64,000 nucleotides of DNA from contig CAVXLD010000014.1 in NCBI GenBank assembly GCA_963762565.1, forward strand, positions 64,001 through 128,000, read 5' to 3'. Origin of the DNA: an uncultured Verrucomicrobiae bacterium (lineage in GTDB: Bacteria; Verrucomicrobiota; Verrucomicrobiia; Chthoniobacterales; JAFAMB01). Below the pieces are notes generated by a model that saw only the letters and a list, made by a program, of their open reading frames with translations, was not told where the DNA came from and did no database searches. The number at the start of each line of letters is the position of its first letter. The stretch's first letter is position 1. Of the stretch, positions 1 through 64,000 are shown one piece after another. A program made the translations under genes and the position numbers.

Positions 1-62
1 AGCCTTGCCCTACCAACTTCTTACTTGCAAAGGCGTTCGCCCCTAGCCATAGAGCACCCGAA

Positions 63-1823
63 GTGAAATCCACTGCTCCACAACTCGCTGCTCCGCAAGG
101 CCGGCGATCTTTTTCGTTTGTCGACATCTTGATCTTTGTTGGCGTCTTGGGGGTGCTCTGGAGCATTTTGGAGTTTGGAAAAGGCATGGTGGTAACGTTT
201 GATGCGTCGACGCAATCGCTGCCAATTTCGACAGATCCTGTGCTGATTCCTTATTATGCCGGGCGCACTCTGCTCCGGATGTGGATTGCCTTTGGCTTCT
301 CGCTCTTATTTACGTTCGCAGTTGGCTACGCCGCGGCCAAGAACAAGGTCGCTCGAGCATTGATCCTGCCCTTCCTGGACATCATGCAGTCTCTCCCGGT
401 GCTCGGTTTTCTTACCATCACCATCACCTTTTTCATTGCGCTCTTTCCCGGCTCATTGCTGGGCGTCGAATGCGCCAGCATTTTTGCGATCTTTACCGGC
501 CAAGTGTGGAACATGACCTTTGGATTTTATCACTCCATGGTCACGATTCCGCAGGATCTTCAGGAGGCAGCTACAAACTTCCAGCTGCGACCTTTTCAAC
601 GGTTTAGAAAACTGGAAGTCCCGGCGTCGATGCACAGTCTTATCTGGAATGCGATGATGTCATTTGGCGGGGGATGGTTTTTTGTGATCCAGAGCGAATC
701 CGTTAGCGTTTTGGCCAAAAACATCCAGCTGCCGGGGCTCGGCTCTTACATGGCAACAGCGATAGCCAAGGGAGATAGCTCGGGTGCATTTTGGGGAATT
801 CTGACGATGCTGATCGTGATCTTTGCATCGGATCAACTAATTTGGCGACCTCTGCTGGTGTGGGCAGACAAGTTCAAAATGGAGCTGACCGAGTCGGCCT
901 ATTCTCCGAGGTCGTGGTTCTATAATTTATTACGTCGAGCCTATATCTTCGACTGGATCGAGGAGCATGTCTTGATTCCGGTGGCTGGTTTTTATCAAGA
1001 TCTGCGGATGAAGCTCTCGGCGGCCAAGGTTGCTGCCGGGCCAACGAAACCGTCTAAGACCAGCCGCTATATTTGGCGGTCGCTCGGTCTACTCTTGCTG
1101 TTATGGCTCCTGGTTGAGCTTGTCCTTGGGGTGATGGCCGGTTTTGACGCCGTGTATCGCCATGTCTCCCTGAACGATATTGCCAATATCTTCTGGTTAG
1201 GATTTTTGACGCTTTTGCGGGTATTTGCGGTCACTCTTTTGGCCACTTTGATTTGGACGCCGATCGGCGTTTGGATCGGTTCCAAACAACGGGTCGCAAT
1301 GTTCGCTCAACCGTTGGCGCAGATCTTCGCCTCGTTCCCGGCTAATATGGCCTATCCCTTCGTGGTCGGTGTATTCATCCGGTATCACATCGACATGAAT
1401 TGGGGGTGTATTTTGCTGATCGCGATGGGCACCCAATGGTATATCCTGTTCAATGTGATTGCCGGGGCCATGGCTATCCCGAATGATCTTAAGGAAGCCG
1501 CCAAGAACTATGGGCTGGGTGGCTGGCCATTATGGAAGAGATTGATCCTGCCGGCGATATTTCCGTTTTGGATAACCGGCGCGTGTACGGCGGCGGGCGG
1601 TGCCTGGAATGCCACCATAGCAGCCGAAATTGCCAATTGGGGTGACCAACATCTTGAGGCAAGCGGCCTGGGAGCCTTTATTGCGGACGTTAGTCAGAAG
1701 GCGGATGGGACGCCTTTGTTAATTTGCGCGATCGCCGTGATGGCGATCTTCGTCGTAGTAATCAACAAATTATTATGGCGGCGCTTGTACAGTTATGCCG
1801 AACACCGGTTCCATTTAGATTGA
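63..1823 (+). CDS. NitT/TauT-family ABC transporter permease (two fused membrane domains)
   Basis: 586 aa, highly hydrophobic, two EAA-like motifs (DLQEAATNF, DLKEAAKNY); followed by an ABC ATPase. Confidence 0.9.
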   Translation: MKSTAPQLAAPQGRRSFSFVDILIFVGVLGVLWSILEFGKGMVVTFDASTQSLPISTDPVLIPYYAGRTLLRMWIAFGFSLLFTFAVGYAAAKNKVARALILPFLDIMQSLPVLGFLTITITFFIALFPGSLLGVECASIFAIFTGQVWNMTFGFYHSMVTIPQDLQEAATNFQLRPFQRFRKLEVPASMHSLIWNAMMSFGGGWFFVIQSESVSVLAKNIQLPGLGSYMATAIAKGDSSGAFWGILTMLIVIFASDQLIWRPLLVWADKFKMELTESAYSPRSWFYNLLRRAYIFDWIEEHVLIPVAGFYQDLRMKLSAAKVAAGPTKPSKTSRYIWRSLGLLLLLWLLVELVLGVMAGFDAVYRHVSLNDIANIFWLGFLTLLRVFAVTLLATLIWTPIGVWIGSKQRVAMFAQPLAQIFASFPANMAYPFVVGVFIRYHIDMNWGCILLIAMGTQWYILFNVIAGAMAIPNDLKEAAKNYGLGGWPLWKRLILPAIFPFWITGACTAAGGAWNATIAAEIANWGDQHLEASGLGAFIADVSQKADGTPLLICAIAVMAIFVVVINKLLWRRLYSYAEHRFHLD

Positions 1824-1828
1824 TTCTT

Positions 1829-3190
1829 ATGTCCACTGAGCTCACCTCAGCCCCGAGCCCCGTTTCGACCGAAGCTCCAGCGATAGCGGAACTGCGCAGC
1901 GTCTCTAAAAGCTTTACCGTCGGTCACGGCCGCGAAATGAAGGTTCTGGATCAGATCGATTTGTCGATTCGAGAAGGCGAGCTGTTAGCACTTCTGGGAC
2001 AATCCGGGTCGGGCAAGTCGACGCTACTGCGATGTCTCACCGGTCTGACCAAACCCACGAATGGGCGGGTCCTCTGCTACGGAGAACCATTGGAAGGAAT
2101 CAATCCTTATGCTTCCATTGTGTTTCAGACGTTCGCGCTTTTTCCTTGGCTTACGGTTGAACAAAACGTGATGGTGGGTTTGGAAGCGAAAAGGATGTCG
2201 CGATCTGAAAAAGCAGAGGCGGTTGATAAGGCAATCGATCTGATCGGCCTCAACAACTATCACTCTGCCTACCCGCGGGAAATTTCGGGCGGCATGAGGC
2301 AACGAGTCGGGATTGCCCGAGCGCTGGTCTCGCGACCCAAGATCCTTTGTCTCGATGAAGCATTCAGCGCCCTCGATGTGTTGACTGCTGAAGGTCTGCG
2401 AGAGGAAGTGGTCAGTTTATGGCGAGGATCCGGCAACACGTTATCGAGCATCTTCATGGTTACGCATAACATCGAAGAAGCAGTGCAGATGGCGACGCGC
2501 ATTTGTATTCTATTCCCGCACCCTGGCCGCCTCGGACTAATATTAGAGAATAATTTGCCGTATCCGCGGGCCACGAATCACCCGGAATTTCAGCGACTCA
2601 TGAATTTGATTCATGACACAATCACCCAACAGGCGCTGCCCGATCTTCCACCGGAACCGCCGCCTGGTCCAGGCAGGCCGATCTCTCGGGCCCGCGCTCG
2701 TATGGAGTCAATCCCGACAGTTGGGGTTAACCAGATCCTCGGCTTGATCAGCATCCTTCATGATTCTCCTGATCTCGACAATATCTACGATGTCTCCGAC
2801 GAGATCGGTAAAGATTTTGGTGAGACCATTGCTATTGTGAAGGCGGCCGAGATTCTCGAGTTCGTTAATACGCCAAAAGACGACGTGCAGTTGACGGACT
2901 TAGGTAAACGTTTCTTTGAATCGGATCGGCAAACCCGGAAGACCATCTTTGCCGAGCAGGTGCAAAAGCTTCGCCTATTCCACATTATCCTCGCTTACTT
3001 GGAGGTTCAGAAAGAGGTGTCGGGCGAAACGGTCACGCACGATATTGCAGCCGCGTTGCCCTATGAGAATCCGGAGAAAATCCTGAAGACCATGATCGCG
3101 TGGGGCCGTTATGCCGGTTTAATGGATTTCAATACTAACACCGGCATGGTGGTAATCCCCGAAGAGGAAGACGAAGAAGAAGAAGCCTAA
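1829..3190 (+). CDS. NitT/TauT ABC ATP-binding protein with C-terminal AAA-associated domain
   Basis: Walker A GQSGSGKS, signature ISGGMRQ, Walker B LCLDEAF; start trimmed to ATG 1829 just after the permease stop. Confidence 0.9.
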   Translation: MSTELTSAPSPVSTEAPAIAELRSVSKSFTVGHGREMKVLDQIDLSIREGELLALLGQSGSGKSTLLRCLTGLTKPTNGRVLCYGEPLEGINPYASIVFQTFALFPWLTVEQNVMVGLEAKRMSRSEKAEAVDKAIDLIGLNNYHSAYPREISGGMRQRVGIARALVSRPKILCLDEAFSALDVLTAEGLREEVVSLWRGSGNTLSSIFMVTHNIEEAVQMATRICILFPHPGRLGLILENNLPYPRATNHPEFQRLMNLIHDTITQQALPDLPPEPPPGPGRPISRARARMESIPTVGVNQILGLISILHDSPDLDNIYDVSDEIGKDFGETIAIVKAAEILEFVNTPKDDVQLTDLGKRFFESDRQTRKTIFAEQVQKLRLFHIILAYLEVQKEVSGETVTHDIAAALPYENPEKILKTMIAWGRYAGLMDFNTNTGMVVIPEEEDEEEEA

Positions 3191-3235
3191 GGAGTGAGTT
3201 TGCCCAAACTGTACGCTTCCACCAGAGCCATCGCT

Positions 3236-3409
3236 GGGAGGGATCGCGTCCTCGCGATCCGTCGTTTCCAGGGTGTAGCTTCTGATAGACCATGGCCCAA
3301 TCCGTCAGCTGGTATCGCGTCCACAGCGCGCGAGGATCCGACGTCGCCCCGGTGGGAGAAAGATCGACTGGATCCATCAGGCTATGTCGGACAGGCAGCG
3401 CGCCCTCCC
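3236..3409 (+). repeat. REPIN-like element, family A/B, with 59-bp hairpin inserted in the right REP
   Basis: GGGAGGGATCGCGTCCTCGCGATCCG ... GCGCGCGAGGA[TCCGACGTCGCC..GGCTATGTCGGACAGG]CAGCGCGCCCTCCC; homologous to 4594, 20517, 20667, 36026, 46640. Confidence 0.85.
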
Positions 3410-3417
3410 GGAGCGTC

Positions 3418-4572
3418 ATGAGATCTGTTGTTGAATCTGATAGACCTGCGGCGTTTGCTAACGTTAGCCACGAGGGTGGGGACGCGACCATCGCAATAGG
3501 TGGCGCCTGGCATCTAAAAGCTTCCACGCGTCCTAAATCAGCGACCACTCTCCATGAAGTCGAGTCGGCAAACGGGGTCACCCGCGTTCGTTGTGTTAGT
3601 CAAGACTTAGGATCCTGGGATAGCAGCTTGCTTCTGTTTCTATCCGAGATCGACGCGTGGTGCCAGGAACACCGGGTAACGCTTGATCTGCAAAGTCTGC
3701 CGGAGGGAGTTGATAGCCTGATTGCGTTGGCCAAAGCGGTGCCGGAGGCTGAAACCAAGAGCCTTGGGCCGCGCCACGTCTCATTCCTCTACCGGCTTGG
3801 GACTTGGGCAATCGGGCAATCGGACGCGCTTACCGCTGCGGCGACTTTCATCGGCGAGTGTGTTCTGAGCCTTAGACGGATTGCCATCGGCAAAGGGAAA
3901 GTCGATTGGCGGCTCTTTTGGTTAACCCTGGAGGAATCTGGCGCCCAAGCGTTGCCCATCGTGGGTCTCATTAGTTTTTTGACCGGACTGATTCTTGCGT
4001 TTGTGGCATCGATTCAATTGCGCCAATTCGGAGCCGGCATCTACGTGGCGAATTTGGTGGCAGTCGCCATGGCCCGAGAAATGGGCGCGATTATGACGGG
4101 AGTGATTATGGCCGGCCGAACGGGTGCAGCCTTTGCCGCCCAAATAGGCAGCATGAAGGTCTCCGAGGAGCTCGATGCTCTCGAAACGCTGGCCATATCG
4201 CCGATGGACTTCTTAGTTTCGCCCCGAGTGGTGGCGCTTTTTCTTATGATGCCGCTGCTCGGGTTTTATGCCGATCTGCTGGGAGTTGCCGGTGGTGCGG
4301 TGGTCGGGCTGGGTGTCCTCCACATCAGTCTGATTCAATATTGGAATCAGACGGTTGGCTCGATGGGATTGGAAGACATCCTCACGGGAGTAGGCAAATC
4401 GGCGGTTTTCGGAGTGATCGTGGCCTTAACCGGATGCCAACGCGGTATGAACTGCCAGAACAACGCCGCCGCGGTGGGGAATGCTGCTACCTCGGCTGTA
4501 GTGCTTGCCATCACTTGGATCGTCGCTTGTGATGCCATCATTGATGTGGTGTTGGAGGTGTTGAAGCTGTAG
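3418..4572 (+). CDS. mlaE: MlaE-family ABC permease with N-terminal STAS-like region
   Basis: REMGAIMTGVIMAGRTGAAFAAQIGSMKVSEELDAL motif; start trimmed to ATG 3418 because the upstream extension is repeat DNA. Confidence 0.9.
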   Translation: MRSVVESDRPAAFANVSHEGGDATIAIGGAWHLKASTRPKSATTLHEVESANGVTRVRCVSQDLGSWDSSLLLFLSEIDAWCQEHRVTLDLQSLPEGVDSLIALAKAVPEAETKSLGPRHVSFLYRLGTWAIGQSDALTAAATFIGECVLSLRRIAIGKGKVDWRLFWLTLEESGAQALPIVGLISFLTGLILAFVASIQLRQFGAGIYVANLVAVAMAREMGAIMTGVIMAGRTGAAFAAQIGSMKVSEELDALETLAISPMDFLVSPRVVALFLMMPLLGFYADLLGVAGGAVVGLGVLHISLIQYWNQTVGSMGLEDILTGVGKSAVFGVIVALTGCQRGMNCQNNAAAVGNAATSAVVLAITWIVACDAIIDVVLEVLKL

Positions 4573-4593
4573 GGGAGGCCGCGGCACGATTGC

Positions 4594-4717
4594 GGGGAGG
4601 GCGCGCAGCCTCGCGCGCCGCGAGGACATGGCACAACACAAAGGTCTATTTTTGTCCGCGATCAGAATACGTCCTCGGCTTCTGTAACAAACGGATCGCG
4701 AGGACGCGATCCCTCCC
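4594..4717 (-). repeat. REPIN-like element, family A/B
   Basis: Reverse complement aligns end to end with 20517-20640, including the spacer. Confidence 0.85.
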
Positions 4718-4796
4718 ATACGAGAACGAAAGCGCGTGGTGAGTGGCCGAGTTTGACGCGCATTCTTAACTCAGGCACCCTAGACACTCAATTTAA

Positions 4797-5633
4797 GTGG
4801 ACACAAAAGGAAGCTTGGCTACCTCCGATCATAGCAACGACGCAAAAGAAAGCGGTCCAACGGCTGCACGGCCTCCCGCTATCGAAGTGCGTGATCTAAT
4901 GATGAACTACGGATCGTACGTAGTAATGCAGGACATTAATTTTACCGTGGAGGCTGGCCAGGTCTTTGTGATCATGGGCGGAAGCGGTTGCGGCAAAAGC
5001 ACTCTGTTAAAATATATGATCGGTTTGAAACCGGTCGAGAAAGGAGACATTTACTACCACGGACGAAGCTTTTCCAAAGCGAGCGAAGACGAAAAGGAAG
5101 AGGTCCAAAGGTCATTCGGTGTTTTGTATCAAGGCGGGGCTTTGTGGAGTTCTCGCACCCTGGGAGAAAATGTGGCTCTACCTTTGGAGGAGTACACCAA
5201 GCTGTCCAGCCACGAGATTAGAGAACTTAGTTCCCTCAAACTTTCACTGGTCGGCCTCAAAGGTTTCGAGGATTTTTACCCGTCAGAGATTAGCGGTGGC
5301 ATGCGCAAACGTGCGGGTTTGGCGCGAGCGATGTCGCTTGATCCAGAGATCCTCTTTTTCGACGAACCTTCGGCCGGTCTGGATCCGATCAGCTCCCGCC
5401 GACTTGATGACCTGATTCTCCGGCTGCGTGACAGCTTGGGGACGACCGTGGTAGTAGTGACGCATGAATTAGCTTCCATCTTCGCGATCGCAGATACAGC
5501 TATCTTTCTCGACGCCGAAACCAAGAGGATGCTCGTCCAAGGCGATCCGAAAGAGTTAGTGAAAGAAGGCAATAGCGATCCTAAGGTCCGGACGTTCCTA
5601 CTCCGCGGCCAGCCGGTGGAAGAATCAAAATGA
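4797..5633 (+). CDS. mlaF: MlaF-family ABC ATP-binding protein
   Basis: GGSGCGKS, ISGGMRKRAGLARA, FFDEPSAGLDP; start codon uncertain. Confidence 0.9.
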   Translation: MDTKGSLATSDHSNDAKESGPTAARPPAIEVRDLMMNYGSYVVMQDINFTVEAGQVFVIMGGSGCGKSTLLKYMIGLKPVEKGDIYYHGRSFSKASEDEKEEVQRSFGVLYQGGALWSSRTLGENVALPLEEYTKLSSHEIRELSSLKLSLVGLKGFEDFYPSEISGGMRKRAGLARAMSLDPEILFFDEPSAGLDPISSRRLDDLILRLRDSLGTTVVVVTHELASIFAIADTAIFLDAETKRMLVQGDPKELVKEGNSDPKVRTFLLRGQPVEESK

Positions 5634-5657
5634 GTACGATCAAGATGGGTACGAACA

Positions 5658-6656
5658 ATGAGTACTAAAGCCAACCCTACCCTGATAGGAGTTTTTGTTC
5701 TTGGGGCAATCCTTATCGCGATCGGCGCCGTCTTCTTTTTCGGCTCTGCCGATCTATTCGCGAAGAAGCAGACCTACGTTTCCTATTTTACTCAATCAAT
5801 CAGCGGTCTGTCGGTGGGCTCTAACGTGAAGTTCAAGGGAGTCAATATCGGCAAAGTCACGCAGATTTTGCTTGGGATCGGCGAAAAGGATCAGCCGGCC
5901 TACGCGAAGGTCTTCTATCAAGTTGACCAAAATGTTATCGTCAGAGATTTCGGGCGCGGTAATCCGCACTTCAATCTTTTCGACATCGAACTGACGAAGC
6001 AACGGGTGGACCAGGGGTTACGCGCTCGCTTGGATTTCGAGAGCTTGATCAGCGGTCAATTGTTTGTATCCATCGATTTCATCAAGGAGCCAGCGCCGTT
6101 CACCTATCATGACAATCCAAATGATCATGCCATCGAGATTCCGGTACAGCCGTCCGATATCGAAGCGATCCTGACAAATCTAACCAAGGCAATCAGCAAC
6201 ATCGGTAACGTGGATTTCTTGGCGATCTCAAAGGATCTGGAGGCTTTGCTGACTAGCGCCAAAACTGCGATTGATGAATTGGATTTGGCAGGAATTGGGA
6301 AGTCCGTTAACAACTTGCTAAATGGTCCGGAATTGAACGGCGCTCTGACCAGCGTGAAAACCGCTTTTGACCAGATGGATGTTACTCTCAAGAAACTTCA
6401 GAACGAACTCGACCCGATCACGGCGAACCTGAATCCGACTCTGGAAGAGGCGAAGAAAACAATGGCACAACTCGAGGATGCAACGCGTAACCTCGATAAA
6501 ATGCTGAGCTCAAATTCAAGTTTTCGGTATCAATTGGACAGCACTTTATCGCAGATCGGCTCTGCGGCTGACGCTCTACAGCGTCTATCGGAGTTTCTGG
6601 AACGGAATCCTAATTCGATCATTTTCGGTCGCAAACCAGCGAAATCACCACAATAA
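5658..6656 (+). CDS. MlaD/MCE-domain protein (PqiB-like)
   Basis: N-terminal TM anchor, SISGLSVGSNVKFKGVNIGKV MCE motif, helical tail ending LERNPNSIIFG. Confidence 0.9.
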   Translation: MSTKANPTLIGVFVLGAILIAIGAVFFFGSADLFAKKQTYVSYFTQSISGLSVGSNVKFKGVNIGKVTQILLGIGEKDQPAYAKVFYQVDQNVIVRDFGRGNPHFNLFDIELTKQRVDQGLRARLDFESLISGQLFVSIDFIKEPAPFTYHDNPNDHAIEIPVQPSDIEAILTNLTKAISNIGNVDFLAISKDLEALLTSAKTAIDELDLAGIGKSVNNLLNGPELNGALTSVKTAFDQMDVTLKKLQNELDPITANLNPTLEEAKKTMAQLEDATRNLDKMLSSNSSFRYQLDSTLSQIGSAADALQRLSEFLERNPNSIIFGRKPAKSPQ

Positions 6657-6661
6657 ATGCG

Positions 6662-7231
6662 ATGCGGCTGATCATTCTGCTACCTGTGGCCGTAAGTTTG
6701 TTTCTTGGATGTGCGACGACGGAACCGTTGGCCACCTATTTTGTGTTAACGCCGGCTGGGGCGAGTAGCAAACCGTCTCGGCCGGCGTCTGCAGTGCGAG
6801 TTTATGTTCGCCGAGTGGAAGTGCCGGCCTTTTTGAGTAGAACTAACCTCGCCAGCATGAACGGAGATCAAATCCGGTATTCACCAACCGGGCTTTGGGC
6901 GCTCTCGCTGGATCAAACCATTTCTCTTGGTATTGCTTCTAACCTGAATCGCCTAGGAATCTCGGCCGCCGGATTTCAGCCGGCCTTTAGCGTACCGGCT
7001 CACACCTACGACGTAGCCCTGCATATCACCCATTTTGACGGGCACGAAAATGGGGACGTGATTTTGTCCGGTGGTTGGCAGGTTCTAACTGCAGGCGGCG
7101 GGGTGGTTGCCAGTAAGTCAGTGACGATTCGGCGAGCGGGTTGGAGTTTTGGAAACGACGCCCAATTGGTTGCCTTACTCTCGTCGGAGCTCACTGAGCT
7201 GAGCGATCAGATCGCCAGGGTCTTACGGTGA
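6662..7231 (+). CDS. PqiC-family (ABC transport auxiliary) lipoprotein
   Basis: Lipobox FLGC, VEVPAFL motif, position after the MCE gene. Confidence 0.8.
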   Translation: MRLIILLPVAVSLFLGCATTEPLATYFVLTPAGASSKPSRPASAVRVYVRRVEVPAFLSRTNLASMNGDQIRYSPTGLWALSLDQTISLGIASNLNRLGISAAGFQPAFSVPAHTYDVALHITHFDGHENGDVILSGGWQVLTAGGGVVASKSVTIRRAGWSFGNDAQLVALLSSELTELSDQIARVLR

Positions 7232-7240
7232 GGAAAGCAT

Positions 7241-7384
7241 TGGTGGGGCGAGGCTCCGGAATTACCGAAAGCATACCCAAGGCGATGGATTGTATGCAAA
7301 TCTGTCGCGGACGTGTCCTAACTGTTGCCGAGCCGCTCCCAGGGTGCGCCACCGATCCGGCCGTTCGGGAGCCTCGCCCCACCA
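7241..7384. repeat. Inverted GTGG/GTAG-type REP pair (TGGTGGGGCGAGGCTCC family)
   Basis: TGGTGGGGCGAGGCTCC at 7241 and GGAGCCTCGCCCCACCA ending 7384; relatives at 30650, 42028, 63163. Confidence 0.85.
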
Positions 7385-7555
7385 TTCGACGAGAACGAAG
7401 CCCCTTCGGGGCAAACACCCGCCCATAATTTGTCTAACAACTTGATAATGTAGAGTTGTTAGTTTTCCCATATTTGATACCATGGGCCCCAGCGCGAGCC
7501 GAAACCTGTCACGCCGTAGCGTGCGAAGGCGGAAGCCGCGACCTTACGTCAAAAA

Positions 7556-8713
7556 ATGAATCCGACGAGAAACATTGTGCAGTCAACGCTGGGCTTTGAA
7601 ACCTGGCTGCGCGGGCACATCAGTGTGCGGGAACCCGATCTGGAGATAAAACATCAGTTCATGGCGGACGACATCTTTATGTTCTTCCGCGCGACCTTTT
7701 ACCGGTGGTGCGAACGCTGGTATGCAGCCTGCCCTTCCTTGGCTAATGCCGAGCAAGTGTACGCGGTCGGTGATCTGCACATTCAGAATTTTGGGAGCTG
7801 GCGTGACGGCCATGCCCGTCTGATTTGGGGTGTGAATGATTATGACGAAGTGGCCATGATGTCATTTGCCGCGGATTTAGTGCGGTTGATTATGAGCGCA
7901 GAGCTAGCCTCGGAAGAAACGCCTGCCTGCGACCTTAATCTGTCCGAGATCTGCGAATGCGTCCGCGAGGGGTATAGCGCTGGTCTGAAAAATGCCCCGC
8001 AGCCTTTTGTACTCGAGCGCCGGCATGCCTGGCTTTTGCGGTTGGTACGGGCGGCTTTGAAAGAGCCCAAGTTTTTTTGGCGGCGGTGGCTCCAGGAGAA
8101 GACCCAATCCGTGGCCGAAGATCAGATTCCGCCTGCACTGGCCGAAAAGCTGCGACAGGTCATGCCGAAAGATGTCCCGATCGAGTTTCGGGAAATGCAA
8201 AAGAATGTGACTAAGGGACTTGGTAGTCTCGGGCATCAAAGATTTTTTGCTTACTCCGAACACCATGGCGGCCCGGTGGCTATGGAAGGTAAAAGCATGG
8301 CTCCATCGGCGGTTCTTTGGGCGACAGGTAAATCGGGAAAGGAAATTCACACGGATCGTTTGCTGAAAGGTCCAGGGCGTCCGAGCACCCCCCATACTAG
8401 TACTCAAGAAGGATGGTTAGTTCGCCCGATCATGTCGGATTGCGGCCGGATCCCCCTAACTGAGCTTGAATTCGAAGGGACAGCCCAAGAGATCAATTTT
8501 GATCAGGAGCGATTGCTTTTCTCTATGGGCTACGAAACGGCCAACTTACATCAGTTGAGTAAGAGCCGGGAGGAGCTAAGCGAGCGGCTCAAAGGCGTCA
8601 AGGTAGGAGCTTTGAAACAGGCCGCGCTCACCATGCTGGAGCTGTTGCAGGAGGATTTCAAAATGTGGCGCAAATATTGGCGAGAAAGGCAAAAAGCCGC
8701 CGGAGCGCCGTGA
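7556..8713 (+). CDS. DUF2252-family kinase-fold protein
   Basis: FFRATFYRW, GDLHIQNFG, WGVNDYDE and GLGSLG motifs. Confidence 0.8.
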   Translation: MNPTRNIVQSTLGFETWLRGHISVREPDLEIKHQFMADDIFMFFRATFYRWCERWYAACPSLANAEQVYAVGDLHIQNFGSWRDGHARLIWGVNDYDEVAMMSFAADLVRLIMSAELASEETPACDLNLSEICECVREGYSAGLKNAPQPFVLERRHAWLLRLVRAALKEPKFFWRRWLQEKTQSVAEDQIPPALAEKLRQVMPKDVPIEFREMQKNVTKGLGSLGHQRFFAYSEHHGGPVAMEGKSMAPSAVLWATGKSGKEIHTDRLLKGPGRPSTPHTSTQEGWLVRPIMSDCGRIPLTELEFEGTAQEINFDQERLLFSMGYETANLHQLSKSREELSERLKGVKVGALKQAALTMLELLQEDFKMWRKYWRERQKAAGAP

Positions 8714-8727
8714 CGGCAGCCGACCCA

Positions 8728-8857
8728 GAGGCGTGGCAAAAAAGTAATCGTAATAAGTACGTCAGTAATCAGTCCTGATACCCCGGGCTGGTTCAACCGG
8801 CTTCCGAAACTGATTACTGTTACACTGATTACTGATTACTTTTTGTGCCACGCCCTC
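8728..8857. repeat. Fold-back element with AGTAATC/GATTACT heptamer arms
   Basis: GAGGCGTGGCAAAAAAGTAATC... versus ...GATTACTGATTACTTTTTGTGCCACGCCCTC. Confidence 0.85.
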
Positions 8858-8924
8858 AGCCTCGGCCAAGCATGACGCTAGCCAGAATTCACGAGGAGTG
8901 GTAATATCACCATCGTTCGCTGCT

Positions 8925-9545
8925 ATGGAGTTCAAGGTCTGGGTATTGGCCAGCTTTCTGCTGGTAGGTTTCGGGTTGGCCGACGAGCCGAAGTCGGCAG
9001 CCTCTCCCTCCCTTTCATCCTCGCCGTCTCCGTTACCTTCGGCGACTCCAGCCATCACGGCTGCGGAACTCGAAACCCCTTTGCCGGAGGGGACTCCTCA
9101 GGAACAGCCTGCGACTGTACTTTTGCCGGAGCCTAACTTCTTGCCACCACCACCGCCTCAGACCGCTGGAAATGAGACGCCTTTTACCATGGCGTCGGCG
9201 GAGCCCAGACGCACGCCACAGGATGAGTCACATTTTAGAGAGATTAAGGACACTGCCATGGGTAGCGCCCGCGCCGGCTATCTACTGAAAGAAGCCAAGG
9301 GAGCGCTCAGCACCGAAGCTCGGAAGAATTTCATGCGAGCCTACTATTATACGGTTTGTGCCCAGATGCGGCGTCTCGATCCAAACCTGAGATCGCTGAT
9401 ACAAGCATACGAGGCGGAAGAGATTCAAAAAATTGCCGCGGAAGGCGGAAGGGAGCATGGGAAGACAAAAGCGCGTACGCATGCAGGTTTGGTTTCTCGA
9501 AGCTCGACCGCTAAGAAAAGGCGGCACCCGTATCGCGAATATTGA
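8925..9545 (+). CDS. Hypothetical secreted protein, Pro/Ser-rich linker
   Basis: Signal-like N-terminus from ATG 8925, low-complexity linker, helical C-terminal domain. Confidence 0.7.
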   Translation: MEFKVWVLASFLLVGFGLADEPKSAASPSLSSSPSPLPSATPAITAAELETPLPEGTPQEQPATVLLPEPNFLPPPPPQTAGNETPFTMASAEPRRTPQDESHFREIKDTAMGSARAGYLLKEAKGALSTEARKNFMRAYYYTVCAQMRRLDPNLRSLIQAYEAEEIQKIAAEGGREHGKTKARTHAGLVSRSSTAKKRRHPYREY

Positions 9546-9562
9546 GCGAGGGGTGGGCGCGA

Positions 9563-9800
9563 AATGGCGAGTGGGCGTGGTGGAGTGCGCTGGGCGCCGC
9601 GAACGGATAGGACCTATAGGACCAATAGGACTTATGGGACCAATGGGACGTGACGCATAGGTCTCATAAGTCGCACAAAGCCTGTCGCGCCGTAGGCTTG
9701 GCGAAGGCGGATCCATTCGTTCGCAGCGCCGAGCGCTTACACACACAGCCCATAGGCCCATAGGCCCATACGCCCATACGCCGACGCGCCCACACGCCAT
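9563..9800. repeat. Nested fold-back element: octamer (GCCCATAC/G) arms, nonamer (ATAGGACCA) tract, inner hairpin
   Basis: About five ATRGGACYW units from 9606, CCTGTCGCGCCGTAGGCTTGGCGAAGGCGGA at 9680, GCCCATAS octamers near 9747-9800. Confidence 0.8.
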
Positions 9801-10343
9801 TCACTCTCCCAGGTGTTTTACCAGTGCCACCCGGGCTACAGGAGCTCGATTCAGGGACTCAATTAAGTGGCGAGAACTTTCGCCTTGTTTCGTCATTTGC
9901 ATTCCCAGCAATCGGGCGAGTTCGGCCTCAAAAAAAACAATCACTCGCAACGTTGGACGTTTACCTTCCAGATAGGTCAAGCCGCGGCGCAGCAGATCGT
10001 AAATCTCCGGTTCAGCGTGCTCGAGCTCTGTCGTTTCTTCAACCAGCTCGGTAAAATAAGCTGCAGTCAGCGTACTGAGATAGTTCGTCCGAATGTTTAA
10101 GAACGGCTCAACTACCACTAGTTCGCGGAGCGTGTGGATTTCGCTCTTTCGAGATCGAGAGATAGTTAGGTTACAGTGGAAGAACAAATCGATTTTACCG
10201 GCGAATGCGCTCCCGGAGCGGAGAGCGCCTTTTGCGATTGCCTTTATCTTGCCGGTTTCTTGACCGAACCAAGTCAAAATAAGGCTGGTCTCTGAGAAAC
10301 GGATCCGCCGGAGGAGAATGGCGTTTACCGTTTCTGTGGACAT
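9801..10343 (-). CDS. recO: DNA repair protein RecO
   Basis: AILLRRIRFSETSLILTWF..GKIKAIAKGALR N-terminal OB-fold motif. Confidence 0.92.
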   Translation of the reverse strand: MSTETVNAILLRRIRFSETSLILTWFGQETGKIKAIAKGALRSGSAFAGKIDLFFHCNLTISRSRKSEIHTLRELVVVEPFLNIRTNYLSTLTAAYFTELVEETTELEHAEPEIYDLLRRGLTYLEGKRPTLRVIVFFEAELARLLGMQMTKQGESSRHLIESLNRAPVARVALVKHLGE

Positions 10344-10359
10344 GGCTGACGGGGGAGGG

Positions 10360-10550
10360 AAGGTGAAAGGTGAAAGGTGATTGGTGATTGGTGATTGGTG
10401 ATTGGTGATTGGTGATTGGTGATTGGTGATTGACGGACAGTCGAAGGCCCCCAGGTAAGCAAGTCAAAATCGAAGCGCGTTTTTGCCACGCCCGTCGCGA
10501 CCAATCACCAATCACCAATCACTTCTCACTTCTCACTTCTCACTTCTCAC
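10360..10550. repeat. Fold-back element with GGTGATT/AATCACC heptamer arms
   Basis: (GGTGATT)8 at 10376-10431, ~69-bp core, (CCAATCA)3(CTTCTCA)4 at 10501-10549 overlapping the lpdA stop. Confidence 0.95.
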
Positions 10551-11957
10551 AGCTGGTGGAATTGAGAACGCAAGATTATCCACGGCTAGCCCTGCCTCTT
10601 TAACAGCCTCGCTCAGCGTTGGATGAGCGTGGACGGTCCGGCCGAGATCCTCGGCGCTGCCGCCGAATTCCATGATACTGACTATCTCGGCAATCAGCTC
10701 CGAAGCACTGCCACCAATAATCTGGGCGCCGAGTAGCTTATCCGTTCGACTGTCTGCAATGATCTTAGCGAAGCCAACCGAGTCATCATTAGCCAGGGCC
10801 CGACCGTTAGCGACAAAAGGAAATTTCCCGATCTTGATCTGTGTCCCATTCTTCTTGGCGGCTTCTTCGGTTAGTCCAACGCAAGCCACTTCCGGATGGG
10901 TATAGATTACATTTGGGACGACGTTGTAGTTAACGTGCCCGGGCTTCCCGGCAATGAGTTCAGTACAAGCAATTCCATCTTCTTCCCCCTTATGCGCGAG
11001 CATAGGCCCCTCGATAATATCACCGACAGCATAAAGGCCCTGTAGATTGGTTCGAAATTGTTGGTCGACAGCTACGCGACCTCGCTCAGTTAATTTCAGG
11101 CCCAAGTCTTTGGCGACAGCACCTTCCAAGTAGGGCTTCCGTCCAACTGCGACCAGCACTTTATCGGCTTGGAATTCGAGATTCTGTTCGCCCTTAGTTT
11201 TGGCCTGCACCAGGACTTTCTTATCTCCCGGGGCGACGCTCGTGACTTGGGTGTCAACATAGAATTTCAGGCCCTGGGTCTCGAGAGTCTTTTGCAAGGC
11301 TTGGGTGACATCCGGATCGAGAAAGGCGGCAATGCGCGGCAGGAATTCAAGCACCGTAACCTTGCTCCCCAGACGGGACCAAACCGAGCCTAGCTCGAGA
11401 CCGATGGCTCCGGCGCCAACCACCAGAAGCTCTGCCGGAACCTCGGTGAAAGAGAGCGCTTCATCACTCGTGACTACGCATTCGCGGTCAATCGTCACGT
11501 TCGGCAATTCCATCGGCACGCTCCCGGTGGCTAAAATCACGTTTTTGCCCCGATGCTCTTCGGTGGAATTGTCGGGTTTTGTTACCACGACCTTACCGGG
11601 GGCAACGAGCTGGCCGACACCGCGGATGCGGGTGATCTGATTTTTCTTCATCAGGAACTCCAAGCCCTGGGTGAGCTGCTTCACGACGGTTTGTTTCCGC
11701 GCCATGAGCTTGGCTAGATCCACCTGTACGCCTTCGAACTTCAAGCCATGATGCTGGGCTTCGTGGTGAGCAAAACGCACATATTGAGAGGACACCAAGA
11801 GCGCTTTGCTAGGAATACAACCAATGTTGAGACACGTGCCGCCGAGTACGTCGCGCTTGTCTATAATTGCCGTGTTTAGCCCGAGTTGAGCGGCTCGAAT
11901 TGCACCAGTGTAACCAGCTGGTCCACCACCAAGGACGATGAGATCGAAATCGGCCAT
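10533..11957 (-). CDS. lpdA: Dihydrolipoyl dehydrogenase
   Basis: GGGPAGY, GGTCLNIGCIPSK redox disulfide, HAHPTLSE; start ATG 11957. Confidence 0.97.
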   Translation of the reverse strand: MADFDLIVLGGGPAGYTGAIRAAQLGLNTAIIDKRDVLGGTCLNIGCIPSKALLVSSQYVRFAHHEAQHHGLKFEGVQVDLAKLMARKQTVVKQLTQGLEFLMKKNQITRIRGVGQLVAPGKVVVTKPDNSTEEHRGKNVILATGSVPMELPNVTIDRECVVTSDEALSFTEVPAELLVVGAGAIGLELGSVWSRLGSKVTVLEFLPRIAAFLDPDVTQALQKTLETQGLKFYVDTQVTSVAPGDKKVLVQAKTKGEQNLEFQADKVLVAVGRKPYLEGAVAKDLGLKLTERGRVAVDQQFRTNLQGLYAVGDIIEGPMLAHKGEEDGIACTELIAGKPGHVNYNVVPNVIYTHPEVACVGLTEEAAKKNGTQIKIGKFPFVANGRALANDDSVGFAKIIADSRTDKLLGAQIIGGSASELIAEIVSIMEFGGSAEDLGRTVHAHPTLSEAVKEAGLAVDNLAFSIPPAVRSEK

Positions 11958-12001
11958 AAACATCTTTAGCTGAAACCTGCCGATGAGCAAGGCGGTGGGG
12001 A

Positions 12002-12184
12002 GAGAGAGGTGATTGGTGATTAGTGATTGGTGATTGGTGGAGCACGGCTCCTACATAATGAAGCACTCGGAAGGTCCATGCCCTCTTAGGTCCGTTTTTG
12101 GCATTATTATTGTGTTGGTGGTAGCTGGTTGGAATGCAACATCCGGTCTGGGCTACCAATCACCAATCACCAATCACCTCTCAC
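12002..12184. repeat. Fold-back element with GGTGATT/AATCACC arms
   Basis: Four GGTGATT-type units from 12008; (ACCAATC)3 plus CTCTCAC at 12155-12184. Confidence 0.92.
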
Positions 12185-13989
12185 TAATTCGCTGCTGCCG
12201 GCGTTGTCGTTTTGTTGAGCGCGCGCAGGTCATACACCTTGCCCCACTGACCTTCCGCAGCGACTGGATAACTGTCCCACGAATGAGCCGTGGCCGGATA
12301 ATGTTCCTGTTCGAATTGGCCCCAGAACAAGTAATCGATCTTTAGTTGGGTGCAGAGTGGTTCCCAGCCCGGCTGTGCTAGCATCACTTTGTTCAGGAGT
12401 CCTTCCTCTGACCGATATTCAAGACCATGACTCCAAAGGTGACCTGGGAACCCTAAAACAACTCGATGACCCGCGACCAGCGCCGGGTGATTGTAGGTGG
12501 GGTAAATGGCGAATACGGCTTCGGGAGGAAAGCCCTTGAGGGCGTCGTCGACCTGCGTCCATTCGACCTGGTTACCGATCGCGTATCCATGTTCGTCATC
12601 CGGCGCCAACCCGCCTACTAAGCTGATGAAGCCGGAAAAGAAAAGCAGGAAGAAGAATGGCAAACGGATCAGCGGATGCCATCGACTGAGGAACATTTCC
12701 CAGATGGCCGCCATCATCAGCATATAAGCCCAGAAAAAGAGCTTGGTATTATCCCAGTCCCAAGGAGCAAAGCGGACGAATGCGCACAGAATAAACATTG
12801 CCAGTGCCGGAAGCAGAATCTGCCGCATTCTGAACCGAGTCCGCCACACGTCGATGCCTCTGGGAAAACACAGGTAAACGAGCAGAACGATTGCTAGCGG
12901 GAGTACAAACCCAAAATTCAGTAGCCAGACCATTGGTGCTTGAGCTCCGTGCGGCAATTGACGAAACCACCAAAGTTTGTGCCAGTATTCATGCGCCTCG
13001 GCCACTGAAGTCCAACCAGGTTCCCAAGCCAAGGCATTGGTTTTGCCGAACCCGGTAACACCATAAACAAAAAATGTTGCCGGGATAAACGAAAACGTCA
13101 CTAACCGGATCAGATGGCCGCGCCAGTTTGGATTCCCAAACAGGAACCACCAGAGCAATAGGAACGACAGAAAGATAAATGTATGCAGATGAAAAAGCGG
13201 CATCGTGCAATACAGCAGCCATTCCCCCCAAAAAGAGAGATGCGGTCGATCGGTCTGCGAATCTAGCGTCCGTCGCCAGTGGGTGATCAAGATTAATCCC
13301 GCCGGGATCGCATATAGCAATCCGCGCTGAGTAACGAAAAGAGCCAGGGGGATCGATTTCCAAGCGATATCAGCCTGATAGTCCTCGAGATGCCACGGCC
13401 ATGACTGGAAAAACATGAAACCAACCAGCCCGCCATTGAATAGAAAAGCGGCAACTGCAAACGGGCCGCCGAAAAGAAAAAGAGCTCGCACTGTCAGCAG
13501 CGAGCCGAGAAACGCCACCAGAATAATTCCCAAGTTCGGTGAAATGCCGATTAACTTCAGCTCCGCGTTGAATATGTCGATACCGATCGGGTAGCGGAGC
13601 TTATCAAACGCGTAGATTGGATTTTCCGGCCAATAGTGTGGATTCGATGCCAGAAAATTGATTTGGGTGAGGTGCAGACAGATGTCGCCCAGATTGTTGG
13701 GCGAAAGGACTTTGACGTTTCCGTCCTCGATAAAGATCACCTGACTAAAGGCTCGGACGGCGAAGACCAAAAACAGGATGGCGAGGAGAACGCCGCTTGC
13801 TTGGATCTTCTCCAGACGGGTCAGCATTTGTCCGGGACTCACCAAAACCGCGATTAAGACTACGACCAAGCTGAGACCTAATGACAGGGCTGCGGTCCAT
13901 GGCACCAGTCCATAAGGTGAATATCCGAAACCGACGCCGAGCGAAGTCGATAGGGCTATCCAGGTGAGGAAAAGCAGCGAGATCTTCAT
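12184..13989 (-). CDS. Polytopic membrane protein, possible GT-C-fold glycosyltransferase
   Basis: 601 aa, >10 TM segments, NNLGDICLH loop; overlaps the upstream gene by 4 bp (translational coupling). Confidence 0.65.
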   Translation of the reverse strand: MKISLLFLTWIALSTSLGVGFGYSPYGLVPWTAALSLGLSLVVVLIAVLVSPGQMLTRLEKIQASGVLLAILFLVFAVRAFSQVIFIEDGNVKVLSPNNLGDICLHLTQINFLASNPHYWPENPIYAFDKLRYPIGIDIFNAELKLIGISPNLGIILVAFLGSLLTVRALFLFGGPFAVAAFLFNGGLVGFMFFQSWPWHLEDYQADIAWKSIPLALFVTQRGLLYAIPAGLILITHWRRTLDSQTDRPHLSFWGEWLLYCTMPLFHLHTFIFLSFLLLWWFLFGNPNWRGHLIRLVTFSFIPATFFVYGVTGFGKTNALAWEPGWTSVAEAHEYWHKLWWFRQLPHGAQAPMVWLLNFGFVLPLAIVLLVYLCFPRGIDVWRTRFRMRQILLPALAMFILCAFVRFAPWDWDNTKLFFWAYMLMMAAIWEMFLSRWHPLIRLPFFFLLFFSGFISLVGGLAPDDEHGYAIGNQVEWTQVDDALKGFPPEAVFAIYPTYNHPALVAGHRVVLGFPGHLWSHGLEYRSEEGLLNKVMLAQPGWEPLCTQLKIDYLFWGQFEQEHYPATAHSWDSYPVAAEGQWGKVYDLRALNKTTTPAAAN

Positions 13990-15857
13990 TCTTTGGGACG
14001 ATTGGAAGGATCAAAGTCCGGCTGCCTGCCCGGGAACACATCCTTGAAGGTGTCGTACTTGAAGTAGGCTTTGCAAGGATCCATACCGTCTCGCAGGCGG
14101 AACGTGTCGACGAAGTACTTTTTCGTTAGGCGGTCTTCCAAATCTGGAGAGTCCGAGTCGAGCACCGCGATGAAATCTGCGTCAAGATCTTTTGGCCATT
14201 TATCCTCGCCTTCCGCGTAATAACCAACGTCCCGCACCTCGTCGATTACCCACGGGATGGGGAAATAGCTCTCGAGCAATATCAGCCCACGCAAATGTCG
14301 TTTCGCAGAAGGGTCCTTCCTGAGTTTCTGCAATATCGGATCGACAAATTTTCGGTAATCTCGATAGGTCTGAACGTAGGCGTACAACTCCTTGGGGTCG
14401 TCATAATGGACGAAGTTCAGACCGGAAGACTTATAGGCGAGATGACCGAACAGGATCAAACCAACCACCACCGTTATGTACCGCGTGAACCGCGGTAGGT
14501 TGTCCCACAAGAAAACCAGAGCCGCTCCGCCCAGGAAAAGAAATGGCCAATCGATGGAGATGATACACCACGGCGTTTTGTACGGTATAATTGAGTAGAC
14601 GAACAAGACGCCGACCCCGTAGATCGCTAAGTACCGCAACGGCGAATTGCCACCAAACAAGTACCGCACAGCGAAAACCAATCCCAGTACCGAGAACCAC
14701 TCGTACTTGAGCATCAGGCAAACCCAATACCAATTGAGTTTCAGCCGGGCGAGAGTTGCGAGTGGTCCAAAATGTCGCAGCGGATGCGGCACCAAGGAGA
14801 AAAGGTCATACGTCGGTTTGCCGTGTCCCGCAGAGTCGACGCCGGTCTTTGTCCAAGTTTTAAACGTCTCGAAGATTCCCAGTACGCCTCTCGGATTTAG
14901 AAAGGTCCCTGAGTAGAAGAATACAATCAGGAAGTAACCGACTAAAAGCGCTCCGAACAAATGGAGCCAAGGAAGATCAACGGAACCTTCTTCGCTGCCG
15001 GATCGAGTCGTGGCTCGTCGGCAAAACAAGAGTGCGACCGGAATAGCGATCGCCATCCCTGCGAAGACGCAGAGCGCGCTGCCCTGCACGAAAGACAGAT
15101 TGCCGACTTCTCCCGGTTCATCGGGTGCAACCGTGGCGGCATTTGCTGTTGCATGAGAAATTAGGAACCAGATCGACACGAATCCGAGCGTGAAGAGCGG
15201 CCAGGAAACCAAGGTCCCGAGAGTAAACGTCCCCCAAGGTACCTTGATCGGCGTGGGAACCTCGGGCTGCGTTGCCGGGATTATTTTACCGAGTACCCAA
15301 CTCACTGGGGCAGCGGCGGCGAATGCGACCAAGTGAATCGCATAGGTCTCCTTGGTCAAAATCATCCCGGCGATTCCTAGCACGGTGGCCCAGATACTGG
15401 CTGGCGTTACGCGGTAATGCCAACTAAGTACACCCCAAAAGGTTAGAATCAGAAAGAAGACGAGCCAGGTCTCGTGGATGGCGTAGCGTTCATAGAAGAC
15501 GAATCCGGGCGAGATGGCCATGGCAAGAGCCGCCAGAGCCGTAATCCGGTAGCCGAAGAATCGAGTAAATGAGAAAAGGAAGCCGACCGTTATAGTGCCA
15601 ACCAGTACGGTCGGCATGCGCAGCGCCCATAAGTTTCGGCCAAATGCAAGGAGGAACACCCGCAGGACATAAAAATGTAATGGCCCATGGTAATTGTCCG
15701 GATCGTAGGCATAATAGCCTTGCTTCGCCATTTGATCGCACCACCAACCGTTTATTCCCTCATCAAAATGCGGAGGTTTGATATCTAAGAAAACAAGTCG
15801 CACTACCGCTGCCAGCAGAATGATCAGGACCGAAATGGTGATTTGACGTCTGGTCAT
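13986..15857 (-). CDS. GT-C (GT39/PMT-like, TIGR03663/Agl23-type) membrane glycosyltransferase
   Basis: KPPHFDEG, YDPDNYHGP, ILTKET and YKTPW motifs; start ATG 15857. Confidence 0.8.
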   Translation of the reverse strand: MTRRQITISVLIILLAAVVRLVFLDIKPPHFDEGINGWWCDQMAKQGYYAYDPDNYHGPLHFYVLRVFLLAFGRNLWALRMPTVLVGTITVGFLFSFTRFFGYRITALAALAMAISPGFVFYERYAIHETWLVFFLILTFWGVLSWHYRVTPASIWATVLGIAGMILTKETYAIHLVAFAAAAPVSWVLGKIIPATQPEVPTPIKVPWGTFTLGTLVSWPLFTLGFVSIWFLISHATANAATVAPDEPGEVGNLSFVQGSALCVFAGMAIAIPVALLFCRRATTRSGSEEGSVDLPWLHLFGALLVGYFLIVFFYSGTFLNPRGVLGIFETFKTWTKTGVDSAGHGKPTYDLFSLVPHPLRHFGPLATLARLKLNWYWVCLMLKYEWFSVLGLVFAVRYLFGGNSPLRYLAIYGVGVLFVYSIIPYKTPWCIISIDWPFLFLGGAALVFLWDNLPRFTRYITVVVGLILFGHLAYKSSGLNFVHYDDPKELYAYVQTYRDYRKFVDPILQKLRKDPSAKRHLRGLILLESYFPIPWVIDEVRDVGYYAEGEDKWPKDLDADFIAVLDSDSPDLEDRLTKKYFVDTFRLRDGMDPCKAYFKYDTFKDVFPGRQPDFDPSNRPKE

Positions 15858-15937
15858 TATTGGTTTTGACAAGGCAAAGAAAGGTCCATTTACGCCTTTC
15901 CTGCACAGAGGCGGTGATATTATGCGAACTGCGTGAC

Positions 15938-16720
15938 ATGTCCATACAGATTCCGCCAGCACTAACACTCGTCATCCCTGCGTTTAACGAAGCAGCTCGA
16001 TTGCCGCAGAGCCTCGTGGAATTGCAACGGCACAGCTCTGGCTGGGATTTTGCTTACGAGATTATTGTCGTGGTTGAGCCCAGTTCTGATCACACCTTGG
16101 AGTTGGCCACAACTGCTGCCAGAAACTTCCCTGAGCTTAAGGTCATTGGTAACCCAGTCCATCGAGGCAAAGGTTTCGCCGTCCGGACCGGTATGCTCGC
16201 GGGGCGGGGAGAAATGCTGTTTTTCACGGATTCCGATTTGAGCACTCCGTTAACGGACCTGGACCGGGCAATTGCCCTGTTCAAAGCGCAACCGGATATC
16301 GACTTGATCGTTGGCAGTCGCAAACATCCGGATAGCCAAATCCTCCAGCATCAGAGTCCGATGCGCGAGCTGATGGGTAACACGTTCAACCGGTTTGTCC
16401 GTGCTTTAGCGGGATTCAAGTTCTTAGATACCCAGTGCGGGTTCAAAGGCTTCCGGGCTTATGCCGCACGTGAGATTTTTGAACGTGCGCAGATCGATGG
16501 ATTTTCTTTCGACGTAGAAGTTTTGCTCCTGGCGGAAGCGATGAATTTTGTGGTGATGGAGGTCCCGGTTCATTGGTCCAATTCGCCGGAATCGAAAGTC
16601 CGGGTGGTTGGCGATAGCCTCAAAATGCTCCAAGACCTTTTTCAGGTTCGGAAGATCGTGCATGACGCCATGGAACGCCATCCCTTCGCGGTGGGGTCAG
16701 GGGCCTCGTCGAGGAAGTAG
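15938..16720 (+). CDS. Polyprenyl/dolichyl-phosphate beta-glycosyltransferase (GT2)
   Basis: VIPAFNE, GKGFAVRTG, FTDSDLS, DTQCGFKGF, FDVEVL. Confidence 0.92.
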   Translation: MSIQIPPALTLVIPAFNEAARLPQSLVELQRHSSGWDFAYEIIVVVEPSSDHTLELATTAARNFPELKVIGNPVHRGKGFAVRTGMLAGRGEMLFFTDSDLSTPLTDLDRAIALFKAQPDIDLIVGSRKHPDSQILQHQSPMRELMGNTFNRFVRALAGFKFLDTQCGFKGFRAYAAREIFERAQIDGFSFDVEVLLLAEAMNFVVMEVPVHWSNSPESKVRVVGDSLKMLQDLFQVRKIVHDAMERHPFAVGSGASSRK

Positions 16721-16723
16721 GGG

Positions 16724-17093
16724 GGGCGAAACGGCGAGTGGGCGAAACGGCGAATGGGCGAATGGGCGAAACGGCGACGCTACCCTTGATCGGTAGGGCG
16801 AAAATCTCGGCGCGAATTCCGGTTGCTACGTGGCCGGCTCAACCGCGCCGGATTTGAGCCATGCGTGCGGATGACCTCGCCCAAGACGTTGTTGATTTAA
16901 GGCAATTCCGAATCAAGGCCATTTGTCCGCCCAGGGTGCGGCTCAAATCCGGCGCGGGAAATCGGCAGACGAAAAGACGTCCGCGGCGCGCCGAGATTTT
17001 CGCCCTACCGAACGGGGGACAATGTCGCCGCTTCGCCCTTTCGCCCCATCGCCCCGTCGCCCCATCGCCCTTTCGCCCCCTTCGCCCTTTCGC
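16724..17093. repeat. Nested fold-back element: GGCGAA(T/A)N octamer arms around a GTAG-REP doublet
   Basis: Perfect 24-bp IR 16791-16814/16987-17010; 18-bp IR 16843-16860/16940-16957; octamer tracts outside. Confidence 0.92.
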
Positions 17094-17423
17094 TTACTCG
17101 CCTATCTCCACGACCGGTATCGCTTCGCAAACCTCACGCCAGCCCGGAAAATTCCACGAGTTTGGGAACCCGGCGCATTGGTCAGGTTTCACTGGCTGGA
17201 TCCTGCAATTCTTACCTTCCAGAAAAACACAACTCCCATCGATCTTCTCCTCCAACGCCAATCCATCCCGTTGCGGCCGCAGACGGGTAAAACGCTGAAC
17301 AAATTCGTATTCCGAACATTGCAAAAAGCGGGCGATGGCTGAGATCTCGCGGTCGGAAATACGCACTAGCCCCGGCCAACGACAACAGTTTGTACAACGC
17401 TGGCAAACGTAACGTACCTTCAT
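17094..17423 (-). CDS. YkgJ-family cysteine-cluster protein
   Basis: CQRCTNCC, CVFL, CRIQPVKPDQCAGFP; start ATG 17423. Confidence 0.9.
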   Translation of the reverse strand: MKVRYVCQRCTNCCRWPGLVRISDREISAIARFLQCSEYEFVQRFTRLRPQRDGLALEEKIDGSCVFLEGKNCRIQPVKPDQCAGFPNSWNFPGWREVCEAIPVVEIGE

Positions 17424-17470
17424 CGGCTTTGCTTTTCCGGGTGGGTCGTGTAACCGTTTTTGTTGTGAAT

Positions 17471-18013
17471 GTGACGCATACGATCGATCCCGATATTGAG
17501 ATGTCCGAACTGCTCCAGCGTTTTCCCGGCGCGCAGCGGGCTCTGTTTCGAAGCTATCATATCGGCGGATGTTCGAGCTGCGGTTTTCGTCCGGATGAGA
17601 CCTTAGCACAGGTCTGTGAGCGTAACGGTAGTCTGCCCGTCGAGGAGGTAACCGAGACGATCTTGGCCAGTCACGACGCTGAACAAAAGATGCAAATTTC
17701 GCCGGAAGATCTCTCCCGCCGTCTCCAAGAGCCTAATCCACCTGTGGTCGTCGACGTTCGTGGCCGGGAGGAATGGGATGCAGTTCATATCGAAAGCTCG
17801 CAGTTTTTGACTCAGGAACTCATGCAAGAGATGATGACTGCCTGGCCAAAAGAACGCGAGATAGCTTTTCTGTGTCATCACGGAGTTCGGAGTCTGGACG
17901 CTGCCTCTTACTTCGCGGGACATGGGTTTTCTAATGTTAAATCCGTGACGGGTGGGATTGACGCCTGGAGTGTACAAGTGGATCCATCCCTTCCGCGCTA
18001 CCAGGTGGAATAA
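17471..18013 (+). CDS. Rhodanese-domain protein with N-terminal Cys-motif (DUF1858-like) domain
   Basis: IGGCSSC N-terminal motif, CHHGVRS active loop, GGIDAW; start approximate. Confidence 0.85.
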   Translation: MTHTIDPDIEMSELLQRFPGAQRALFRSYHIGGCSSCGFRPDETLAQVCERNGSLPVEEVTETILASHDAEQKMQISPEDLSRRLQEPNPPVVVDVRGREEWDAVHIESSQFLTQELMQEMMTAWPKEREIAFLCHHGVRSLDAASYFAGHGFSNVKSVTGGIDAWSVQVDPSLPRYQVE

Positions 18014-18014
18014 T

Positions 18015-18494
18015 ATGAGCCAGCCAGAAGAGTTTTCTCAGAAGATAGAAGAAGCGTTGCGTAACCCCAGAAACCTGGGGGAGATGGAAGGCGCTGATGC
18101 CGTCGGCACGGTAGGAAGTGTTGATTGTGGAGATATGTTGCGGATGTGGGTGAAATTCAGGGAAGAGGGAGGAAAGCGAGTCATTGATCGGGCGACGTTT
18201 CAAACCTTTGGCTGCGAAACCGCGATTGCCGTGGCCAGTGTGGCCACAGAGTTGATCGCCGGTAAGACCCCGGAAGAAGCGTTGAAAATGGACAGCCGCG
18301 AACTTTCGGCGCCGCTGGGACCGTTACCCCCGGTAAAGATCCACTGTGCGCAACTGGTCGAAGGCGCTCTTCGCTCTGCTCTCGCACCGGAATCAGTGTC
18401 GGCGAAGACCGAAGCGCTCGCTCCCACACTATTGCAAAGTTTTCAAAGTGGCGACGCTAAGCCCAAACAGATACGATTGGAGCCACAGAAATGA
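18015..18494 (+). CDS. IscU/NifU-like Fe-S scaffold protein
   Basis: NPRNLG, CGDML, FQTFGC, KIHC. Confidence 0.92.
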   Translation: MSQPEEFSQKIEEALRNPRNLGEMEGADAVGTVGSVDCGDMLRMWVKFREEGGKRVIDRATFQTFGCETAIAVASVATELIAGKTPEEALKMDSRELSAPLGPLPPVKIHCAQLVEGALRSALAPESVSAKTEALAPTLLQSFQSGDAKPKQIRLEPQK

Positions 18495-19036
18495 GTGAAC
18501 ATCATGAAATTATTTTAAGCCGGGACACCGAGGCGATTCAGATTCCGGCAGGACTGAAAACCACGATCCCGGCCGACACCAAGGTGATCATTACCCAGAA
18601 CTTGGGCGGCAGTTATACGATTGCTTGCGACTACGGGTTGTTTCGGATCAACGAAACCGATGCCGATGCCCTTGGCCTGGAGCGAAAAGCGTCGGATGAA
18701 AAGGCGTCACATCCGCCTGGAGAGGTCGCAGAGGAAGCGGTCTGGGATCAGCTGCGGACGGTTTATGATCCTGAGATTCCCGTCAATATTGTCGATCTGG
18801 GCCTGGTCTATGACTGCCAGGTTACAAGCTCGACCGATGGCGAAACACATGTGGATGTCAAAATGACTTTGACCGCGCCCGGCTGCGGCATGGGACCCGC
18901 TATCGCCCAGGACGCCAGACTAAAGATTTTAGCAATTCCAGGCGTAGACGAGGCCGATGTTGAGCTGGTGTGGGATCCTCCTTGGAGCCAGGAGATGATC
19001 AGCGAAGCCGGCAAAATGAAGCTCGGGCTCATTTAG
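18491..19036 (+). CDS. sufT: Fe-S cluster assembly protein SufT (DUF59)
   Basis: YDPEIPVNIVDLGLVY, MTLTAPGCGMG, WDPPW. Confidence 0.93.
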   Translation: MSEHHEIILSRDTEAIQIPAGLKTTIPADTKVIITQNLGGSYTIACDYGLFRINETDADALGLERKASDEKASHPPGEVAEEAVWDQLRTVYDPEIPVNIVDLGLVYDCQVTSSTDGETHVDVKMTLTAPGCGMGPAIAQDARLKILAIPGVDEADVELVWDPPWSQEMISEAGKMKLGLI

Positions 19037-19042
19037 CCGGCG

Positions 19043-19144
19043 GAATGACAGATGACAGATGACAAATCACAAATGACAAATATGATCCTTACGGGAAACC
19101 TGGGCGGCGAATATTTGTCATCTGTCATTTGTCATTTGTCATTC
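19043..19144. repeat. Fold-back element with ATGACA(A/G)/(T/C)TGTCAT heptamer arms
   Basis: Five left units and four right units around a ~30-bp core. Confidence 0.92.
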
Positions 19145-19182
19145 TGAGTGCTACTGTCGCCGCTCCCAACGCATTTAAAGTC

Positions 19183-19338
19183 ATGTCACAGCATCGTAGT
19201 TTAAAAGGAGCCAGCACCATCCAGACTAAGAGAAACGTGCTGAAAAGGTTTGAGCGAGTCGAGCTCCTGAAGAAACGTGGGGTTTTTAAGCCCGGTGATC
19301 GCGTGATTGGTTTACCCAAGACTAAGCCAGACGCGTAA
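19183..19338 (+). CDS. PVC-superphylum small basic (signature) protein
   Basis: MSQHRSL..KRNVLKRFERV..GLPKTK, 51 aa. Confidence 0.9.
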   Translation: MSQHRSLKGASTIQTKRNVLKRFERVELLKKRGVFKPGDRVIGLPKTKPDA

Positions 19339-19391
19339 AGCGGCAGCGGATAGCGGCGAGACGCTAGAAAACGCTCCGGCTGGGCACGTTT

Positions 19392-19666
19392 AGTAATCAG
19401 TAATCAGTAATCACTAATCAGTAACCAGTTTAGGAGCTGGGAGCTAGAATCTAGGAGCCAGGAGGGCGGCGCATGCGGACTTGGCGAATTGTCCGCTGGT
19501 CTCGATTGCTAGGCGTAGCGAACACCCACTGCTTCGACTCCTCGCTTCCGTTACAATTGTGCGCCCCTGATGCTGGAGACATACGTGCCTTGCGCGCATC
19601 CTCCTAGCTCCTAGATTCTAGCTCCCAGCTCCTACACTGATTACTGACCCACTGATTACTGATTAC
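19392..19666. repeat. Nested fold-back element: outer AGTAATC arms, inner GGAGCTA arms
   Basis: Inner 34/35-bp IR 19431-19465/19600-19634 inside AGTAATC/GATTACT tracts. Confidence 0.93.
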
Positions 19667-19680
19667 CTTGTTTTTTTGCC

Positions 19681-20382
19681 ATGCGCCTGAACCGTTATCT
19701 GGCCCAGTCCGGCATTGCCTCCCGGCGAGCAGTCGAGGAGATCATCCTAGCCGATAGAGTAACAGTTAACGGCGCCGTTTGTACTGAGCTTAGTCGCCAG
19801 GTAGCTCCTACGGACTCGGTGAAGGTCGACGGCAAACTCGTTCGACCCACGGAACCAATCTACGTCCTCCTTAACAAGCCGGTCGACTACGTGACGACCA
19901 GGTCCGACGATCGCTCTAGACCGACAATCTACCAGCTGCTCCCCAAGAACTTTCATCAATTGGCGCATGTTGGCCGCCTGGATATCGATTCCGAAGGGCT
20001 CTTGATTCTCACAAATGACGGCGATCTGACCCTTCATCTGACTCATCCCAGGTACAAGGTGTCGAAAGAATATCTGGTGACTTTAGATCGTGAATTTGCG
20101 ATGGCGGATGTTCCGAAGGTTAAACGAGGCGTCTATTTGGCCGAGGGGCGAGCCCGGTTCGATTCACTTACTAAGCTTAACTCTCGTCAGGTTCGAGTGA
20201 TCCTGACCCAAGGGCTCACCCGCCAGGTACGCCGCGTCTTTGCTGCTATCGGGTACAAGGTGAGAAGGCTCCAGAGGACCAGGATTGGGCCATTGTTTGA
20301 TACGGCCCTCAAGCCAGGTGAGTACAGGTTGCTCCGCCCAGCCGAGGTGGCGAAGCTTCGGGGTCGACGGGAAGCGGAGTAA
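19681..20382 (+). CDS. rRNA pseudouridine synthase, RsuA/RluB family
   Basis: S4 domain RLNRYLAQSGIASRR, GRLDIDSEGLL catalytic motif. Confidence 0.93.
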   Translation: MRLNRYLAQSGIASRRAVEEIILADRVTVNGAVCTELSRQVAPTDSVKVDGKLVRPTEPIYVLLNKPVDYVTTRSDDRSRPTIYQLLPKNFHQLAHVGRLDIDSEGLLILTNDGDLTLHLTHPRYKVSKEYLVTLDREFAMADVPKVKRGVYLAEGRARFDSLTKLNSRQVRVILTQGLTRQVRRVFAAIGYKVRRLQRTRIGPLFDTALKPGEYRLLRPAEVAKLRGRREAE

Positions 20383-20389
20383 AGGCGTC

Positions 20390-20477
20390 ATGAACTCCGA
20401 TGCTATAACCAGCCCTTCAAGTTCGAACTATGTCATGGGCCGGACGAGTGAGGAATATGAACGTTTGCGTCGTCGTA
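20390..20477 (+). pseudogene. N-terminal remnant resembling a class I SAM-dependent methyltransferase
   Basis: YVMGRTSEEYERLRR resembles methyltransferase N-termini; the frame runs into repeat DNA. Confidence 0.45.
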
Positions 20478-20516
20478 AGGCGTTTCGTTCTCCGACTGTG
20501 TGCAGGCCCATGGCCC

Positions 20517-20849
20517 GGGAGGGATCGCGTCCTCGCGATCCGTCGTTACCGACGTCGAGGACGTGTTGTGATCGCGGAGGAAAACACACCCTTGGGGTGC
20601 TGGCACGTCCTCGCGGTGCGCGGGGACGCGCGCCCTCCCCGAATACGTGACCACGAGCCCATCGCTGGGAGGGATCGCGTCCTCGCGATCCGCCGTTAAC
20701 GAAGTCGAGCACGTGTTCTAATCGCCGACAAAAATACACCCTTGGGTTCTGGCACGTCCTCGCGGCGCGCGGGGATCCGACGTCGCCTGCGTGGGAGAAA
20801 AATCGATTGGATGCATCAGGCTATGTCGGACAGGCAACGCGCCCTCCCC
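20517..20849 (+). repeat. Tandem pair of REPIN-like A/B elements (20517-20640; 20667-20849 with 59-bp insert)
   Basis: Direct repeat of REP-A, spacer, REP-B. Confidence 0.92.
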
Positions 20850-20902
20850 GAATTGCGCCCCGCGAATGAGGGGTTGGGGTGCTTTTAGCATTCCTCTAAA
20901 AC

Positions 20903-21790
20903 CTAAGCTGTTGCTCCCTCTCGAAAGAACGCAACCGCGTCGTCGATTGACGTTTCAGCGTTAATAGGCACAAATGGTTGCTTCTTGAACCAAGTTATTT
21001 GCCTTCTTGCGTATTGCCGCGTCGCCGCCTGGATCGTCTGGAGGCAGTCCTCGAAAGAGATCGCTTCGAGCAAGAACTCGCGGATCTCGGGTACCCCGAT
21101 CATTTGGGCTGCGGTCGGGCTCAAGTCGCCTGCGGAGGCTACTTCTTGGATCGCGCCGTTCTCTAACATCCACCTGACCCGTTGGTCGATCCGATTGTGC
21201 AGCTGCTCTCTCGGTCGGGTTAACAATAACCCACGAAATTTCGCCTCGTTAGGGTTTGAGCGCCGATAGGCAGAGAAGGGCTTACCTGTCATCCGAATGA
21301 CTTCCAGCGCGCGCTCGACTCGGCGCCGGTTGTGTTGATCGATTCGATCAAATGTTACCAGGTCTGAACGCTGGAGCTCCGAGAGCAAAGCCTCTAAAGC
21401 CTGTCCGGCCAGTTGCCTTCGGACCTCGGGATCACTGGGCGGCAGGTCGGGAAGAGGGTTCAAGAGCGCTTCAATATAAAAGCCCGAACCTCCGACCAGA
21501 ATCGGCGCCAATCCTCGCTGGTTAAGCTTCTGGATTTCCGCTGCAGCGAGGGCAGCATACCGCGCCGCGTCACAACTCTCCGTTACAGGCAAAGTGCCGA
21601 TGAGATGATGTCTGACTCGGCTTTGTAAAGCTGATGAAGGCTTTCCCGATAAAGTCTGAAACCCTTGGTAAATTTGAAAGGCATCCGCCCCGACGATCTC
21701 GGTTCCGAGCCGTTCGGCGATTTCGACGGCGAATTCGCTCTTACCGACAGCAGTGGGTCCGGCCAGGACGAAGAATCGCATGGCATTCAC
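20903..21790 (-). CDS. miaA: tRNA dimethylallyltransferase
   Basis: GPTAVGKS, DAFQIY, VGGSGFY, TRQYARRQITWF. Confidence 0.96.
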   Translation of the reverse strand: MNAMRFFVLAGPTAVGKSEFAVEIAERLGTEIVGADAFQIYQGFQTLSGKPSSALQSRVRHHLIGTLPVTESCDAARYAALAAAEIQKLNQRGLAPILVGGSGFYIEALLNPLPDLPPSDPEVRRQLAGQALEALLSELQRSDLVTFDRIDQHNRRRVERALEVIRMTGKPFSAYRRSNPNEAKFRGLLLTRPREQLHNRIDQRVRWMLENGAIQEVASAGDLSPTAAQMIGVPEIREFLLEAISFEDCLQTIQAATRQYARRQITWFKKQPFVPINAETSIDDAVAFFREGATA

Positions 21791-21915
21791 TTAGTGTCCT
21801 GTCCCACAAATAGGCCGGCGGCGAAAGCCATGTTATTTATGGGACAGGACAGACAAAAAAAAGAAACCCGCTTCTGTAAAAACAAAAGCGGGTTTCAAGC
21901 TCTGTTGGAGGAACG

Positions 21916-22461
21916 TTACGTAGCGCGTTCGATATCTGGTGTCTTCGCACCGCTGACCACAAGCTTGCGTCCAAGAAACTCTTTGTCATGGAGTTCTTTA
22001 ACTGCTCGCCTAGCTTCCTCGAGCGTCGTCATCTGGACGAACGCGAATCCTTTCGAGCGCTGGGTATACTTGTGGCAGACCACTTCAGCGTTACGCACTT
22101 GGCCGACCCCGTTAAAGAGATCAAACAAGTCGCTTTCGGTGGCATCGAACGAGAGGTTACCTACATAGAGCTTAGGAGAGGTAACCTCGACCAGTTCAGG
22201 CTTACGACTTATTTTTTCTTTCGTCGCGCCATTCTGACCCTGTCTCTCGATAGGTTTGGGAGGGGCCGCTACTTGAGGGCCCTTAAAGAAAGCGATAACT
22301 CGCTGCCAAAACGTGAGTTTTGCTTTTGGTTTTGGGTTTGCGCTTGGGGCACCTACTGGGGCAGAGCGTTTGCGGCGTCCCCTACGAGAGCGTCGTCCTG
22401 AGTAATGCATTGATTGGGATTTCATTGGGTCACGAGTATGAAGTTCATCGGTGAAGGGCAT
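21916..22461 (-). CDS. RRM RNA-binding protein with basic N-terminal extension
   Basis: RNP2 LYVGNL, RNP1 KGFAFVQM; start uncertain. Confidence 0.88.
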   Translation of the reverse strand: MPFTDELHTRDPMKSQSMHYSGRRSRRGRRKRSAPVGAPSANPKPKAKLTFWQRVIAFFKGPQVAAPPKPIERQGQNGATKEKISRKPELVEVTSPKLYVGNLSFDATESDLFDLFNGVGQVRNAEVVCHKYTQRSKGFAFVQMTTLEEARRAVKELHDKEFLGRKLVVSGAKTPDIERAT

Positions 22462-22740
22462 GCATTACGCACACTGAGAAAGAACAGTTTGGGCCGAAAT
22501 AACCCTCTAACCCAAGGCCTTCACCCTGACTGACGAGATTTGCCGTCGTAATTACTGTGTGAGCGTCCAGCCGAGCTATCCCGATTAAGGGGATCGCCAT
22601 GCTAAGGAGAGAATTCCACAAACAAAGCGACCTTGCCCACTAGATTCCGGGCTCACAAGCCATCACCCCGGATCTCCCGTCGTTACGATAGATCTATAGT
22701 TGAATCTGCGAGCTAGGGCAAACGCTTTATCGGATCTGTC

Positions 22741-23072
22741 AATCGTAATCGTCCTCGTCGTTGAATGAAGGGCCCAGTGGCCCCCCTTGCCCAGCGCTCG
22801 GAGGGGAGCCGCTTTGTAGGTCAGCAGATCTGTAATATTGCAGCAGGCGGCTCCCGGGAAGGGCAGAGGGTTTAGCACGCTACCTGATGAGGTGTAATCT
22901 AATCCACCGGCGAAAACCCCTCGGTAAGAGCTTGGCGCTGGGTAATTCCCGGGAGCCGCCTGTCAGCAACAGATAGAACTACCACGCGATAAAGCGGCTC
23001 CCCTCCGCACGCTGGGTGGGCGATACCGTTGCGGCCTTCTTTTCGAGGACGAGGACAACGACGAGAACGATT
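22741..23072. repeat. Large nested inverted repeat with TCGTCC/GACGAG hexamer arms and GGAG-REP-like doublet
   Basis: 24/26-bp IR near 22790-22815/22991-23016; 17-bp IR CAGGCGGCTCCCGGGAA/TTCCCGGGAGCCGCCTG. Confidence 0.85.
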
Positions 23073-23086
23073 ACCAGTAGTCGCCC

Positions 23087-26000
23087 CTATGCAACCCGGC
23101 CGTGGCAATTCTTATATTTTTTGCCGCTTCCGCAGGGGCAAGGCTCATTTCGACCGACTGTGACTGTCCTTTGCCGTTGAGGGATCACCAGCTCTACTTC
23201 GCCATCGCCATCACCGTTATCATCGGTTTGACCGCCACCGCTCAACCCAAGATTTTCCCGCCTTGGGATCGGCCCGGGTCCGGGTCGAGTTGCTGGGGCT
23301 TGCCCTAAATCGGGAGCGTTCAGACCAAATGGAAGCGTGGCCAGGAACTGTTCGAACGCCATTAGATTGGTGGTGCTTCTAAAGAGATTCGAAAGCACCT
23401 CGCTCTTAATGTTTCCCATCAGCTGGCTGAACATCTCGTAGGCTTCCGCCTTATACTCCACCAGAGGATCCTTTTGGCCGTAGCTGCGCAGATAAATACC
23501 CTCACGCAGCCCGTCCATGGCATAGAGATGCTCTTGCCAAAGCCGGTCGATCGCATTCAAAAGGATGTAGCGCTCGAGACCGGCCACGGCTTCGCTTTCT
23601 TCATGCTGAACCTTGTGTCCGTAGGCGGTTTTGATCTTCTCGATAATAAACGCCGAATTTTCCTCGAGGGTCCGGGTCTGCAAATTTGCAGTTGAACGAC
23701 TGAGAGCCAGCGGGAATGTCGTGTTAACCCATTGTAGCAACCCGTCTGCGTTAGGATCCGAGCCATCGACCGGTTCCAGGTATTCGCGAACCCTCTCCGG
23801 CACAACGTCGTCGACGATTTCGAAAATCATTTTCCGTGGGTCGGTGGTTTCAAGCGCCTCATTACGCAAGGTGTAAATCACCTCGCGTTGCTTGTTCATC
23901 ACATCGTCGAAGTCGAGGGTCCGTTTTCGGATCTGATAATTCCGTTGTTCTACTCGCTTCTGCGCGGTCTCGACGCTCTTATTAAGCCAGACATGCTCGA
24001 GCTCTTCGCCCTCTTTAAGACCGAACCGCTCCATCATTGCGGTCATTCGTTCAGAGGCGCCAAAATTACGCATCAAATCGTCCTCGAAACTGACGTAGAA
24101 TCGCGAGGAGCCCGGGTCACCTTGTCGAGCACAACGGCCCCGCAGCTGGCGGTCAACCCGGCGTGACTCGTGTCGCTCGGTAGCCAGAACATGTAGACCG
24201 CCTAGCTCCGGAACGCCGTCGCCGAGCTTAATGTCAGTTCCGCGACCAGCCATGTTGGTGGATATGGTCACGGTCCCACGCTGCCCCGCTCGCGCCACGA
24301 TTTCGGCCTCTTGCCGGTGATACTTAGCGTTGAGGACATTGTGCGGGATTTTTTCCCGCTTCAGCATCCGTGACACTAGCTCTGAAGCTTCCACCGACGC
24401 CGTTCCAACCAAAACCGGCTGCCCCTTTGCGTAACAGTTTCTGATTTCATCAATGACCGCGTTGTACTTCTCGCGCCGGGTCTTATAAATCCGGTCGTTG
24501 TTGTCTTTTCGGACACAAGGTCGATTCGTCGGAATCACCACCACGTCCAGCTTATAAATATCGTGAAATTCGTTGGCCTCGGTCTCGGCCGTTCCCGTCA
24601 TTCCGGCTAGTTTATGGTAGAGCCGGAAATAGTTCTGAATGGTGATCGTCGCTAAGGTCTGCGTTTCCCGGTCAATTTGGACGCCTTCTTTGGCCTCAAC
24701 CGCTTGATGCAGGCCGTCGCTCCAACGGCGTCCCGGCATCTTGCGCCCGGTGTGCTCGTCCACGATGATAACTTTGTTTTCTTCGACCACGTACTCGACG
24801 TCCTTCTCGAAGAGGCAATAAGCCCGCAGCAATTGCGAGATGTTGTGAATCCGCTCGGCCTGGCTATCGCAGTACTGCTGTCTGGCCCGCTTTCTCTCGT
24901 CCTTCTGTTCGGAGGTTAGATTCGGGTCCAGATCGATTTCGGTAAATTCACTGATCAGGTCGGGCAGAACAAATGCGTCCGGCTCATCCGGATTCAGATA
25001 GGAACGCCCCATTTCTGAGAGGTCCGCTTCCTGTTGGCGCTCGTTAATGGCGAAGTAGAGCTCTTCCTTCAGGGCAAATAGTTCGTCCTTCCGCGAGTCC
25101 TGATAAAACGAAAGCTCAGATTTATCGAGCGCTTTGCGGTTTTCCGGGTCTTCCATCATCCGGAGAAGGGCTTTGTTTCTTGGCTGACCTAGCTTCACCT
25201 TAAACAGGAGCCGGCCCGCTTCTTCGAAAGCTTCCTTGTCCAAAGCCTCTTTGGCCTCCGAAACCAGCCGAGTACAAAGCATCGTCTGTCGTTTCACCAA
25301 CTGTTCGACCAAGGGCTTAAATTTGTCGTACTGGTGAGATGAAACCGTGGCTGGACCGCTGATGATCAATGGCGTTCTGGCCTCGTCGATCAGGATTGAG
25401 TCGACCTCATCGACGATCGCATAGTAGTGACCTCGTTGGACCTGCTGTTCTTTCGAGGTCGCCATCCCATTGTCACGGAGATAATCGAATCCGAATTCGC
25501 TGTTGGTGCCGTAGGTGAAATCGCAATCGTACTGCGCTTTCCTTTCGACTGGCGATTGGTCGTGTTGAATGCAGCCGACCGTCAGGCCAAGGGATTTGTA
25601 TATTTCGCCCATCCACTCAGCGTCACGTCTGGCCAGGTAATCGTTAACCGTGACCAGATGAACTCCCCGGCCAGAAAGAGCGTTTAAGTACAGGGGACAG
25701 GTTGCAACCAGGGTCTTGCCTTCGCCGGTCGCCATTTCGGCGATTTTCCCCTGATGCAGCCCAATGCCACCCATCAGCTGCACGTCGAAGTGGATCATAT
25801 TCCACGTCACAGGTTGATCGCAGACCGGCCAAGTCTTGTCCCAAAGCCGGCGAGCTACATTCTTCACCAGAGCGAATGCTTCCGGCAGGAGTTCGTTAAG
25901 CCGGCGCGCCAGCTCCTCCGGATCGTCGATGTTTACCAAATCCGCCTTCCAACCGAGGCTCTTAGCGCGGACCTCTTCATCGCTTAGCTTCTGGTACTCT

Positions 26001-26098
26001 TCTTCCAGCGCGTTGATCCGAGCGACCAACGGCCGCAGCCGGCGTACCTCACGCTGGTTCTTTGATCCCAGGATCGCCTTTAATACCAAGTTAGCCAT
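23087..26098 (-). CDS. secA: Preprotein translocase subunit SecA (long form)
   Basis: [63 protein letters not shown]. Confidence 0.99.
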
Positions 26099-26110
26099 AA
26101 CCGCATTATA

Positions 26111-26677
26111 TCATTTGCTGCCCGGCTTCACTGCCGGGATTGATACCAGGTCTGGCGGCAATTGATCCGGGCTGAACGTCTCAACGTCTAGACGTGCCAA
26201 ACTTTCGAATCGGCACCCGAAGTTTGGCCGGTGTTCGCCGCTTCGGTCCACTATTGATCCAACTGCCACTACCGACCCACCATTTTGTTTCACAATGTCG
26301 ATTGTTTCCTGAACTTTTCCACCTCTGGTTACGACGTCTTCAGCCACCAGGAATCGCTCTCCCGATTTTATCGTAAACCCCCGCCGGAGAACGAGTTTCC
26401 CATTCTCCTTCTCCGAGAAGATATGTCGCTTACCTAAATGACGAGCTACTTCCTGGCCCACGATGATTCCGCCCAGAGCCGGCGAAATAACCGAATCGCA
26501 CTCCACATCCCTCAATTTCGCAGCCAATTCGCCGCAGATTTGCGCGGCCAAATCCGAGTATTGCAACACCAAGGCGCACTGGAAATATTCCCGGCTATGT
26601 AGGCCTGAACTGAGAATGAAGTGTCCTCGCAGCAAGGCTCCGGATCGCTCGAATAGCTCTACAATCGGTTCGGGCAC
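26111..26677 (-). CDS. pyrE: Orotate phosphoribosyltransferase
   Basis: GHFILSSGLHS, VAEDVVTRGG PRPP loop; probable GTG start at 26677. Confidence 0.93.
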   Translation of the reverse strand: MPEPIVELFERSGALLRGHFILSSGLHSREYFQCALVLQYSDLAAQICGELAAKLRDVECDSVISPALGGIIVGQEVARHLGKRHIFSEKENGKLVLRRGFTIKSGERFLVAEDVVTRGGKVQETIDIVKQNGGSVVAVGSIVDRSGEHRPNFGCRFESLARLDVETFSPDQLPPDLVSIPAVKPGSK

Positions 26678-26681
26678 AGTC

Positions 26682-27065
26682 TCAGGAAGGTTTAAGAGCA
26701 ATCGCCTCGATCTCGACCTTGGCGCCCTTCGGAAGAGCCGCCACTTGAACGGTCGAACGGGCGGGCGATCCTTCCGGAAAGAATTCACCGTACACTTTGT
26801 TCATTGCGGCGAAATCGTTGAGGTCGGTTAGAAACACAGTTGTTTTTACGACGTGCGCGTAGGAACTCCCTCCCGCCTTTAGTACGGCACCCATGTTCTC
26901 GAGGACCTGCCGAGCTTGAGCACTAATATCATCTCCGACCAAATCTCCCGTTTTCGGTACTATGGGGATCTGACCTGAACAGAACAGAAATTGACCCGCC
27001 CCGATCGCCTGGGAGTAAGGCCCTATCGCGCCAGGTGCGTCAGCCGAGGATACAACCGTCTTCAT
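26682..27065 (-). CDS. ridA: RidA/YjgF-family enamine deaminase
   Basis: [36 protein letters not shown]. Confidence 0.93.
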
Positions 27066-27151
27066 GGAGGCGTTCAAGGGTATTCAGGGACCGGCCACTG
27101 TCAATGCAAACGCACCGATCGGTTGGCCGTGCGCTCACGGGAACAAACAAA

Positions 27152-27262
27152 AGTAAGCAGTAAGAAGTGTTTGGTGTCTTCCGAGAGAGACCGTAGCATT
27201 TTGCCGGCCAGTCACTGCTTACTGCTTACTTCTTACTGCTTACTTGCTTACTGCTTACTGCT
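27152..27262. repeat. Fold-back element with TAAGCAG/CTGCTTA heptamer arms
   Basis: AGTAAGCAGTAAGAAGTG on the left; about seven CTGCTTA units on the right. Confidence 0.9.
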
Positions 27263-27290
27263 GAGCGATCTTTCTTCCCAGCGAGTGGCC

Positions 27291-28385
27291 CTAACCCTTT
27301 AACCTTTTCTCAAGCTCTCCGATCTTCTTCTCGAGCTCCTTCACTCTCTGATTAAGTCGGGACAGCCGCCTGAAGTTCATTAGCTGTTGCAGATGTTCGC
27401 GTAGCGGTAATGCCGGGGAACCCATAACGGTCTGCCGAGGCGGCACGTCGCCAGAGACACCCGATTGAGCTACCACTACGGCATCATCGCCGATGGTAAA
27501 ATGATCTGGTATTCCGGCTTGGCCACCTAGCACAACCCGTTCGCCAAGTTTAGCACTGCCGCCCATGCCGACTTGGGCCACGATCAGGCAATTCTGACCG
27601 ACGGTTACGTTGTGGCCGATCTGGACCAGATTGTCGATTTTGGTACCTCGGCCGATCTTGGTTTCGCCCAGGGTTCCTCGATCGATGCAGGTTCCGGCCC
27701 CAATCTCGACATCGTCATCAATCACGACATTGCCAATCGAGTTGATGCGAAGGGTTTCGCTGTTCGAGTTGGTGATCTCGGTGAGTTCCTTCTTTTGTCT
27801 TGCTGCTTCGATATTACTCGACTGGGCGGCTACGAACGAGAATCCGTCTCCCCCGATGCTGACGTTCGGTTGGATGATCACCCGGTTCCCAATTTTACAA
27901 CGATCGCCGACGCTTACTCCCGGATGCAGCAGAGCTTTCAGCCCGATTTCTACTTCCGCACCGACATTAACGTTGCTAATCAAGCGGGTTCCGGCGCCAA
28001 TCACCGAATTGGGGCCAACCCAGCAATGCGGGCCGATGCTAACCTTTTCGCCGATCTTGGCGGTCGGATCGATCACCGCGGTTGCATGAATCCCTTCCTC
28101 TGAGTAGACCGGACGCTCGAACAGCTCTAGGAGCCGGGCCAGAGCCACTTGTGGGCGAGACACCAAAATGTAGTTCGGAACGTCGATCGATTTCAGATCC
28201 GCCGGGGCGATCGCATTGGTTGCCTGGTTCTGCTTAAGGTAATCCAATACATTGGCGGAAAGGACCAAAGCTAAATCATTGGGTTCGCGAACGAGAGCCG
28301 GGTGAAGAATTCTGGTGATGATGACTCCAGGATCACCCTGCAGCTCCCCATCCACGTATTTGGCGATTTCGCCTAGGGTTTTCAT
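27291..28385 (-). CDS. lpxD: UDP-3-O-acyl-glucosamine N-acyltransferase (paralog 2)
   Basis: Hexapeptide repeats, [24 protein letters not shown]. Confidence 0.93.
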
Positions 28386-28407
28386 GAATAGCGAGCAGAC
28401 CACCGAC

Positions 28408-28472
28408 AACTTAAAACTTATAACCTATAACCTAAAACTTATAAACTTATAACTTATAACTTATAACTTCTA
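28408..28472. repeat. Tandem AACTTAT heptamer tract (about nine degenerate units)
   Basis: Fills most of the spacer between the two lpxD genes; no inverted partner. Confidence 0.9.
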
Positions 28473-29570
28473 ACCTTTGAGCTGTTGCAGCTCTTTCTGC
28501 AAATCTTCAACGGCCTTCTGCAGCTCCTTCAATTGGCGTTGCATTGTTGGGAGGCGTTTCAGCTGTACCTGGCGTTCCAGGAACTCTCGCAGAGGCACTG
28601 CCGGGGTTGAACCGACTGCTTGTTTGGCCGGCACATTCCCGGCCACACCGGCTTGGGCCCAAATCACTGCGTCATCGCCGACCGCCATGTGGTCCGGCAG
28701 ACCGGATTGTCCGCCCATCACCACGCGGTCACCAACCTTTGAGCTGCCTGCGAGGCCAGCCAACCCTGCGATCAAGCAGTTTCGTCCGATCGTCACATTG
28801 TGACCGACCTGAACCAGGTTATCGAGCTTGCTTCCGCTGCCGATGCGGGTCTCGCCCAAGGTACCTCGATCGATGCAAGCGCCTGCACCGATCTCGACGT
28901 GATCTTCGATGACCACGTTCCCGATCGAATTGACCCGGACGATCTCGTAATTAAAACTGGTAACCTCGGTTTTCTTATTTGGCCTGACCGACTCGACGCT
29001 CCCGGGTTCCGGCGTCACAAAGGAAAAACCGTCACCGCCGACCGTCGCGTTCGGTTGGATTATGACGTGGTTGCCAATCTCACAACGATCACCGACGAAG
29101 ACGCCAGCATGGAGGAGAGTCTGGTTTCCGATGCTGACCTCAGCGCCGATGCTCACGTTGCTGATCAGGCGGCATCCGGTTCCAATCACGGTATTTGGCC
29201 CGATCCAGCAATGTGGACCGATACTGGTGTTGGCGCCGATCTTTGCGGTCGGATCGATCACCGCGCTGGGATGGATACCCTCGGTCGAATAAGCGGGGCG
29301 TTCGAACAATTCGAGAAGGCGAGCCAGTGCCAGGCGCGGTCTTGGCACCAGAACAAAGTTCGGGACATCGACCGGCCCAAGCTCTGCCGGGACCACCGCA
29401 TTCATTACCTGATTCTGTTTGAGGAGCTCGATAACGCTCCCGGAAAGGACGAGAGCTAAATCTTGCGGGCCACGAACCAGAGCCGGGTGGACCACCCTGG
29501 TAATCGCAACATCGGTATCTCCGCGGAGCTCACCATCTAAGTACTTCGCGATTTGGCCCAAGGTTTTCAT
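28470..29570 (-). CDS. lpxD: UDP-3-O-acyl-glucosamine N-acyltransferase (paralog 1)
   Basis: Hexapeptide repeats, GGDGFSF, IDRGT, KLDNLVQVGHNV. Confidence 0.94.
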   Translation of the reverse strand: MKTLGQIAKYLDGELRGDTDVAITRVVHPALVRGPQDLALVLSGSVIELLKQNQVMNAVVPAELGPVDVPNFVLVPRPRLALARLLELFERPAYSTEGIHPSAVIDPTAKIGANTSIGPHCWIGPNTVIGTGCRLISNVSIGAEVSIGNQTLLHAGVFVGDRCEIGNHVIIQPNATVGGDGFSFVTPEPGSVESVRPNKKTEVTSFNYEIVRVNSIGNVVIEDHVEIGAGACIDRGTLGETRIGSGSKLDNLVQVGHNVTIGRNCLIAGLAGLAGSSKVGDRVVMGGQSGLPDHMAVGDDAVIWAQAGVAGNVPAKQAVGSTPAVPLREFLERQVQLKRLPTMQRQLKELQKAVEDLQKELQQLKG

Positions 29571-29624
29571 AGGGCCCTAAATAATTCGCTGACCCGCACC
29601 ATCGTCAAGCAAAGGAATCGACAG

Positions 29625-29704
29625 GGGGGCGTCGCCATTACTCCAATACTCCCGCCCGCAACGCTTCGCGTAGCGATGCGGGCGGGCCGACGCTCCATCA
29701 CTCC
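29625..29704. repeat. ATTACTCC-type octamer arm interrupted by a 37-bp palindromic element
   Basis: 29648-29684 is identical to 46127-46163. Confidence 0.8.
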
Positions 29705-29730
29705 GGGACAACGAAGCCCTTGGTGAGTGA

Positions 29731-30489
29731 TTAAGGATTGTGAACTTCATACGTCTGCTGCACTAGCATGTCCCAGGAATCGGTTTTCCCAGCACTTAGT
29801 TTGCGGGTGACGGCTTCGCTGGTGGCCGTGGCTGCTCGGAAAACGACTGGCGACTTCGAATCAGGTGCGGCAGCGATTTGCAGGTGCAATATGGAGCCGG
29901 TCCTGGCGTAGAACGTGATCGCGTAACGGTCAGGTCCGACCGGGTACTCACCAAGCTCGGTCCCATTCAACAGCAAATTGACGGCGCCCGTTTCATGTTG
30001 GTCGCCGGGTTCAAACCACATTGTGTAAGCTGCCACCCGCCCTTGATCCAGATCGTCGCTCATCTGTTTCACTAAAGGCCCAATTGCCAGCGTCACCGCT
30101 CCGTGCGTAAGAGAATTGCGCACTTCAGTGAGAGTATCGGCTGGCAGTCGTCGCTGGGCTTCGGCCCACAAATAAAAAGCCAAGCGTTGGTCAACCTGAT
30201 TTTGGTGCAAATAGGTCTTCCCGAGATTGGTCGTTTCCGGATCGATATCCTGATCGGTTAATTGGAGGGTCTTGCTTTGCGGGTTGGGATCATCGAATCC
30301 GCCGTTCATCAGAAGGGTTACCACTATCGCGGCTAACGCAAGAACCCCGAGCCAAAGGCTCACTCGGATGGCGAGCGGCACCCACCAGATTCCGGATCGG
30401 TGGGAATGATGGCGACGTCTTCGTCTCGAAACAGCCGTGCTCGAGTTTCGGGAAGATGCCGATGAACGACGAGACGGAACAGCAGACAT
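29731..30489 (-). CDS. Hypothetical single-pass membrane protein
   Basis: Basic N-terminus, one TM helix, soluble C-terminal domain; start uncertain. Confidence 0.65.
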   Translation of the reverse strand: MSAVPSRRSSASSRNSSTAVSRRRRRHHSHRSGIWWVPLAIRVSLWLGVLALAAIVVTLLMNGGFDDPNPQSKTLQLTDQDIDPETTNLGKTYLHQNQVDQRLAFYLWAEAQRRLPADTLTEVRNSLTHGAVTLAIGPLVKQMSDDLDQGRVAAYTMWFEPGDQHETGAVNLLLNGTELGEYPVGPDRYAITFYARTGSILHLQIAAAPDSKSPVVFRAATATSEAVTRKLSAGKTDSWDMLVQQTYEVHNP

Positions 30490-30620
30490 AAGACGGCCTA
30501 ATTCTGCCTTAACTTGTCATCGAAGCCAAGCAGTTAGCCCGATTTTTGCATCGATGATGGTGAATGACCGGGTGAGGCGATCACTGGGCGGTGGAAGACG
30601 GAGGAGGCAAAAATCGGGCT

Positions 30621-30929
30621 GTGAGAAGTGAGATGTGAGAGGTGATTGGTTTGGTGGGGCGAGGCTCCCGAAAGAGCTAACAATCGGTCCGAAGTGCTCT
30701 GCGTTCCGACGCTCTATTGTTTGTGGGGCTCATTCGCGCGCCGAGCCGGTCCCTCGACGTGGCAACTCCAGGGCCCGGCTCCCCACGCGTTTCGGTGTCG
30801 TGGACGAAAGAGCAACGGTAGGTCGAATCTTTTTGGGCAGCATTTCTGCACTTTCGGGAGCCTCGCCCCACCAAATTAGGCCCCCTCGCCCCACCTCTCA
30901 CTTCTCACTTCTCACCAATCACTTCTCAC
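30621..30929. repeat. Nested fold-back element: GTGAGAA/TTCTCAC arms around a GTGG-REP doublet
   Basis: Perfect 25-bp IR 30650-30674/30851-30875 inside heptamer tracts. Confidence 0.93.
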
Positions 30930-31336
30930 TGCCTGGTCAGTCCCAACACTCCTTCAAACTCGTTCTTCGAAAGCGACATGACTGAGAGCCGGCCCTGGCG
31001 CAACAAAGGGATTTGGGCGAGCGCCGGATCGGATTTTATTTTCTCCAACGTGACCGGCGGATTAACTGGTCGCACCGGTTTGATCTCGACAGCCGACCAG
31101 TCTCCGCTCGTGGCAGTCGGATCTGGGAAAGCTTCTCGACTCACCACTGCAATGCCGACTACGGCTTTACCATTTACGCTGTGATAGTAAAGGACTTGGT
31201 CACCGGCCTTCATGGAACGAAGGTTGTTTCGAGCTTGGAAATTGCGGACGCCCGTCCAATCCGTCTTGCCATCCACCACAAACTGGTCCCAGGAATAGGC
31301 AGTGGGTTCTTGCTTAACCAGCCAGTATTGACTCAT
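30926..31336 (-). CDS. EVE-domain protein
   Basis: YWLVKQEP, WTGVRNFQARNNL, LYYHS, RLSV. Confidence 0.95.
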   Translation of the reverse strand: MSQYWLVKQEPTAYSWDQFVVDGKTDWTGVRNFQARNNLRSMKAGDQVLYYHSVNGKAVVGIAVVSREAFPDPTATSGDWSAVEIKPVRPVNPPVTLEKIKSDPALAQIPLLRQGRLSVMSLSKNEFEGVLGLTRQ

Positions 31337-31389
31337 TTCTGCAAATATAGTGGCATTCCACCGATCTTCGAATTCGTTTGTCTACGTAA

Positions 31390-32028
31390 ATGCCTGGACT
31401 TTTTGTTAGTTTTGAGGGCGGAGAAGCCTGCGGCAAGTCGACGCAGGTTGCCCGCTTGGTTCGAAAATTGGAAACCAAGGGATATCAGGTCCTTTCCATC
31501 CGAGAGCCGGGTTCCACCCGGGCCGGAGAAGCGATTCGCAGCCTTTTGCTTGACCCCGGTCAGGGCATCGATCTTACGCCCGCCGCCGAGCTTCTCCTTT
31601 TTGGCGCTAGTCGAGCCCAATTGGTAGAAGAAGTCATTCGCCCCGCCTTTAACGCCGGTAAAGTCGTGCTGGCAGACCGTTTCAACGATTCGACCACGGT
31701 TTACCAGGGGATTGCACGCGGGCTAGGACTAAAATTCATCCTTGAAATGGAAGAGTTTATTTGTGGCGATTTACGGCCAGCCCTCACTTTGTTGCTCGAT
31801 CTAGATCTCGAGACGATGCGGAATCGGGTGCTACGCAGAGTGCGTCCAGTTAGTGGTCCGGACCGGATGGAAGAACTTCCACTAGAGTTTCACCGGAAGG
31901 TTCGGGAAGGGTATTTGCAACTGGCTCGAGAATTTCCTCAACGAATCAAGGTGATTGATGCGGCTCGTTCGCCAGATGAAGTAGAAGCTGCCATTTGGAA
32001 GGAGATCGATGCCATTCTTGGTCGATGA
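31390..32028 (+). CDS. tmk: Thymidylate kinase
   Basis: FEGGEACGKST, REPG, DRFNDST.VYQG. Confidence 0.96.
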   Translation: MPGLFVSFEGGEACGKSTQVARLVRKLETKGYQVLSIREPGSTRAGEAIRSLLLDPGQGIDLTPAAELLLFGASRAQLVEEVIRPAFNAGKVVLADRFNDSTTVYQGIARGLGLKFILEMEEFICGDLRPALTLLLDLDLETMRNRVLRRVRPVSGPDRMEELPLEFHRKVREGYLQLAREFPQRIKVIDAARSPDEVEAAIWKEIDAILGR

Positions 32029-32974
32029 AGCGCTTCACTATCTGGTTCGGGCGAAGGACGGCGGCCGCTTGCCTCATTCGTATCTCATTACGGGTCCGGA
32101 AGGCTCAGGCAAACGAGACTTGGCCCGAAGATTCTTTGCTGAATTAAATGAAACCGCCGCGGTAGAAACGCATCCGGACTATCATTTGGTCGAGCCGGAA
32201 TCGAAGTCTCGCCGGATTTTGGTGGAACAGATCCGGGAACTCGAAGATTCGCTGCGGATGAAATCGAGCGTCGGAGGTTGGAAGTTTGGGGTCATTATCG
32301 ATGCCGACCGGATGATGCCGCAGGCGAGCAATGCGTTCCTCAAAACGCTGGAGGAACCGCCGAGCAAATCGATCCTTCTGCTGTTGACCGCTGTTCCTGA
32401 GGCATTGTTGGAGACCGTTCAATCTCGTTGCATCCGGATCTCACTGCGGCTGCCCGGTGGGCCCCGTCTGGATCCAACGGGCGATAGTCTGCTGTCTGCT
32501 GTCGCTCGCGTCTGTCGAGAACGACCCGACACGATTGCCGGAGCGTTGACTCTGGCCCGCGTATTCCAAGATCATCTTCAACAGATCCGAGCCGCGATTG
32601 AATCTGAGCACGAGGAGAAACTGGGTGAGGAAACGGAGGCCTACCGGGACAGGACGGACGGCCGTTGGCTCGAACGAGAAGAAGACCGGTTACTCGTCCT
32701 TACTGAAAGCCGCTACGTGAAAGCGCGCTCCCGCTTGGTCGACCGCCTCATGGAGTGGTTCGCTGACGCGGTGCGTCTTAGGAATGGCGCTGAAAGCGCC
32801 GTCTCCGTTACGGAGGAACTCCAGCAATTCGCCAAGCATTACTCCATCCCCGAGCTACTAAGGCGTTACCGGGCTTTGGTCGACCTCCAGGAGAACTTTT
32901 CCAGAAATATCCAGGAAGCCCTGGCCATTGAGGTGGCCTTTATTGAGGCGTTTGGACCGGCCGGGGAAAGGTGA
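32009..32974 (+). CDS. holB: DNA polymerase III subunit delta-prime
   Basis: HSYLITGPEGSGK, NAFLKTLEEPP, TVQSRC; follows tmk. Confidence 0.93.
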   Translation: MPFLVDEALHYLVRAKDGGRLPHSYLITGPEGSGKRDLARRFFAELNETAAVETHPDYHLVEPESKSRRILVEQIRELEDSLRMKSSVGGWKFGVIIDADRMMPQASNAFLKTLEEPPSKSILLLLTAVPEALLETVQSRCIRISLRLPGGPRLDPTGDSLLSAVARVCRERPDTIAGALTLARVFQDHLQQIRAAIESEHEEKLGEETEAYRDRTDGRWLEREEDRLLVLTESRYVKARSRLVDRLMEWFADAVRLRNGAESAVSVTEELQQFAKHYSIPELLRRYRALVDLQENFSRNIQEALAIEVAFIEAFGPAGER

Positions 32975-33169
32975 AAGTGATTGGTGATTGGTGATTCGTG
33001 ATTGGTAAGGTGAGGCTTACGAACAGCCGTTAAGGCTCTTGCGCAGCGCTGCAAACAGCTGAAAAAGGGATAAAAGGTGCGAGGCTCCGCGAAGTGAGCG
33101 AGGCTAATCCGCGAGGGTATTAGGGCGGCCCTCCCAATCACCAATCACTAATCACCAATCACTTCTCAC
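32970..33169. repeat. Fold-back element with GGTGATT/AATCACC arms
   Basis: Left arm starts in the holB stop codon; right arm 33134-33169. Confidence 0.92.
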
Positions 33170-33209
33170 GATTGCCGTTCACCGATTACGGACTACTGGT
33201 TACCAACCG

Positions 33210-33683
33210 ATGCTCACCCTCTATATCCTTCGTCATGCCGAAGCCGAAGCCGAGGCAGGTTCTGATGCCGAACGGGCGCTCACTTCGAAAGGACGCGACC
33301 AGGCAAGAACAGTGGGACGTTTTTGTTGTGAGAAAGAAATCTGTCCGGTGCTTATCCTGACCAGCCCGCTGGTCCGAGCTCAACAAACGGCTAAACTGGT
33401 GTGCAAGGAACTAGGGGAAAAAACGAAGCTGGAGACAGCCGAGTTTTTGTCGGCCGGCATGACCCCGGAACGGGCTTTCGCGCAGTTAAGCAAATTCAGC
33501 GGCCCGGGGCCCGTGATGCTGGTTGGGCATGAACCCGATCTAAGCGAATTTATCGCCGCCTCGATCGGTGGCGCCTCGGAGAGCATCCGGTTTCGCAAAG
33601 CCGGACTGGCAAAACTGACTTTACCTGAGACGAAACCGGGTGTTGGTACGCTAGATTTTCTTTTGACCCCCAAACTCTTATGA
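33210..33683 (+). CDS. sixA: Phosphohistidine phosphatase SixA
   Basis: LRHAEA, SPLVRAQQT, VGHEPDL. Confidence 0.9.
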   Translation: MLTLYILRHAEAEAEAGSDAERALTSKGRDQARTVGRFCCEKEICPVLILTSPLVRAQQTAKLVCKELGEKTKLETAEFLSAGMTPERAFAQLSKFSGPGPVMLVGHEPDLSEFIAASIGGASESIRFRKAGLAKLTLPETKPGVGTLDFLLTPKLL

Positions 33684-34366
33684 AGCCTGAGATCGTCCGA
33701 ACGCATTCTTTTGTCCCCGAGGTTGTCCGCTTCATTAAGGATTCTGCCTCAGAAGCGATCGACTCGCGCGGTTTCTTTCGTATCGCCCTCAGTGGAGGGA
33801 ACACTCCCCGTCCAATTTATCAAGCGCTCGCCCTTGAGGATTGTGATTGGAGAAAATGGATCGTGACTTTCGGAGACGAGCGCTGTGTTACCCCTGACGA
33901 TACCCAAAGCAACTATCGAATGGCATCGGAATCGTTTTTGCTGGTTACCAGTCCTGGCGAAGTGGTCCGGATGAAAGGAGAGCTCGATCCGCAGGAGGCG
34001 GCAGAAGAATACGACACCGCTATCCAACATCTCGGCAAGCGATTCGGCGAACAGCGGTACCGGCATGATTTGATCCTGCTCGGCCTGGGAGAGGATGGCC
34101 ATACCGCCTCGTTATTCCCAGAGACAGCGGCTCTTGAGGAGACGCAAAAGAATGTGGTGCCCAATTTTGTCCCGAAGTTCAATACCCATCGCCTTACCTT
34201 CACCTTTCCTTTGATCAACGCCGCGCGTTGCGTTGCCTTCGTCATCAATGACAAGACAAAGCAGCCCATGGTGGACCGTGTTTTTGCCGGAAATAGTGGC
34301 CTCCCGTCCGAGCGAGTGAAACCTGCCAACGGCGAATTGCTGTGGTTCCTGGGACAGGGGAGGTAG
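33680..34366 (+). CDS. pgl: 6-phosphogluconolactonase
   Basis: ALSGGNTP, FGDERCV, LGLGEDGHTASLFP. Confidence 0.96.
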   Translation: MKPEIVRTHSFVPEVVRFIKDSASEAIDSRGFFRIALSGGNTPRPIYQALALEDCDWRKWIVTFGDERCVTPDDTQSNYRMASESFLLVTSPGEVVRMKGELDPQEAAEEYDTAIQHLGKRFGEQRYRHDLILLGLGEDGHTASLFPETAALEETQKNVVPNFVPKFNTHRLTFTFPLINAARCVAFVINDKTKQPMVDRVFAGNSGLPSERVKPANGELLWFLGQGR

Positions 34367-34378
34367 TGGGAGAAGAAA

Positions 34379-34507
34379 GGTGATTGGTGATTAGTGATTG
34401 GTGGTAGGGCGGGGGCCAACTTCAGTTCGTTGGACAATTGTATCCTAGCGCCGCAGCCAGAGCCGGGGCAGCGGCCAACCAATCACCATTCACTAATCAC
34501 CAATCAC
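34379..34507. repeat. Fold-back element with GGTGATT/AATCACC arms
   Basis: Three left units and four right units around a ~75-bp core. Confidence 0.9.
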
Positions 34508-34635
34508 GCTGGACCGAAACGCGATCCATGCTCGTCATAACTCACTCGTACCCAACGCCCTCCCAGCTCCCAGATTCTAGCTCGCTACCTCCTCGAATAG
34601 TGACTGGCGTTTGAAGTCGTGATAGTCTGCTCCAC

Positions 34636-35220
34636 ATGGGTATTTCCTCAGAGGGATTTGGTTTTGACGCGCTGCTCGAAATTGCGACTCGTTGCGGCTC
34701 GGGAACAGCTTTCAAGAAAGGAATCTCGTGGAACGCAGACTCGGACCTCGAACGCAGTTGGGCGCATTGGACGCGGTCCTCGTTTCAGCCCTTCATCCTC
34801 CCTCATTTAGTTCAAGTGCAGGCGCTCTCATCACGCCAGTTCGTTCGCGAAATTTTGGGGCTCGATCGAGCCTTCTCGGGTTTGCTCTCAAGAGAAAATG
34901 AAGAGAAAAGCGTTGAGGCGGGACGACAGCTGCTTTTGATGAAATCGCTCAAAGCCGATCGCACTCTCGACCGGATTCAACGCGCTGTAGCGGCCGGGAC
35001 CGCGCCCGGACATTTTGCGACCCTGTTTGCAGTCCGGGCGGCGGTATTTTCTATTGCGCCGCGCACCACCGTCTCAGCCTACCTCCTACAAGAGCTCGTC
35101 TGCGAGATCCCGGATTCGGATCATCAAGCGGAATTGCTTGCGCTCGGCCTGTCTGAGGTCAACGATTTCTTCCGGCACTCTGTCGAGACGAAATCGGAAG
35201 GTATGCGATCGAATGCCTGA
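34636..35220 (+). CDS. Hypothetical protein (weakly UreF-like)
   Basis: 194-aa ORF overlapping the clpS start; SVEAGRQLL and GHFATLFA segments loosely recall UreF. Confidence 0.6.
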   Translation: MGISSEGFGFDALLEIATRCGSGTAFKKGISWNADSDLERSWAHWTRSSFQPFILPHLVQVQALSSRQFVREILGLDRAFSGLLSRENEEKSVEAGRQLLLMKSLKADRTLDRIQRAVAAGTAPGHFATLFAVRAAVFSIAPRTTVSAYLLQELVCEIPDSDHQAELLALGLSEVNDFFRHSVETKSEGMRSNA

Positions 35221-35494
35221 GACTGCTATCGATACTAAAACGGAGGCGCAGCTAGCGACCCCGTGGAACGTGGTAGTTCACAATGACCCGGTGAACTTGA
35301 TGTCCTATGTCACGATGGTTTTCCAAAAAGTCTTCGGTTATTCGCGTGACCGGGCAACGCGACACATGCTCGAGGTACATCATCTGGGTCGATCGATAGT
35401 CTGGAGCGGGGCCAGGGAGCAGGCCGAGCTATATGTGCAGCAGCTGCATGGGTACCTGCTGCAAGCGACAATGGAAAAATCTGAGGGATGTTGA
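35213..35494 (+). CDS. clpS: ATP-dependent Clp protease adaptor ClpS
   Basis: WNVVVHNDPVNLMSYV, MLEVHHLG. Confidence 0.93.
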   Translation: MPETAIDTKTEAQLATPWNVVVHNDPVNLMSYVTMVFQKVFGYSRDRATRHMLEVHHLGRSIVWSGAREQAELYVQQLHGYLLQATMEKSEGC

Positions 35495-36009
35495 TTCGTA
35501 AATGGAAAAAGAAGGCGATCGAATTCTCCCGCATCGAACAGATCGAGGCAGAACTTTTAAGGCAAGTACCAGCCTGTTGTGAGCTGGACGAGGGCAGCGC
35601 CGGTAAATCCCGGATTTTTCCGGCGCCGGTGGATGCGAGCGAAGCGGACTTGTTGCGGGATTGGGAGGAGTATGTCCGCCCGGAGTTGCACCATCTTTTC
35701 CGTTCTGCGAAGGAGACGGTTGAGGCCGATCTCGCTGGGCTGAAAATGAAGGTCGGGCATCTGGGGCGTTTCTTAGTTCCTCTGGAACATGGCGAGCCTT
35801 GGTTGAATGCTCTGAACCAAGCCCGTCTAATCCTGGCTGCAAAGTTCGAGTTTTCCGAACGGGAGCTCTCCACCTTCGACCTGCCTCGGACCTTTTCGCA
35901 GCGCGAACTTGTGCTCCACCAGATCAATTTCTATGCAGGCATCCAAGAGCGCATCATTGAAATCCTAACGACGGGAGAAGAGCGGAAGAGCTCCGGGGGA
36001 GGTGTGTGA
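35488..36009 (+). CDS. DUF2017-family protein
   Basis: WLNALNQARLILA motif; position directly after clpS. Confidence 0.75.
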   Translation: MLIRKWKKKAIEFSRIEQIEAELLRQVPACCELDEGSAGKSRIFPAPVDASEADLLRDWEEYVRPELHHLFRSAKETVEADLAGLKMKVGHLGRFLVPLEHGEPWLNALNQARLILAAKFEFSERELSTFDLPRTFSQRELVLHQINFYAGIQERIIEILTTGEERKSSGGGV

Positions 36010-36025
36010 GGTCCCCCCCAGAGCT

Positions 36026-36211
36026 GGGAGGGATCGCAGCCTGTCCGACATAGCCTTCTGTCCATAGTGTCGTGCTTTTCCCACGGTTTGGCGACGTCGG
36101 ATCCCCGCGATCCGTTGTCACCGAAGCCGAGGACGTGTTGTGATTCTGGGACGGAAATACATCTTGGGTTCGGGCACGTGCTCGCGGCGCGCGGGGACGC
36201 GCGCCCTCCCC
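36026..36211 (+). repeat. REPIN-like A/B element with 62-bp hairpin inserted in the left REP
   Basis: GGGAGGGATCGC[..CCTGTCCGACATAGCC..GGCGACGTCGGA]TCCCCGCGATCCG; spacer and REP-B match 20517. Confidence 0.9.
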
Positions 36212-36320
36212 GACTTGCACCACGCGCCTTGGCGCATACGAATCGCTTTTCCTGGTGGCACAGAGATTTTCGCCCTGCTGCCCGTTGACGTCATCCAACC
36301 ATCACGAGTAACTTCGCCTC

Positions 36321-36794
36321 ATGAGTAAACCCGTCGTCGAAGTGCATGTCAGGGCGGTTGTTCCGACCTCCGGCGGGTGTGCTGTCTTCGTCGGCAACGA
36401 TGAGAAGGTCTTTGTAATTTACGTTGATCAAACCGTCGGCCAGGCCATTACGATGTTCATGCGCGGCGCGCAGAAGGAACGCCCGTTGACCCATGATCTT
36501 ATGGCCAATATCCTGATGGCGTTGGGAGCGCGGATTGAGCGGATCGTCATCAACGATCTTAAACGGGGCACCTACTTTGCCCGGATGATTCTGAGTGCCG
36601 AGAACGAGCTGCACCAGCGCAAGGTGATTGAGATCGATGCCCGGCCGAGCGACTGTATCGCCATGGCGGCTCAGCAAAAAGCGTCTATCTACGTGAGTCG
36701 CGAGGTCTGGGAAGAGGTCGACGATATGGCGGACGTGCTCCGCAAAATGGAAGAAGAAGGTTCCAGTCCCGGAGAATCCGAAGAAGAATTCTAA
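36321..36794 (+). CDS. Bifunctional nuclease family (DUF151) protein
   Basis: RPLTHDL and IDARPSDCIA motifs. Confidence 0.92.
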   Translation: MSKPVVEVHVRAVVPTSGGCAVFVGNDEKVFVIYVDQTVGQAITMFMRGAQKERPLTHDLMANILMALGARIERIVINDLKRGTYFARMILSAENELHQRKVIEIDARPSDCIAMAAQQKASIYVSREVWEEVDDMADVLRKMEEEGSSPGESEEEF

Positions 36795-36856
36795 ATTTTC
36801 GGTTTTTTGCAGCGACCGATTGCAATTGAAGATGCACCACTTAGTTTGCGGCGATC

Positions 36857-38776
36857 ATGTCTGACAGCTGGGACATTCCATCCGCTATTTCTCTTTATAA
36901 CGTAGACCGTTGGGGATCGGGCTACTTCAGTATCAATCGATCGGGCAACGTCCAGGTCATGCCGACTCAGCAAGAGAGTCTGAATATCGACCTGATGGAG
37001 GTGGTCCAAGAAGCTCGCGAGCGCGGCATGAGTTTCCCGCTCGTAGTCCGCTTTCAAGACCTGCTGCGACATCGGGTCGAAACGGTCAATCGCGCCTTCC
37101 AATCGGCAATTGCTGAAGCCCGGTACCAGAACGTCTATAAAGGAGTCTTTCCAATCAAAGTGAATCAGCTTCGGGAAGTGGTGGAGGAGATCATTGATGC
37201 TGGTTCGCCTTATCATTTTGGTTTGGAGGCTGGTAGCAAACCGGAGCTGATCGCCGCCTTAGCCGTCCATCGTGACCCGGACAGTTTAATTATCTGTAAC
37301 GGCTACAAAGACCTGACCTATATCAAACTGGCGCTGCTTGGCCGGAAGTTAGGCAAGCTGATCGTCATCGTCGTTGAAAAACTCGAGGAAATCCGGCAGA
37401 TCGTCCAGCTTTCTAAAGAGATGGGGGTCCAGCCCATTCTTGGATTGAGAGTGCGACTACAGGTGAAGGGTCATGGGCGTTGGGCTACCAGCGGGGGCGA
37501 GAATGCGAAGTTTGGTCTTTCTACCGCCGACCTGGTCGCAGCCAGTAACTATCTGAAAGAGGAGGGGATGGCTGACGCGCTGAGGTTGGTTCATTTTCAT
37601 GTAGGGTCGCAAGTGCCAGATATCGGCGTCGTTAAGAGGGCCGTACGCGAAGCAGCTCGGTTTTTTGCCAAGCTCGCCCATATGGGCCATCCGATGGAGT
37701 TCATCGATGTTGGCGGTGGGCTCGGCGTCGACTACGACGGCTCCCGCACCGCTTTTGATAGCTCCATGAACTACACGTTGCAGGAGTACGCGCGTGATGT
37801 GGTCTACAACATCATGGATGTTGTTGACTCGGAGAAGGTTTCTCATCCGACGATCGTCAGCGAAGGTGGTAGAGCAATTGTAGCTCATCATTCCGTCCTG
37901 ATCGTCGAAGCTTTCGGGTCCATTGAGAAAGGCACTGCCGATCTAGCCCTGCAGATCAAAGAAACCGATCCAAAACCGTTATCCGATATCGTTGAAATCC
38001 AGCGCTCGCTCACCAAGCAGAACCGGATGGAAAACCTGCACGATGCGCAGCAGGTCAAAGAACAGGCTCAATCCATGTTTGAGCTGGGCTTGCTGGATCT
38101 CGAGAGCAAGGCCAAGATTGAGACCATCTACTGGCAGATCGCCGAGTCAGTAGTCGATCTGTGCCGCGGCATGCGTTACGTGCCGGATGAGGTCAAAGAA
38201 CTAGAGATATCTTTGGGGGATCAATACCTTTGTAACTTCTCCGTTTTTCAATCATTGCTGGATCATTGGGCTCTGGGACAGCTTTTCCCGATTATGCCGA
38301 TCCACAAATTGCAATATCCGCCCGACCGGAATGGCACGTTGGTGGATATCACCTGCGACTCGGACGGTAAGGTCAGCAAGTTTATCGACTTGCAGGATGT
38401 CAAAGAAACCCTGCCGTTGCACCGGATAAACAACGGAGAGCCTTATTACCTCGGCTTCTTCCTGATGGGCGCCTACCAGGATATTATGGGTGACTTGCAT
38501 AACTTATTCGGCCGGGTGAACGAAGTTCATATCTTCCTGGACGAAGACGAGGACAGCGGCTGGTACATAGAAGAAGTAATCCAAGGCAGCACGGTGATCA
38601 GCGTTCTTTCCATGACTCAGTGGGACCAGAACGAGCTGGTTCGCCTGGTGAAAGGCCAAGTCGACGCAGCCATCAAATCCGACCGCCTGAAGCCGAACGA
38701 AGCCATGCGCATCTTAAATGATTATGAGCGCGGCCTCGGCGGCTACACCTACCTCAACTTCAATAAACAAGTCTAG
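36857..38776 (+). CDS. speA: Biosynthetic arginine decarboxylase
   Basis: FPIKVNQ, GLEAGSKPEL, HFHVGSQ, DITCDSDG, GAYQDIMGDLHNLFG. Confidence 0.98.
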   Translation: MSDSWDIPSAISLYNVDRWGSGYFSINRSGNVQVMPTQQESLNIDLMEVVQEARERGMSFPLVVRFQDLLRHRVETVNRAFQSAIAEARYQNVYKGVFPIKVNQLREVVEEIIDAGSPYHFGLEAGSKPELIAALAVHRDPDSLIICNGYKDLTYIKLALLGRKLGKLIVIVVEKLEEIRQIVQLSKEMGVQPILGLRVRLQVKGHGRWATSGGENAKFGLSTADLVAASNYLKEEGMADALRLVHFHVGSQVPDIGVVKRAVREAARFFAKLAHMGHPMEFIDVGGGLGVDYDGSRTAFDSSMNYTLQEYARDVVYNIMDVVDSEKVSHPTIVSEGGRAIVAHHSVLIVEAFGSIEKGTADLALQIKETDPKPLSDIVEIQRSLTKQNRMENLHDAQQVKEQAQSMFELGLLDLESKAKIETIYWQIAESVVDLCRGMRYVPDEVKELEISLGDQYLCNFSVFQSLLDHWALGQLFPIMPIHKLQYPPDRNGTLVDITCDSDGKVSKFIDLQDVKETLPLHRINNGEPYYLGFFLMGAYQDIMGDLHNLFGRVNEVHIFLDEDEDSGWYIEEVIQGSTVISVLSMTQWDQNELVRLVKGQVDAAIKSDRLKPNEAMRILNDYERGLGGYTYLNFNKQV

Positions 38777-39005
38777 GGCGTCGTCTTATACTCCGCCTGG
38801 AGCTAGGAGCTAGAATCTAGGAGCTAGGAGAGGGCCGTGGGTGTGCTGAACCGATTGGACTCACTTGGGGAGGTATGTGTCAGATCATATCGGTCCCATC
38901 CGATCGCAGCGCCCAGCACGTGCTATCACCCTGAGACGCCATTATGTCTAGCCGCCCCCTCCTAGCTCCTAGATTCTAGCTCCTGCGGAGTATAAGACGA
39001 CGCCC
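38776..39005. repeat. Fold-back element with GGAGCTA arms and perfect 21-bp terminal IR
   Basis: GGGCGTCGTCTTATACTCCGC 38776-38796 / GCGGAGTATAAGACGACGCCC 38985-39005; lies between convergent genes. Confidence 0.93.
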
Positions 39006-39012
39006 CCCCGCG

Positions 39013-41148
39013 TCATCCCCCGAACAACTTCTTCAACGAATCCAAAAACCGCTGACGAAGATTATTTTGGTTATCGGCAGGCTGGGCGCTTGGATTAATC
39101 GGCTCCCCCCGATGCACTTGGCAAGTCTGGGAAGGCACCGTCGACTGCGGCAGAGTGATCTGATACGCGGTTCCGGCGGCCCGGCATTCATCCGTAGCGA
39201 TCTCATTCGAAACCGAACAGAGTTCGACCCGAACCACGGGTTCAGGCGATGCAAAATCTCCATCCGGATATTTCGTCCGAGAAGCTTTCTCCAGAATCTT
39301 CACCCAAATTGGCAAGGCAAGGGCTGCGCCATATCCGCGTTGTTCGATCGTCTGTGGCTGATCGAAACCGACCCAAACCCCGCAGGTCAAAGAGTTGGTG
39401 AAACCAACGAACCACGCGTCCTTATAGTCGTCCGTCGTGCCGGTCTTGCCGGCGGCCGTTCGATCTAGTCCCAACGATTTAGCAGATGCCGCTGTGCCCC
39501 GGGATAGAACGCCTTCCAGAGTCTCTGCTATCATCCAAGCGATCGCCGGCTTCAAAATCTGGCGTTGCAGCGGGCGGGCCTGATAAAGCACATGGCCTTC
39601 TTTGTCGTCGATTCGCTCGATCAGATAAGGCTCGCGGCGCACACCTCCTGAAGGGAACGCGGTATATGCCGCAGTAATGTCTTTCAGCGTCGACCCGAAC
39701 GTGCCCAAATAGATAGCGGGAAGCTTGGGGATGTTATTTCCGAGACCAGCCTCGGTCAGCAGTGCTTGAACCTTGCCCAGGCCAACATGCTCACCCACTC
39801 GAATCGTCATCGTGTTCCTGGAGAAAATCAGACCGTCTCTCAACGGCAAGAGTCCTCGACTTGAGCCGTCCGAATTTCCCGGGTTCCAATGCGGCGCCTC
39901 AGGCACTTCACCGGGACGAATAGGGTCATCACTGATTTGAGTGCCGGGGAACCAACCAGTCTCGTAGCCGGCGGCGTAGATGAATGGTTTTGCGACCGAG
40001 CCAACCGACCGCACGGCCTGCAATGCTCGATCGAATTTGCTGTCTTGATAGTCGCGTCCTCCGACGATTGCCCTGATCCCTCCGGTATGGTTATCGATCA
40101 CTAACGCTGCGCCTTGCAGGTACGGAGTGGCCTCTTCGTTAGCTCGGTCGCTTTCGGTGTAAGCGTTCTTCCGCGGATGTTTGTAGTCGGACTTGGCCTC
40201 GATCTGAGTTAGACAACTATCGACCGCGGAATCTGCGGCCAACTGCAAGGTGGGGTCAAGAGTTGTATAGATCTTGAGCCCGCCGCTATCGATCTCATCT
40301 TGGGACACGATTCCTTGGAGCTCGTGGTATAACGCGTCCATCGCATAGTTCTGTTGCGGGATCGCCGATTTTTTGCCCGTTGTTTTTAGTTGCGTGGACT
40401 TGGCTGTCTCCTCGTCTGAGCTTGAGATGTAGCCGAGTTCTGCCATGCGATCGAGCACCTCGTTGCGTTGAGTTACCGCGCCGCTCGGGTTGTTTATCGG
40501 TGAATACCGGTTAGGACTTCGAATCAGACCAGCCAAGGTTGCTGCTTCTGGTAGATTGACCTGTGCAGCCGATTTCCCAAAATAGGCTCGCGCAGCGGCT
40601 TCCAGCCCGTAGTAGCCTGAGCCGAAATAGATTCGATTGATATAATCATCCAGAATCTGGTCTTTGGAGAACGTTAGCTCGATTCGGACAGCCATGAACG
40701 CTTCCAAGATCTTCCGGCTGAGGTCCCGCTTTCCCAGTTCGAAACTGTTTCGAGCCAGTTGCTGGGTAATCGTGCTGCCGCCTTGTAACAGCGTGAAATG
40801 ACTCAGGTTGCTGGTGAACGCTCGCGACACGCCGACCAGATCTATGCCGTGGTGTTCGTAAAACCGCGAATCTTCCCGCGCCAGCAACGCTTTTTTGAAC
40901 AGCGGCGATACCTGGTTCACGTTAACTAGGATCCGGTTTTCGCCGTAGAGGCGGCTGTATACCTTGCCATCTACGTCGTAGATCCAGCATCGCTCCGGAA
41001 TGTGGCCGACTTGCCTTAAGTCAAATGACAGCGACCAACCGAGATAGACCGCAAATACCAACCCTAGGGTAACGATCCCTTCAACGAACAATCCGAACAG
41101 AAATCGGCTGAGAAATCCAACCGTTAAGAAACTTTGACGCCCGTTCAT
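39013..41148 (-). CDS. Class A penicillin-binding protein (PBP1A family)
   Basis: EDSRFYEHHG, GGSTITQQL, SVAK, SRN, KTG. Confidence 0.95.
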   Translation of the reverse strand: MNGRQSFLTVGFLSRFLFGLFVEGIVTLGLVFAVYLGWSLSFDLRQVGHIPERCWIYDVDGKVYSRLYGENRILVNVNQVSPLFKKALLAREDSRFYEHHGIDLVGVSRAFTSNLSHFTLLQGGSTITQQLARNSFELGKRDLSRKILEAFMAVRIELTFSKDQILDDYINRIYFGSGYYGLEAAARAYFGKSAAQVNLPEAATLAGLIRSPNRYSPINNPSGAVTQRNEVLDRMAELGYISSSDEETAKSTQLKTTGKKSAIPQQNYAMDALYHELQGIVSQDEIDSGGLKIYTTLDPTLQLAADSAVDSCLTQIEAKSDYKHPRKNAYTESDRANEEATPYLQGAALVIDNHTGGIRAIVGGRDYQDSKFDRALQAVRSVGSVAKPFIYAAGYETGWFPGTQISDDPIRPGEVPEAPHWNPGNSDGSSRGLLPLRDGLIFSRNTMTIRVGEHVGLGKVQALLTEAGLGNNIPKLPAIYLGTFGSTLKDITAAYTAFPSGGVRREPYLIERIDDKEGHVLYQARPLQRQILKPAIAWMIAETLEGVLSRGTAASAKSLGLDRTAAGKTGTTDDYKDAWFVGFTNSLTCGVWVGFDQPQTIEQRGYGAALALPIWVKILEKASRTKYPDGDFASPEPVVRVELCSVSNEIATDECRAAGTAYQITLPQSTVPSQTCQVHRGEPINPSAQPADNQNNLRQRFLDSLKKLFGG

Positions 41149-41253
41149 GAGTCGGTAGGGACAAGCTCCGGCTCGCCCGCCGCGCAACCCGCATCCGCCG
41201 CGGCGAAAGCTTGCCGGCCGGGGAAGTTCTCTTTCTTCAGTGCCGCCATTCCA

Positions 41254-41979
41254 TCAGTTCTCACCCTTCTCGCTCGCTCCTGTTGTTGCCGGCGTTCCCG
41301 GCGCTGTCGGCGTTAAATCAGGTCGTCGTTCAATCGTGCGTTTAAGCGCTTCCGCTTTCCGCCATGCTTCAATGGCAGCGTGATTTCCGGAAAGCAAAAT
41401 CTCAGGCACCTTCAAGCCTCGAAATTCCGCTGGTCTGGTGTAATGAGGATATTCCAGAAACCCGTTACTAAAAGACTCGTCCATGGCCGAGTCCGCTTCT
41501 CCGAGAACACCCGGAATCAAGCGTGCAACTGCATCGACGACCACGGTTGCGGCGATAGCGCCGTTGGTAAGTATGTAGTCTCCGATCGATAACTCCTCAT
41601 CGATCAAGTGGTCCGCTACTCGTTGATCAACCCCTTCGTAATGTCCGCAGATGAATATGAGATGAGATTTTTCAGCCAACTCCCGAGCCCTTTGCTGCGT
41701 GAAACGGCGGCCAGTCGCGGCCATTAGGATGACGTGCGACTCGGGCCGCCGAAGTGCTTCTACGGCAGCGAAGATTGGTTCCGCCTTCATTACCATGCCC
41801 GGCCCGCCACCGTAAGGCGGCTCATCGGTTACGCGATGTTTCCCTGGGGCCCATTGGCGAAGGTCAAGACAACGTACCTGAATCACACGATTTTCTTGGG
41901 CTTTTCCCAATATACTCTCCGCCAGAGCTGCTTCGCAGAGCCCTGGGAAAAGCGTCAGGATATCGAACTCGATCATCAA
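41254..41979 (-). CDS. trmD: tRNA (guanine-N1)-methyltransferase
   Basis: PYGGGPGMVM, CGHYEGVDQR, SIGDYILTNG, EYPHYTRP. Confidence 0.98.
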   Translation of the reverse strand: MMIEFDILTLFPGLCEAALAESILGKAQENRVIQVRCLDLRQWAPGKHRVTDEPPYGGGPGMVMKAEPIFAAVEALRRPESHVILMAATGRRFTQQRARELAEKSHLIFICGHYEGVDQRVADHLIDEELSIGDYILTNGAIAATVVVDAVARLIPGVLGEADSAMDESFSNGFLEYPHYTRPAEFRGLKVPEILLSGNHAAIEAWRKAEALKRTIERRPDLTPTAPGTPATTGASEKGEN

Positions 41980-42027
41980 CCGCTGAAAGATTCCCTCTTT
42001 TGCTGGGAGAAGTCTATAGGGGAAACA

Positions 42028-42322
42028 TGGTAGGGCGAGGCTCCCGAACGGCCGTGTAGCTTGCGCAAAGTGATAAAGGACTCTCGCCTATTAGTCTACT
42101 GGGCCGCGAATCCGCCGAGCTGTTCCAGCGCGTGCCACAAATAAGAGAAGTTCAAGGAGTTGCCGCCGAAGGAGCCAGAATTCAGGGGCCAGGAGGCAAG
42201 CGCAGCGTGAGGGAGCACCTCTTTCGTATAGTGGTCCTCATGCACGTGTCGCATAAGTCCCATTGGTCCCATGAAGCCCGTCGCGCCGAAGGTGGGTCCC
42301 ATCCGGTCGCAGCGCCCATCGC
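42028..42322. repeat. Cluster of partial repeat elements (solo GTAG REP, GGAGTT/GGAGCCA arm, family-C core)
   Basis: 42028-42054 matches the reverse complement of 7358-7384 at 26/27; 42250-42322 resembles 9661-9736 and 38892-38917. Confidence 0.75.
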
Positions 42323-42630
42323 CTGCTGTAACTAGATCTTCGCTAGGGCCTTAGCGACAGCGATTACCTGGTTCCACTTTCCCGGGGCCAGCGACAATAT
42401 CTCTCGATAATCTGCTCAGCCTCTCGCCGCTCGTCACTACAGGATTGGTGATGTGATGGAGGCTTAATCTTCATCGGCTGATCCCGCTTGATAACCTCGA
42501 TGAACGCTTGTTGCCGATGAAGCAACTTCTTGGGGGTACACATCTTGGCCGGTAAACTAGCATTTCTCGGCCAAAAGCCAAGAGTGGAGATTAACCGGCA
42601 TATAGCCCCGCCCAGCGGTCGCCCGAATGC

Positions 42631-42725
42631 AAGCAGTAAGCGGTAAGCGGTAAGCAGTAAGCGGTGGGTCAGTATTCAGGCCGGGTTCCCGGTTTCCGAA
42701 GACTGCTTACTGCTTACCGCTTACT
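42631..42725. repeat. Fold-back element with TAAGC(A/G)G/C(T/C)GCTTA arms
   Basis: Four to five left units and three right units. Confidence 0.9.
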
Positions 42726-42936
42726 ATTCTTTCTGGCGAGACGGCTATTTCTGCGATTGATTTCGTAGATCCTCCCTCTCAACATCCAGTTTTGGGGGAC
42801 GGGCGTACTTGAACGCCGACACACGAATGTGTTACCGATGTCTTGAAATCCCTCCTATCGCCCCAGTCCTAACCCGATCCAGCGCGATCCTCTCACTTCT
42901 CACCAATCACCTCTCACCTCTCACGCCTTCGGTAAA

Positions 42937-43434
42937 ATGGACCTCGACCGCGATCTCGAAAAAATTGAGCTTCAAGAAAATGAACTGATTTTGCCCAAGT
43001 TCGATTTTGAGATCGCTTGGCAGATCGGCACCCGTTTACATGATCTCGGAATCGCTGGCCAATTCCCCATCGTGGTTGATGTCAGATATTTCGGCCAACC
43101 GCTGTTCTATAGCGCGTTGCCGGCCAGTGTCCCTGACAATGCGGAATGGATCCGAAGAAAGAGCAATACCGTTGCGCGGTTTCATCGCAGTTCCTATCGA
43201 GTCGGCTTGATGCTACAGCAGGACGGCACCAATCTGTTCGATCGATACGCGTTGGCATCAACAGACTACGCGTCTCACGGAGGCGCGTTCCCCGTGCATG
43301 TTCGAGACTCTGGCGTGATCGGCTCCATCGGCGTTTCAGGTCTTCCTCAACGAGATGATCACGAGCTGGTCGTTGAAGCCCTTTGTTTGACGCTGGGCTG
43401 CGACTACGCCTCTCTCGCTTTACCCAAAGATTGA
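42937..43434 (+). CDS. Heme-degrading-domain (UPF0303/HbpS-like) protein
   Basis: DNAEWIRRKSNTV.RF..SS, HGGAFP, VSGLPQRDDH. Confidence 0.9.
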   Translation: MDLDRDLEKIELQENELILPKFDFEIAWQIGTRLHDLGIAGQFPIVVDVRYFGQPLFYSALPASVPDNAEWIRRKSNTVARFHRSSYRVGLMLQQDGTNLFDRYALASTDYASHGGAFPVHVRDSGVIGSIGVSGLPQRDDHELVVEALCLTLGCDYASLALPKD

Positions 43435-43700
43435 GGTTCGCATATCGTTCTCTTCTCGTCCTTCCGACTTCGCCAACGCCTGGTTGTGGAGGGCGCCTCG
43501 CTTGCGAGGCCGACTTCGAGCGGTAGGCAACATACAGCGTGCGCTTCGTCGGACAGGCTGTCCTCGAAACGGCTCGGCGCACTTTTCGGCCTAATATTAC
43601 GCTCGGCATCGAAGAATCTGTAGCCCTGGTGTTGTCTTGGGTTTTTGGGATCCTCGCCCCACCAGCGTTGACGGTGCTGTCGGCGTTGTTACGTTGGCAG

Positions 43701-44327
43701 ATGGACTCGGTATCCTCCGCCGTCTCCAGGCGTGAATTTTTGTACGCTGTTGCCGTTGCCGCGGCTCCAGTTGCGTTTCTCTCCCAGGTTCGATCAAGTC
43801 TCGCTCAGGATGGCGGCTCCGTGCTTTTGGAGCCTACGCCGGCGGTTAGTGACGATGATCTCGCAGTGACGCCTAAAGAAACTATCGGCCCTGCTTTTAA
43901 ACCAAATTCGCCCTTGAAAGATAACTTTCGCGAATCCGGGGTTACCGGCGTTCTGGTGACCCTAACAGGGTTCGTGCTCAATCGGAAAGGGAAACCAATT
44001 AAAGGGGCAGTGCTCGACTTTTGGCACGCTGACGCCGATGGCCAATACGATTTTACAGGATTTCGTTGCCGAGGACATCAGTTCAGTGAGGCAAACGGTA
44101 GATACGAGCTCCAAACCATCCTCCCGGGCATCTACCCGGCTAGAACCAGACACTATCACGTCCGGCTTCAAGCTCCACCCGGTCCGATCCTCACGACGCA
44201 ACTCTACTTCCCTGGCGAACCTCGTAACTCGTCCGATTTCCTCTTCCGCCGAGATCTGTTGCTGAACGTTCGCGACGCTGATCAGGGCCGCCAGGCTAAC
44301 TTCAATTTCGTCTTGGAAACCGCTTAG
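43701..44327 (+). CDS. Intradiol ring-cleavage dioxygenase family protein, Tat-exported
   Basis: SRREFL Tat motif, WHADADGQY, PGIYPARTRHYH, TTQLYFPG. Confidence 0.88.
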   Translation: MDSVSSAVSRREFLYAVAVAAAPVAFLSQVRSSLAQDGGSVLLEPTPAVSDDDLAVTPKETIGPAFKPNSPLKDNFRESGVTGVLVTLTGFVLNRKGKPIKGAVLDFWHADADGQYDFTGFRCRGHQFSEANGRYELQTILPGIYPARTRHYHVRLQAPPGPILTTQLYFPGEPRNSSDFLFRRDLLLNVRDADQGRQANFNFVLETA

Positions 44328-44334
44328 CGTGGAA

Positions 44335-44529
44335 AAGTGATTGGTGATTCGTGATTGGTGATTGGTGAAAAGACAGTGTTCCTCGGCGATTTGTTAGTGA
44401 ATTGGCCCTCGACCCTGTCAGCTCAATCATATCGGCCTTATCCTAAACATCCCCGTCCGCAAGGTATCGCTTCCGGGCGCCTTCCACCAATCACCAATCA
44501 CTAATCACCAATCACCAATCACCTTTCAC
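44335..44529. repeat. Fold-back element with GGTGATT/AATCACC arms
   Basis: Four left units; five right units plus CCTTTCAC. Confidence 0.93.
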
Positions 44530-44627
44530 GGCTCCGCACTATCTTTCCCTTGTGGCCGAGCGTCTTAACGAGAAATATCATCGGATCCTTATAAATCACC
44601 GTGCCGCCAATAAAACGAACTAAAACT

Positions 44628-45716
44628 ATGAAGCATTGGATCAGGATCCCGTTCGCCTTTCTCGTCGCGTTTCTAATGATTAGGAGCGCCTCGGGCCAGA
44701 ATACTCGGCTGGCCACGGCAACAGATGTGGCTCGTTATTTGGCAGGGATGCCAGTATCAGAGGGCTCGCCGCTAGCGCCACTCACTCGGGACCCGCAGTG
44801 GCTTGCGCATTCTAACGCGATGAATTTGTCGTTCGCGAAAATGGAAACGCGCCAACTGAATAATATTCGTACCTGGCGGGCAACGATGCTGGCGCCGGTG
44901 ATCCCAAATGGGGTGTGTCTCTACCTTTTCGGGGGACCGGATTTTCTCTACGCTAACGTCTTTTTTCCGGACGCTCCTGCTTATGTTTTGCAAGGGTTGG
45001 AGACGATTGATTCGCTTCCGGACCTGCTCACACTTCCAGCCCAAGCTCTGGACGGCACTCTCCAGAACATCCAGATCTCTCTCAATAACGAACTCAACTA
45101 CTCGTACTTTGAAACCAAGGACATGCGGGAGAATTTCTCCAGGTCCGAGCTAAAAGGTGTCTTACCCATCCTGTTTGTCTTTATCGCTCGATCGGGTATG
45201 TCGATCGCGAAAATTGATTATATCTCATTGGCGCCGAATGGCGCCGTTATAGACGGATTCCGTTCCGCAGTGCGAGGAGTGCGCATCATGTTGGACGATC
45301 CTCGGACCGGGCGGGAGAAGAGCTTGTACTACTTTAGTGCGGATCTCTCGAATGGCGCTATGAGTCCAGGTATCGCCCGCTTCTGCTCGAACCTGGGCCC
45401 GACTAATTCTTTCCTAAAAGCTGCCTCCTATCTTATGTACGAAGATAGTTTCAGCACGGTCCGTAACCTAATACTCGGCGTTAGCGGTTCGATAGTGGAA
45501 GATGACTCTGGTATTCCGGTTCGCTATCTTACCTCTGATCGCTGGACCCTGCGGTTCTTCGGCTCCTACACGGGTCCGATCGATCTCTTCAAGAAGTATT
45601 ACCAAACCGATTTATACCAGGATTACGGCACGAGTCATCCATCACCATTGACCTTCGGGTTCGGCTATCAAATCAATCGACGCAGCTCAAATTTGATCGT
45701 GGCCGTCAGGCATTGA
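44628..45716 (+). CDS. Hypothetical secreted protein
   Basis: Signal peptide; LYLFGGPDFL, FLKAASYL and DDSGIP segments. Confidence 0.8.
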   Translation: MKHWIRIPFAFLVAFLMIRSASGQNTRLATATDVARYLAGMPVSEGSPLAPLTRDPQWLAHSNAMNLSFAKMETRQLNNIRTWRATMLAPVIPNGVCLYLFGGPDFLYANVFFPDAPAYVLQGLETIDSLPDLLTLPAQALDGTLQNIQISLNNELNYSYFETKDMRENFSRSELKGVLPILFVFIARSGMSIAKIDYISLAPNGAVIDGFRSAVRGVRIMLDDPRTGREKSLYYFSADLSNGAMSPGIARFCSNLGPTNSFLKAASYLMYEDSFSTVRNLILGVSGSIVEDDSGIPVRYLTSDRWTLRFFGSYTGPIDLFKKYYQTDLYQDYGTSHPSPLTFGFGYQINRRSSNLIVAVRH

Positions 45717-45717
45717 G

Positions 45718-45870
45718 AATGACAAATTACAAATGACAGATGACAAATCGAGGGTGCATAACGCCGAAAACGCGCGCCATGGTCCTCGATTCTAAATTCT
45801 CAAAATCCGCAACCCCGAATTCCTCAATCGGTCATTTGTCATCTGTCATTTGTCATCTGTCATTTGTCAT
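45718..45870. repeat. Fold-back element with ATGACA arms
   Basis: Four left and six right units; core similar to that of 46043-46213. Confidence 0.92.
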
Positions 45871-45884
45871 AGATAAGCTCCCTC

Positions 45885-46046
45885 ATGCCTCAATCCGACC
45901 TATCAAGAACTCCGGAGAACCGGGAGATCAAACAGATCTCGACTTTGCCGACCGGCGAGATCGTCGCCCTTTGTACCGATAGCACGGTCTGGATCTACGC
46001 CGGCAGCAATTGGCGGAAACTGCCAGACCTGGGCGAAGCGCCATGA
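45885..46046 (+). CDS. Small hypothetical protein (53 aa), absent from the ORF track
   Basis: MPQSDLSRTPENREIKQISTLPTGEIVALCTDSTVWIYAGSNWRKLPDLGEAP*; fills the gap between two repeat elements. Confidence 0.55.
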   Translation: MPQSDLSRTPENREIKQISTLPTGEIVALCTDSTVWIYAGSNWRKLPDLGEAP

Positions 46047-46213
46047 CAGATGACAAAATGACAGATGACAGATCGCGGCCGCCTAGCGCCGAGAACAGTG
46101 AAATGGCCACGATTGCAAATTCTCGAACTCCCGCCCGCAACGCTTCGCGTAGCGATGCGGGCGCGGCCTTGAACTCCTGCAACTCCTCAATCTGTCATTT
46201 GTCATTTGTCATT
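46043..46213. repeat. Fold-back element with ATGACA arms and inserted 37-bp palindrome
   Basis: Arms at 46043-46072 and 46191-46213; insert 46127-46163. Confidence 0.92.
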
Positions 46214-46563
46214 CCCCCGAGGTGCGTATCGCGAAACCCCGTTGGATACTTCAGTCCAAAGTCTAGGACCCGATCGAGACCGATATGTGCTGTCCAGATG
46301 AGGGCATATGGTAACACCCACAGAGACCGCGTCAGGTAAGCGTATGCGATCAACAGGAAGGGACCGATCAACGTGTGCACCAGATTGTAACAGATCGTTC
46401 CGAGTCGGACGCCGCGCAGATAGCCGAGCATAGACAGATCAGGCACGAGCAATAACACGACAAAGAGAAGCCAATCGGCATGGATCACCTGATAGAAAAT
46501 TAGACTGAGCGCCAGATCTAAGCCGCCTTCAAGTCGAAGAAGAAACCCGGGTTTGGTGAACAC
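46195..46563 (-). CDS. DUF4260-family membrane protein
   Basis: LLRLEG, LLLVPDLSMLGY, YNLVH, WTAHIGLDR.L.FGLKY..GF.DTHLG; GTG start 46563. Confidence 0.9.
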   Translation of the reverse strand: MFTKPGFLLRLEGGLDLALSLIFYQVIHADWLLFVVLLLVPDLSMLGYLRGVRLGTICYNLVHTLIGPFLLIAYAYLTRSLWVLPYALIWTAHIGLDRVLDFGLKYPTGFRDTHLGGMTNDK

Positions 46564-46784
46564 GCCGGAGCTTAGAGGCGGCAGAGGATGAATAGCAGAT
46601 AGCAAATCTGGTGCGAAGGAGCGACGAGGCGCGAACCGCGGGGAGGGCGCGCGTCCTCGCGCGCCGCGACACGTTCCAGACCTACGGGCGTATTTGATTC
46701 CTCGTCTGCCAAACGCGTTCGGCTCCGAGAACAATCCGGCAGCTGCCAGGCAGCTGCCCATGCGCGTCAAGATAAGGAGTCGAC

Positions 46785-48044
46785 TCATAAAGCTGCGAGT
46801 CTTTGAAAGAGGTTGGTTCGATCGGAACGGGAGTCATAACGGCAAAAGTAAAAGAAATGTTGGAGCCAGTCTTGGTGAGGGGAAGCGGCAATTAAGGGAA
46901 GCAAACGACTCAAATAGGCAGCGATTTTGAGTGGACTGAGAGCGTTTAGTTCAACGCCCCAAGGCTGAAGGGCAAAAGCGGTCTGCAGCAAGGCAATGGC
47001 TAGTAGTTTTGCTAAGAGTTGAATCTGGACCCAGAGTGGATTGCGAGCAGGAAGCTGACCGAGCTGAAAATGAGATTTCCAACTTTTGAAAAGCACTTCG
47101 ATTTGCCACCGAGTGCTATAGACTTCCCAGAGTTGCTGAGCACTGAGTTGTTCAGGGGTGACGTTGGTTAATAGGATGGTCCAACCTAAAAGTTTGAGAT
47201 AACGTTTGGTGAGCTTTAGCGAGCGATCTTTTTTGGCGTTGGCCCGAGCGCGCCGCCGACGCTGAGCGGCTAAGGCTGGGGGCAAGCGCAAAGCCACTAA
47301 ACGCACCGGGAGTCGCTCTTCGGCGCCTAACAGCAGCTCGACACTGAGTTGACAATGGTTTTGGACTAAAGCCAAAAGCTCGACCGGCTTTTGAGTTTTG
47401 GGATCAAAGAAAACAAAATCGCTGCGGCAGCGACTCAAGAAATAGGCCCCGGCCTGGATGATCTGGCGCCAAACTTTAAAGACGGCGTAGCCCAAGTCGC
47501 GAATGACCAAGTCTCCGGGTTGGAGCAAACTTAAAATCAAGCTCGAGGCCTTCTGATCGTTGTCGGTCAGGGCACCGAGTTGGAAATGAAGCCAGCTTTG
47601 AGAACGCAGTTCAAAGACGGCTTGGATTTTGACGCTGGCAAGCTTTGCTTGGTGTTGATTACCACAAGCCGGAAAACAACTCGCCAGTCTGGGATGGAGG
47701 GCTAAAGCGGTGCTGTCCTGGAGCAAAACTCGGCCGAAAGGTTCCAACAGCCGACTGGGGCAAGAGCGGTGCATAAAATTGGCTAACAAGCTGGCCAAAC
47801 AAAGTTGTAGAAAACCTAGCAGCCTTCTGTCGCAGCGCTGATGCAGAGCTTGTTTAGAGAACAGTCCCGCTTGCAAGGCACTTAATTGGGCCGCCCAGCT
47901 TTGGAAAGAATAGGCTGGGTAGCACAGACTCAAGAGGATGGATTGAAGGAATGCTTCCAGAGAGAGTTTTTTAGGGCGACGTAAGACAAAACCAGAGCTT
48001 CTAGCCAAGGTTTGCAGAGGCAAATAGGAAAAGCGTTGCAGCAT
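46785..48044 (-). CDS. IS4-family DDE transposase
   Basis: LLQDST, IRDLGY, YSTRWQIEVLFKSWKS (YREK motif); probable ATG 48044. Confidence 0.95.
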   Translation of the reverse strand: MLQRFSYLPLQTLARSSGFVLRRPKKLSLEAFLQSILLSLCYPAYSFQSWAAQLSALQAGLFSKQALHQRCDRRLLGFLQLCLASLLANFMHRSCPSRLLEPFGRVLLQDSTALALHPRLASCFPACGNQHQAKLASVKIQAVFELRSQSWLHFQLGALTDNDQKASSLILSLLQPGDLVIRDLGYAVFKVWRQIIQAGAYFLSRCRSDFVFFDPKTQKPVELLALVQNHCQLSVELLLGAEERLPVRLVALRLPPALAAQRRRRARANAKKDRSLKLTKRYLKLLGWTILLTNVTPEQLSAQQLWEVYSTRWQIEVLFKSWKSHFQLGQLPARNPLWVQIQLLAKLLAIALLQTAFALQPWGVELNALSPLKIAAYLSRLLPLIAASPHQDWLQHFFYFCRYDSRSDRTNLFQRLAAL

Positions 48045-48047
48045 ATG

Positions 48048-48071
48048 ATATATAGTATAAAAACTATATAT
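48048..48071. promoter_or_regulatory. Candidate operator palindrome between divergent transposase and AbrB genes
   Basis: ATATATAGT-N6-ACTATATAT perfect inverted repeat containing -10-like hexamers. Confidence 0.55.
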
Positions 48072-48132
48072 TTGCACCGCTTTTTTTCGCTCTCTTTCTT
48101 GCTCTTTAGAGCGTTAGACTTCTTTCCTAACC

Positions 48133-48324
48133 ATGGGCTATCCGGTCAAACTCCAAAAAGTCGATCGTCCCACCAATCGCAGCTTCTATGTCAATTTGCC
48201 TGCCGCTCTGGCCGACGCTATTGAACTGGACAAAGGAGAAGAATTAGAGTGGTTCGTCGAAGACAAAAACACCCTCATCCTGCGTCGAAAGAAACCGACT
48301 AAGCCCCTCAAACTCAAGCACTAA
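48133..48324 (+). CDS. AbrB/MazE/SpoVT-family DNA-binding protein
   Basis: 63 aa, YVNLPAALADAIELDKGEELEW swapped-hairpin pattern; its stop abuts the IS terminal repeat. Confidence 0.85.
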   Translation: MGYPVKLQKVDRPTNRSFYVNLPAALADAIELDKGEELEWFVEDKNTLILRRKKPTKPLKLKH

Positions 48325-48421
48325 CTCCTTATCTTGACGCCTATGGGCAGCTGCCGGACGCGGACGCGATCCCTCCCCCAGCGTTTCCCCGCGTCCCACA
48401 TTTGCGTCGCTTTGCTATCTG

Positions 48422-48724
48422 CTATTTGCTATTCATTCTCTCCGCGAGCCACGCGAAGGCGTCTCTCTGCATCTCTTTATCGAACTTGTGTGGGCCGTCA
48501 TAAAACTGTCCAACAGACCAGGATATCTCTTCACCAGCCAACCCATCCCGTTTCCAGCTGGTTTCTATCCTGACGTCCTCCGCCGCGGGGTTAGAACTGC
48601 TAAATCCGAGAATCTTACGGATTCGTTGCCTCGTCTCTTCGCCAGGCGAGGCCGCAGGGTACAAGTCCGCTTGTTTTTTCGCGGCCTCAACCCAATCACT
48701 ATAAATCCCGAGATGAGTTCTCAT
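48422..48724 (-). pseudogene. Internally deleted alpha/beta hydrolase (acetylxylan esterase/dienelactone hydrolase-like)
   Basis: N-terminal segment ending EEISWSVG joined directly to C-terminal FYDGPHKFDKEMQ..AFAWL; no nucleophile region. Confidence 0.6.
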
Positions 48725-48740
48725 GGGTGGTTCTCCGGTC

Positions 48741-48916
48741 AATCACAAATGACAGATTACAGATGACAAATTGCTGAACTGTATCGATTCTTAGAACTTC
48801 GTTGGTTGAAACGCACGGTTTCGCTCGCCTCGCGCCCTGGCATAAAGAGCCTTCTTGGACTCCTGCAACTCCTCGAACTCCTCAATTTGTCATCTGTCAT
48901 CTGTCATTTGTCATTT
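48741..48916. repeat. Fold-back element with ATGACA arms and GAACTCC/CAACTCC tract
   Basis: Four left and four right units. Confidence 0.9.
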
Positions 48917-49004
48917 ATGATTTCCTGGGCCCCTCCTGACATAGGGTTGTCACACGCTTGACTAGCTTCGACTGTTCTTGTAGCGACCGATTAGCGTTGT
49001 TCAT

Positions 49005-51002
49005 GTGAAATGGTCGCCGGAATCGACCCAACAGAAGCTAGCAATCTATGGAAGGGATCTATCGACTCGTTCTCGTGCATCTATCTTGGCGGTGTCAGCT
49101 ACGGCCACGTTCGCCTTCGCCGGTGAACCGACCCAGGACTCAAAATCAGTCAGCGAAATCCCGCCAAACTTTACCGAACAGACCGGCAGCTTCGAGTACG
49201 TCCGCCGGACTGAGATGGTTCCGATGCGCGATGGCGTGAAGCTCTACACGGTCATTTTGATCCCCCGTGGGGCCAAACGGGCTCCGATCTTGCTGAGCCG
49301 AACACCCTACGACGCAGCGGAGAGGACAAAGATGCGACCCAGTGAGCATTTAGCAACCGTGCTCGGGGATTCGGATGTCGTTGATGACCTCGTTCTGCAC
49401 GAAGGTTACATCCGGGTTCTCCAAGATGTGCGCGGCAAATACCATTCGGAGGGTGACTACTTGATGAACCCGCCGCCGCATGGCACCCCGATCAACCCGA
49501 CCAACGTGGATGACTCAACCGATGCGTATGACACGATTGATTGGCTGGTGAAGAACACCCCGGAATCAAACGGCAAAGTCGGTATCTTAGGCATTTCCTA
49601 CGATGGCTTCACGACGTTGGCTGCCCTCATCCATCCGCATCCGGCCCTGCGGGCTGCGATGCCAATCAATCCTATGGTCGACGGTTGGATGGGCGATGAC
49701 TGGTTTCATCAAGGCGCATTCCGAGAACTAGGAATTGACTATTACTACGGTCAGGAGGCGGCACGGGACAACGAGCAGAAATGGTGGTCCGATCACTTCG
49801 ATGATTATGAGTCTTGGCTGGCCGCCGGCTCGGTTGATGAAATGGCGCGCCGGCACGGGTTGGATCAGGTTGGGTTTTATCGGAAGATCAAGGCGCACCC
49901 GGCATACGATTCTTTTTGGCAGGCCCAGGCCATGGATAAGCTTTTGGCTAAAGAGCCGGTCTCAGTTCCGGTGATGCTGGTGGACAGCCTTTGGGATCAG
50001 GAAGACATTTACGGCGCAGTTCACGTTTACGCGGCAATCAAGCAAAAGGATACCGACCACAAAGTGTTCCTCGTGCTCGGACCGTGGTTCCATCACCAGG
50101 CGCGCCTGGATGGCAGCGCGATCGGCCCTATCAAGTTCGGGAGCGACACTGCGGCCTATTTTAGGGAACACCTAGTTCGCCCATTCTTTGATCATTTTTT
50201 GAAAGATGATGCGCCTCCGGCCGATCTGGCGCCCGTGACCGCTTTTGAGACCGGAACAAACCGTTGGGAACGGTTGCCTACCTGGCCGGCGACCGAAGAC
50301 CATAGTGAGATAGATCCGGCTTCGCTTTTTCTGCAGCCCAACGGCAAGCTCGGTTTCAACCGAGCACCCGCTGCCGAACCCGGCTTCGACGAGTATATTT
50401 CCGATCCAGCCAAGCCCGTGCCGTTTTTGCCCCGGCCGATTCATATTGAAGGCGAAGAAGGATATCGAGATTGGCAAACTTGGTTGGTGCGGGATCAGCG
50501 TGAAGCCTCAGGTCGTACCGACGTTTTAACCTACACGTCGGATGTTTTGACGGCCCCTCTGAAAATCAGCGGCACGCCGGCCGTGAACTTGATAGCAGCT
50601 ACCACCGGCACCGATGGCGATTTTGTCGTGAAGCTGATTGATGTTTATCCGGATGAGAACGGTCGCGATCCAAATATGGGTGGTTATCAACTGATGATCT
50701 CAGCCGATATTTTCCGCGGCCGCTATTACGAAGGCTTCGATAATCCGAAGCCGATCCCGGCCAACGAAAAAGTCCATTTTCGATTTGAGCTACCGACGGC
50801 AAATCACGTCTTTTTGCCCGGCCATCGTTTGATGGTCCAGGTCCAATCTAGCTGGTTTCCGCTATACGATCGTAATCCGCAGACTTACGTTGATAATATC
50901 TTTCTGGCTAAGCCTACAGACTACAAGAAAGCAACGATCAGGGTATTCAACAACGGCCAAGACAGTAGTTTTCTTGAGTTACCAGTCGTCGCCCACCAAT
51001 GA
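49005..51002 (+). CDS. CocE/NonD-family hydrolase (alpha-amino acid ester hydrolase/glutaryl-7-ACA acylase-like)
   Basis: PMRDGVKL, QDVRGKYHSEG, GISYDG nucleophile, GPWFH, SSWFPLYDRNPQ; start uncertain. Confidence 0.93.
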   Translation: MKWSPESTQQKLAIYGRDLSTRSRASILAVSATATFAFAGEPTQDSKSVSEIPPNFTEQTGSFEYVRRTEMVPMRDGVKLYTVILIPRGAKRAPILLSRTPYDAAERTKMRPSEHLATVLGDSDVVDDLVLHEGYIRVLQDVRGKYHSEGDYLMNPPPHGTPINPTNVDDSTDAYDTIDWLVKNTPESNGKVGILGISYDGFTTLAALIHPHPALRAAMPINPMVDGWMGDDWFHQGAFRELGIDYYYGQEAARDNEQKWWSDHFDDYESWLAAGSVDEMARRHGLDQVGFYRKIKAHPAYDSFWQAQAMDKLLAKEPVSVPVMLVDSLWDQEDIYGAVHVYAAIKQKDTDHKVFLVLGPWFHHQARLDGSAIGPIKFGSDTAAYFREHLVRPFFDHFLKDDAPPADLAPVTAFETGTNRWERLPTWPATEDHSEIDPASLFLQPNGKLGFNRAPAAEPGFDEYISDPAKPVPFLPRPIHIEGEEGYRDWQTWLVRDQREASGRTDVLTYTSDVLTAPLKISGTPAVNLIAATTGTDGDFVVKLIDVYPDENGRDPNMGGYQLMISADIFRGRYYEGFDNPKPIPANEKVHFRFELPTANHVFLPGHRLMVQVQSSWFPLYDRNPQTYVDNIFLAKPTDYKKATIRVFNNGQDSSFLELPVVAHQ

Positions 51003-51934
51003 AGACACTCCTTCTTTATGCCGTCGTAGTGCTGATTTGGGGTTCAACCTGGTTTGCCATAAAGCTTCAACTGGGCAGCGTCCCGAGCCAAGATTCCGTT
51101 GCTTACCGATTTGCCTTAGCCGCCTTGCTCCTATTCGCCTGGTGCTGGATTCGGCGTCTGCGGGTCAAATTCACTCTTCGCCAGCATTTTTGGTTAGTTC
51201 TCCAAGGAATCACCGTGTTCTCCAGCAATTACGCGCTGTTCTATGAAGCGGAGAAACACTTGGTGTCCGGAAGCGTCGCCATCATCTTTTCTCTGTTGGC
51301 TGTGTTCAATATCTTGAACAATTGGTTCTTCTTCAGGGTGAAACCAACGTACCAAGTCATTATTGGTGCGCTACTCGGCCTGTTCGGAATAGCCTTAACC
51401 TTTTGGCACGAACTCCTGAACCTGAGCTCAACCTCAGACAACCTCTTAGGCATTATCTTGAGCGTGGTGGCTACGCTGGTGGCATCGTTTGGTAATATGG
51501 TCTTTGTCCGGCTGCGCAAAGATCAGATGCCCATTGTCCAAGGTAATGCGTTCGGGATGTTCTATGGAACTATCATACTTTTTGCCTACGCCTGTGTTGC
51601 CGGCGGCAAGTTCAGCTTTGATTTCGCTCCGGGCTATATTTTCTCCCTGTTTTATCTGTCCCTTTTTGGCTCGGTGATCGCGTTTGGATGTTATTTAACA
51701 TTGGTCGGACGCATTGGCGCCGACCGCGCTGCTTACAGCAGTATCCTGTTCCCAATCGTTGCTCTTTTTTTCTCGGCAGCATTCGAGGGCTACCGGCTCA
51801 ATTTGCTGAGCGCCATCGGCATTGTTTTCGTTCTGATCGGAAATGCTTTGGTGCTCGCCCGTAAACAGCCTGCCAAGGCCACGCCGGCTTCCACCGGAGA
51901 AACACTCGATAGCGGCAAAGCTGTCGAAGTATAA
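50999..51934 (+). CDS. DMT/EamA-family transporter
   Basis: IWGSTW, about ten TM helices, FGSVIAF..YL.L..RIG. Confidence 0.93.
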   Translation: MKTLLLYAVVVLIWGSTWFAIKLQLGSVPSQDSVAYRFALAALLLFAWCWIRRLRVKFTLRQHFWLVLQGITVFSSNYALFYEAEKHLVSGSVAIIFSLLAVFNILNNWFFFRVKPTYQVIIGALLGLFGIALTFWHELLNLSSTSDNLLGIILSVVATLVASFGNMVFVRLRKDQMPIVQGNAFGMFYGTIILFAYACVAGGKFSFDFAPGYIFSLFYLSLFGSVIAFGCYLTLVGRIGADRAAYSSILFPIVALFFSAAFEGYRLNLLSAIGIVFVLIGNALVLARKQPAKATPASTGETLDSGKAVEV

Positions 51935-52199
51935 ACGATCAAATCCGATTACCCACCAATCGGGGTAGCCTCATTTGCGCGGACTTGCAAAGGATGTTCC
52001 CCCCGCGCGAACAGCGTGTAGTCAACACCTACAGAAAGGCAGATTCAGCCTCCAGTTACAAACTGAAGTCGACACGAACGGTAGTACTTCAGTAACCTGC
52101 AGAATCTTGGAACGGATGGGAGCTGCCGAGTCCTTTGTAACCGGCTCCGGCCATCGGTGAGTCTCCTTATACCAGAAGTCCAGGGTAGAACTCGATCCC

Positions 52200-53357
52200 A
52201 TGAAAATAAAGTGGTTCGGACTCTGTTGGCTTTTGCTGACGCAAATCCCGTTAACGGTCTCGGCCCAATCCCTGCCCAGTGGATTGCCGGGCACATCCGA
52301 CGCCGCATTGACCAGTCCCATAACTTCGGAGCAGCTCGACGCAAACGAGAATGGAAACGATACAAACTTGTTTGCGGCTGAACCCGGGCTGGCGCCAGGC
52401 CGGCTGACGGTCTTGCCTCAGGACGGCCGTACACTCTATTTCCAGGCCATCGATTCCGCCAAGAAGGAAATCCGGATCGAGATTTGTGTGCTGGAAGATC
52501 CGCAGATACTACAGCACATACAGGCAGCTCTTTCCCGCGGGGTCAACGTTCTCGCAATCGTGGACCGCGGGAAGTACATGGCGCTCGCCTCAGAGCAACA
52601 GAACCTTGCCATGTATCTGACGAACGCGGGCGGTCAGCTTCACTTGAGTAATCCCGTGTTCCCAAGAAGTTTCCCCAAGATCATTCTCGTCGATTCCAGC
52701 CTGCTGGTTTACGGCTCGGCATGTCTTGATGAGACGACGTTCCTTCAATACCGGGACTTCGCGACCACCAATTCCGATCCGCGGATCCTGGATGAGCTGG
52801 AGCGTCTGTTTGAAAACGATTGGACATACTCGGCCGAGGTAGGACAACAGCCGCCTGCGTTCAACCCAACCTCGCGGATTTCGCTGACCGATCTGATGAT
52901 CTCGCCCATCAACAGCTCGGATCGACTAGTACGGCTTTATCAGAAGGCGCAGCAGACCCTCGATGTTTACACAGAGCTCCTCGGGAATCTAACGCTGGAA
53001 AGCGAACTATTTGCCGCGGTTAAGCGTGGCGTGCGGGTCAGGCTCATCGCACCGGTACAGGTGAACGGCGCCACGCCGGAGATCCAGCAACTCCAGACTG
53101 ATTCTCTCAAGGCCTTAGCTGCCGCCGGAGTAGACGTCCATGTGAGCGGCCCGGAGGAGAGCGCCCAAATGCCTTACATGCATGCGCGGGCCGCTGTAGT
53201 AGACGGTAAGATTTCTTACCTCGGCTCGATCAGCCTTTCCCCGAGCTCGATTACTTTCAACCGGGAGATGGGCCTGATCTCAAAGCAGCCACTTCTGGTG
53301 CGCGCTCTCGAGGCACAGTTCGAATCGGACTACCGGTTGCGAACCCAGCCGTTTTGA
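52200..53357 (+). CDS. Secreted phospholipase D-fold protein with atypical HKD motifs
   Basis: Signal peptide; two PLDc-like halves with FPKIILVD and HARAAVVD. Confidence 0.8.
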   Translation: MKIKWFGLCWLLLTQIPLTVSAQSLPSGLPGTSDAALTSPITSEQLDANENGNDTNLFAAEPGLAPGRLTVLPQDGRTLYFQAIDSAKKEIRIEICVLEDPQILQHIQAALSRGVNVLAIVDRGKYMALASEQQNLAMYLTNAGGQLHLSNPVFPRSFPKIILVDSSLLVYGSACLDETTFLQYRDFATTNSDPRILDELERLFENDWTYSAEVGQQPPAFNPTSRISLTDLMISPINSSDRLVRLYQKAQQTLDVYTELLGNLTLESELFAAVKRGVRVRLIAPVQVNGATPEIQQLQTDSLKALAAAGVDVHVSGPEESAQMPYMHARAAVVDGKISYLGSISLSPSSITFNREMGLISKQPLLVRALEAQFESDYRLRTQPF

Positions 53358-53395
53358 GTGACCGCTTCCGAGGTACGCTCGAATCGGAGGTTAAT

Positions 53396-53548
53396 ATCCG
53401 CAGATTTCGCAGATTACGCAGATTACGGTTTCAGCTTCTAGTCACACGAAAAGGTAAAACAGAACGCTGGAGGCCACGAACGATGTTTCTATCCCTGGCT
53501 AAACTCACCCCTTAATCGAAATCTGCGTAATCTGCGTAATCTGCGGAT
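53396..53548. repeat. Fold-back element with CGCAGATTA/TAATCTGCG nonamer arms
   Basis: Three units per arm, between convergent genes. Confidence 0.93.
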
Positions 53549-53551
53549 TGT

Positions 53552-54563
53552 CTATCTTTCTTGAAGCGCGGCCCGCGCTACCACATCAATTGCGCATGGA
53601 TTCGTGACCATGTCGACGTGACCGAAATCTGGAAGGATGGTCACCGGGATATCTTTTCGATCCGCATCGAATACGGGTTCAAACTTTTCCGCTAGAAACA
53701 GCTCGTCTTTCGCTCCTACAAATACCTGCATCGGCTTCGAAACTGCTCGTATATCGGCCGCGAAATCCTCGTGAGGCTGAAAATTCAGGAGCAATCTCCA
53801 AGAATAGGCATCGGTCACAGAAGGAACATCGGGCGGGACAGCGAAATGAATGACGGGCAATCCGTCGAAGAAATGAATACCAACCGCATTCAATGCCTCC
53901 AGACCGATCAGGCGTCCCACCGACACCGTGGTCCAAACCATCGGTTGCGTAGAGACCTGACCCGCCGGCGTAGCCGATTCAGTACGCACAGTTGGCGCAT
54001 CGAACCTCAGAAAAGGAGATAACAAGATAAGATATAACGGTCAAACGATTGTCCGACCGGCTCGGCGGCAATCCGGAGCGCAAAACGGCCCCGGAAGAAA
54101 ACCCAATCAGAGTCCATTGGGCGCCTTGATGATGCGGCTGAATAACGCGCATGAAATCGGCCATATCATCATCCAGCTGGCCAAGATAATTAATATCCCC
54201 GTGCGGATGATTATCGCCGTGCCCGCGCAAATCGGGCACGTAAACCGTCATACCCTTGGCCTGCATGGCCTTCGCCATTACGTGCATATCCGCACTGCTG
54301 CCGGCGGAACCATGAATCAGTACAACGACTGCTTTGTCACCGGCCGTGTACGTCCGGTAGGCAAGTGCCGCCCCATCCCGCGCAGTATAGCGTTCAACCG
54401 GCGGCAGTCCCCCATAATCCATCGTGGCAAACGGCTTCGTCACTGAACCCAGTGGTTCCGGCGCCTTAGCCGTCCCGAAGATCAACAACCCCGCAACGCC
54501 CCCCACCACAACCACCGCCAACAGAACAACCGCTATAATCAGACACTTTATAATTAGCCGCAT
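53552..54563 (-). pseudogene. Frameshifted alpha/beta hydrolase
   Basis: LIHGS, DLRGHG, GFSSG, then a shift near 54090 and an AAGAT duplication at 54024-54033; C-terminal GHVDM in another frame. Confidence 0.85.
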
Positions 54564-54577
54564 AGAAAAAGAATCAT

Positions 54578-54630
54578 GACTGATTACTGACCTACTGCTT
54601 ACCGCTTACTGCTTACTGCTTACTGACCAC
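54578..54630. repeat. Solo CTGCTTA/CTGATTA heptamer arm
   Basis: About seven units directly after the stop of the AlkZ-like gene. Confidence 0.85.
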
Positions 54631-55700
54631 TACCCCGCGTTCATCCCTAGAAACGCGCAATACCGCCGCTGGGCTTCTTCCAATGCCCGCGCTTCCGTTT
54701 TATTCAGCGCTCGGAAAAAGCTAGTACTAATCCTGACGGCTTTCTTCGTCAAGTTCACGTTTCCAAGTACCGACTACTTTCCCATCAATAACCATCGTGG
54801 AAGAAAACATTCCGTTCGATCCAGGTTGAATCTTTTGGGCGTCGGCTGGATCCAGCGATGCACTCCGATCGCGATACCCCAGCAGGTACTCATCAAACCC
54901 GGGAAGAAGATAGACGATTGGCGCCTTCTTTCCCAAGCTGGGCGCTTCCGGATTCATCCAATAAACCTTGTCATTAACCGTTAACGATTGGAGACGCGAT
55001 GAAATCATGCCCAGACCTGCCTTCGCGTCACTGATCTTGAGTCCGGACCACCAGACAAAATCCTGCAGTGTCGCGGGACCATGGCCCTTGAAATAGCGCA
55101 AGGCAAGCTCGGCTAATGCGGCCTCGTGATCCAATTTGCGCATTTGTGGTGTCCATTCATCCAGCAAAGTAAAGGTCGCTTGTTTACCTCGGCGCGAACC
55201 AAAGCAGATGACCCGCTCGACTCCCATTCGCCAAAGAATGTGACGTCCGCGCGGGCCCTCCACCGAGATTTTGGCGCGCTCTAGTATTGCGTAGACTTCG
55301 TCGCGAGTTAGTTGCTGCGAGCCTTGCAAAGCCTTGACCAACGCTTTCCGGATGCGCGACAACTCGGCTGCATCCAACCCGTAGCGTTCATGGAGAAAGT
55401 TGGCTGTCGAAATAATTCTTGGTCCCAAAAGCTCTAAGAGCCAATGCACATCGGCTGCCGCTACGAAATGCAGCGTGCTGCGTAGTGGCCAGGTCCTGAT
55501 TATTGCGCGATCTACAATCGAGCGTTCCACATCATTTTCGATGGCCGCCGATAAGCGCAGACCAATCGCCCAGAGCGTACCCAGATAATCCTGAGCCTGC
55601 ATGCCGCCAAGCGAACTCACGACTTCTGCCGGCCCTTTGCACCTCGACGCGGCAATTTGCTGATTAATTAACCGATAACGCGCTATTTCCCTTTGGTCAT
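54630..55700 (-). pseudogene. AlkZ-like winged-helix (HTH_42) DNA glycosylase with terminal frameshifts
   Basis: QAQD, RTWPLRSTLH, LLPGFDEYLLGY; ATG 55700 is out of frame; the natural C-terminus continues in another frame to TAG at 54630. Confidence 0.8.
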
Positions 55701-55737
55701 CGGGTACCCAGCTCTGTCATCTGTCATTTGTTATTTG

Positions 55738-56851
55738 TCATTCGCCTTGGTTGCCACAATTCGCCGCAACCCAGACAAAGAAAGCGTGCATGGTTCGTTC
55801 CAATTCCAACCTCCAGAGCCAGCGCATCCGTTCTCGGTCGTCAGATTTAATACACCATTCGGTGACCGTATAGAGGCCTTGTGCAATGCATAACTTATAG
55901 TCAGCAATTAGTTGACCCCAATCATAGCCACTCACTCCGTTGGCTAGCAGTTGCCGGTGATACTCTCGTAAGACGGACATCTCCAGATCTCGTCTCAACT
56001 CCGTGTCCCAATATTGCACCATTAAATACGACAAATCACTTACTCCAAGCCAAGTGGTGAGCGACCACGTAAACGGTTGCCGATCCAGGAAACAGACTTT
56101 TCCTTCCTTAATCGGATAGAGGATGTTCCCCGGGTTAATATCTCCGTGGACGATGGTAAATCCGATGGTGTCCTTGGCCCTTTCCAACATTTTGCCTGGA
56201 TGATATTCGAAGATATCGAGGATCGCCTGCCGCCAGGAATCGGATATATCCGTCCGCGTTGCAACCAATAGTGAACTCAAGCCTTGTCTGACATGTCCGA
56301 TATATTGGTCGAGTTTCGACTTTTCCGGTATACGTCCTTTCAGTTGATGGATCTGTTCTTCGCCCCAGGCAAAAGCATGCGATCGTGCTAAAGCGGCCGC
56401 GCCACAGTCCAAATTCCAGATTTAGCTTAGTGTCTTTCTCGTGGGTATCGGACAGATCTTCCATTAAGATCGAATAGGAACCATCGTCGGCAGCGTGCGC
56501 AGCGTAGCAGTTTGGTATCGGCGCATCGGCGAGGCGGAGGTAATCTCGAGCGTAGTAATTAACCTCTGAGTCGTTTACAAACCCAGTGCCGGCTTCGACG
56601 GTTTTCAATATTAAGGATTGCGGAGGTTCACCTTGGGTGCCGCCGCCGTATCCGATCCGGATCCGCGTGATGTGCGAGTTGGTGCTGGCTGAAGAGCCAA
56701 TGGCAATATTGCGTATCTCACCTGACGTTAGCGCTCCATTCCGTTTCAAGAGCGCAGTCAGCCAAACTTTATCGATTTGGTTCGGGGGAGGGGTGGGTTC
56801 GTCAAATGGCACAATGAACGTCAGGTTGACGGGTTCGGAGTGTCGAATCAA
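55738..56851 (-). pseudogene. Frameshifted aminoglycoside-phosphotransferase/ecdysteroid-kinase-like gene
   Basis: EVNYY and ILMEDL in one frame; HGDINPGN and FLDRQ in another; shift near 56410. Confidence 0.82.
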
Positions 56852-56985
56852 CCGTAGAGCGGACGTCTGAGTTTAAAACTCCGAGGCGAAGTCGGGAGTT
56901 CAGACGACAGGGAAGTCTGAGCGTTCACGGCGCTGTCGGCGCTGACGGCGTTCTCGGCGTTAACTAAACTGTGCTATGGTCTGCC

Positions 56986-57339
56986 GTGCCAACAAACGTT
57001 CTTGGTGGAGAGCTGCGCTGCTGTTGCCGTGATCCGGTTACCGGTTTCTATCGAGATGGTTATTGCCGCACCGGTTCTGGCGATTTCGGGCTGCACACGG
57101 TCTGCGCCCAGATGACCAATGAATTTCTCGAATTTTCCTATGCCCGCGGTAACGACCTGGTAACGCCACAAGGCGATTTTCCAGGACTGAAAGAAGGCGA
57201 CCGCTGGTGTCTTTGCGTGACTCGCTGGCACGAAGCCTTGGAGGCCGGTGTAGCTCCTCCCGTCGATCTTCATGCTACGCATGCTTCAACTCTGGAGTTT
57301 GTGACGCTGGAGGAATTGCAAGCGCACGCGTCGACGTAA
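56986..57339 (+). CDS. DUF2237-family protein
   Basis: NVLGGEL..C..DPVTGFYRDGYC, GNDL.TP, GDRWCLC. Confidence 0.93.
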   Translation: MPTNVLGGELRCCCRDPVTGFYRDGYCRTGSGDFGLHTVCAQMTNEFLEFSYARGNDLVTPQGDFPGLKEGDRWCLCVTRWHEALEAGVAPPVDLHATHASTLEFVTLEELQAHAST

Positions 57340-57349
57340 TCGGTCGGAA

Positions 57350-57440
57350 CCTGTCGCGCCGCAGGCTTGGCGAAGGCGGAGACCGTGGAGCGCTGCCTCG
57401 CTTGCGAGGCCGTGGTGACCAGGGCGATGGCGCTACCACC
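57350..57440. repeat. CCTGTCGCGCCG..GGCGAAGGCGGA hairpin plus CCTCGCTTGCGAGG REP-like unit
   Basis: Matches 9680-9711 and 7505-7533; CCTCGCTTGCGAGGCCG also at 43496-43512. Confidence 0.8.
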
Positions 57441-57542
57441 GCCGTTCCTTTTTCTAAGCTCTGTATCGTGCCGATAGAATTTCGATCCGGAAGCCGATAG
57501 AGCGCACAGCGCGAAGGGTATCAAGCGTGGCGGTCTCCCTGT

Positions 57543-57938
57543 TCACCTCTCGGATGGCTCCCAAAGCTCGATCTGATTGCCATCTGGATCTGTAAGCCAG
57601 GCAAAGTTCCCCATGGGATATTCCGCAGTCTTTTCGATGGCCACGCCAATACTCTTAAGATGACTGAGGACTTGTCCCAAGTTCTTCACTCGATAATTAA
57701 TCTGACCCGTTCGTGGCTTGTCCTTGATGTCTTGATCAGTGGGAATAATTGCCCACGCTGTCGTTCTCTTGATCTCCGGATTTTCAATATCCCTACACTC
57801 AAACGTTGTATAGATTGAGTTGCACTCACCATCTTCGCCCTCAGGAACTATTCCGAGGCAATCGCGATACCAGGTTGCCAATCGCTTAGGATCGTCGGAG
57901 AACAAAAACACTCCTCCGATGCCATCAATCAGGTTCAT
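57543..57938 (-). CDS. VOC/glyoxalase-family protein
   Basis: GIGGVF, WYRDCLG, DPDGNQIELWEP. Confidence 0.92.
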   Translation of the reverse strand: MNLIDGIGGVFLFSDDPKRLATWYRDCLGIVPEGEDGECNSIYTTFECRDIENPEIKRTTAWAIIPTDQDIKDKPRTGQINYRVKNLGQVLSHLKSIGVAIEKTAEYPMGNFAWLTDPDGNQIELWEPSER

Positions 57939-57983
57939 ATTTTTCCCTCCCACATAGTAACTTCTTTCATCATAGATTTCATG

Positions 57984-58913
57984 TTAACGCCTCATCCCTG
58001 CCGGTTTCCTAACCGGTAGGCATAGGTCTAAGTCAAAATGCGACCAATCCGTCGCGCTTTCTTTGTCTAAGAAAATCTCAAGTGCCGGCGCATGCTCGGG
58101 CTCGTAGGCGCTCTTGATAAGCCAATCTCTGTAAAGGTAATCCCAAGCAGTCGCTACCTTATGGAGATCGCCGGAGACCTTTATGACGGCGTATCGCCTG
58201 GCTGGCATTTTCAATTTCGACATTCCTTCCATGCACTCGAAGGGAAAAGACGACGCCACACAAACCTCATATCGATAAAGATGCTTTGGGGTCACATGTG
58301 GATCGTCTACCGTCATCCCGAAAAGAATTCCTTGCGTGAAAATATCCTGGGATTTGGCCCATTCGATTATTGTCTTGAGCGCGGCAAGTACTCTGTCCAG
58401 TTCGAAGGCATTCTTAACCCGAATATAGGCGACTTGCCTTTCGGGAACGTCGATCAATCTCACCGGAAAAGCAGCTCGCTTTTCTTCCGCGCTCATGGGG
58501 AGACCATATTCATCTTCCGGGAAGAGTTCTTTGCAGATCTTGCTCTTTTTGATCTCCCCGCTTTTTCGAAACTCACTTGGCGAAGTGTCGTAACCGGATC
58601 GGAAGGCACGCGAAAAGGTGGCCGATGACGAAAAACCGCAATCCAAGGCTATATCGGTCAGGCTTTGTTTGGAATAACGGAGAAGACGAGCGGCCTTTTC
58701 CAGACGAAGCCGATTCGTAAAATTATTTAGGGTTTCGCCAGAAACCGCTGTAAAAACCCGATGGAAGTGAAATTCCGAGAAGCAAGCAACCCTGGCCAGC
58801 TCAGCTAGCTTCACCGGGCGATCCAGATTCCTCCGAAGATGGTCAATGACCCGATCAATTCTTTGGACATATTCGCTGTTAGCCTTTGCGCTTGGCGCGG
58901 ATTCTTTTGCCAT
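57984..58913 (-). CDS. AraC-family regulator with GyrI-like domain
   Basis: FSEFHFHRVF, IALDCGFSSSATFSRAF, C-terminal GyrI-like domain. Confidence 0.93.
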   Translation of the reverse strand: MAKESAPSAKANSEYVQRIDRVIDHLRRNLDRPVKLAELARVACFSEFHFHRVFTAVSGETLNNFTNRLRLEKAARLLRYSKQSLTDIALDCGFSSSATFSRAFRSGYDTSPSEFRKSGEIKKSKICKELFPEDEYGLPMSAEEKRAAFPVRLIDVPERQVAYIRVKNAFELDRVLAALKTIIEWAKSQDIFTQGILFGMTVDDPHVTPKHLYRYEVCVASSFPFECMEGMSKLKMPARRYAVIKVSGDLHKVATAWDYLYRDWLIKSAYEPEHAPALEIFLDKESATDWSHFDLDLCLPVRKPAGMRR

Positions 58914-58981
58914 CGTGTCGTAGAAATATATCCCAATTAACCCTTTGCGGTCAGCATCCAAAAGGCGAGGAAGCAGGTTTA

Positions 58982-59205
58982 AGCCTCGCGCAAAGGACGC
59001 GGAGGACGCAACGGATTATTCTTTTAGTCAAGTTCGGCCGGACGGTTTGCCAGTCGTTTAATGCCGTTCTTAAGATGTTCCTCGCCAAAGTTGATTAGGT
59101 ATCCGAGACGCAAGTTCGACCCGGTTGTAGCAACCGTCCACCTGAGCCTCAATCCACATTATCTCCTTGCCTTCCGTCGCGTCCTCCGGTCCTCTGCGCG
59201 AGGCT
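58982..59205. mobile_element. Nonamer-armed element enclosing a GxxExxY gene remnant
   Basis: ~34-bp imperfect IR 58982-59015/59173-59205 built of GAGGACGC(G/A)-like units. Confidence 0.75.
59024..59119 (-). pseudogene. C-terminal remnant of a GxxExxY-family (PD-(D/E)XK-like) protein
   Basis: Minus strand reads SNLRLGYLINFGEEHLKNGIKRLANRPAELD*; AGGAGA and an out-of-frame ATG lie ~40 bp upstream. Confidence 0.8.
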
Positions 59206-59251
59206 CTGTTTCCTCCCTTAGCTCCTGTTCAAGAGATTGTACCCTTCCTGA

Positions 59252-59617
59252 CTATGGAACCAGGTGAACAGCCCTAGCCTCCACGTGAATCCCACTCGAG
59301 AACAGCGCCCACTTAATTGGGCGAATGTTATCGATGATGACAGCATTGCCACCCACCTCCCTGGCCTGTTCTTTCAATGGTTCCGTGGCGGCGCCGAGAT
59401 CGATCTTCAAATTATTACCTGGGCCATCATACGATATAGCCCCCACCACCGCGAAAGGCTGTTTGACTTCGCTTTCGGCGGGGAAGATCGTGACCCCTGC
59501 GCCTTCGCTTAGTGGGGCGTATGTCTCAGTTTTGATCTTGGTCACAGAGGTGCTCGCACAGGAACTAACGCCCGCCAGTGCCACCGCCAGCAAAATAAAT
59601 TGGGTGATCGTCTTCAT
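59252..59617 (-). CDS. Hypothetical lipoprotein
   Basis: Lipobox-like VSSC; LKEQAREVGGNAVI motif. Confidence 0.75.
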   Translation of the reverse strand: MKTITQFILLAVALAGVSSCASTSVTKIKTETYAPLSEGAGVTIFPAESEVKQPFAVVGAISYDGPGNNLKIDLGAATEPLKEQAREVGGNAVIIDNIRPIKWALFSSGIHVEARAVHLVP

Positions 59618-59800
59618 GAATCCTGCCGTGATTGTTCGTCTATACTTGACGTGCTTTGTCTGGCACTTGGTCTCAAAATTCTAGCCGGCGTTTCACTTTC
59701 TCGGCCAGGCGATTCTCCCAGAGTTTTCTCTAAGGTCTGACGCGCCACGAATGTCGGCGGTTACCCAAGCGTACTGGCTCTCGACTCGTTAGTGGCCGGT

Positions 59801-60543
59801 TTAAGGATTGATATCGATGACCGTAACCGTGCCGGCATCGCTAGAGACATATAAACGTTTCCCATTCGGGGCGACGGCAACACAGGCCGCGGCAGTCCCC
59901 GATCCACCTCCTATGGGGATGGAGCCTGTAACCGAATTATGGGCGGTGGCGATCACCGTAACGATTGGCCCGCTCTCTTCGTTTACCACCGTGTACACGA
60001 ACCGCCCGTTCGGGGTCACAACTAATTCTTCGAATCGCCATCCGAGTCCAGGCCGTTTTTGCACGAGGATCGACTTGAGCAACGAGCCATCGGAGGCGTT
60101 GAAGGCATAAACCCTTCTCCTATAGTTCGGTACATAGATTGTTCCTGCATTCGGGGCGATTGCCAGTCCGAGGAAATTATACTCGATTACTTCGGATCCG
60201 ATGTCCGGCTGAACGATTGTCTGCGAAGCTGTATCTATCTGAAAGACAGATTTATAATTCACGACGTAAGCAGTTTTCCCGTCCACAGTGAATTGCACTA
60301 TAGTAGGGGCGGAGGGTAGGGAGCTTGAATCGTATTCAAAATAGCGAAGGTAGTAGTACCAATTATTGATACAAAGCCAGGAACTGCATTCGGGGGATAC
60401 CCTGATGAAAAATTGCAAGTGTAAAGCTGGGTCCCATCGGGACTGACCGCCAAATCCTCCAGCGTCTCAGCCGGACCAACCGGGAACGTGGCCAATGGAC
60501 CCCCTATCTGGACCCCTACGATCTGATTTGCATCGTCGGCCAT
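59801..60543 (-). pseudogene. Frameshifted YncE/YVTN-type beta-propeller gene
   Basis: AVSPDGTQLY, APNAGTIY, TPNGRFVY and APNGKRLY repeats split over two frames near 60320. Confidence 0.75.
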
Positions 60544-60794
60544 CCGCTTGCAAACATATGCAGCTGGGTTCGACCGTAACTGACAAGAGCCAGTAAAAAA
60601 GCAACTTTTAGGCCCCGCGTCTGATCGGATTTTGGAGCGTTTTTCTGGAGGCCGGTCTATTCCTCAACCAACGCGCCATTAAAAATCGATCCAGTGTCCT
60701 GCCCCATAACTAACAGGGCCTTCGTTGCGATCAGAATGGGCCGTCGGCAAGGCACGAGGAGCGGAGCATACGAAGAAGGTAACTCTCGCGAGGG

Positions 60795-60904
60795 GGCTTG
60801 GCGTTCCCCAAGATAACGCGAAAGCGCGGGAGTGGTATCAGAAGACCGCCAACAGGGGCCAGACGGATGCCAAGCAAGCGCTCGGGCGCTCGCAATCAAA
60901 ATAA
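60795..60904 (+). pseudogene. Remnant 3' end of a Sel1-repeat gene paralog
   Basis: Aligns with 61946-62047 (DNAKAREWYQK..G.TDA.QALGR). Confidence 0.75.
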
Positions 60905-61075
60905 GACCTCTCCCCCGCAGGTGATTTCAGCTAATTGCTAGTGTGGCTATGCATTAACCAGGAGAGGTGAACGAAATTCTCTTTGCAAGTGGAGATGCGA
61001 AGGCGCGTCCTTTTGATGCCGCAGAGAGAGAATTCACTCAGCGCTTCGTTTACAAGTGGAAAAGAAAAAGAGTTC

Positions 61076-62047
61076 ATGAACAAAAACCCCATTCACCTTT
61101 TGATTAAGATTTCCGTAGCTGCGGCGTTTTTGGCGGGTTGTAGCAAAACCCCAACCGAGATGTTCAACCTGGGCCTGCGGTATGATATTGGCCAAGGCGT
61201 CGCCCAAGATTACTCCAAGGCATTTGAGTGGTACGGGAAGGCAGCCGGTGCTGGCAGCAAGGATGCCATGAATAACATAGGCACTCTCTATGAGAAGGGT
61301 CATGGTGTGGCCCAGGATTACACCGAGGCGCTCGAGTGGTATCAGAAAGCAGCCAGTGCGGGCGACACGACTGCGATGATCAACTTGGGCTCGCTCTACC
61401 TGAACGGCGATGGCGTCGCCCAGGATTATGCTACGGCGCTCGATTGGTTCCAGAAGGCAGCAAGCGGTGGCAATGCGATTGGGATGTTCAGCGTGGGTGT
61501 GCTTTATGAGCAGGGCCACGGTGTGGCCCAAGATCACGCCAAGGCATTCGAGTGGTTCCAAAAGGCGGCGGCAGGTGGCTATGCACTCGCCATGTTCAAT
61601 TTAGGAGTGCATTATGATACCGGCCGAGGCGTCCCTCGAGATTACGCGAAGGCGTTCGAGTGGTACCAAAAAGGGGCCGAGAGAGGCGAAGTGTTGGCCA
61701 CGTATAACCTGGCCATGGACTATCAAGAGGGAGAGGGCGTCACCAAAGATTACTCTAAAGCGCGACATTGGTTTGAAAAAGCAGCTGCCGGCGGCAACGC
61801 CGACGCCATGACCTCCTTGGGCGGACTCTACATGAACGGCAGGGGGGTTGACCAAAATTACGGCAAAGCATGCGTGTGGTACCAAAAAGCAGCAGCAGGC
61901 GGGAACACGGTCGCCATGTTTAACCTTGGCTTGGTGTATGAGAAGGGCCTTGGCGTCGCGAAAGATAACGCGAAAGCCCGGGAGTGGTACCAGAAGGCCG
62001 CTGATGGTGGCGATACGGATGCCAGGCAAGCGCTCGGGCGCTTGTAA
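61076..62047 (+). CDS. Sel1-repeat lipoprotein
   Basis: Lipobox LAGC; eight 36-aa Sel1 repeats (NLG..Y..G.GV.QDY.KA.EWY.KAA). Confidence 0.93.
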   Translation: MNKNPIHLLIKISVAAAFLAGCSKTPTEMFNLGLRYDIGQGVAQDYSKAFEWYGKAAGAGSKDAMNNIGTLYEKGHGVAQDYTEALEWYQKAASAGDTTAMINLGSLYLNGDGVAQDYATALDWFQKAASGGNAIGMFSVGVLYEQGHGVAQDHAKAFEWFQKAAAGGYALAMFNLGVHYDTGRGVPRDYAKAFEWYQKGAERGEVLATYNLAMDYQEGEGVTKDYSKARHWFEKAAAGGNADAMTSLGGLYMNGRGVDQNYGKACVWYQKAAAGGNTVAMFNLGLVYEKGLGVAKDNAKAREWYQKAADGGDTDARQALGRL

Positions 62048-62149
62048 AGCGCCACGGTGATCAGTCAGCATTAACCAGCTAGGCCAGCGGCACTGTCGTT
62101 GCAGCGGCCGAATCCATCACTAATGAGGTAGTCGGAACATTGTCTCCTG

Positions 62150-63118
62150 CTAAAGCGGGATCCGCTCGTCCTCGATATGCGCCTGGATAATTTCGTCGAA
62201 GTTTGTTTCCGCTTCGAACCCCAGTGAACGAGCACGAGACGCATCAAGATTGCGGGCCCATCCTTCGACGATCTTCATAATCGTAGAGTCTGGTTGACGA
62301 CGAATCAGCCGCACCCGTTCCTCGCCGGCACACCGCTTCAGGCTTTCAATCATTTCACCTACTGTAGAGGAAAGCCCCGGCATCGAAAGTGTCCGCCTTG
62401 GACCGACCAGTTTTCCGTCGATTTCAGCCGCCCGAAAGAAAAAGCCCACCGCCGACCGCGGAGATGCAAACCAGTGCCGCACTGTATCCGGGACAGGCAA
62501 AATTGCTTCTTGTCCGTTCAATGGCTCCCGAATGATGCTCGAGAAAAAGCCGGATGCGGCCCGATTCGGTTTACCGGGTCGAACACAAATTGTCGGTAAC
62601 CGAATCCCAATGCCGTCAAAGAAGCCTTTCCTTGTGTAATCGGCCAATAGCAATTCGCCAATCGCTTTTTGCCCGCCGTACGAGGTGAGGGGAGTCGAAA
62701 AAAATTCTTCGTTAATAACCTCCGGAAACGGCGCTCCAAATACCGCGATGGAACTCGTGAAAACAACCCGAGGCTGATACTCCGCATGGCGAATGGCCTC
62801 AAACAAGTATCTGGTACCGTCGACGTTGATTCTGTACCCCTTATCAAAATCCATTTCGGCTTCGCCGGATACAACGGCGGCAGTATGCAGGATTATACCC
62901 GGACGGTCGGCAATCAGTTTTTCTGCGACCCCAGGATTGGCTAAGTCACACGCAACCGACCGGATGGGAAAATGGCTGCCCGCGATTGGCGCGGGGTCGA
63001 CGATATCGGCCATCATCAGACTTTCGACCTTCTTCCCAGCGATCGACCCGACGGCAACCAGTTTTTCGCAAAATTTACGACCCAGCATCCCTGCAGCCCC
63101 AGTGACTAGTACTTTCAT
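62150..63118 (-). CDS. denD: D-erythronate dehydrogenase (extended SDR)
   Basis: GAAGMLG, AAVVSGEAE, YGGQK, RPGKPNRAASGFFS.I.REPL. Confidence 0.9.
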   Translation of the reverse strand: MKVLVTGAAGMLGRKFCEKLVAVGSIAGKKVESLMMADIVDPAPIAGSHFPIRSVACDLANPGVAEKLIADRPGIILHTAAVVSGEAEMDFDKGYRINVDGTRYLFEAIRHAEYQPRVVFTSSIAVFGAPFPEVINEEFFSTPLTSYGGQKAIGELLLADYTRKGFFDGIGIRLPTICVRPGKPNRAASGFFSSIIREPLNGQEAILPVPDTVRHWFASPRSAVGFFFRAAEIDGKLVGPRRTLSMPGLSSTVGEMIESLKRCAGEERVRLIRRQPDSTIMKIVEGWARNLDASRARSLGFEAETNFDEIIQAHIEDERIPL

Positions 63119-63128
63119 GGATGGCTAA

Positions 63129-63406
63129 AGCCTCACACAAAGAGGCGCAAAGGGAAAGAGTCGGTAGGGCGAGGCTCCGGCGTGCCTGAGAGGGGTCGCA
63201 GCGCGGAATCGCATTTCATTGATATATGCCACCCAACGCCTGAAAGCTGCCGAGCCGGGGGTTGCGCCAGCCACGGCTCGGCAGCTCTTAGTCGGTGCCC
63301 GCCATATACCGACGAAACGTCATCTCACCCTGCGATCCCCTCCGGTTTTTTGGGAGCCTCGCCCTACCAAACTCCCCTTTGTGCCTTTGTGTCTTTGTGT
63401 GAGACT
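63129..63406. repeat. Nested fold-back element: CACAAAGAG/CTTTGTG nonamer arms around a GTAG-REP doublet
   Basis: GGTAGGGCGAGGCTCC 63163-63178 / GGAGCCTCGCCCTACC 63353-63368; central AGCTGCCGAGCCG/CGGCTCGGCAGCT hairpin. Confidence 0.9.
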
Positions 63407-63430
63407 CTCTTCACTCCGTCTTCCATCACC

Positions 63431-63922
63431 ATGCAAATCCGAGATAAAGAGCCCGCGGATCAGGCTTGGATAGAATCAGTTTTGGATGAACGTTGGGGAG
63501 CTAATTTGACGGGAGTCATTATCGTTCATAACGAGGTTTTCGACGCCAGAACCTTACCCGCGTTAATTGCCGGGGAGCGAGATGGTCTGGCCATTTACAA
63601 GATAGGATCAACCGACACCGCGGCTTCCGCGGAATTGATTTCGCTCGATGCAATCACGCCTGGTCAAGGTGTTGGAACCGCCCTTATCGAGGGATTGATT
63701 GCCAAGTTAAAGGAGCATGGAGTGGGGCGACTGCGGGTCACCACCACCAATGACAACCTCAACGCCTTACGCTTCTATCAGCGGCGAGGCTTTCGCATCG
63801 TTGCTTTGCGCCCCGGAGCCGTAGATGAAGCGCGTAAAATAAAACCAACGATTTCAGCCGTAGGCGAGTATGGGATCCCGATCCGAGACGAGATCGAGCT
63901 GGAGCTGCGGATCTACCACTGA
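63431..63922 (+). CDS. GNAT-family N-acetyltransferase
   Basis: GQGVGTALI, TTNDNLNALRFYQRRGF, GIPIRDEIELE. Confidence 0.93.
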   Translation: MQIRDKEPADQAWIESVLDERWGANLTGVIIVHNEVFDARTLPALIAGERDGLAIYKIGSTDTAASAELISLDAITPGQGVGTALIEGLIAKLKEHGVGRLRVTTTNDNLNALRFYQRRGFRIVALRPGAVDEARKIKPTISAVGEYGIPIRDEIELELRIYH

Positions 63923-64000
63923 AAGCACATAGAACAAATAAGGAGCCGGACTCCAGAACCCGGGAGGCGCTGAGCGTGCGCTAGCCAAGCTCCTGAGCCT

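Follow-up and report, generated by a model that had tools for sequence, protein, structure and literature searches.

Repeat-armed elements between the genes of the window

In the window, a stretch of 64,000 nucleotides from an uncultured Verrucomicrobiae bacterium of soil, the spacers between genes hold elements in which a tandem array of a short unit is followed, beyond a core, by its reverse complement. This arrangement was present at 22/22 positions listed by the first-pass annotation, with local self-alignment giving stems of 18-138 columns at 71-100% identity and, derived from these stems, element lengths of 91-359 bp. The arm consensus is a tandem array with fixed core letters and free spacer positions. 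An Rfam search of the window gave no match, and the flanks are protein-coding genes, the site not lying inside a 23S rRNA.

The heptamer element at 8720..8865 belongs to a family (the 8728 family) cognate to four-helix-bundle (FHB) genes, which recurs at 27151..27262, at 42631..42725 and as a shell at 19392..19666 that precedes a pseudouridine synthase gene. Nested within this shell is an element of the 38776 family (19426..19639, listed earlier at 19431), the namesake of which lies in the speA-PBP1A spacer (38776..39005). The FHB-cognate 10360 family occupies the recO-lpdA spacer (10360..10550), 12001..12185, where the outer end overlaps a host stop codon, 32971..33169, where the first unit supplies the holB stop codon and a decayed outer arm of the 8728 family follows, 34379..34507 after pgl, and 44332..44527; a sister family is found at 30621..30930. 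Elements of the 19043 family lie after sufT (19044..19143, with the same unit as the heptamers of the Coxiella intervening sequence, IVS) and at 45718..45870, 46043..46213 and 48741..48916. In addition, there are an FHB-cognate octamer element (16722..17093), an FHB-cognate hexamer element (22741..23070), and two GxxExxY-cognate elements with three units per arm, a nonamer at 53396..53548 and an octamer at 63129..63406. REP-type palindromes are nested in the cores of the elements at 16722 (16724 in the earlier list), 22741, 30621 and 63129.

Two of the earlier assignments were revised: 9563..9800, described as an octamer element, is rather a worn composite, in which an octamer shell (3′ arm at 9748-9798) surrounds a nonamer arm (9607-9649) whose family flanks TIGR04258 FHB-suffix genes, and the 63129 element, described as a nonamer, is mainly octamer. 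The nonamer element at 58982..59205, on the minus strand, derives by internal deletion from the GxxExxY cassette at G000:C11:163273-163894, to which it corresponds in two blocks (86% and 79% identity) with ~310 bp missing between them; it retains a C-terminal remnant of the GxxExxY (PF13366) gene (59033..59119, minus strand; 86% amino-acid identity, E = 3e-10). The window also holds unpaired arms at 28408..28477 (heptamer, between two lpxD genes), 42889..42924 (3′ arm, 30621 family), 48411..48433 (3′ heptamer arm), 54579..54625 (3′ arm, 8728 family), 55713..55741 (3′ arm, 19043 family) and 56921.

A genome-wide survey sorted 2789 arrays into 29 families derived from the data. Where another array of the same family followed within 400 bp, the nearest one was inverted in 523 cases and direct in 12, compared with 37.5 ± 5.7 inverted pairs (maximum 58) in 200 label shuffles; the pairing claimed earlier is thus far above random but not universal, with inverted pairing at up to 600 bp detected for 1078/2789 arrays. 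Arm polarity is constant within each family, but the proposed placement of the purine-rich arm at the 5′ side fails as a general rule: the hexamer family of 22741, that element included, puts the pyrimidine-rich arm first in 49/49 pairs, and in two heptamer families missing from the earlier list the 5′ units are only 43% purine. Similarly, a start near a stop codon holds as a tendency for one end, while the other end lies farther, from a start codon (by crude gene calls, the median distance is 12 bp to a stop, from 353 ends, and 65 bp to a start, from 287 ends). Host stop codons fall inside an arm in 88/523 elements, which indicates that the elements shape gene ends. Paired elements alone occupy about 100 kb of 6.1 Mb, with a slight excess in convergent gaps (86/542 occupied, versus 53/556 divergent and 181/1580 co-directional).

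Cognate genes and the number of units per arm

Two of the four gene families proposed as enclosed partners are borne out: FHB genes (S23p/Avd-like) lie in such arms at 7/8 loci and GxxExxY genes at 12/12, as read by eye. The proposal did not hold for RAYT: by the same reading, 0/9 loci listed, of 12 Y1_Tnp matches in the genome, lay in tandem arms, and the RAYTs of the genome (G000) go with separate REPs of their own. Where a single ORF fills a compact arm pair, it belongs predominantly to the FHB or the GxxExxY family, the enclosed genes being assigned to PF05635 or PF13366. Transposase-like ORFs occur inside two long arm pairs among the 33 listed, without filling them, and no reverse transcriptase or DGR template/variable region was found inside the cassettes examined.

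Pairs of FHB genes with at least 80% identity share the repeat unit in 28/28 cases, as against 3/1056 below 50% identity, and for GxxExxY the unit is shared in 11/11 close versus 8/182 distant pairs; 13 of the 28 close FHB pairs also share flanks, the genomes compared being kin. At the locus G000:C11:16010, gene and arms have been replaced together, with G000, G003 and G005 carrying one FHB clade and one unit, and G002 and G004 the other clade and the other unit. Cassettes have the polarity of gene-less elements in 33/36 cases, three disagreeing. The cassette genes are under purifying selection (median dN/dS 0.07; 13 computable of 16 pairs) and are patchy across the family, being found in 26/30 and 21/30 genomes. 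Gene-less copies run into the hundreds, against one or two conserved sites for a cognate gene. For some abundant families, including those of 19043, 38776 and 16724, no intact cognate gene was found in the 94%-complete G000; at the site orthologous to 38776 in G005, a sister species, an intact FHB gene lies within the same arms. Covariation of gene and unit is of a kind that could arise from linkage alone.

Arm size is set by unit count and not by length: FHB arms have about five units, GxxExxY arms about three. The medians are 4.1-5.9 periods per arm for FHB-cognate 6-, 7-, 8- and 9-mers (11 of 23 families listed) and 2.7-3.0 for GxxExxY-cognate 8-, 9- and 10-mers, and across phyla they are 4.5 units for FHB (41/75 loci paired) and 2.9 for GxxExxY (27/92 paired). 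Exceptions to five are hexamer arms, which often have six cores, and some arms that are far longer; GxxExxY-type arms have sharp outer ends. Counts of about five and about three fit a pentamer and a self-associating nuclease, respectively. To our knowledge the FHB proteins have no catalytic activity or site; they match Xcc0516 (PDB 2gsc, five chains) with an E-value of 4e-17. They also resemble Avd of DGRs, which has a related fold (PF22296 match at E = 0.002, below its cut-off) and is described as a pentameric barrel binding an RNA of ~27-31 nt through all five protomers (PMC6182149; 10.1101/2023.10.23.563531, where the contacted element is 31 nt), although the Avd site, as given there, is not a tandem array.

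For GxxExxY proteins, the function of which is given as unknown in the available part of PMC3424549, E27, D67 and K79 are invariant and E77 is near-invariant, and the closest structures share a restriction-endonuclease-like fold (best Z 8.5, rmsd 3.3, 100 aligned, 3ijm, with many tied nucleases below). Sequence and model together thus present the fold, acidic residues and lysine of PD-(D/E)XK enzymes, marking the protein as a predicted nuclease. Modelled as three copies, the protein scored 0.42, precisely the pass mark, against 0.00 for the best control, the mark being reached by 20/30 solved pairs and 1/23 single chains and calibrated on two copies only. Runs agreed in at least 60% of contacts with partner pLDDT of at least 86, and the predicted interface is head-to-tail, in a model without a closed trimer.

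Spacer turnover and proposed mode of spread

Among 49 comparisons of the same spacer between sister species, 21 showed another family, 13 no array and 15 a shared family. For example, the 8720..8865 site holds the 8728 family in G002 and a GxxExxY-type octamer in G003 and G005; the 10360 site holds nested GxxExxY-type arms in G002, G003 and G005 and is a spacer of 40-48 bp in G017 and G009; the 16722 site has a hexamer family instead in G003, G004 and G005, the 27151 site an octamer family plus REP in G002-G005, and the 46043 site a different heptamer family in G004. The element at 48741 is absent at its site in G002, and that at 19044..19143 is retained in G002-G005 and absent in G001. Where the same family occupies orthologous sites, arms are 88% and cores 69% identical, compared with 53-54% at four-fold sites, and unit numbers differ by whole units among species and strains (one related strain contig is four units short at 45718). 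Copies crowd the same spacers near gene 3′ ends, nest, and substitute for one another. Their cores are filler, made up of deletion remnants, nested arms, REPs and drifted sequence; most contain no cassette remnant, and the matches to cassette interiors (25/395 cores) are nearly all nested arms.

A clean pair of orthologous sites, empty in one genome and filled in another, was not seen. No target duplication was found either, 32/424 flank pairs sharing at least 4 bp versus 26.8 expected, in a test that has duplications of <3 bp outside its reach and in which old copies may have lost theirs. Stem mismatches are equally of G.U type (343) and A.C type (334), and an arm resembles its partner hardly more than it does a random arm of its family, arms following the family pattern. 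The earlier reading is supported as to a non-autonomous element but not as to an RNA-structural one; its trans-acting enzyme of spread stays putative, FHB having no known catalytic activity.

At somewhat better than even odds (roughly 0.55), the window elements are gene-less members of at least 20 families of repeat-armed cassettes, each family with a small FHB or GxxExxY gene of its own, in which masters and non-autonomous copies are related as in REP/RAYT systems and the proteins are not transposases; binding of the arms and mobility of the elements are what we infer. The number of units per arm follows the gene type, which suggests that the encoded protein recognises and helps to spread its own repeats. 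Every unit of an arm would be a putative site bound by one subunit of the cognate oligomer, about five of them serving the FHB pentamer and about three a head-to-tail GxxExxY oligomer. The cognate protein would hold both arms and help the element to be copied, through cut-and-repair, into a hairpin that is already there; GxxExxY would make this cut itself, and FHB families would borrow an enzyme for it. The logic would remain that of master and passenger.

Whole gene-bearing cassettes could alternatively insert by horizontal transfer and recombination, gene-less elements being immobile remnants of gene deletion whose arms persist as harmless or mRNA-stabilising hairpins. Deletion derivatives do exist (58982, G000:C5:122416, C10:371505 and C13:1402), two loci (L070 and L085) have the gene in a sister species and same-family arms without it in G000, and, with four-fold identity at 54%, cores that are old and neutral could no longer be recognised. 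We nevertheless judge this unlikely, since it requires the gene to have inserted several hundred times, with about 20 loci surviving, whereas surviving genes stay put (intact at the same G000 site for 13/27 mapped sister-species cassettes), stems have no G.U bias and the pattern that arms fit is the family's, not that of the partner arm. Distinctly unlikely is a domesticated host network, in which cognate proteins bind the arms, as transcripts or DNA, and control mRNA processing, decay or chromosome organisation, with arms spreading slowly by gene conversion and not selfishly. The free change of family at a given spacer, the occurrence of elements between divergent genes and the patchy cassette genes all speak against it, in spite of genes that sit at fixed positions under strong purifying selection, arms conserved above neutral, the slight convergent-gap excess and the cutting of the Coxiella IVS stem by RNase III (PMC4990558).

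That the elements ride on REP/RAYT, with RAYT enzymes cutting and pasting REP doublets together with neighbouring arms, seems very improbable. REP-type palindromes lie inside four window elements, that in the 22741 core matching the flanks of the RAYT gene G000:C1:579877, and 27/395 cores match flanks of 7 RAYT genes in a genome with 12 Y1_Tnp matches; yet such matches are missing from most elements, none of the 9 RAYT loci listed lies within tandem arms, and the link of clade to unit and the five-versus-three rule would be left unexplained. In these cases the REPs lie inside the arms and thus look like later guests. We give hardly any credence to ordinary microsatellites that grow by slippage and invert by template switching with no protein partner: the whole-unit variation between species and strains would fit, but each family has a fixed polarity and modal copy number, conservation is position-specific, GxxExxY-type arms have sharp outer ends, and the reading is contradicted by the copy-number data and by the match of a single gene clade to each unit.

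Relation to known repeats and mobile elements

MITEs are short, non-autonomous intergenic elements with inverted ends and a variable core. The elements described here share with them terminal inverted repeats around a non-coding core, and differ in showing no target duplication and perhaps in lacking a DDE transposase enclosed by such ends. In REP/REPIN-RAYT systems, as outlined in PMC2817692, a gene is flanked by two inverted co-evolving repeats that are abundant elsewhere as gene-less doublets; a flanked co-evolving gene, orthologous gene positions between species and absence of target duplication are common to both, as far as that account extends. However, the arms here are tandem arrays, whereas REPs are short palindromes with a conserved tetranucleotide head, and the enclosed genes are FHB or PD-(D/E)XK and not HUH Y1 tyrosine transposases.

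The ORF-bearing 23S rRNA IVS of Coxiella burnetii shares the S23p gene family (PF05635/TIGR02436) with the master cassettes, not with the gene-less window copies. Its terminal stem is reported to measure 28 bp, and its ORF to be preceded by three to four heptamers in tandem (PMC4990558); rotated, these heptamers correspond to the unit of the 19043 family, and terminal inverted repeats of heptamers occur in both. In contrast, the cassettes here lie between protein-coding genes, form many families, carry GxxExxY as well and have hundreds of gene-less copies.

The first-pass annotation knew of no paired multi-family design in the nearest described classes, cyanobacterial STRRs and REP/REPIN elements. 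The paired design is already published for one Xanthomonas family, with intergenic heptamer arrays forming convergent inverted pairs in 70-75 cases (PMC4692102), so the pairing itself is not new. The Xanthomonas and Nostoc arrays of that paper are presented as one family per genome and as G-quadruplex formers, compared with many families here; its main text contains neither '23S' nor 'helix', and its available parts report no link to mobile elements. Heptamer repeats of Beggiatoaceae are described as abundant intergenic direct arrays with no partner gene in the portion available of PMC4679880. Our literature search found single pieces published (the Coxiella IVS and the Xanthomonas heptamer pairs) and no paper on the whole system.

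More tentatively, and somewhat short of an even chance, these cassettes may constitute a separate class of selfish elements, in which a small oligomeric protein would count and bind a tandem array, a pentamer on five units and a nuclease oligomer on three, and copy gene-less elements into existing hairpins without transposase or target duplication; rRNA IVSs with S23p and much of the unexplained surplus of heptamers in bacterial genomes would then be special cases, and Avd a borrowed component. PF05635 and PF13366, widespread families without known function, would gain a specific candidate substrate in their own flanking arms, with the numerical prediction of five versus three units irrespective of unit length. 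The S23p-bearing rRNA intervening sequences would be placed in a much larger family, and there would be a candidate cause for the surplus of 6-10-mer arrays long noted in bacterial spacers.

Cyanobacterial STRRs are abundant intergenic heptamer arrays, described as direct and without a partner gene. Paired arms are present at two cyanobacterial FHB loci (L235 and L245), and some cyanobacterial STRRs may therefore belong to this system.

Paired arrays and their placement

Dispersed fold-back elements had been proposed at 22 positions in the window by the first-pass annotation, and a tandem array of a short unit (the arm), a core and the reverse-complement array were found at all 22. Genome-wide, TRF returned 3136 arrays with periods of 6-10, and 2789 of these were assigned to 29 families, which are computed clusters with some sister units merged and a few arrays mis-assigned (e.g. 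one nonamer family). The next array of the same family within 400 bp was inverted in 523 cases and direct in 12, compared with 37.5 +/- 5.7 inverted in label shuffles, showing that arms pair far more often than random placement gives; the excess of inverted pairs was also seen when arrays were split by period. The element system is real. Because only 1078 of the 2789 arrays lie in a detected pair, worn single arms are common.

Polarity is nearly fixed within each family. The purine-rich arm, proposed to lie always 5' in heptamer elements, does not come first in all families, and purine-first is rejected as a universal rule. The suggested proximity to stop codons agrees with a median element-to-stop distance of 12 bp (crude gene calls), and of the 8 most frequent heptamer families, 7 have a stop triplet in the outward 5-prime arm and 2 have one in the other arm. 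Elements occupy 86/542 convergent, 181/1580 co-directional and 53/556 divergent gaps, again on crude gene calls. A search of the window against Rfam gave no match. At the site of the 12002 element, sister species G004 (L041) has a 1176-bp spacer with a duplicated, triply nested element.

Cognate genes, repeat units and arm size

Profile searches of the host genome (G000) matched TIGR02436 (four-helix-bundle, FHB) 9 times at 8 loci, TIGR04256 (GxxExxY, a PD-(D/E)XK nuclease) 14 times at 12 loci, and Y1_Tnp 12 times. Read by eye, 7 of the 8 FHB loci and all 12 GxxExxY loci lie inside inverted arms of dispersed families, as the first-pass annotation had suggested for both genes, and the eighth FHB locus has a complete nonamer element directly upstream. 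RAYT, its third suggested partner, is ruled out as an enclosed gene, as none of the 9 Y1_Tnp loci shown (of 12) lies within tandem arms; most of those shown carry their own REP-type palindromes. Open reading frames were contained in 33 arm pairs 250-2500 bp apart, those of 450-760 bp being mostly FHB or GxxExxY. In the interval from left arm to start codon, this genome's genes of all three kinds (FHB, GxxExxY and RAYT) contain an AT-rich stretch resembling an internal promoter.

Over its full length, element 58982 aligns with the two ends of one cassette (arms enclosing an FHB or GxxExxY gene), the one at C11:163273-163894, with ~310 bp deleted, and window 59033-59119 (-) encodes a GxxExxY C-terminus; C5:122416 is a similar deletion derivative. 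At 38776, an intact FHB gene lies within matching arms in sister species G005. In relatives, TIGR04258 FHB-suffix genes have the nonamer of window 9607 at their flanks, and the unit of the 19043 family is a rotation of the heptamer preceding Coxiella S23p. Several large families are without an intact cognate gene in the host assembly, and an intact cognate gene for the 38776 and 16724 families is present in sister species.

The link between gene clade and repeat unit was followed in 30 genomes of the bacterial family, in a subset of matches comprising 69 distinct FHB and 59 GxxExxY genes, with both arms found by TRF at 49 and 22, respectively. At identities of at least 80%, 65-80%, 50-65% and below 50%, the unit was shared by 28/28, 24/49, 12/43 and 3/1056 FHB pairs and by 11/11, 7/12, 1/26 and 8/182 GxxExxY pairs (the GxxExxY tree being a quick one); these pairs are not independent, and flanks are common to 13 of the 28 close FHB pairs. 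The strongest single case is the swap at G000:C11:16010, where, between the same host genes, three species have one FHB clade with one unit and two have another clade with another unit. Genes at shared sites are under purifying selection, with dN/dS ~0.07 in the 13 of 16 pairs that were computable. Among 52 gene-bearing loci of sister species, 27 mapped onto the host genome, which there has 13 intact genes, 3 frameshifted genes, 1 deletion remnant, 5 sites with arms only and 5 with no array, 2 of the latter being REP-filled. The GxxExxY gene at G000:C15:24328-24674 is frameshifted in the host and intact at the same site in G002, G003 and G005. The FHB gene at G000:C3:44257-44848 is broken by a ~216-bp insert with its frame still open (197 aa), and this insert recurs in the cores of elements C3:125758 and C7:221237.

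Arm size is a count of units, not a length. FHB-cognate arms have medians of 4.1-4.8 periods (28-42 bp) whether their units are hexamers, heptamers, octamers or nonamers, corresponding to about five motif cores, with one small octamer family at 5.9 periods. In GxxExxY-cognate arms, built of octamers, nonamers or decamers, the medians are 2.7-3.0 periods (23-27 bp), and the outer ends are sharp. Since both classes include octamers and nonamers, the count cannot be put down to unit length. Core letters of the arms are conserved and spacer letters variable. Across many phyla, paired arms were present at 41/75 FHB loci (median 4.5; 5 direct pairs) and 27/92 GxxExxY loci (median 2.9; 10 direct pairs), in samples found from single-protein queries; a single clade dominates each family's sample, to which 28 GxxExxY loci at phylum level were added. 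The FHB cassette at G000:C7:440889-441842 has very long octamer arms, of 27 and 22 units compared with the usual five.

FHB is related to Xcc0516, whose solved structure has five chains, and two reports describe Avd as a pentamer with all five protomers touching a 31-nt RNA element (PMC6182149; 10.1101/2023.10.23.563531). For GxxExxY, a restriction-endonuclease-like domain was modelled confidently from the alignment, with conserved catalytic residues; a sequence search against solved structures gave no significant match. A three-copy model with a head-to-tail interface scored 0.42 against 0.00 for the best control, narrowly past a pass mark that was calibrated on two copies and reached by 20/30 solved pairs and 1/23 single chains, which supports self-association rather than a closed trimer.

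Turnover at orthologous sites

Four sister species were compared, at ~82-85% gene identity and 54% at four-fold sites. Spacers with an array in the window held the same family in 15/49 cases, another family in 21/49 and none in 13/49; array-less window spacers faced an array in 2/63 (2/40 for gaps of at least 50 bp), both at a single site with an orphan arm in the window. At sites picked for a common family, arms are 88% and cores 69% identical. Another family's array is held by 79 of 535 shells, 84 of 101 lying on the side expected of nesting, mostly in one order (e.g. 12 to 0 and 7 to 0). Nesting and family exchange together therefore mark these spacers as hot spots in which one element comes to lie inside another or takes its place. 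Strain contigs from four runs show a 28-base loss of whole units at 45827 and, in all four, a 36-base skip at 29650-29687. The skipped bases are a palindromic piece, similar to one in the 46043 core and one near 9690. In three strain contigs the resemblance to the window ends at element edges, which only hints at replacement.

Among 395 cores, 164 are unique, 174 carry dispersed repeats and 10 have few hits, which fall within a called gene; capture of fragments of called genes is rejected as their origin. Long REP-type palindromes lie at window 16790-17020, 30655-30875, 63170-63365 and 42028, with 92-541 genomic blast hits; they are often nested in tandem arms and replace tandem-arm elements at several sister-species sites. 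The window spacer at 9545-9801 holds only a worn composite element where sister species (L042, L043, L044) have an extra, permease-looking gene of ~1.4 kb.

Origin of the elements and genomic setting

We favor, at a probability of roughly 0.55, a reading in which the arms are arrays of candidate sites bound by the cognate oligomer; a master gene kept in the genome would, through cut-and-repair, seed gene-less copies into hairpins already present near the ends of genes. The data establish the anatomy of the elements, the gene-unit link, selection on the genes and the turnover at sites directly, and the binding, the cutting and the route of copying are inferred. It is unlikely that the elements are instead remnants of whole-cassette insertions; the 58982 deletion derivative is what this would produce. 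Recognisable gene remnants in cores are few, and target duplications were not found above chance at element flanks. A domesticated regulatory network is somewhat less probable still. The earlier suggestion of an RNA-structural element is not borne out, since stems show no G.U excess (343 vs 334 over 9044 columns in 181 elements), and RNA-level selection on them is rejected.

Hitchhiking on RAYT, compatible with the nested REP-type palindromes, is improbable given that none of the 9 Y1_Tnp loci shown lies within tandem arms. Plain microsatellites, in which unit numbers would shift by whole units as at 45827 in the strain contigs, are the least credible source. Chance-level pairing with mere unit-number drift, which would have contradicted the first-pass proposal, is not what was observed: families are exchanged at orthologous spacers, and arms enclose a gene family. 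Arm-to-arm copying is ruled out, as an arm's own partner falls at the 0.41-0.64 percentile of same-family arms in 12 families, in which no strong mirroring between partners was found.

The elements resemble REP-RAYT systems in layout but lack defining traits of REPs; they also lack defining traits of MITEs, and of rRNA intervening sequences (IVS), with which, in Coxiella, they share gene and arms. Earlier reports describe the Coxiella IVS (PMC4990558), paired heptamers in Xanthomonas (PMC4692102) and co-evolution of REP and RAYT (PMC2817692), list the function of PF13366 as unknown (PMC3424549), and mention FHB genes or heptamers without an arm-gene link (PMC3936711, PMC8700078, PMC4679880). 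No description joining IVS, paired heptamers and a REP-RAYT-like layout was found in a search that covered little of the subscription literature. Three results come from this analysis: arms of five versus three units whatever the length of the unit, a map of gene clades to units within one genus, and negative outcomes for RNA-level selection and for target duplication.

The host genome (6.1 Mb, 54% GC, 94% complete) has near-identical DNA in soil metagenomes from several studies, and the closest named records for a sister-species query were Chthoniobacterales. Gene content of the window (G000:C14:64001-128000) is ordinary housekeeping (recO, lpdA, sufT, secA, lpxD, holB, speA, trmD). Two tandem lpxD paralogues at 27291-29570 have an unpaired heptamer arm between them, a layout common to the sister species. 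An IS4-family transposase lies at 46785-48077 (-), with no match at that site in the sister-species search. Elsewhere, an open reading frame with a YADD motif (G000:C7:607267-607908) resembles a fragment of a group II intron reverse transcriptase.
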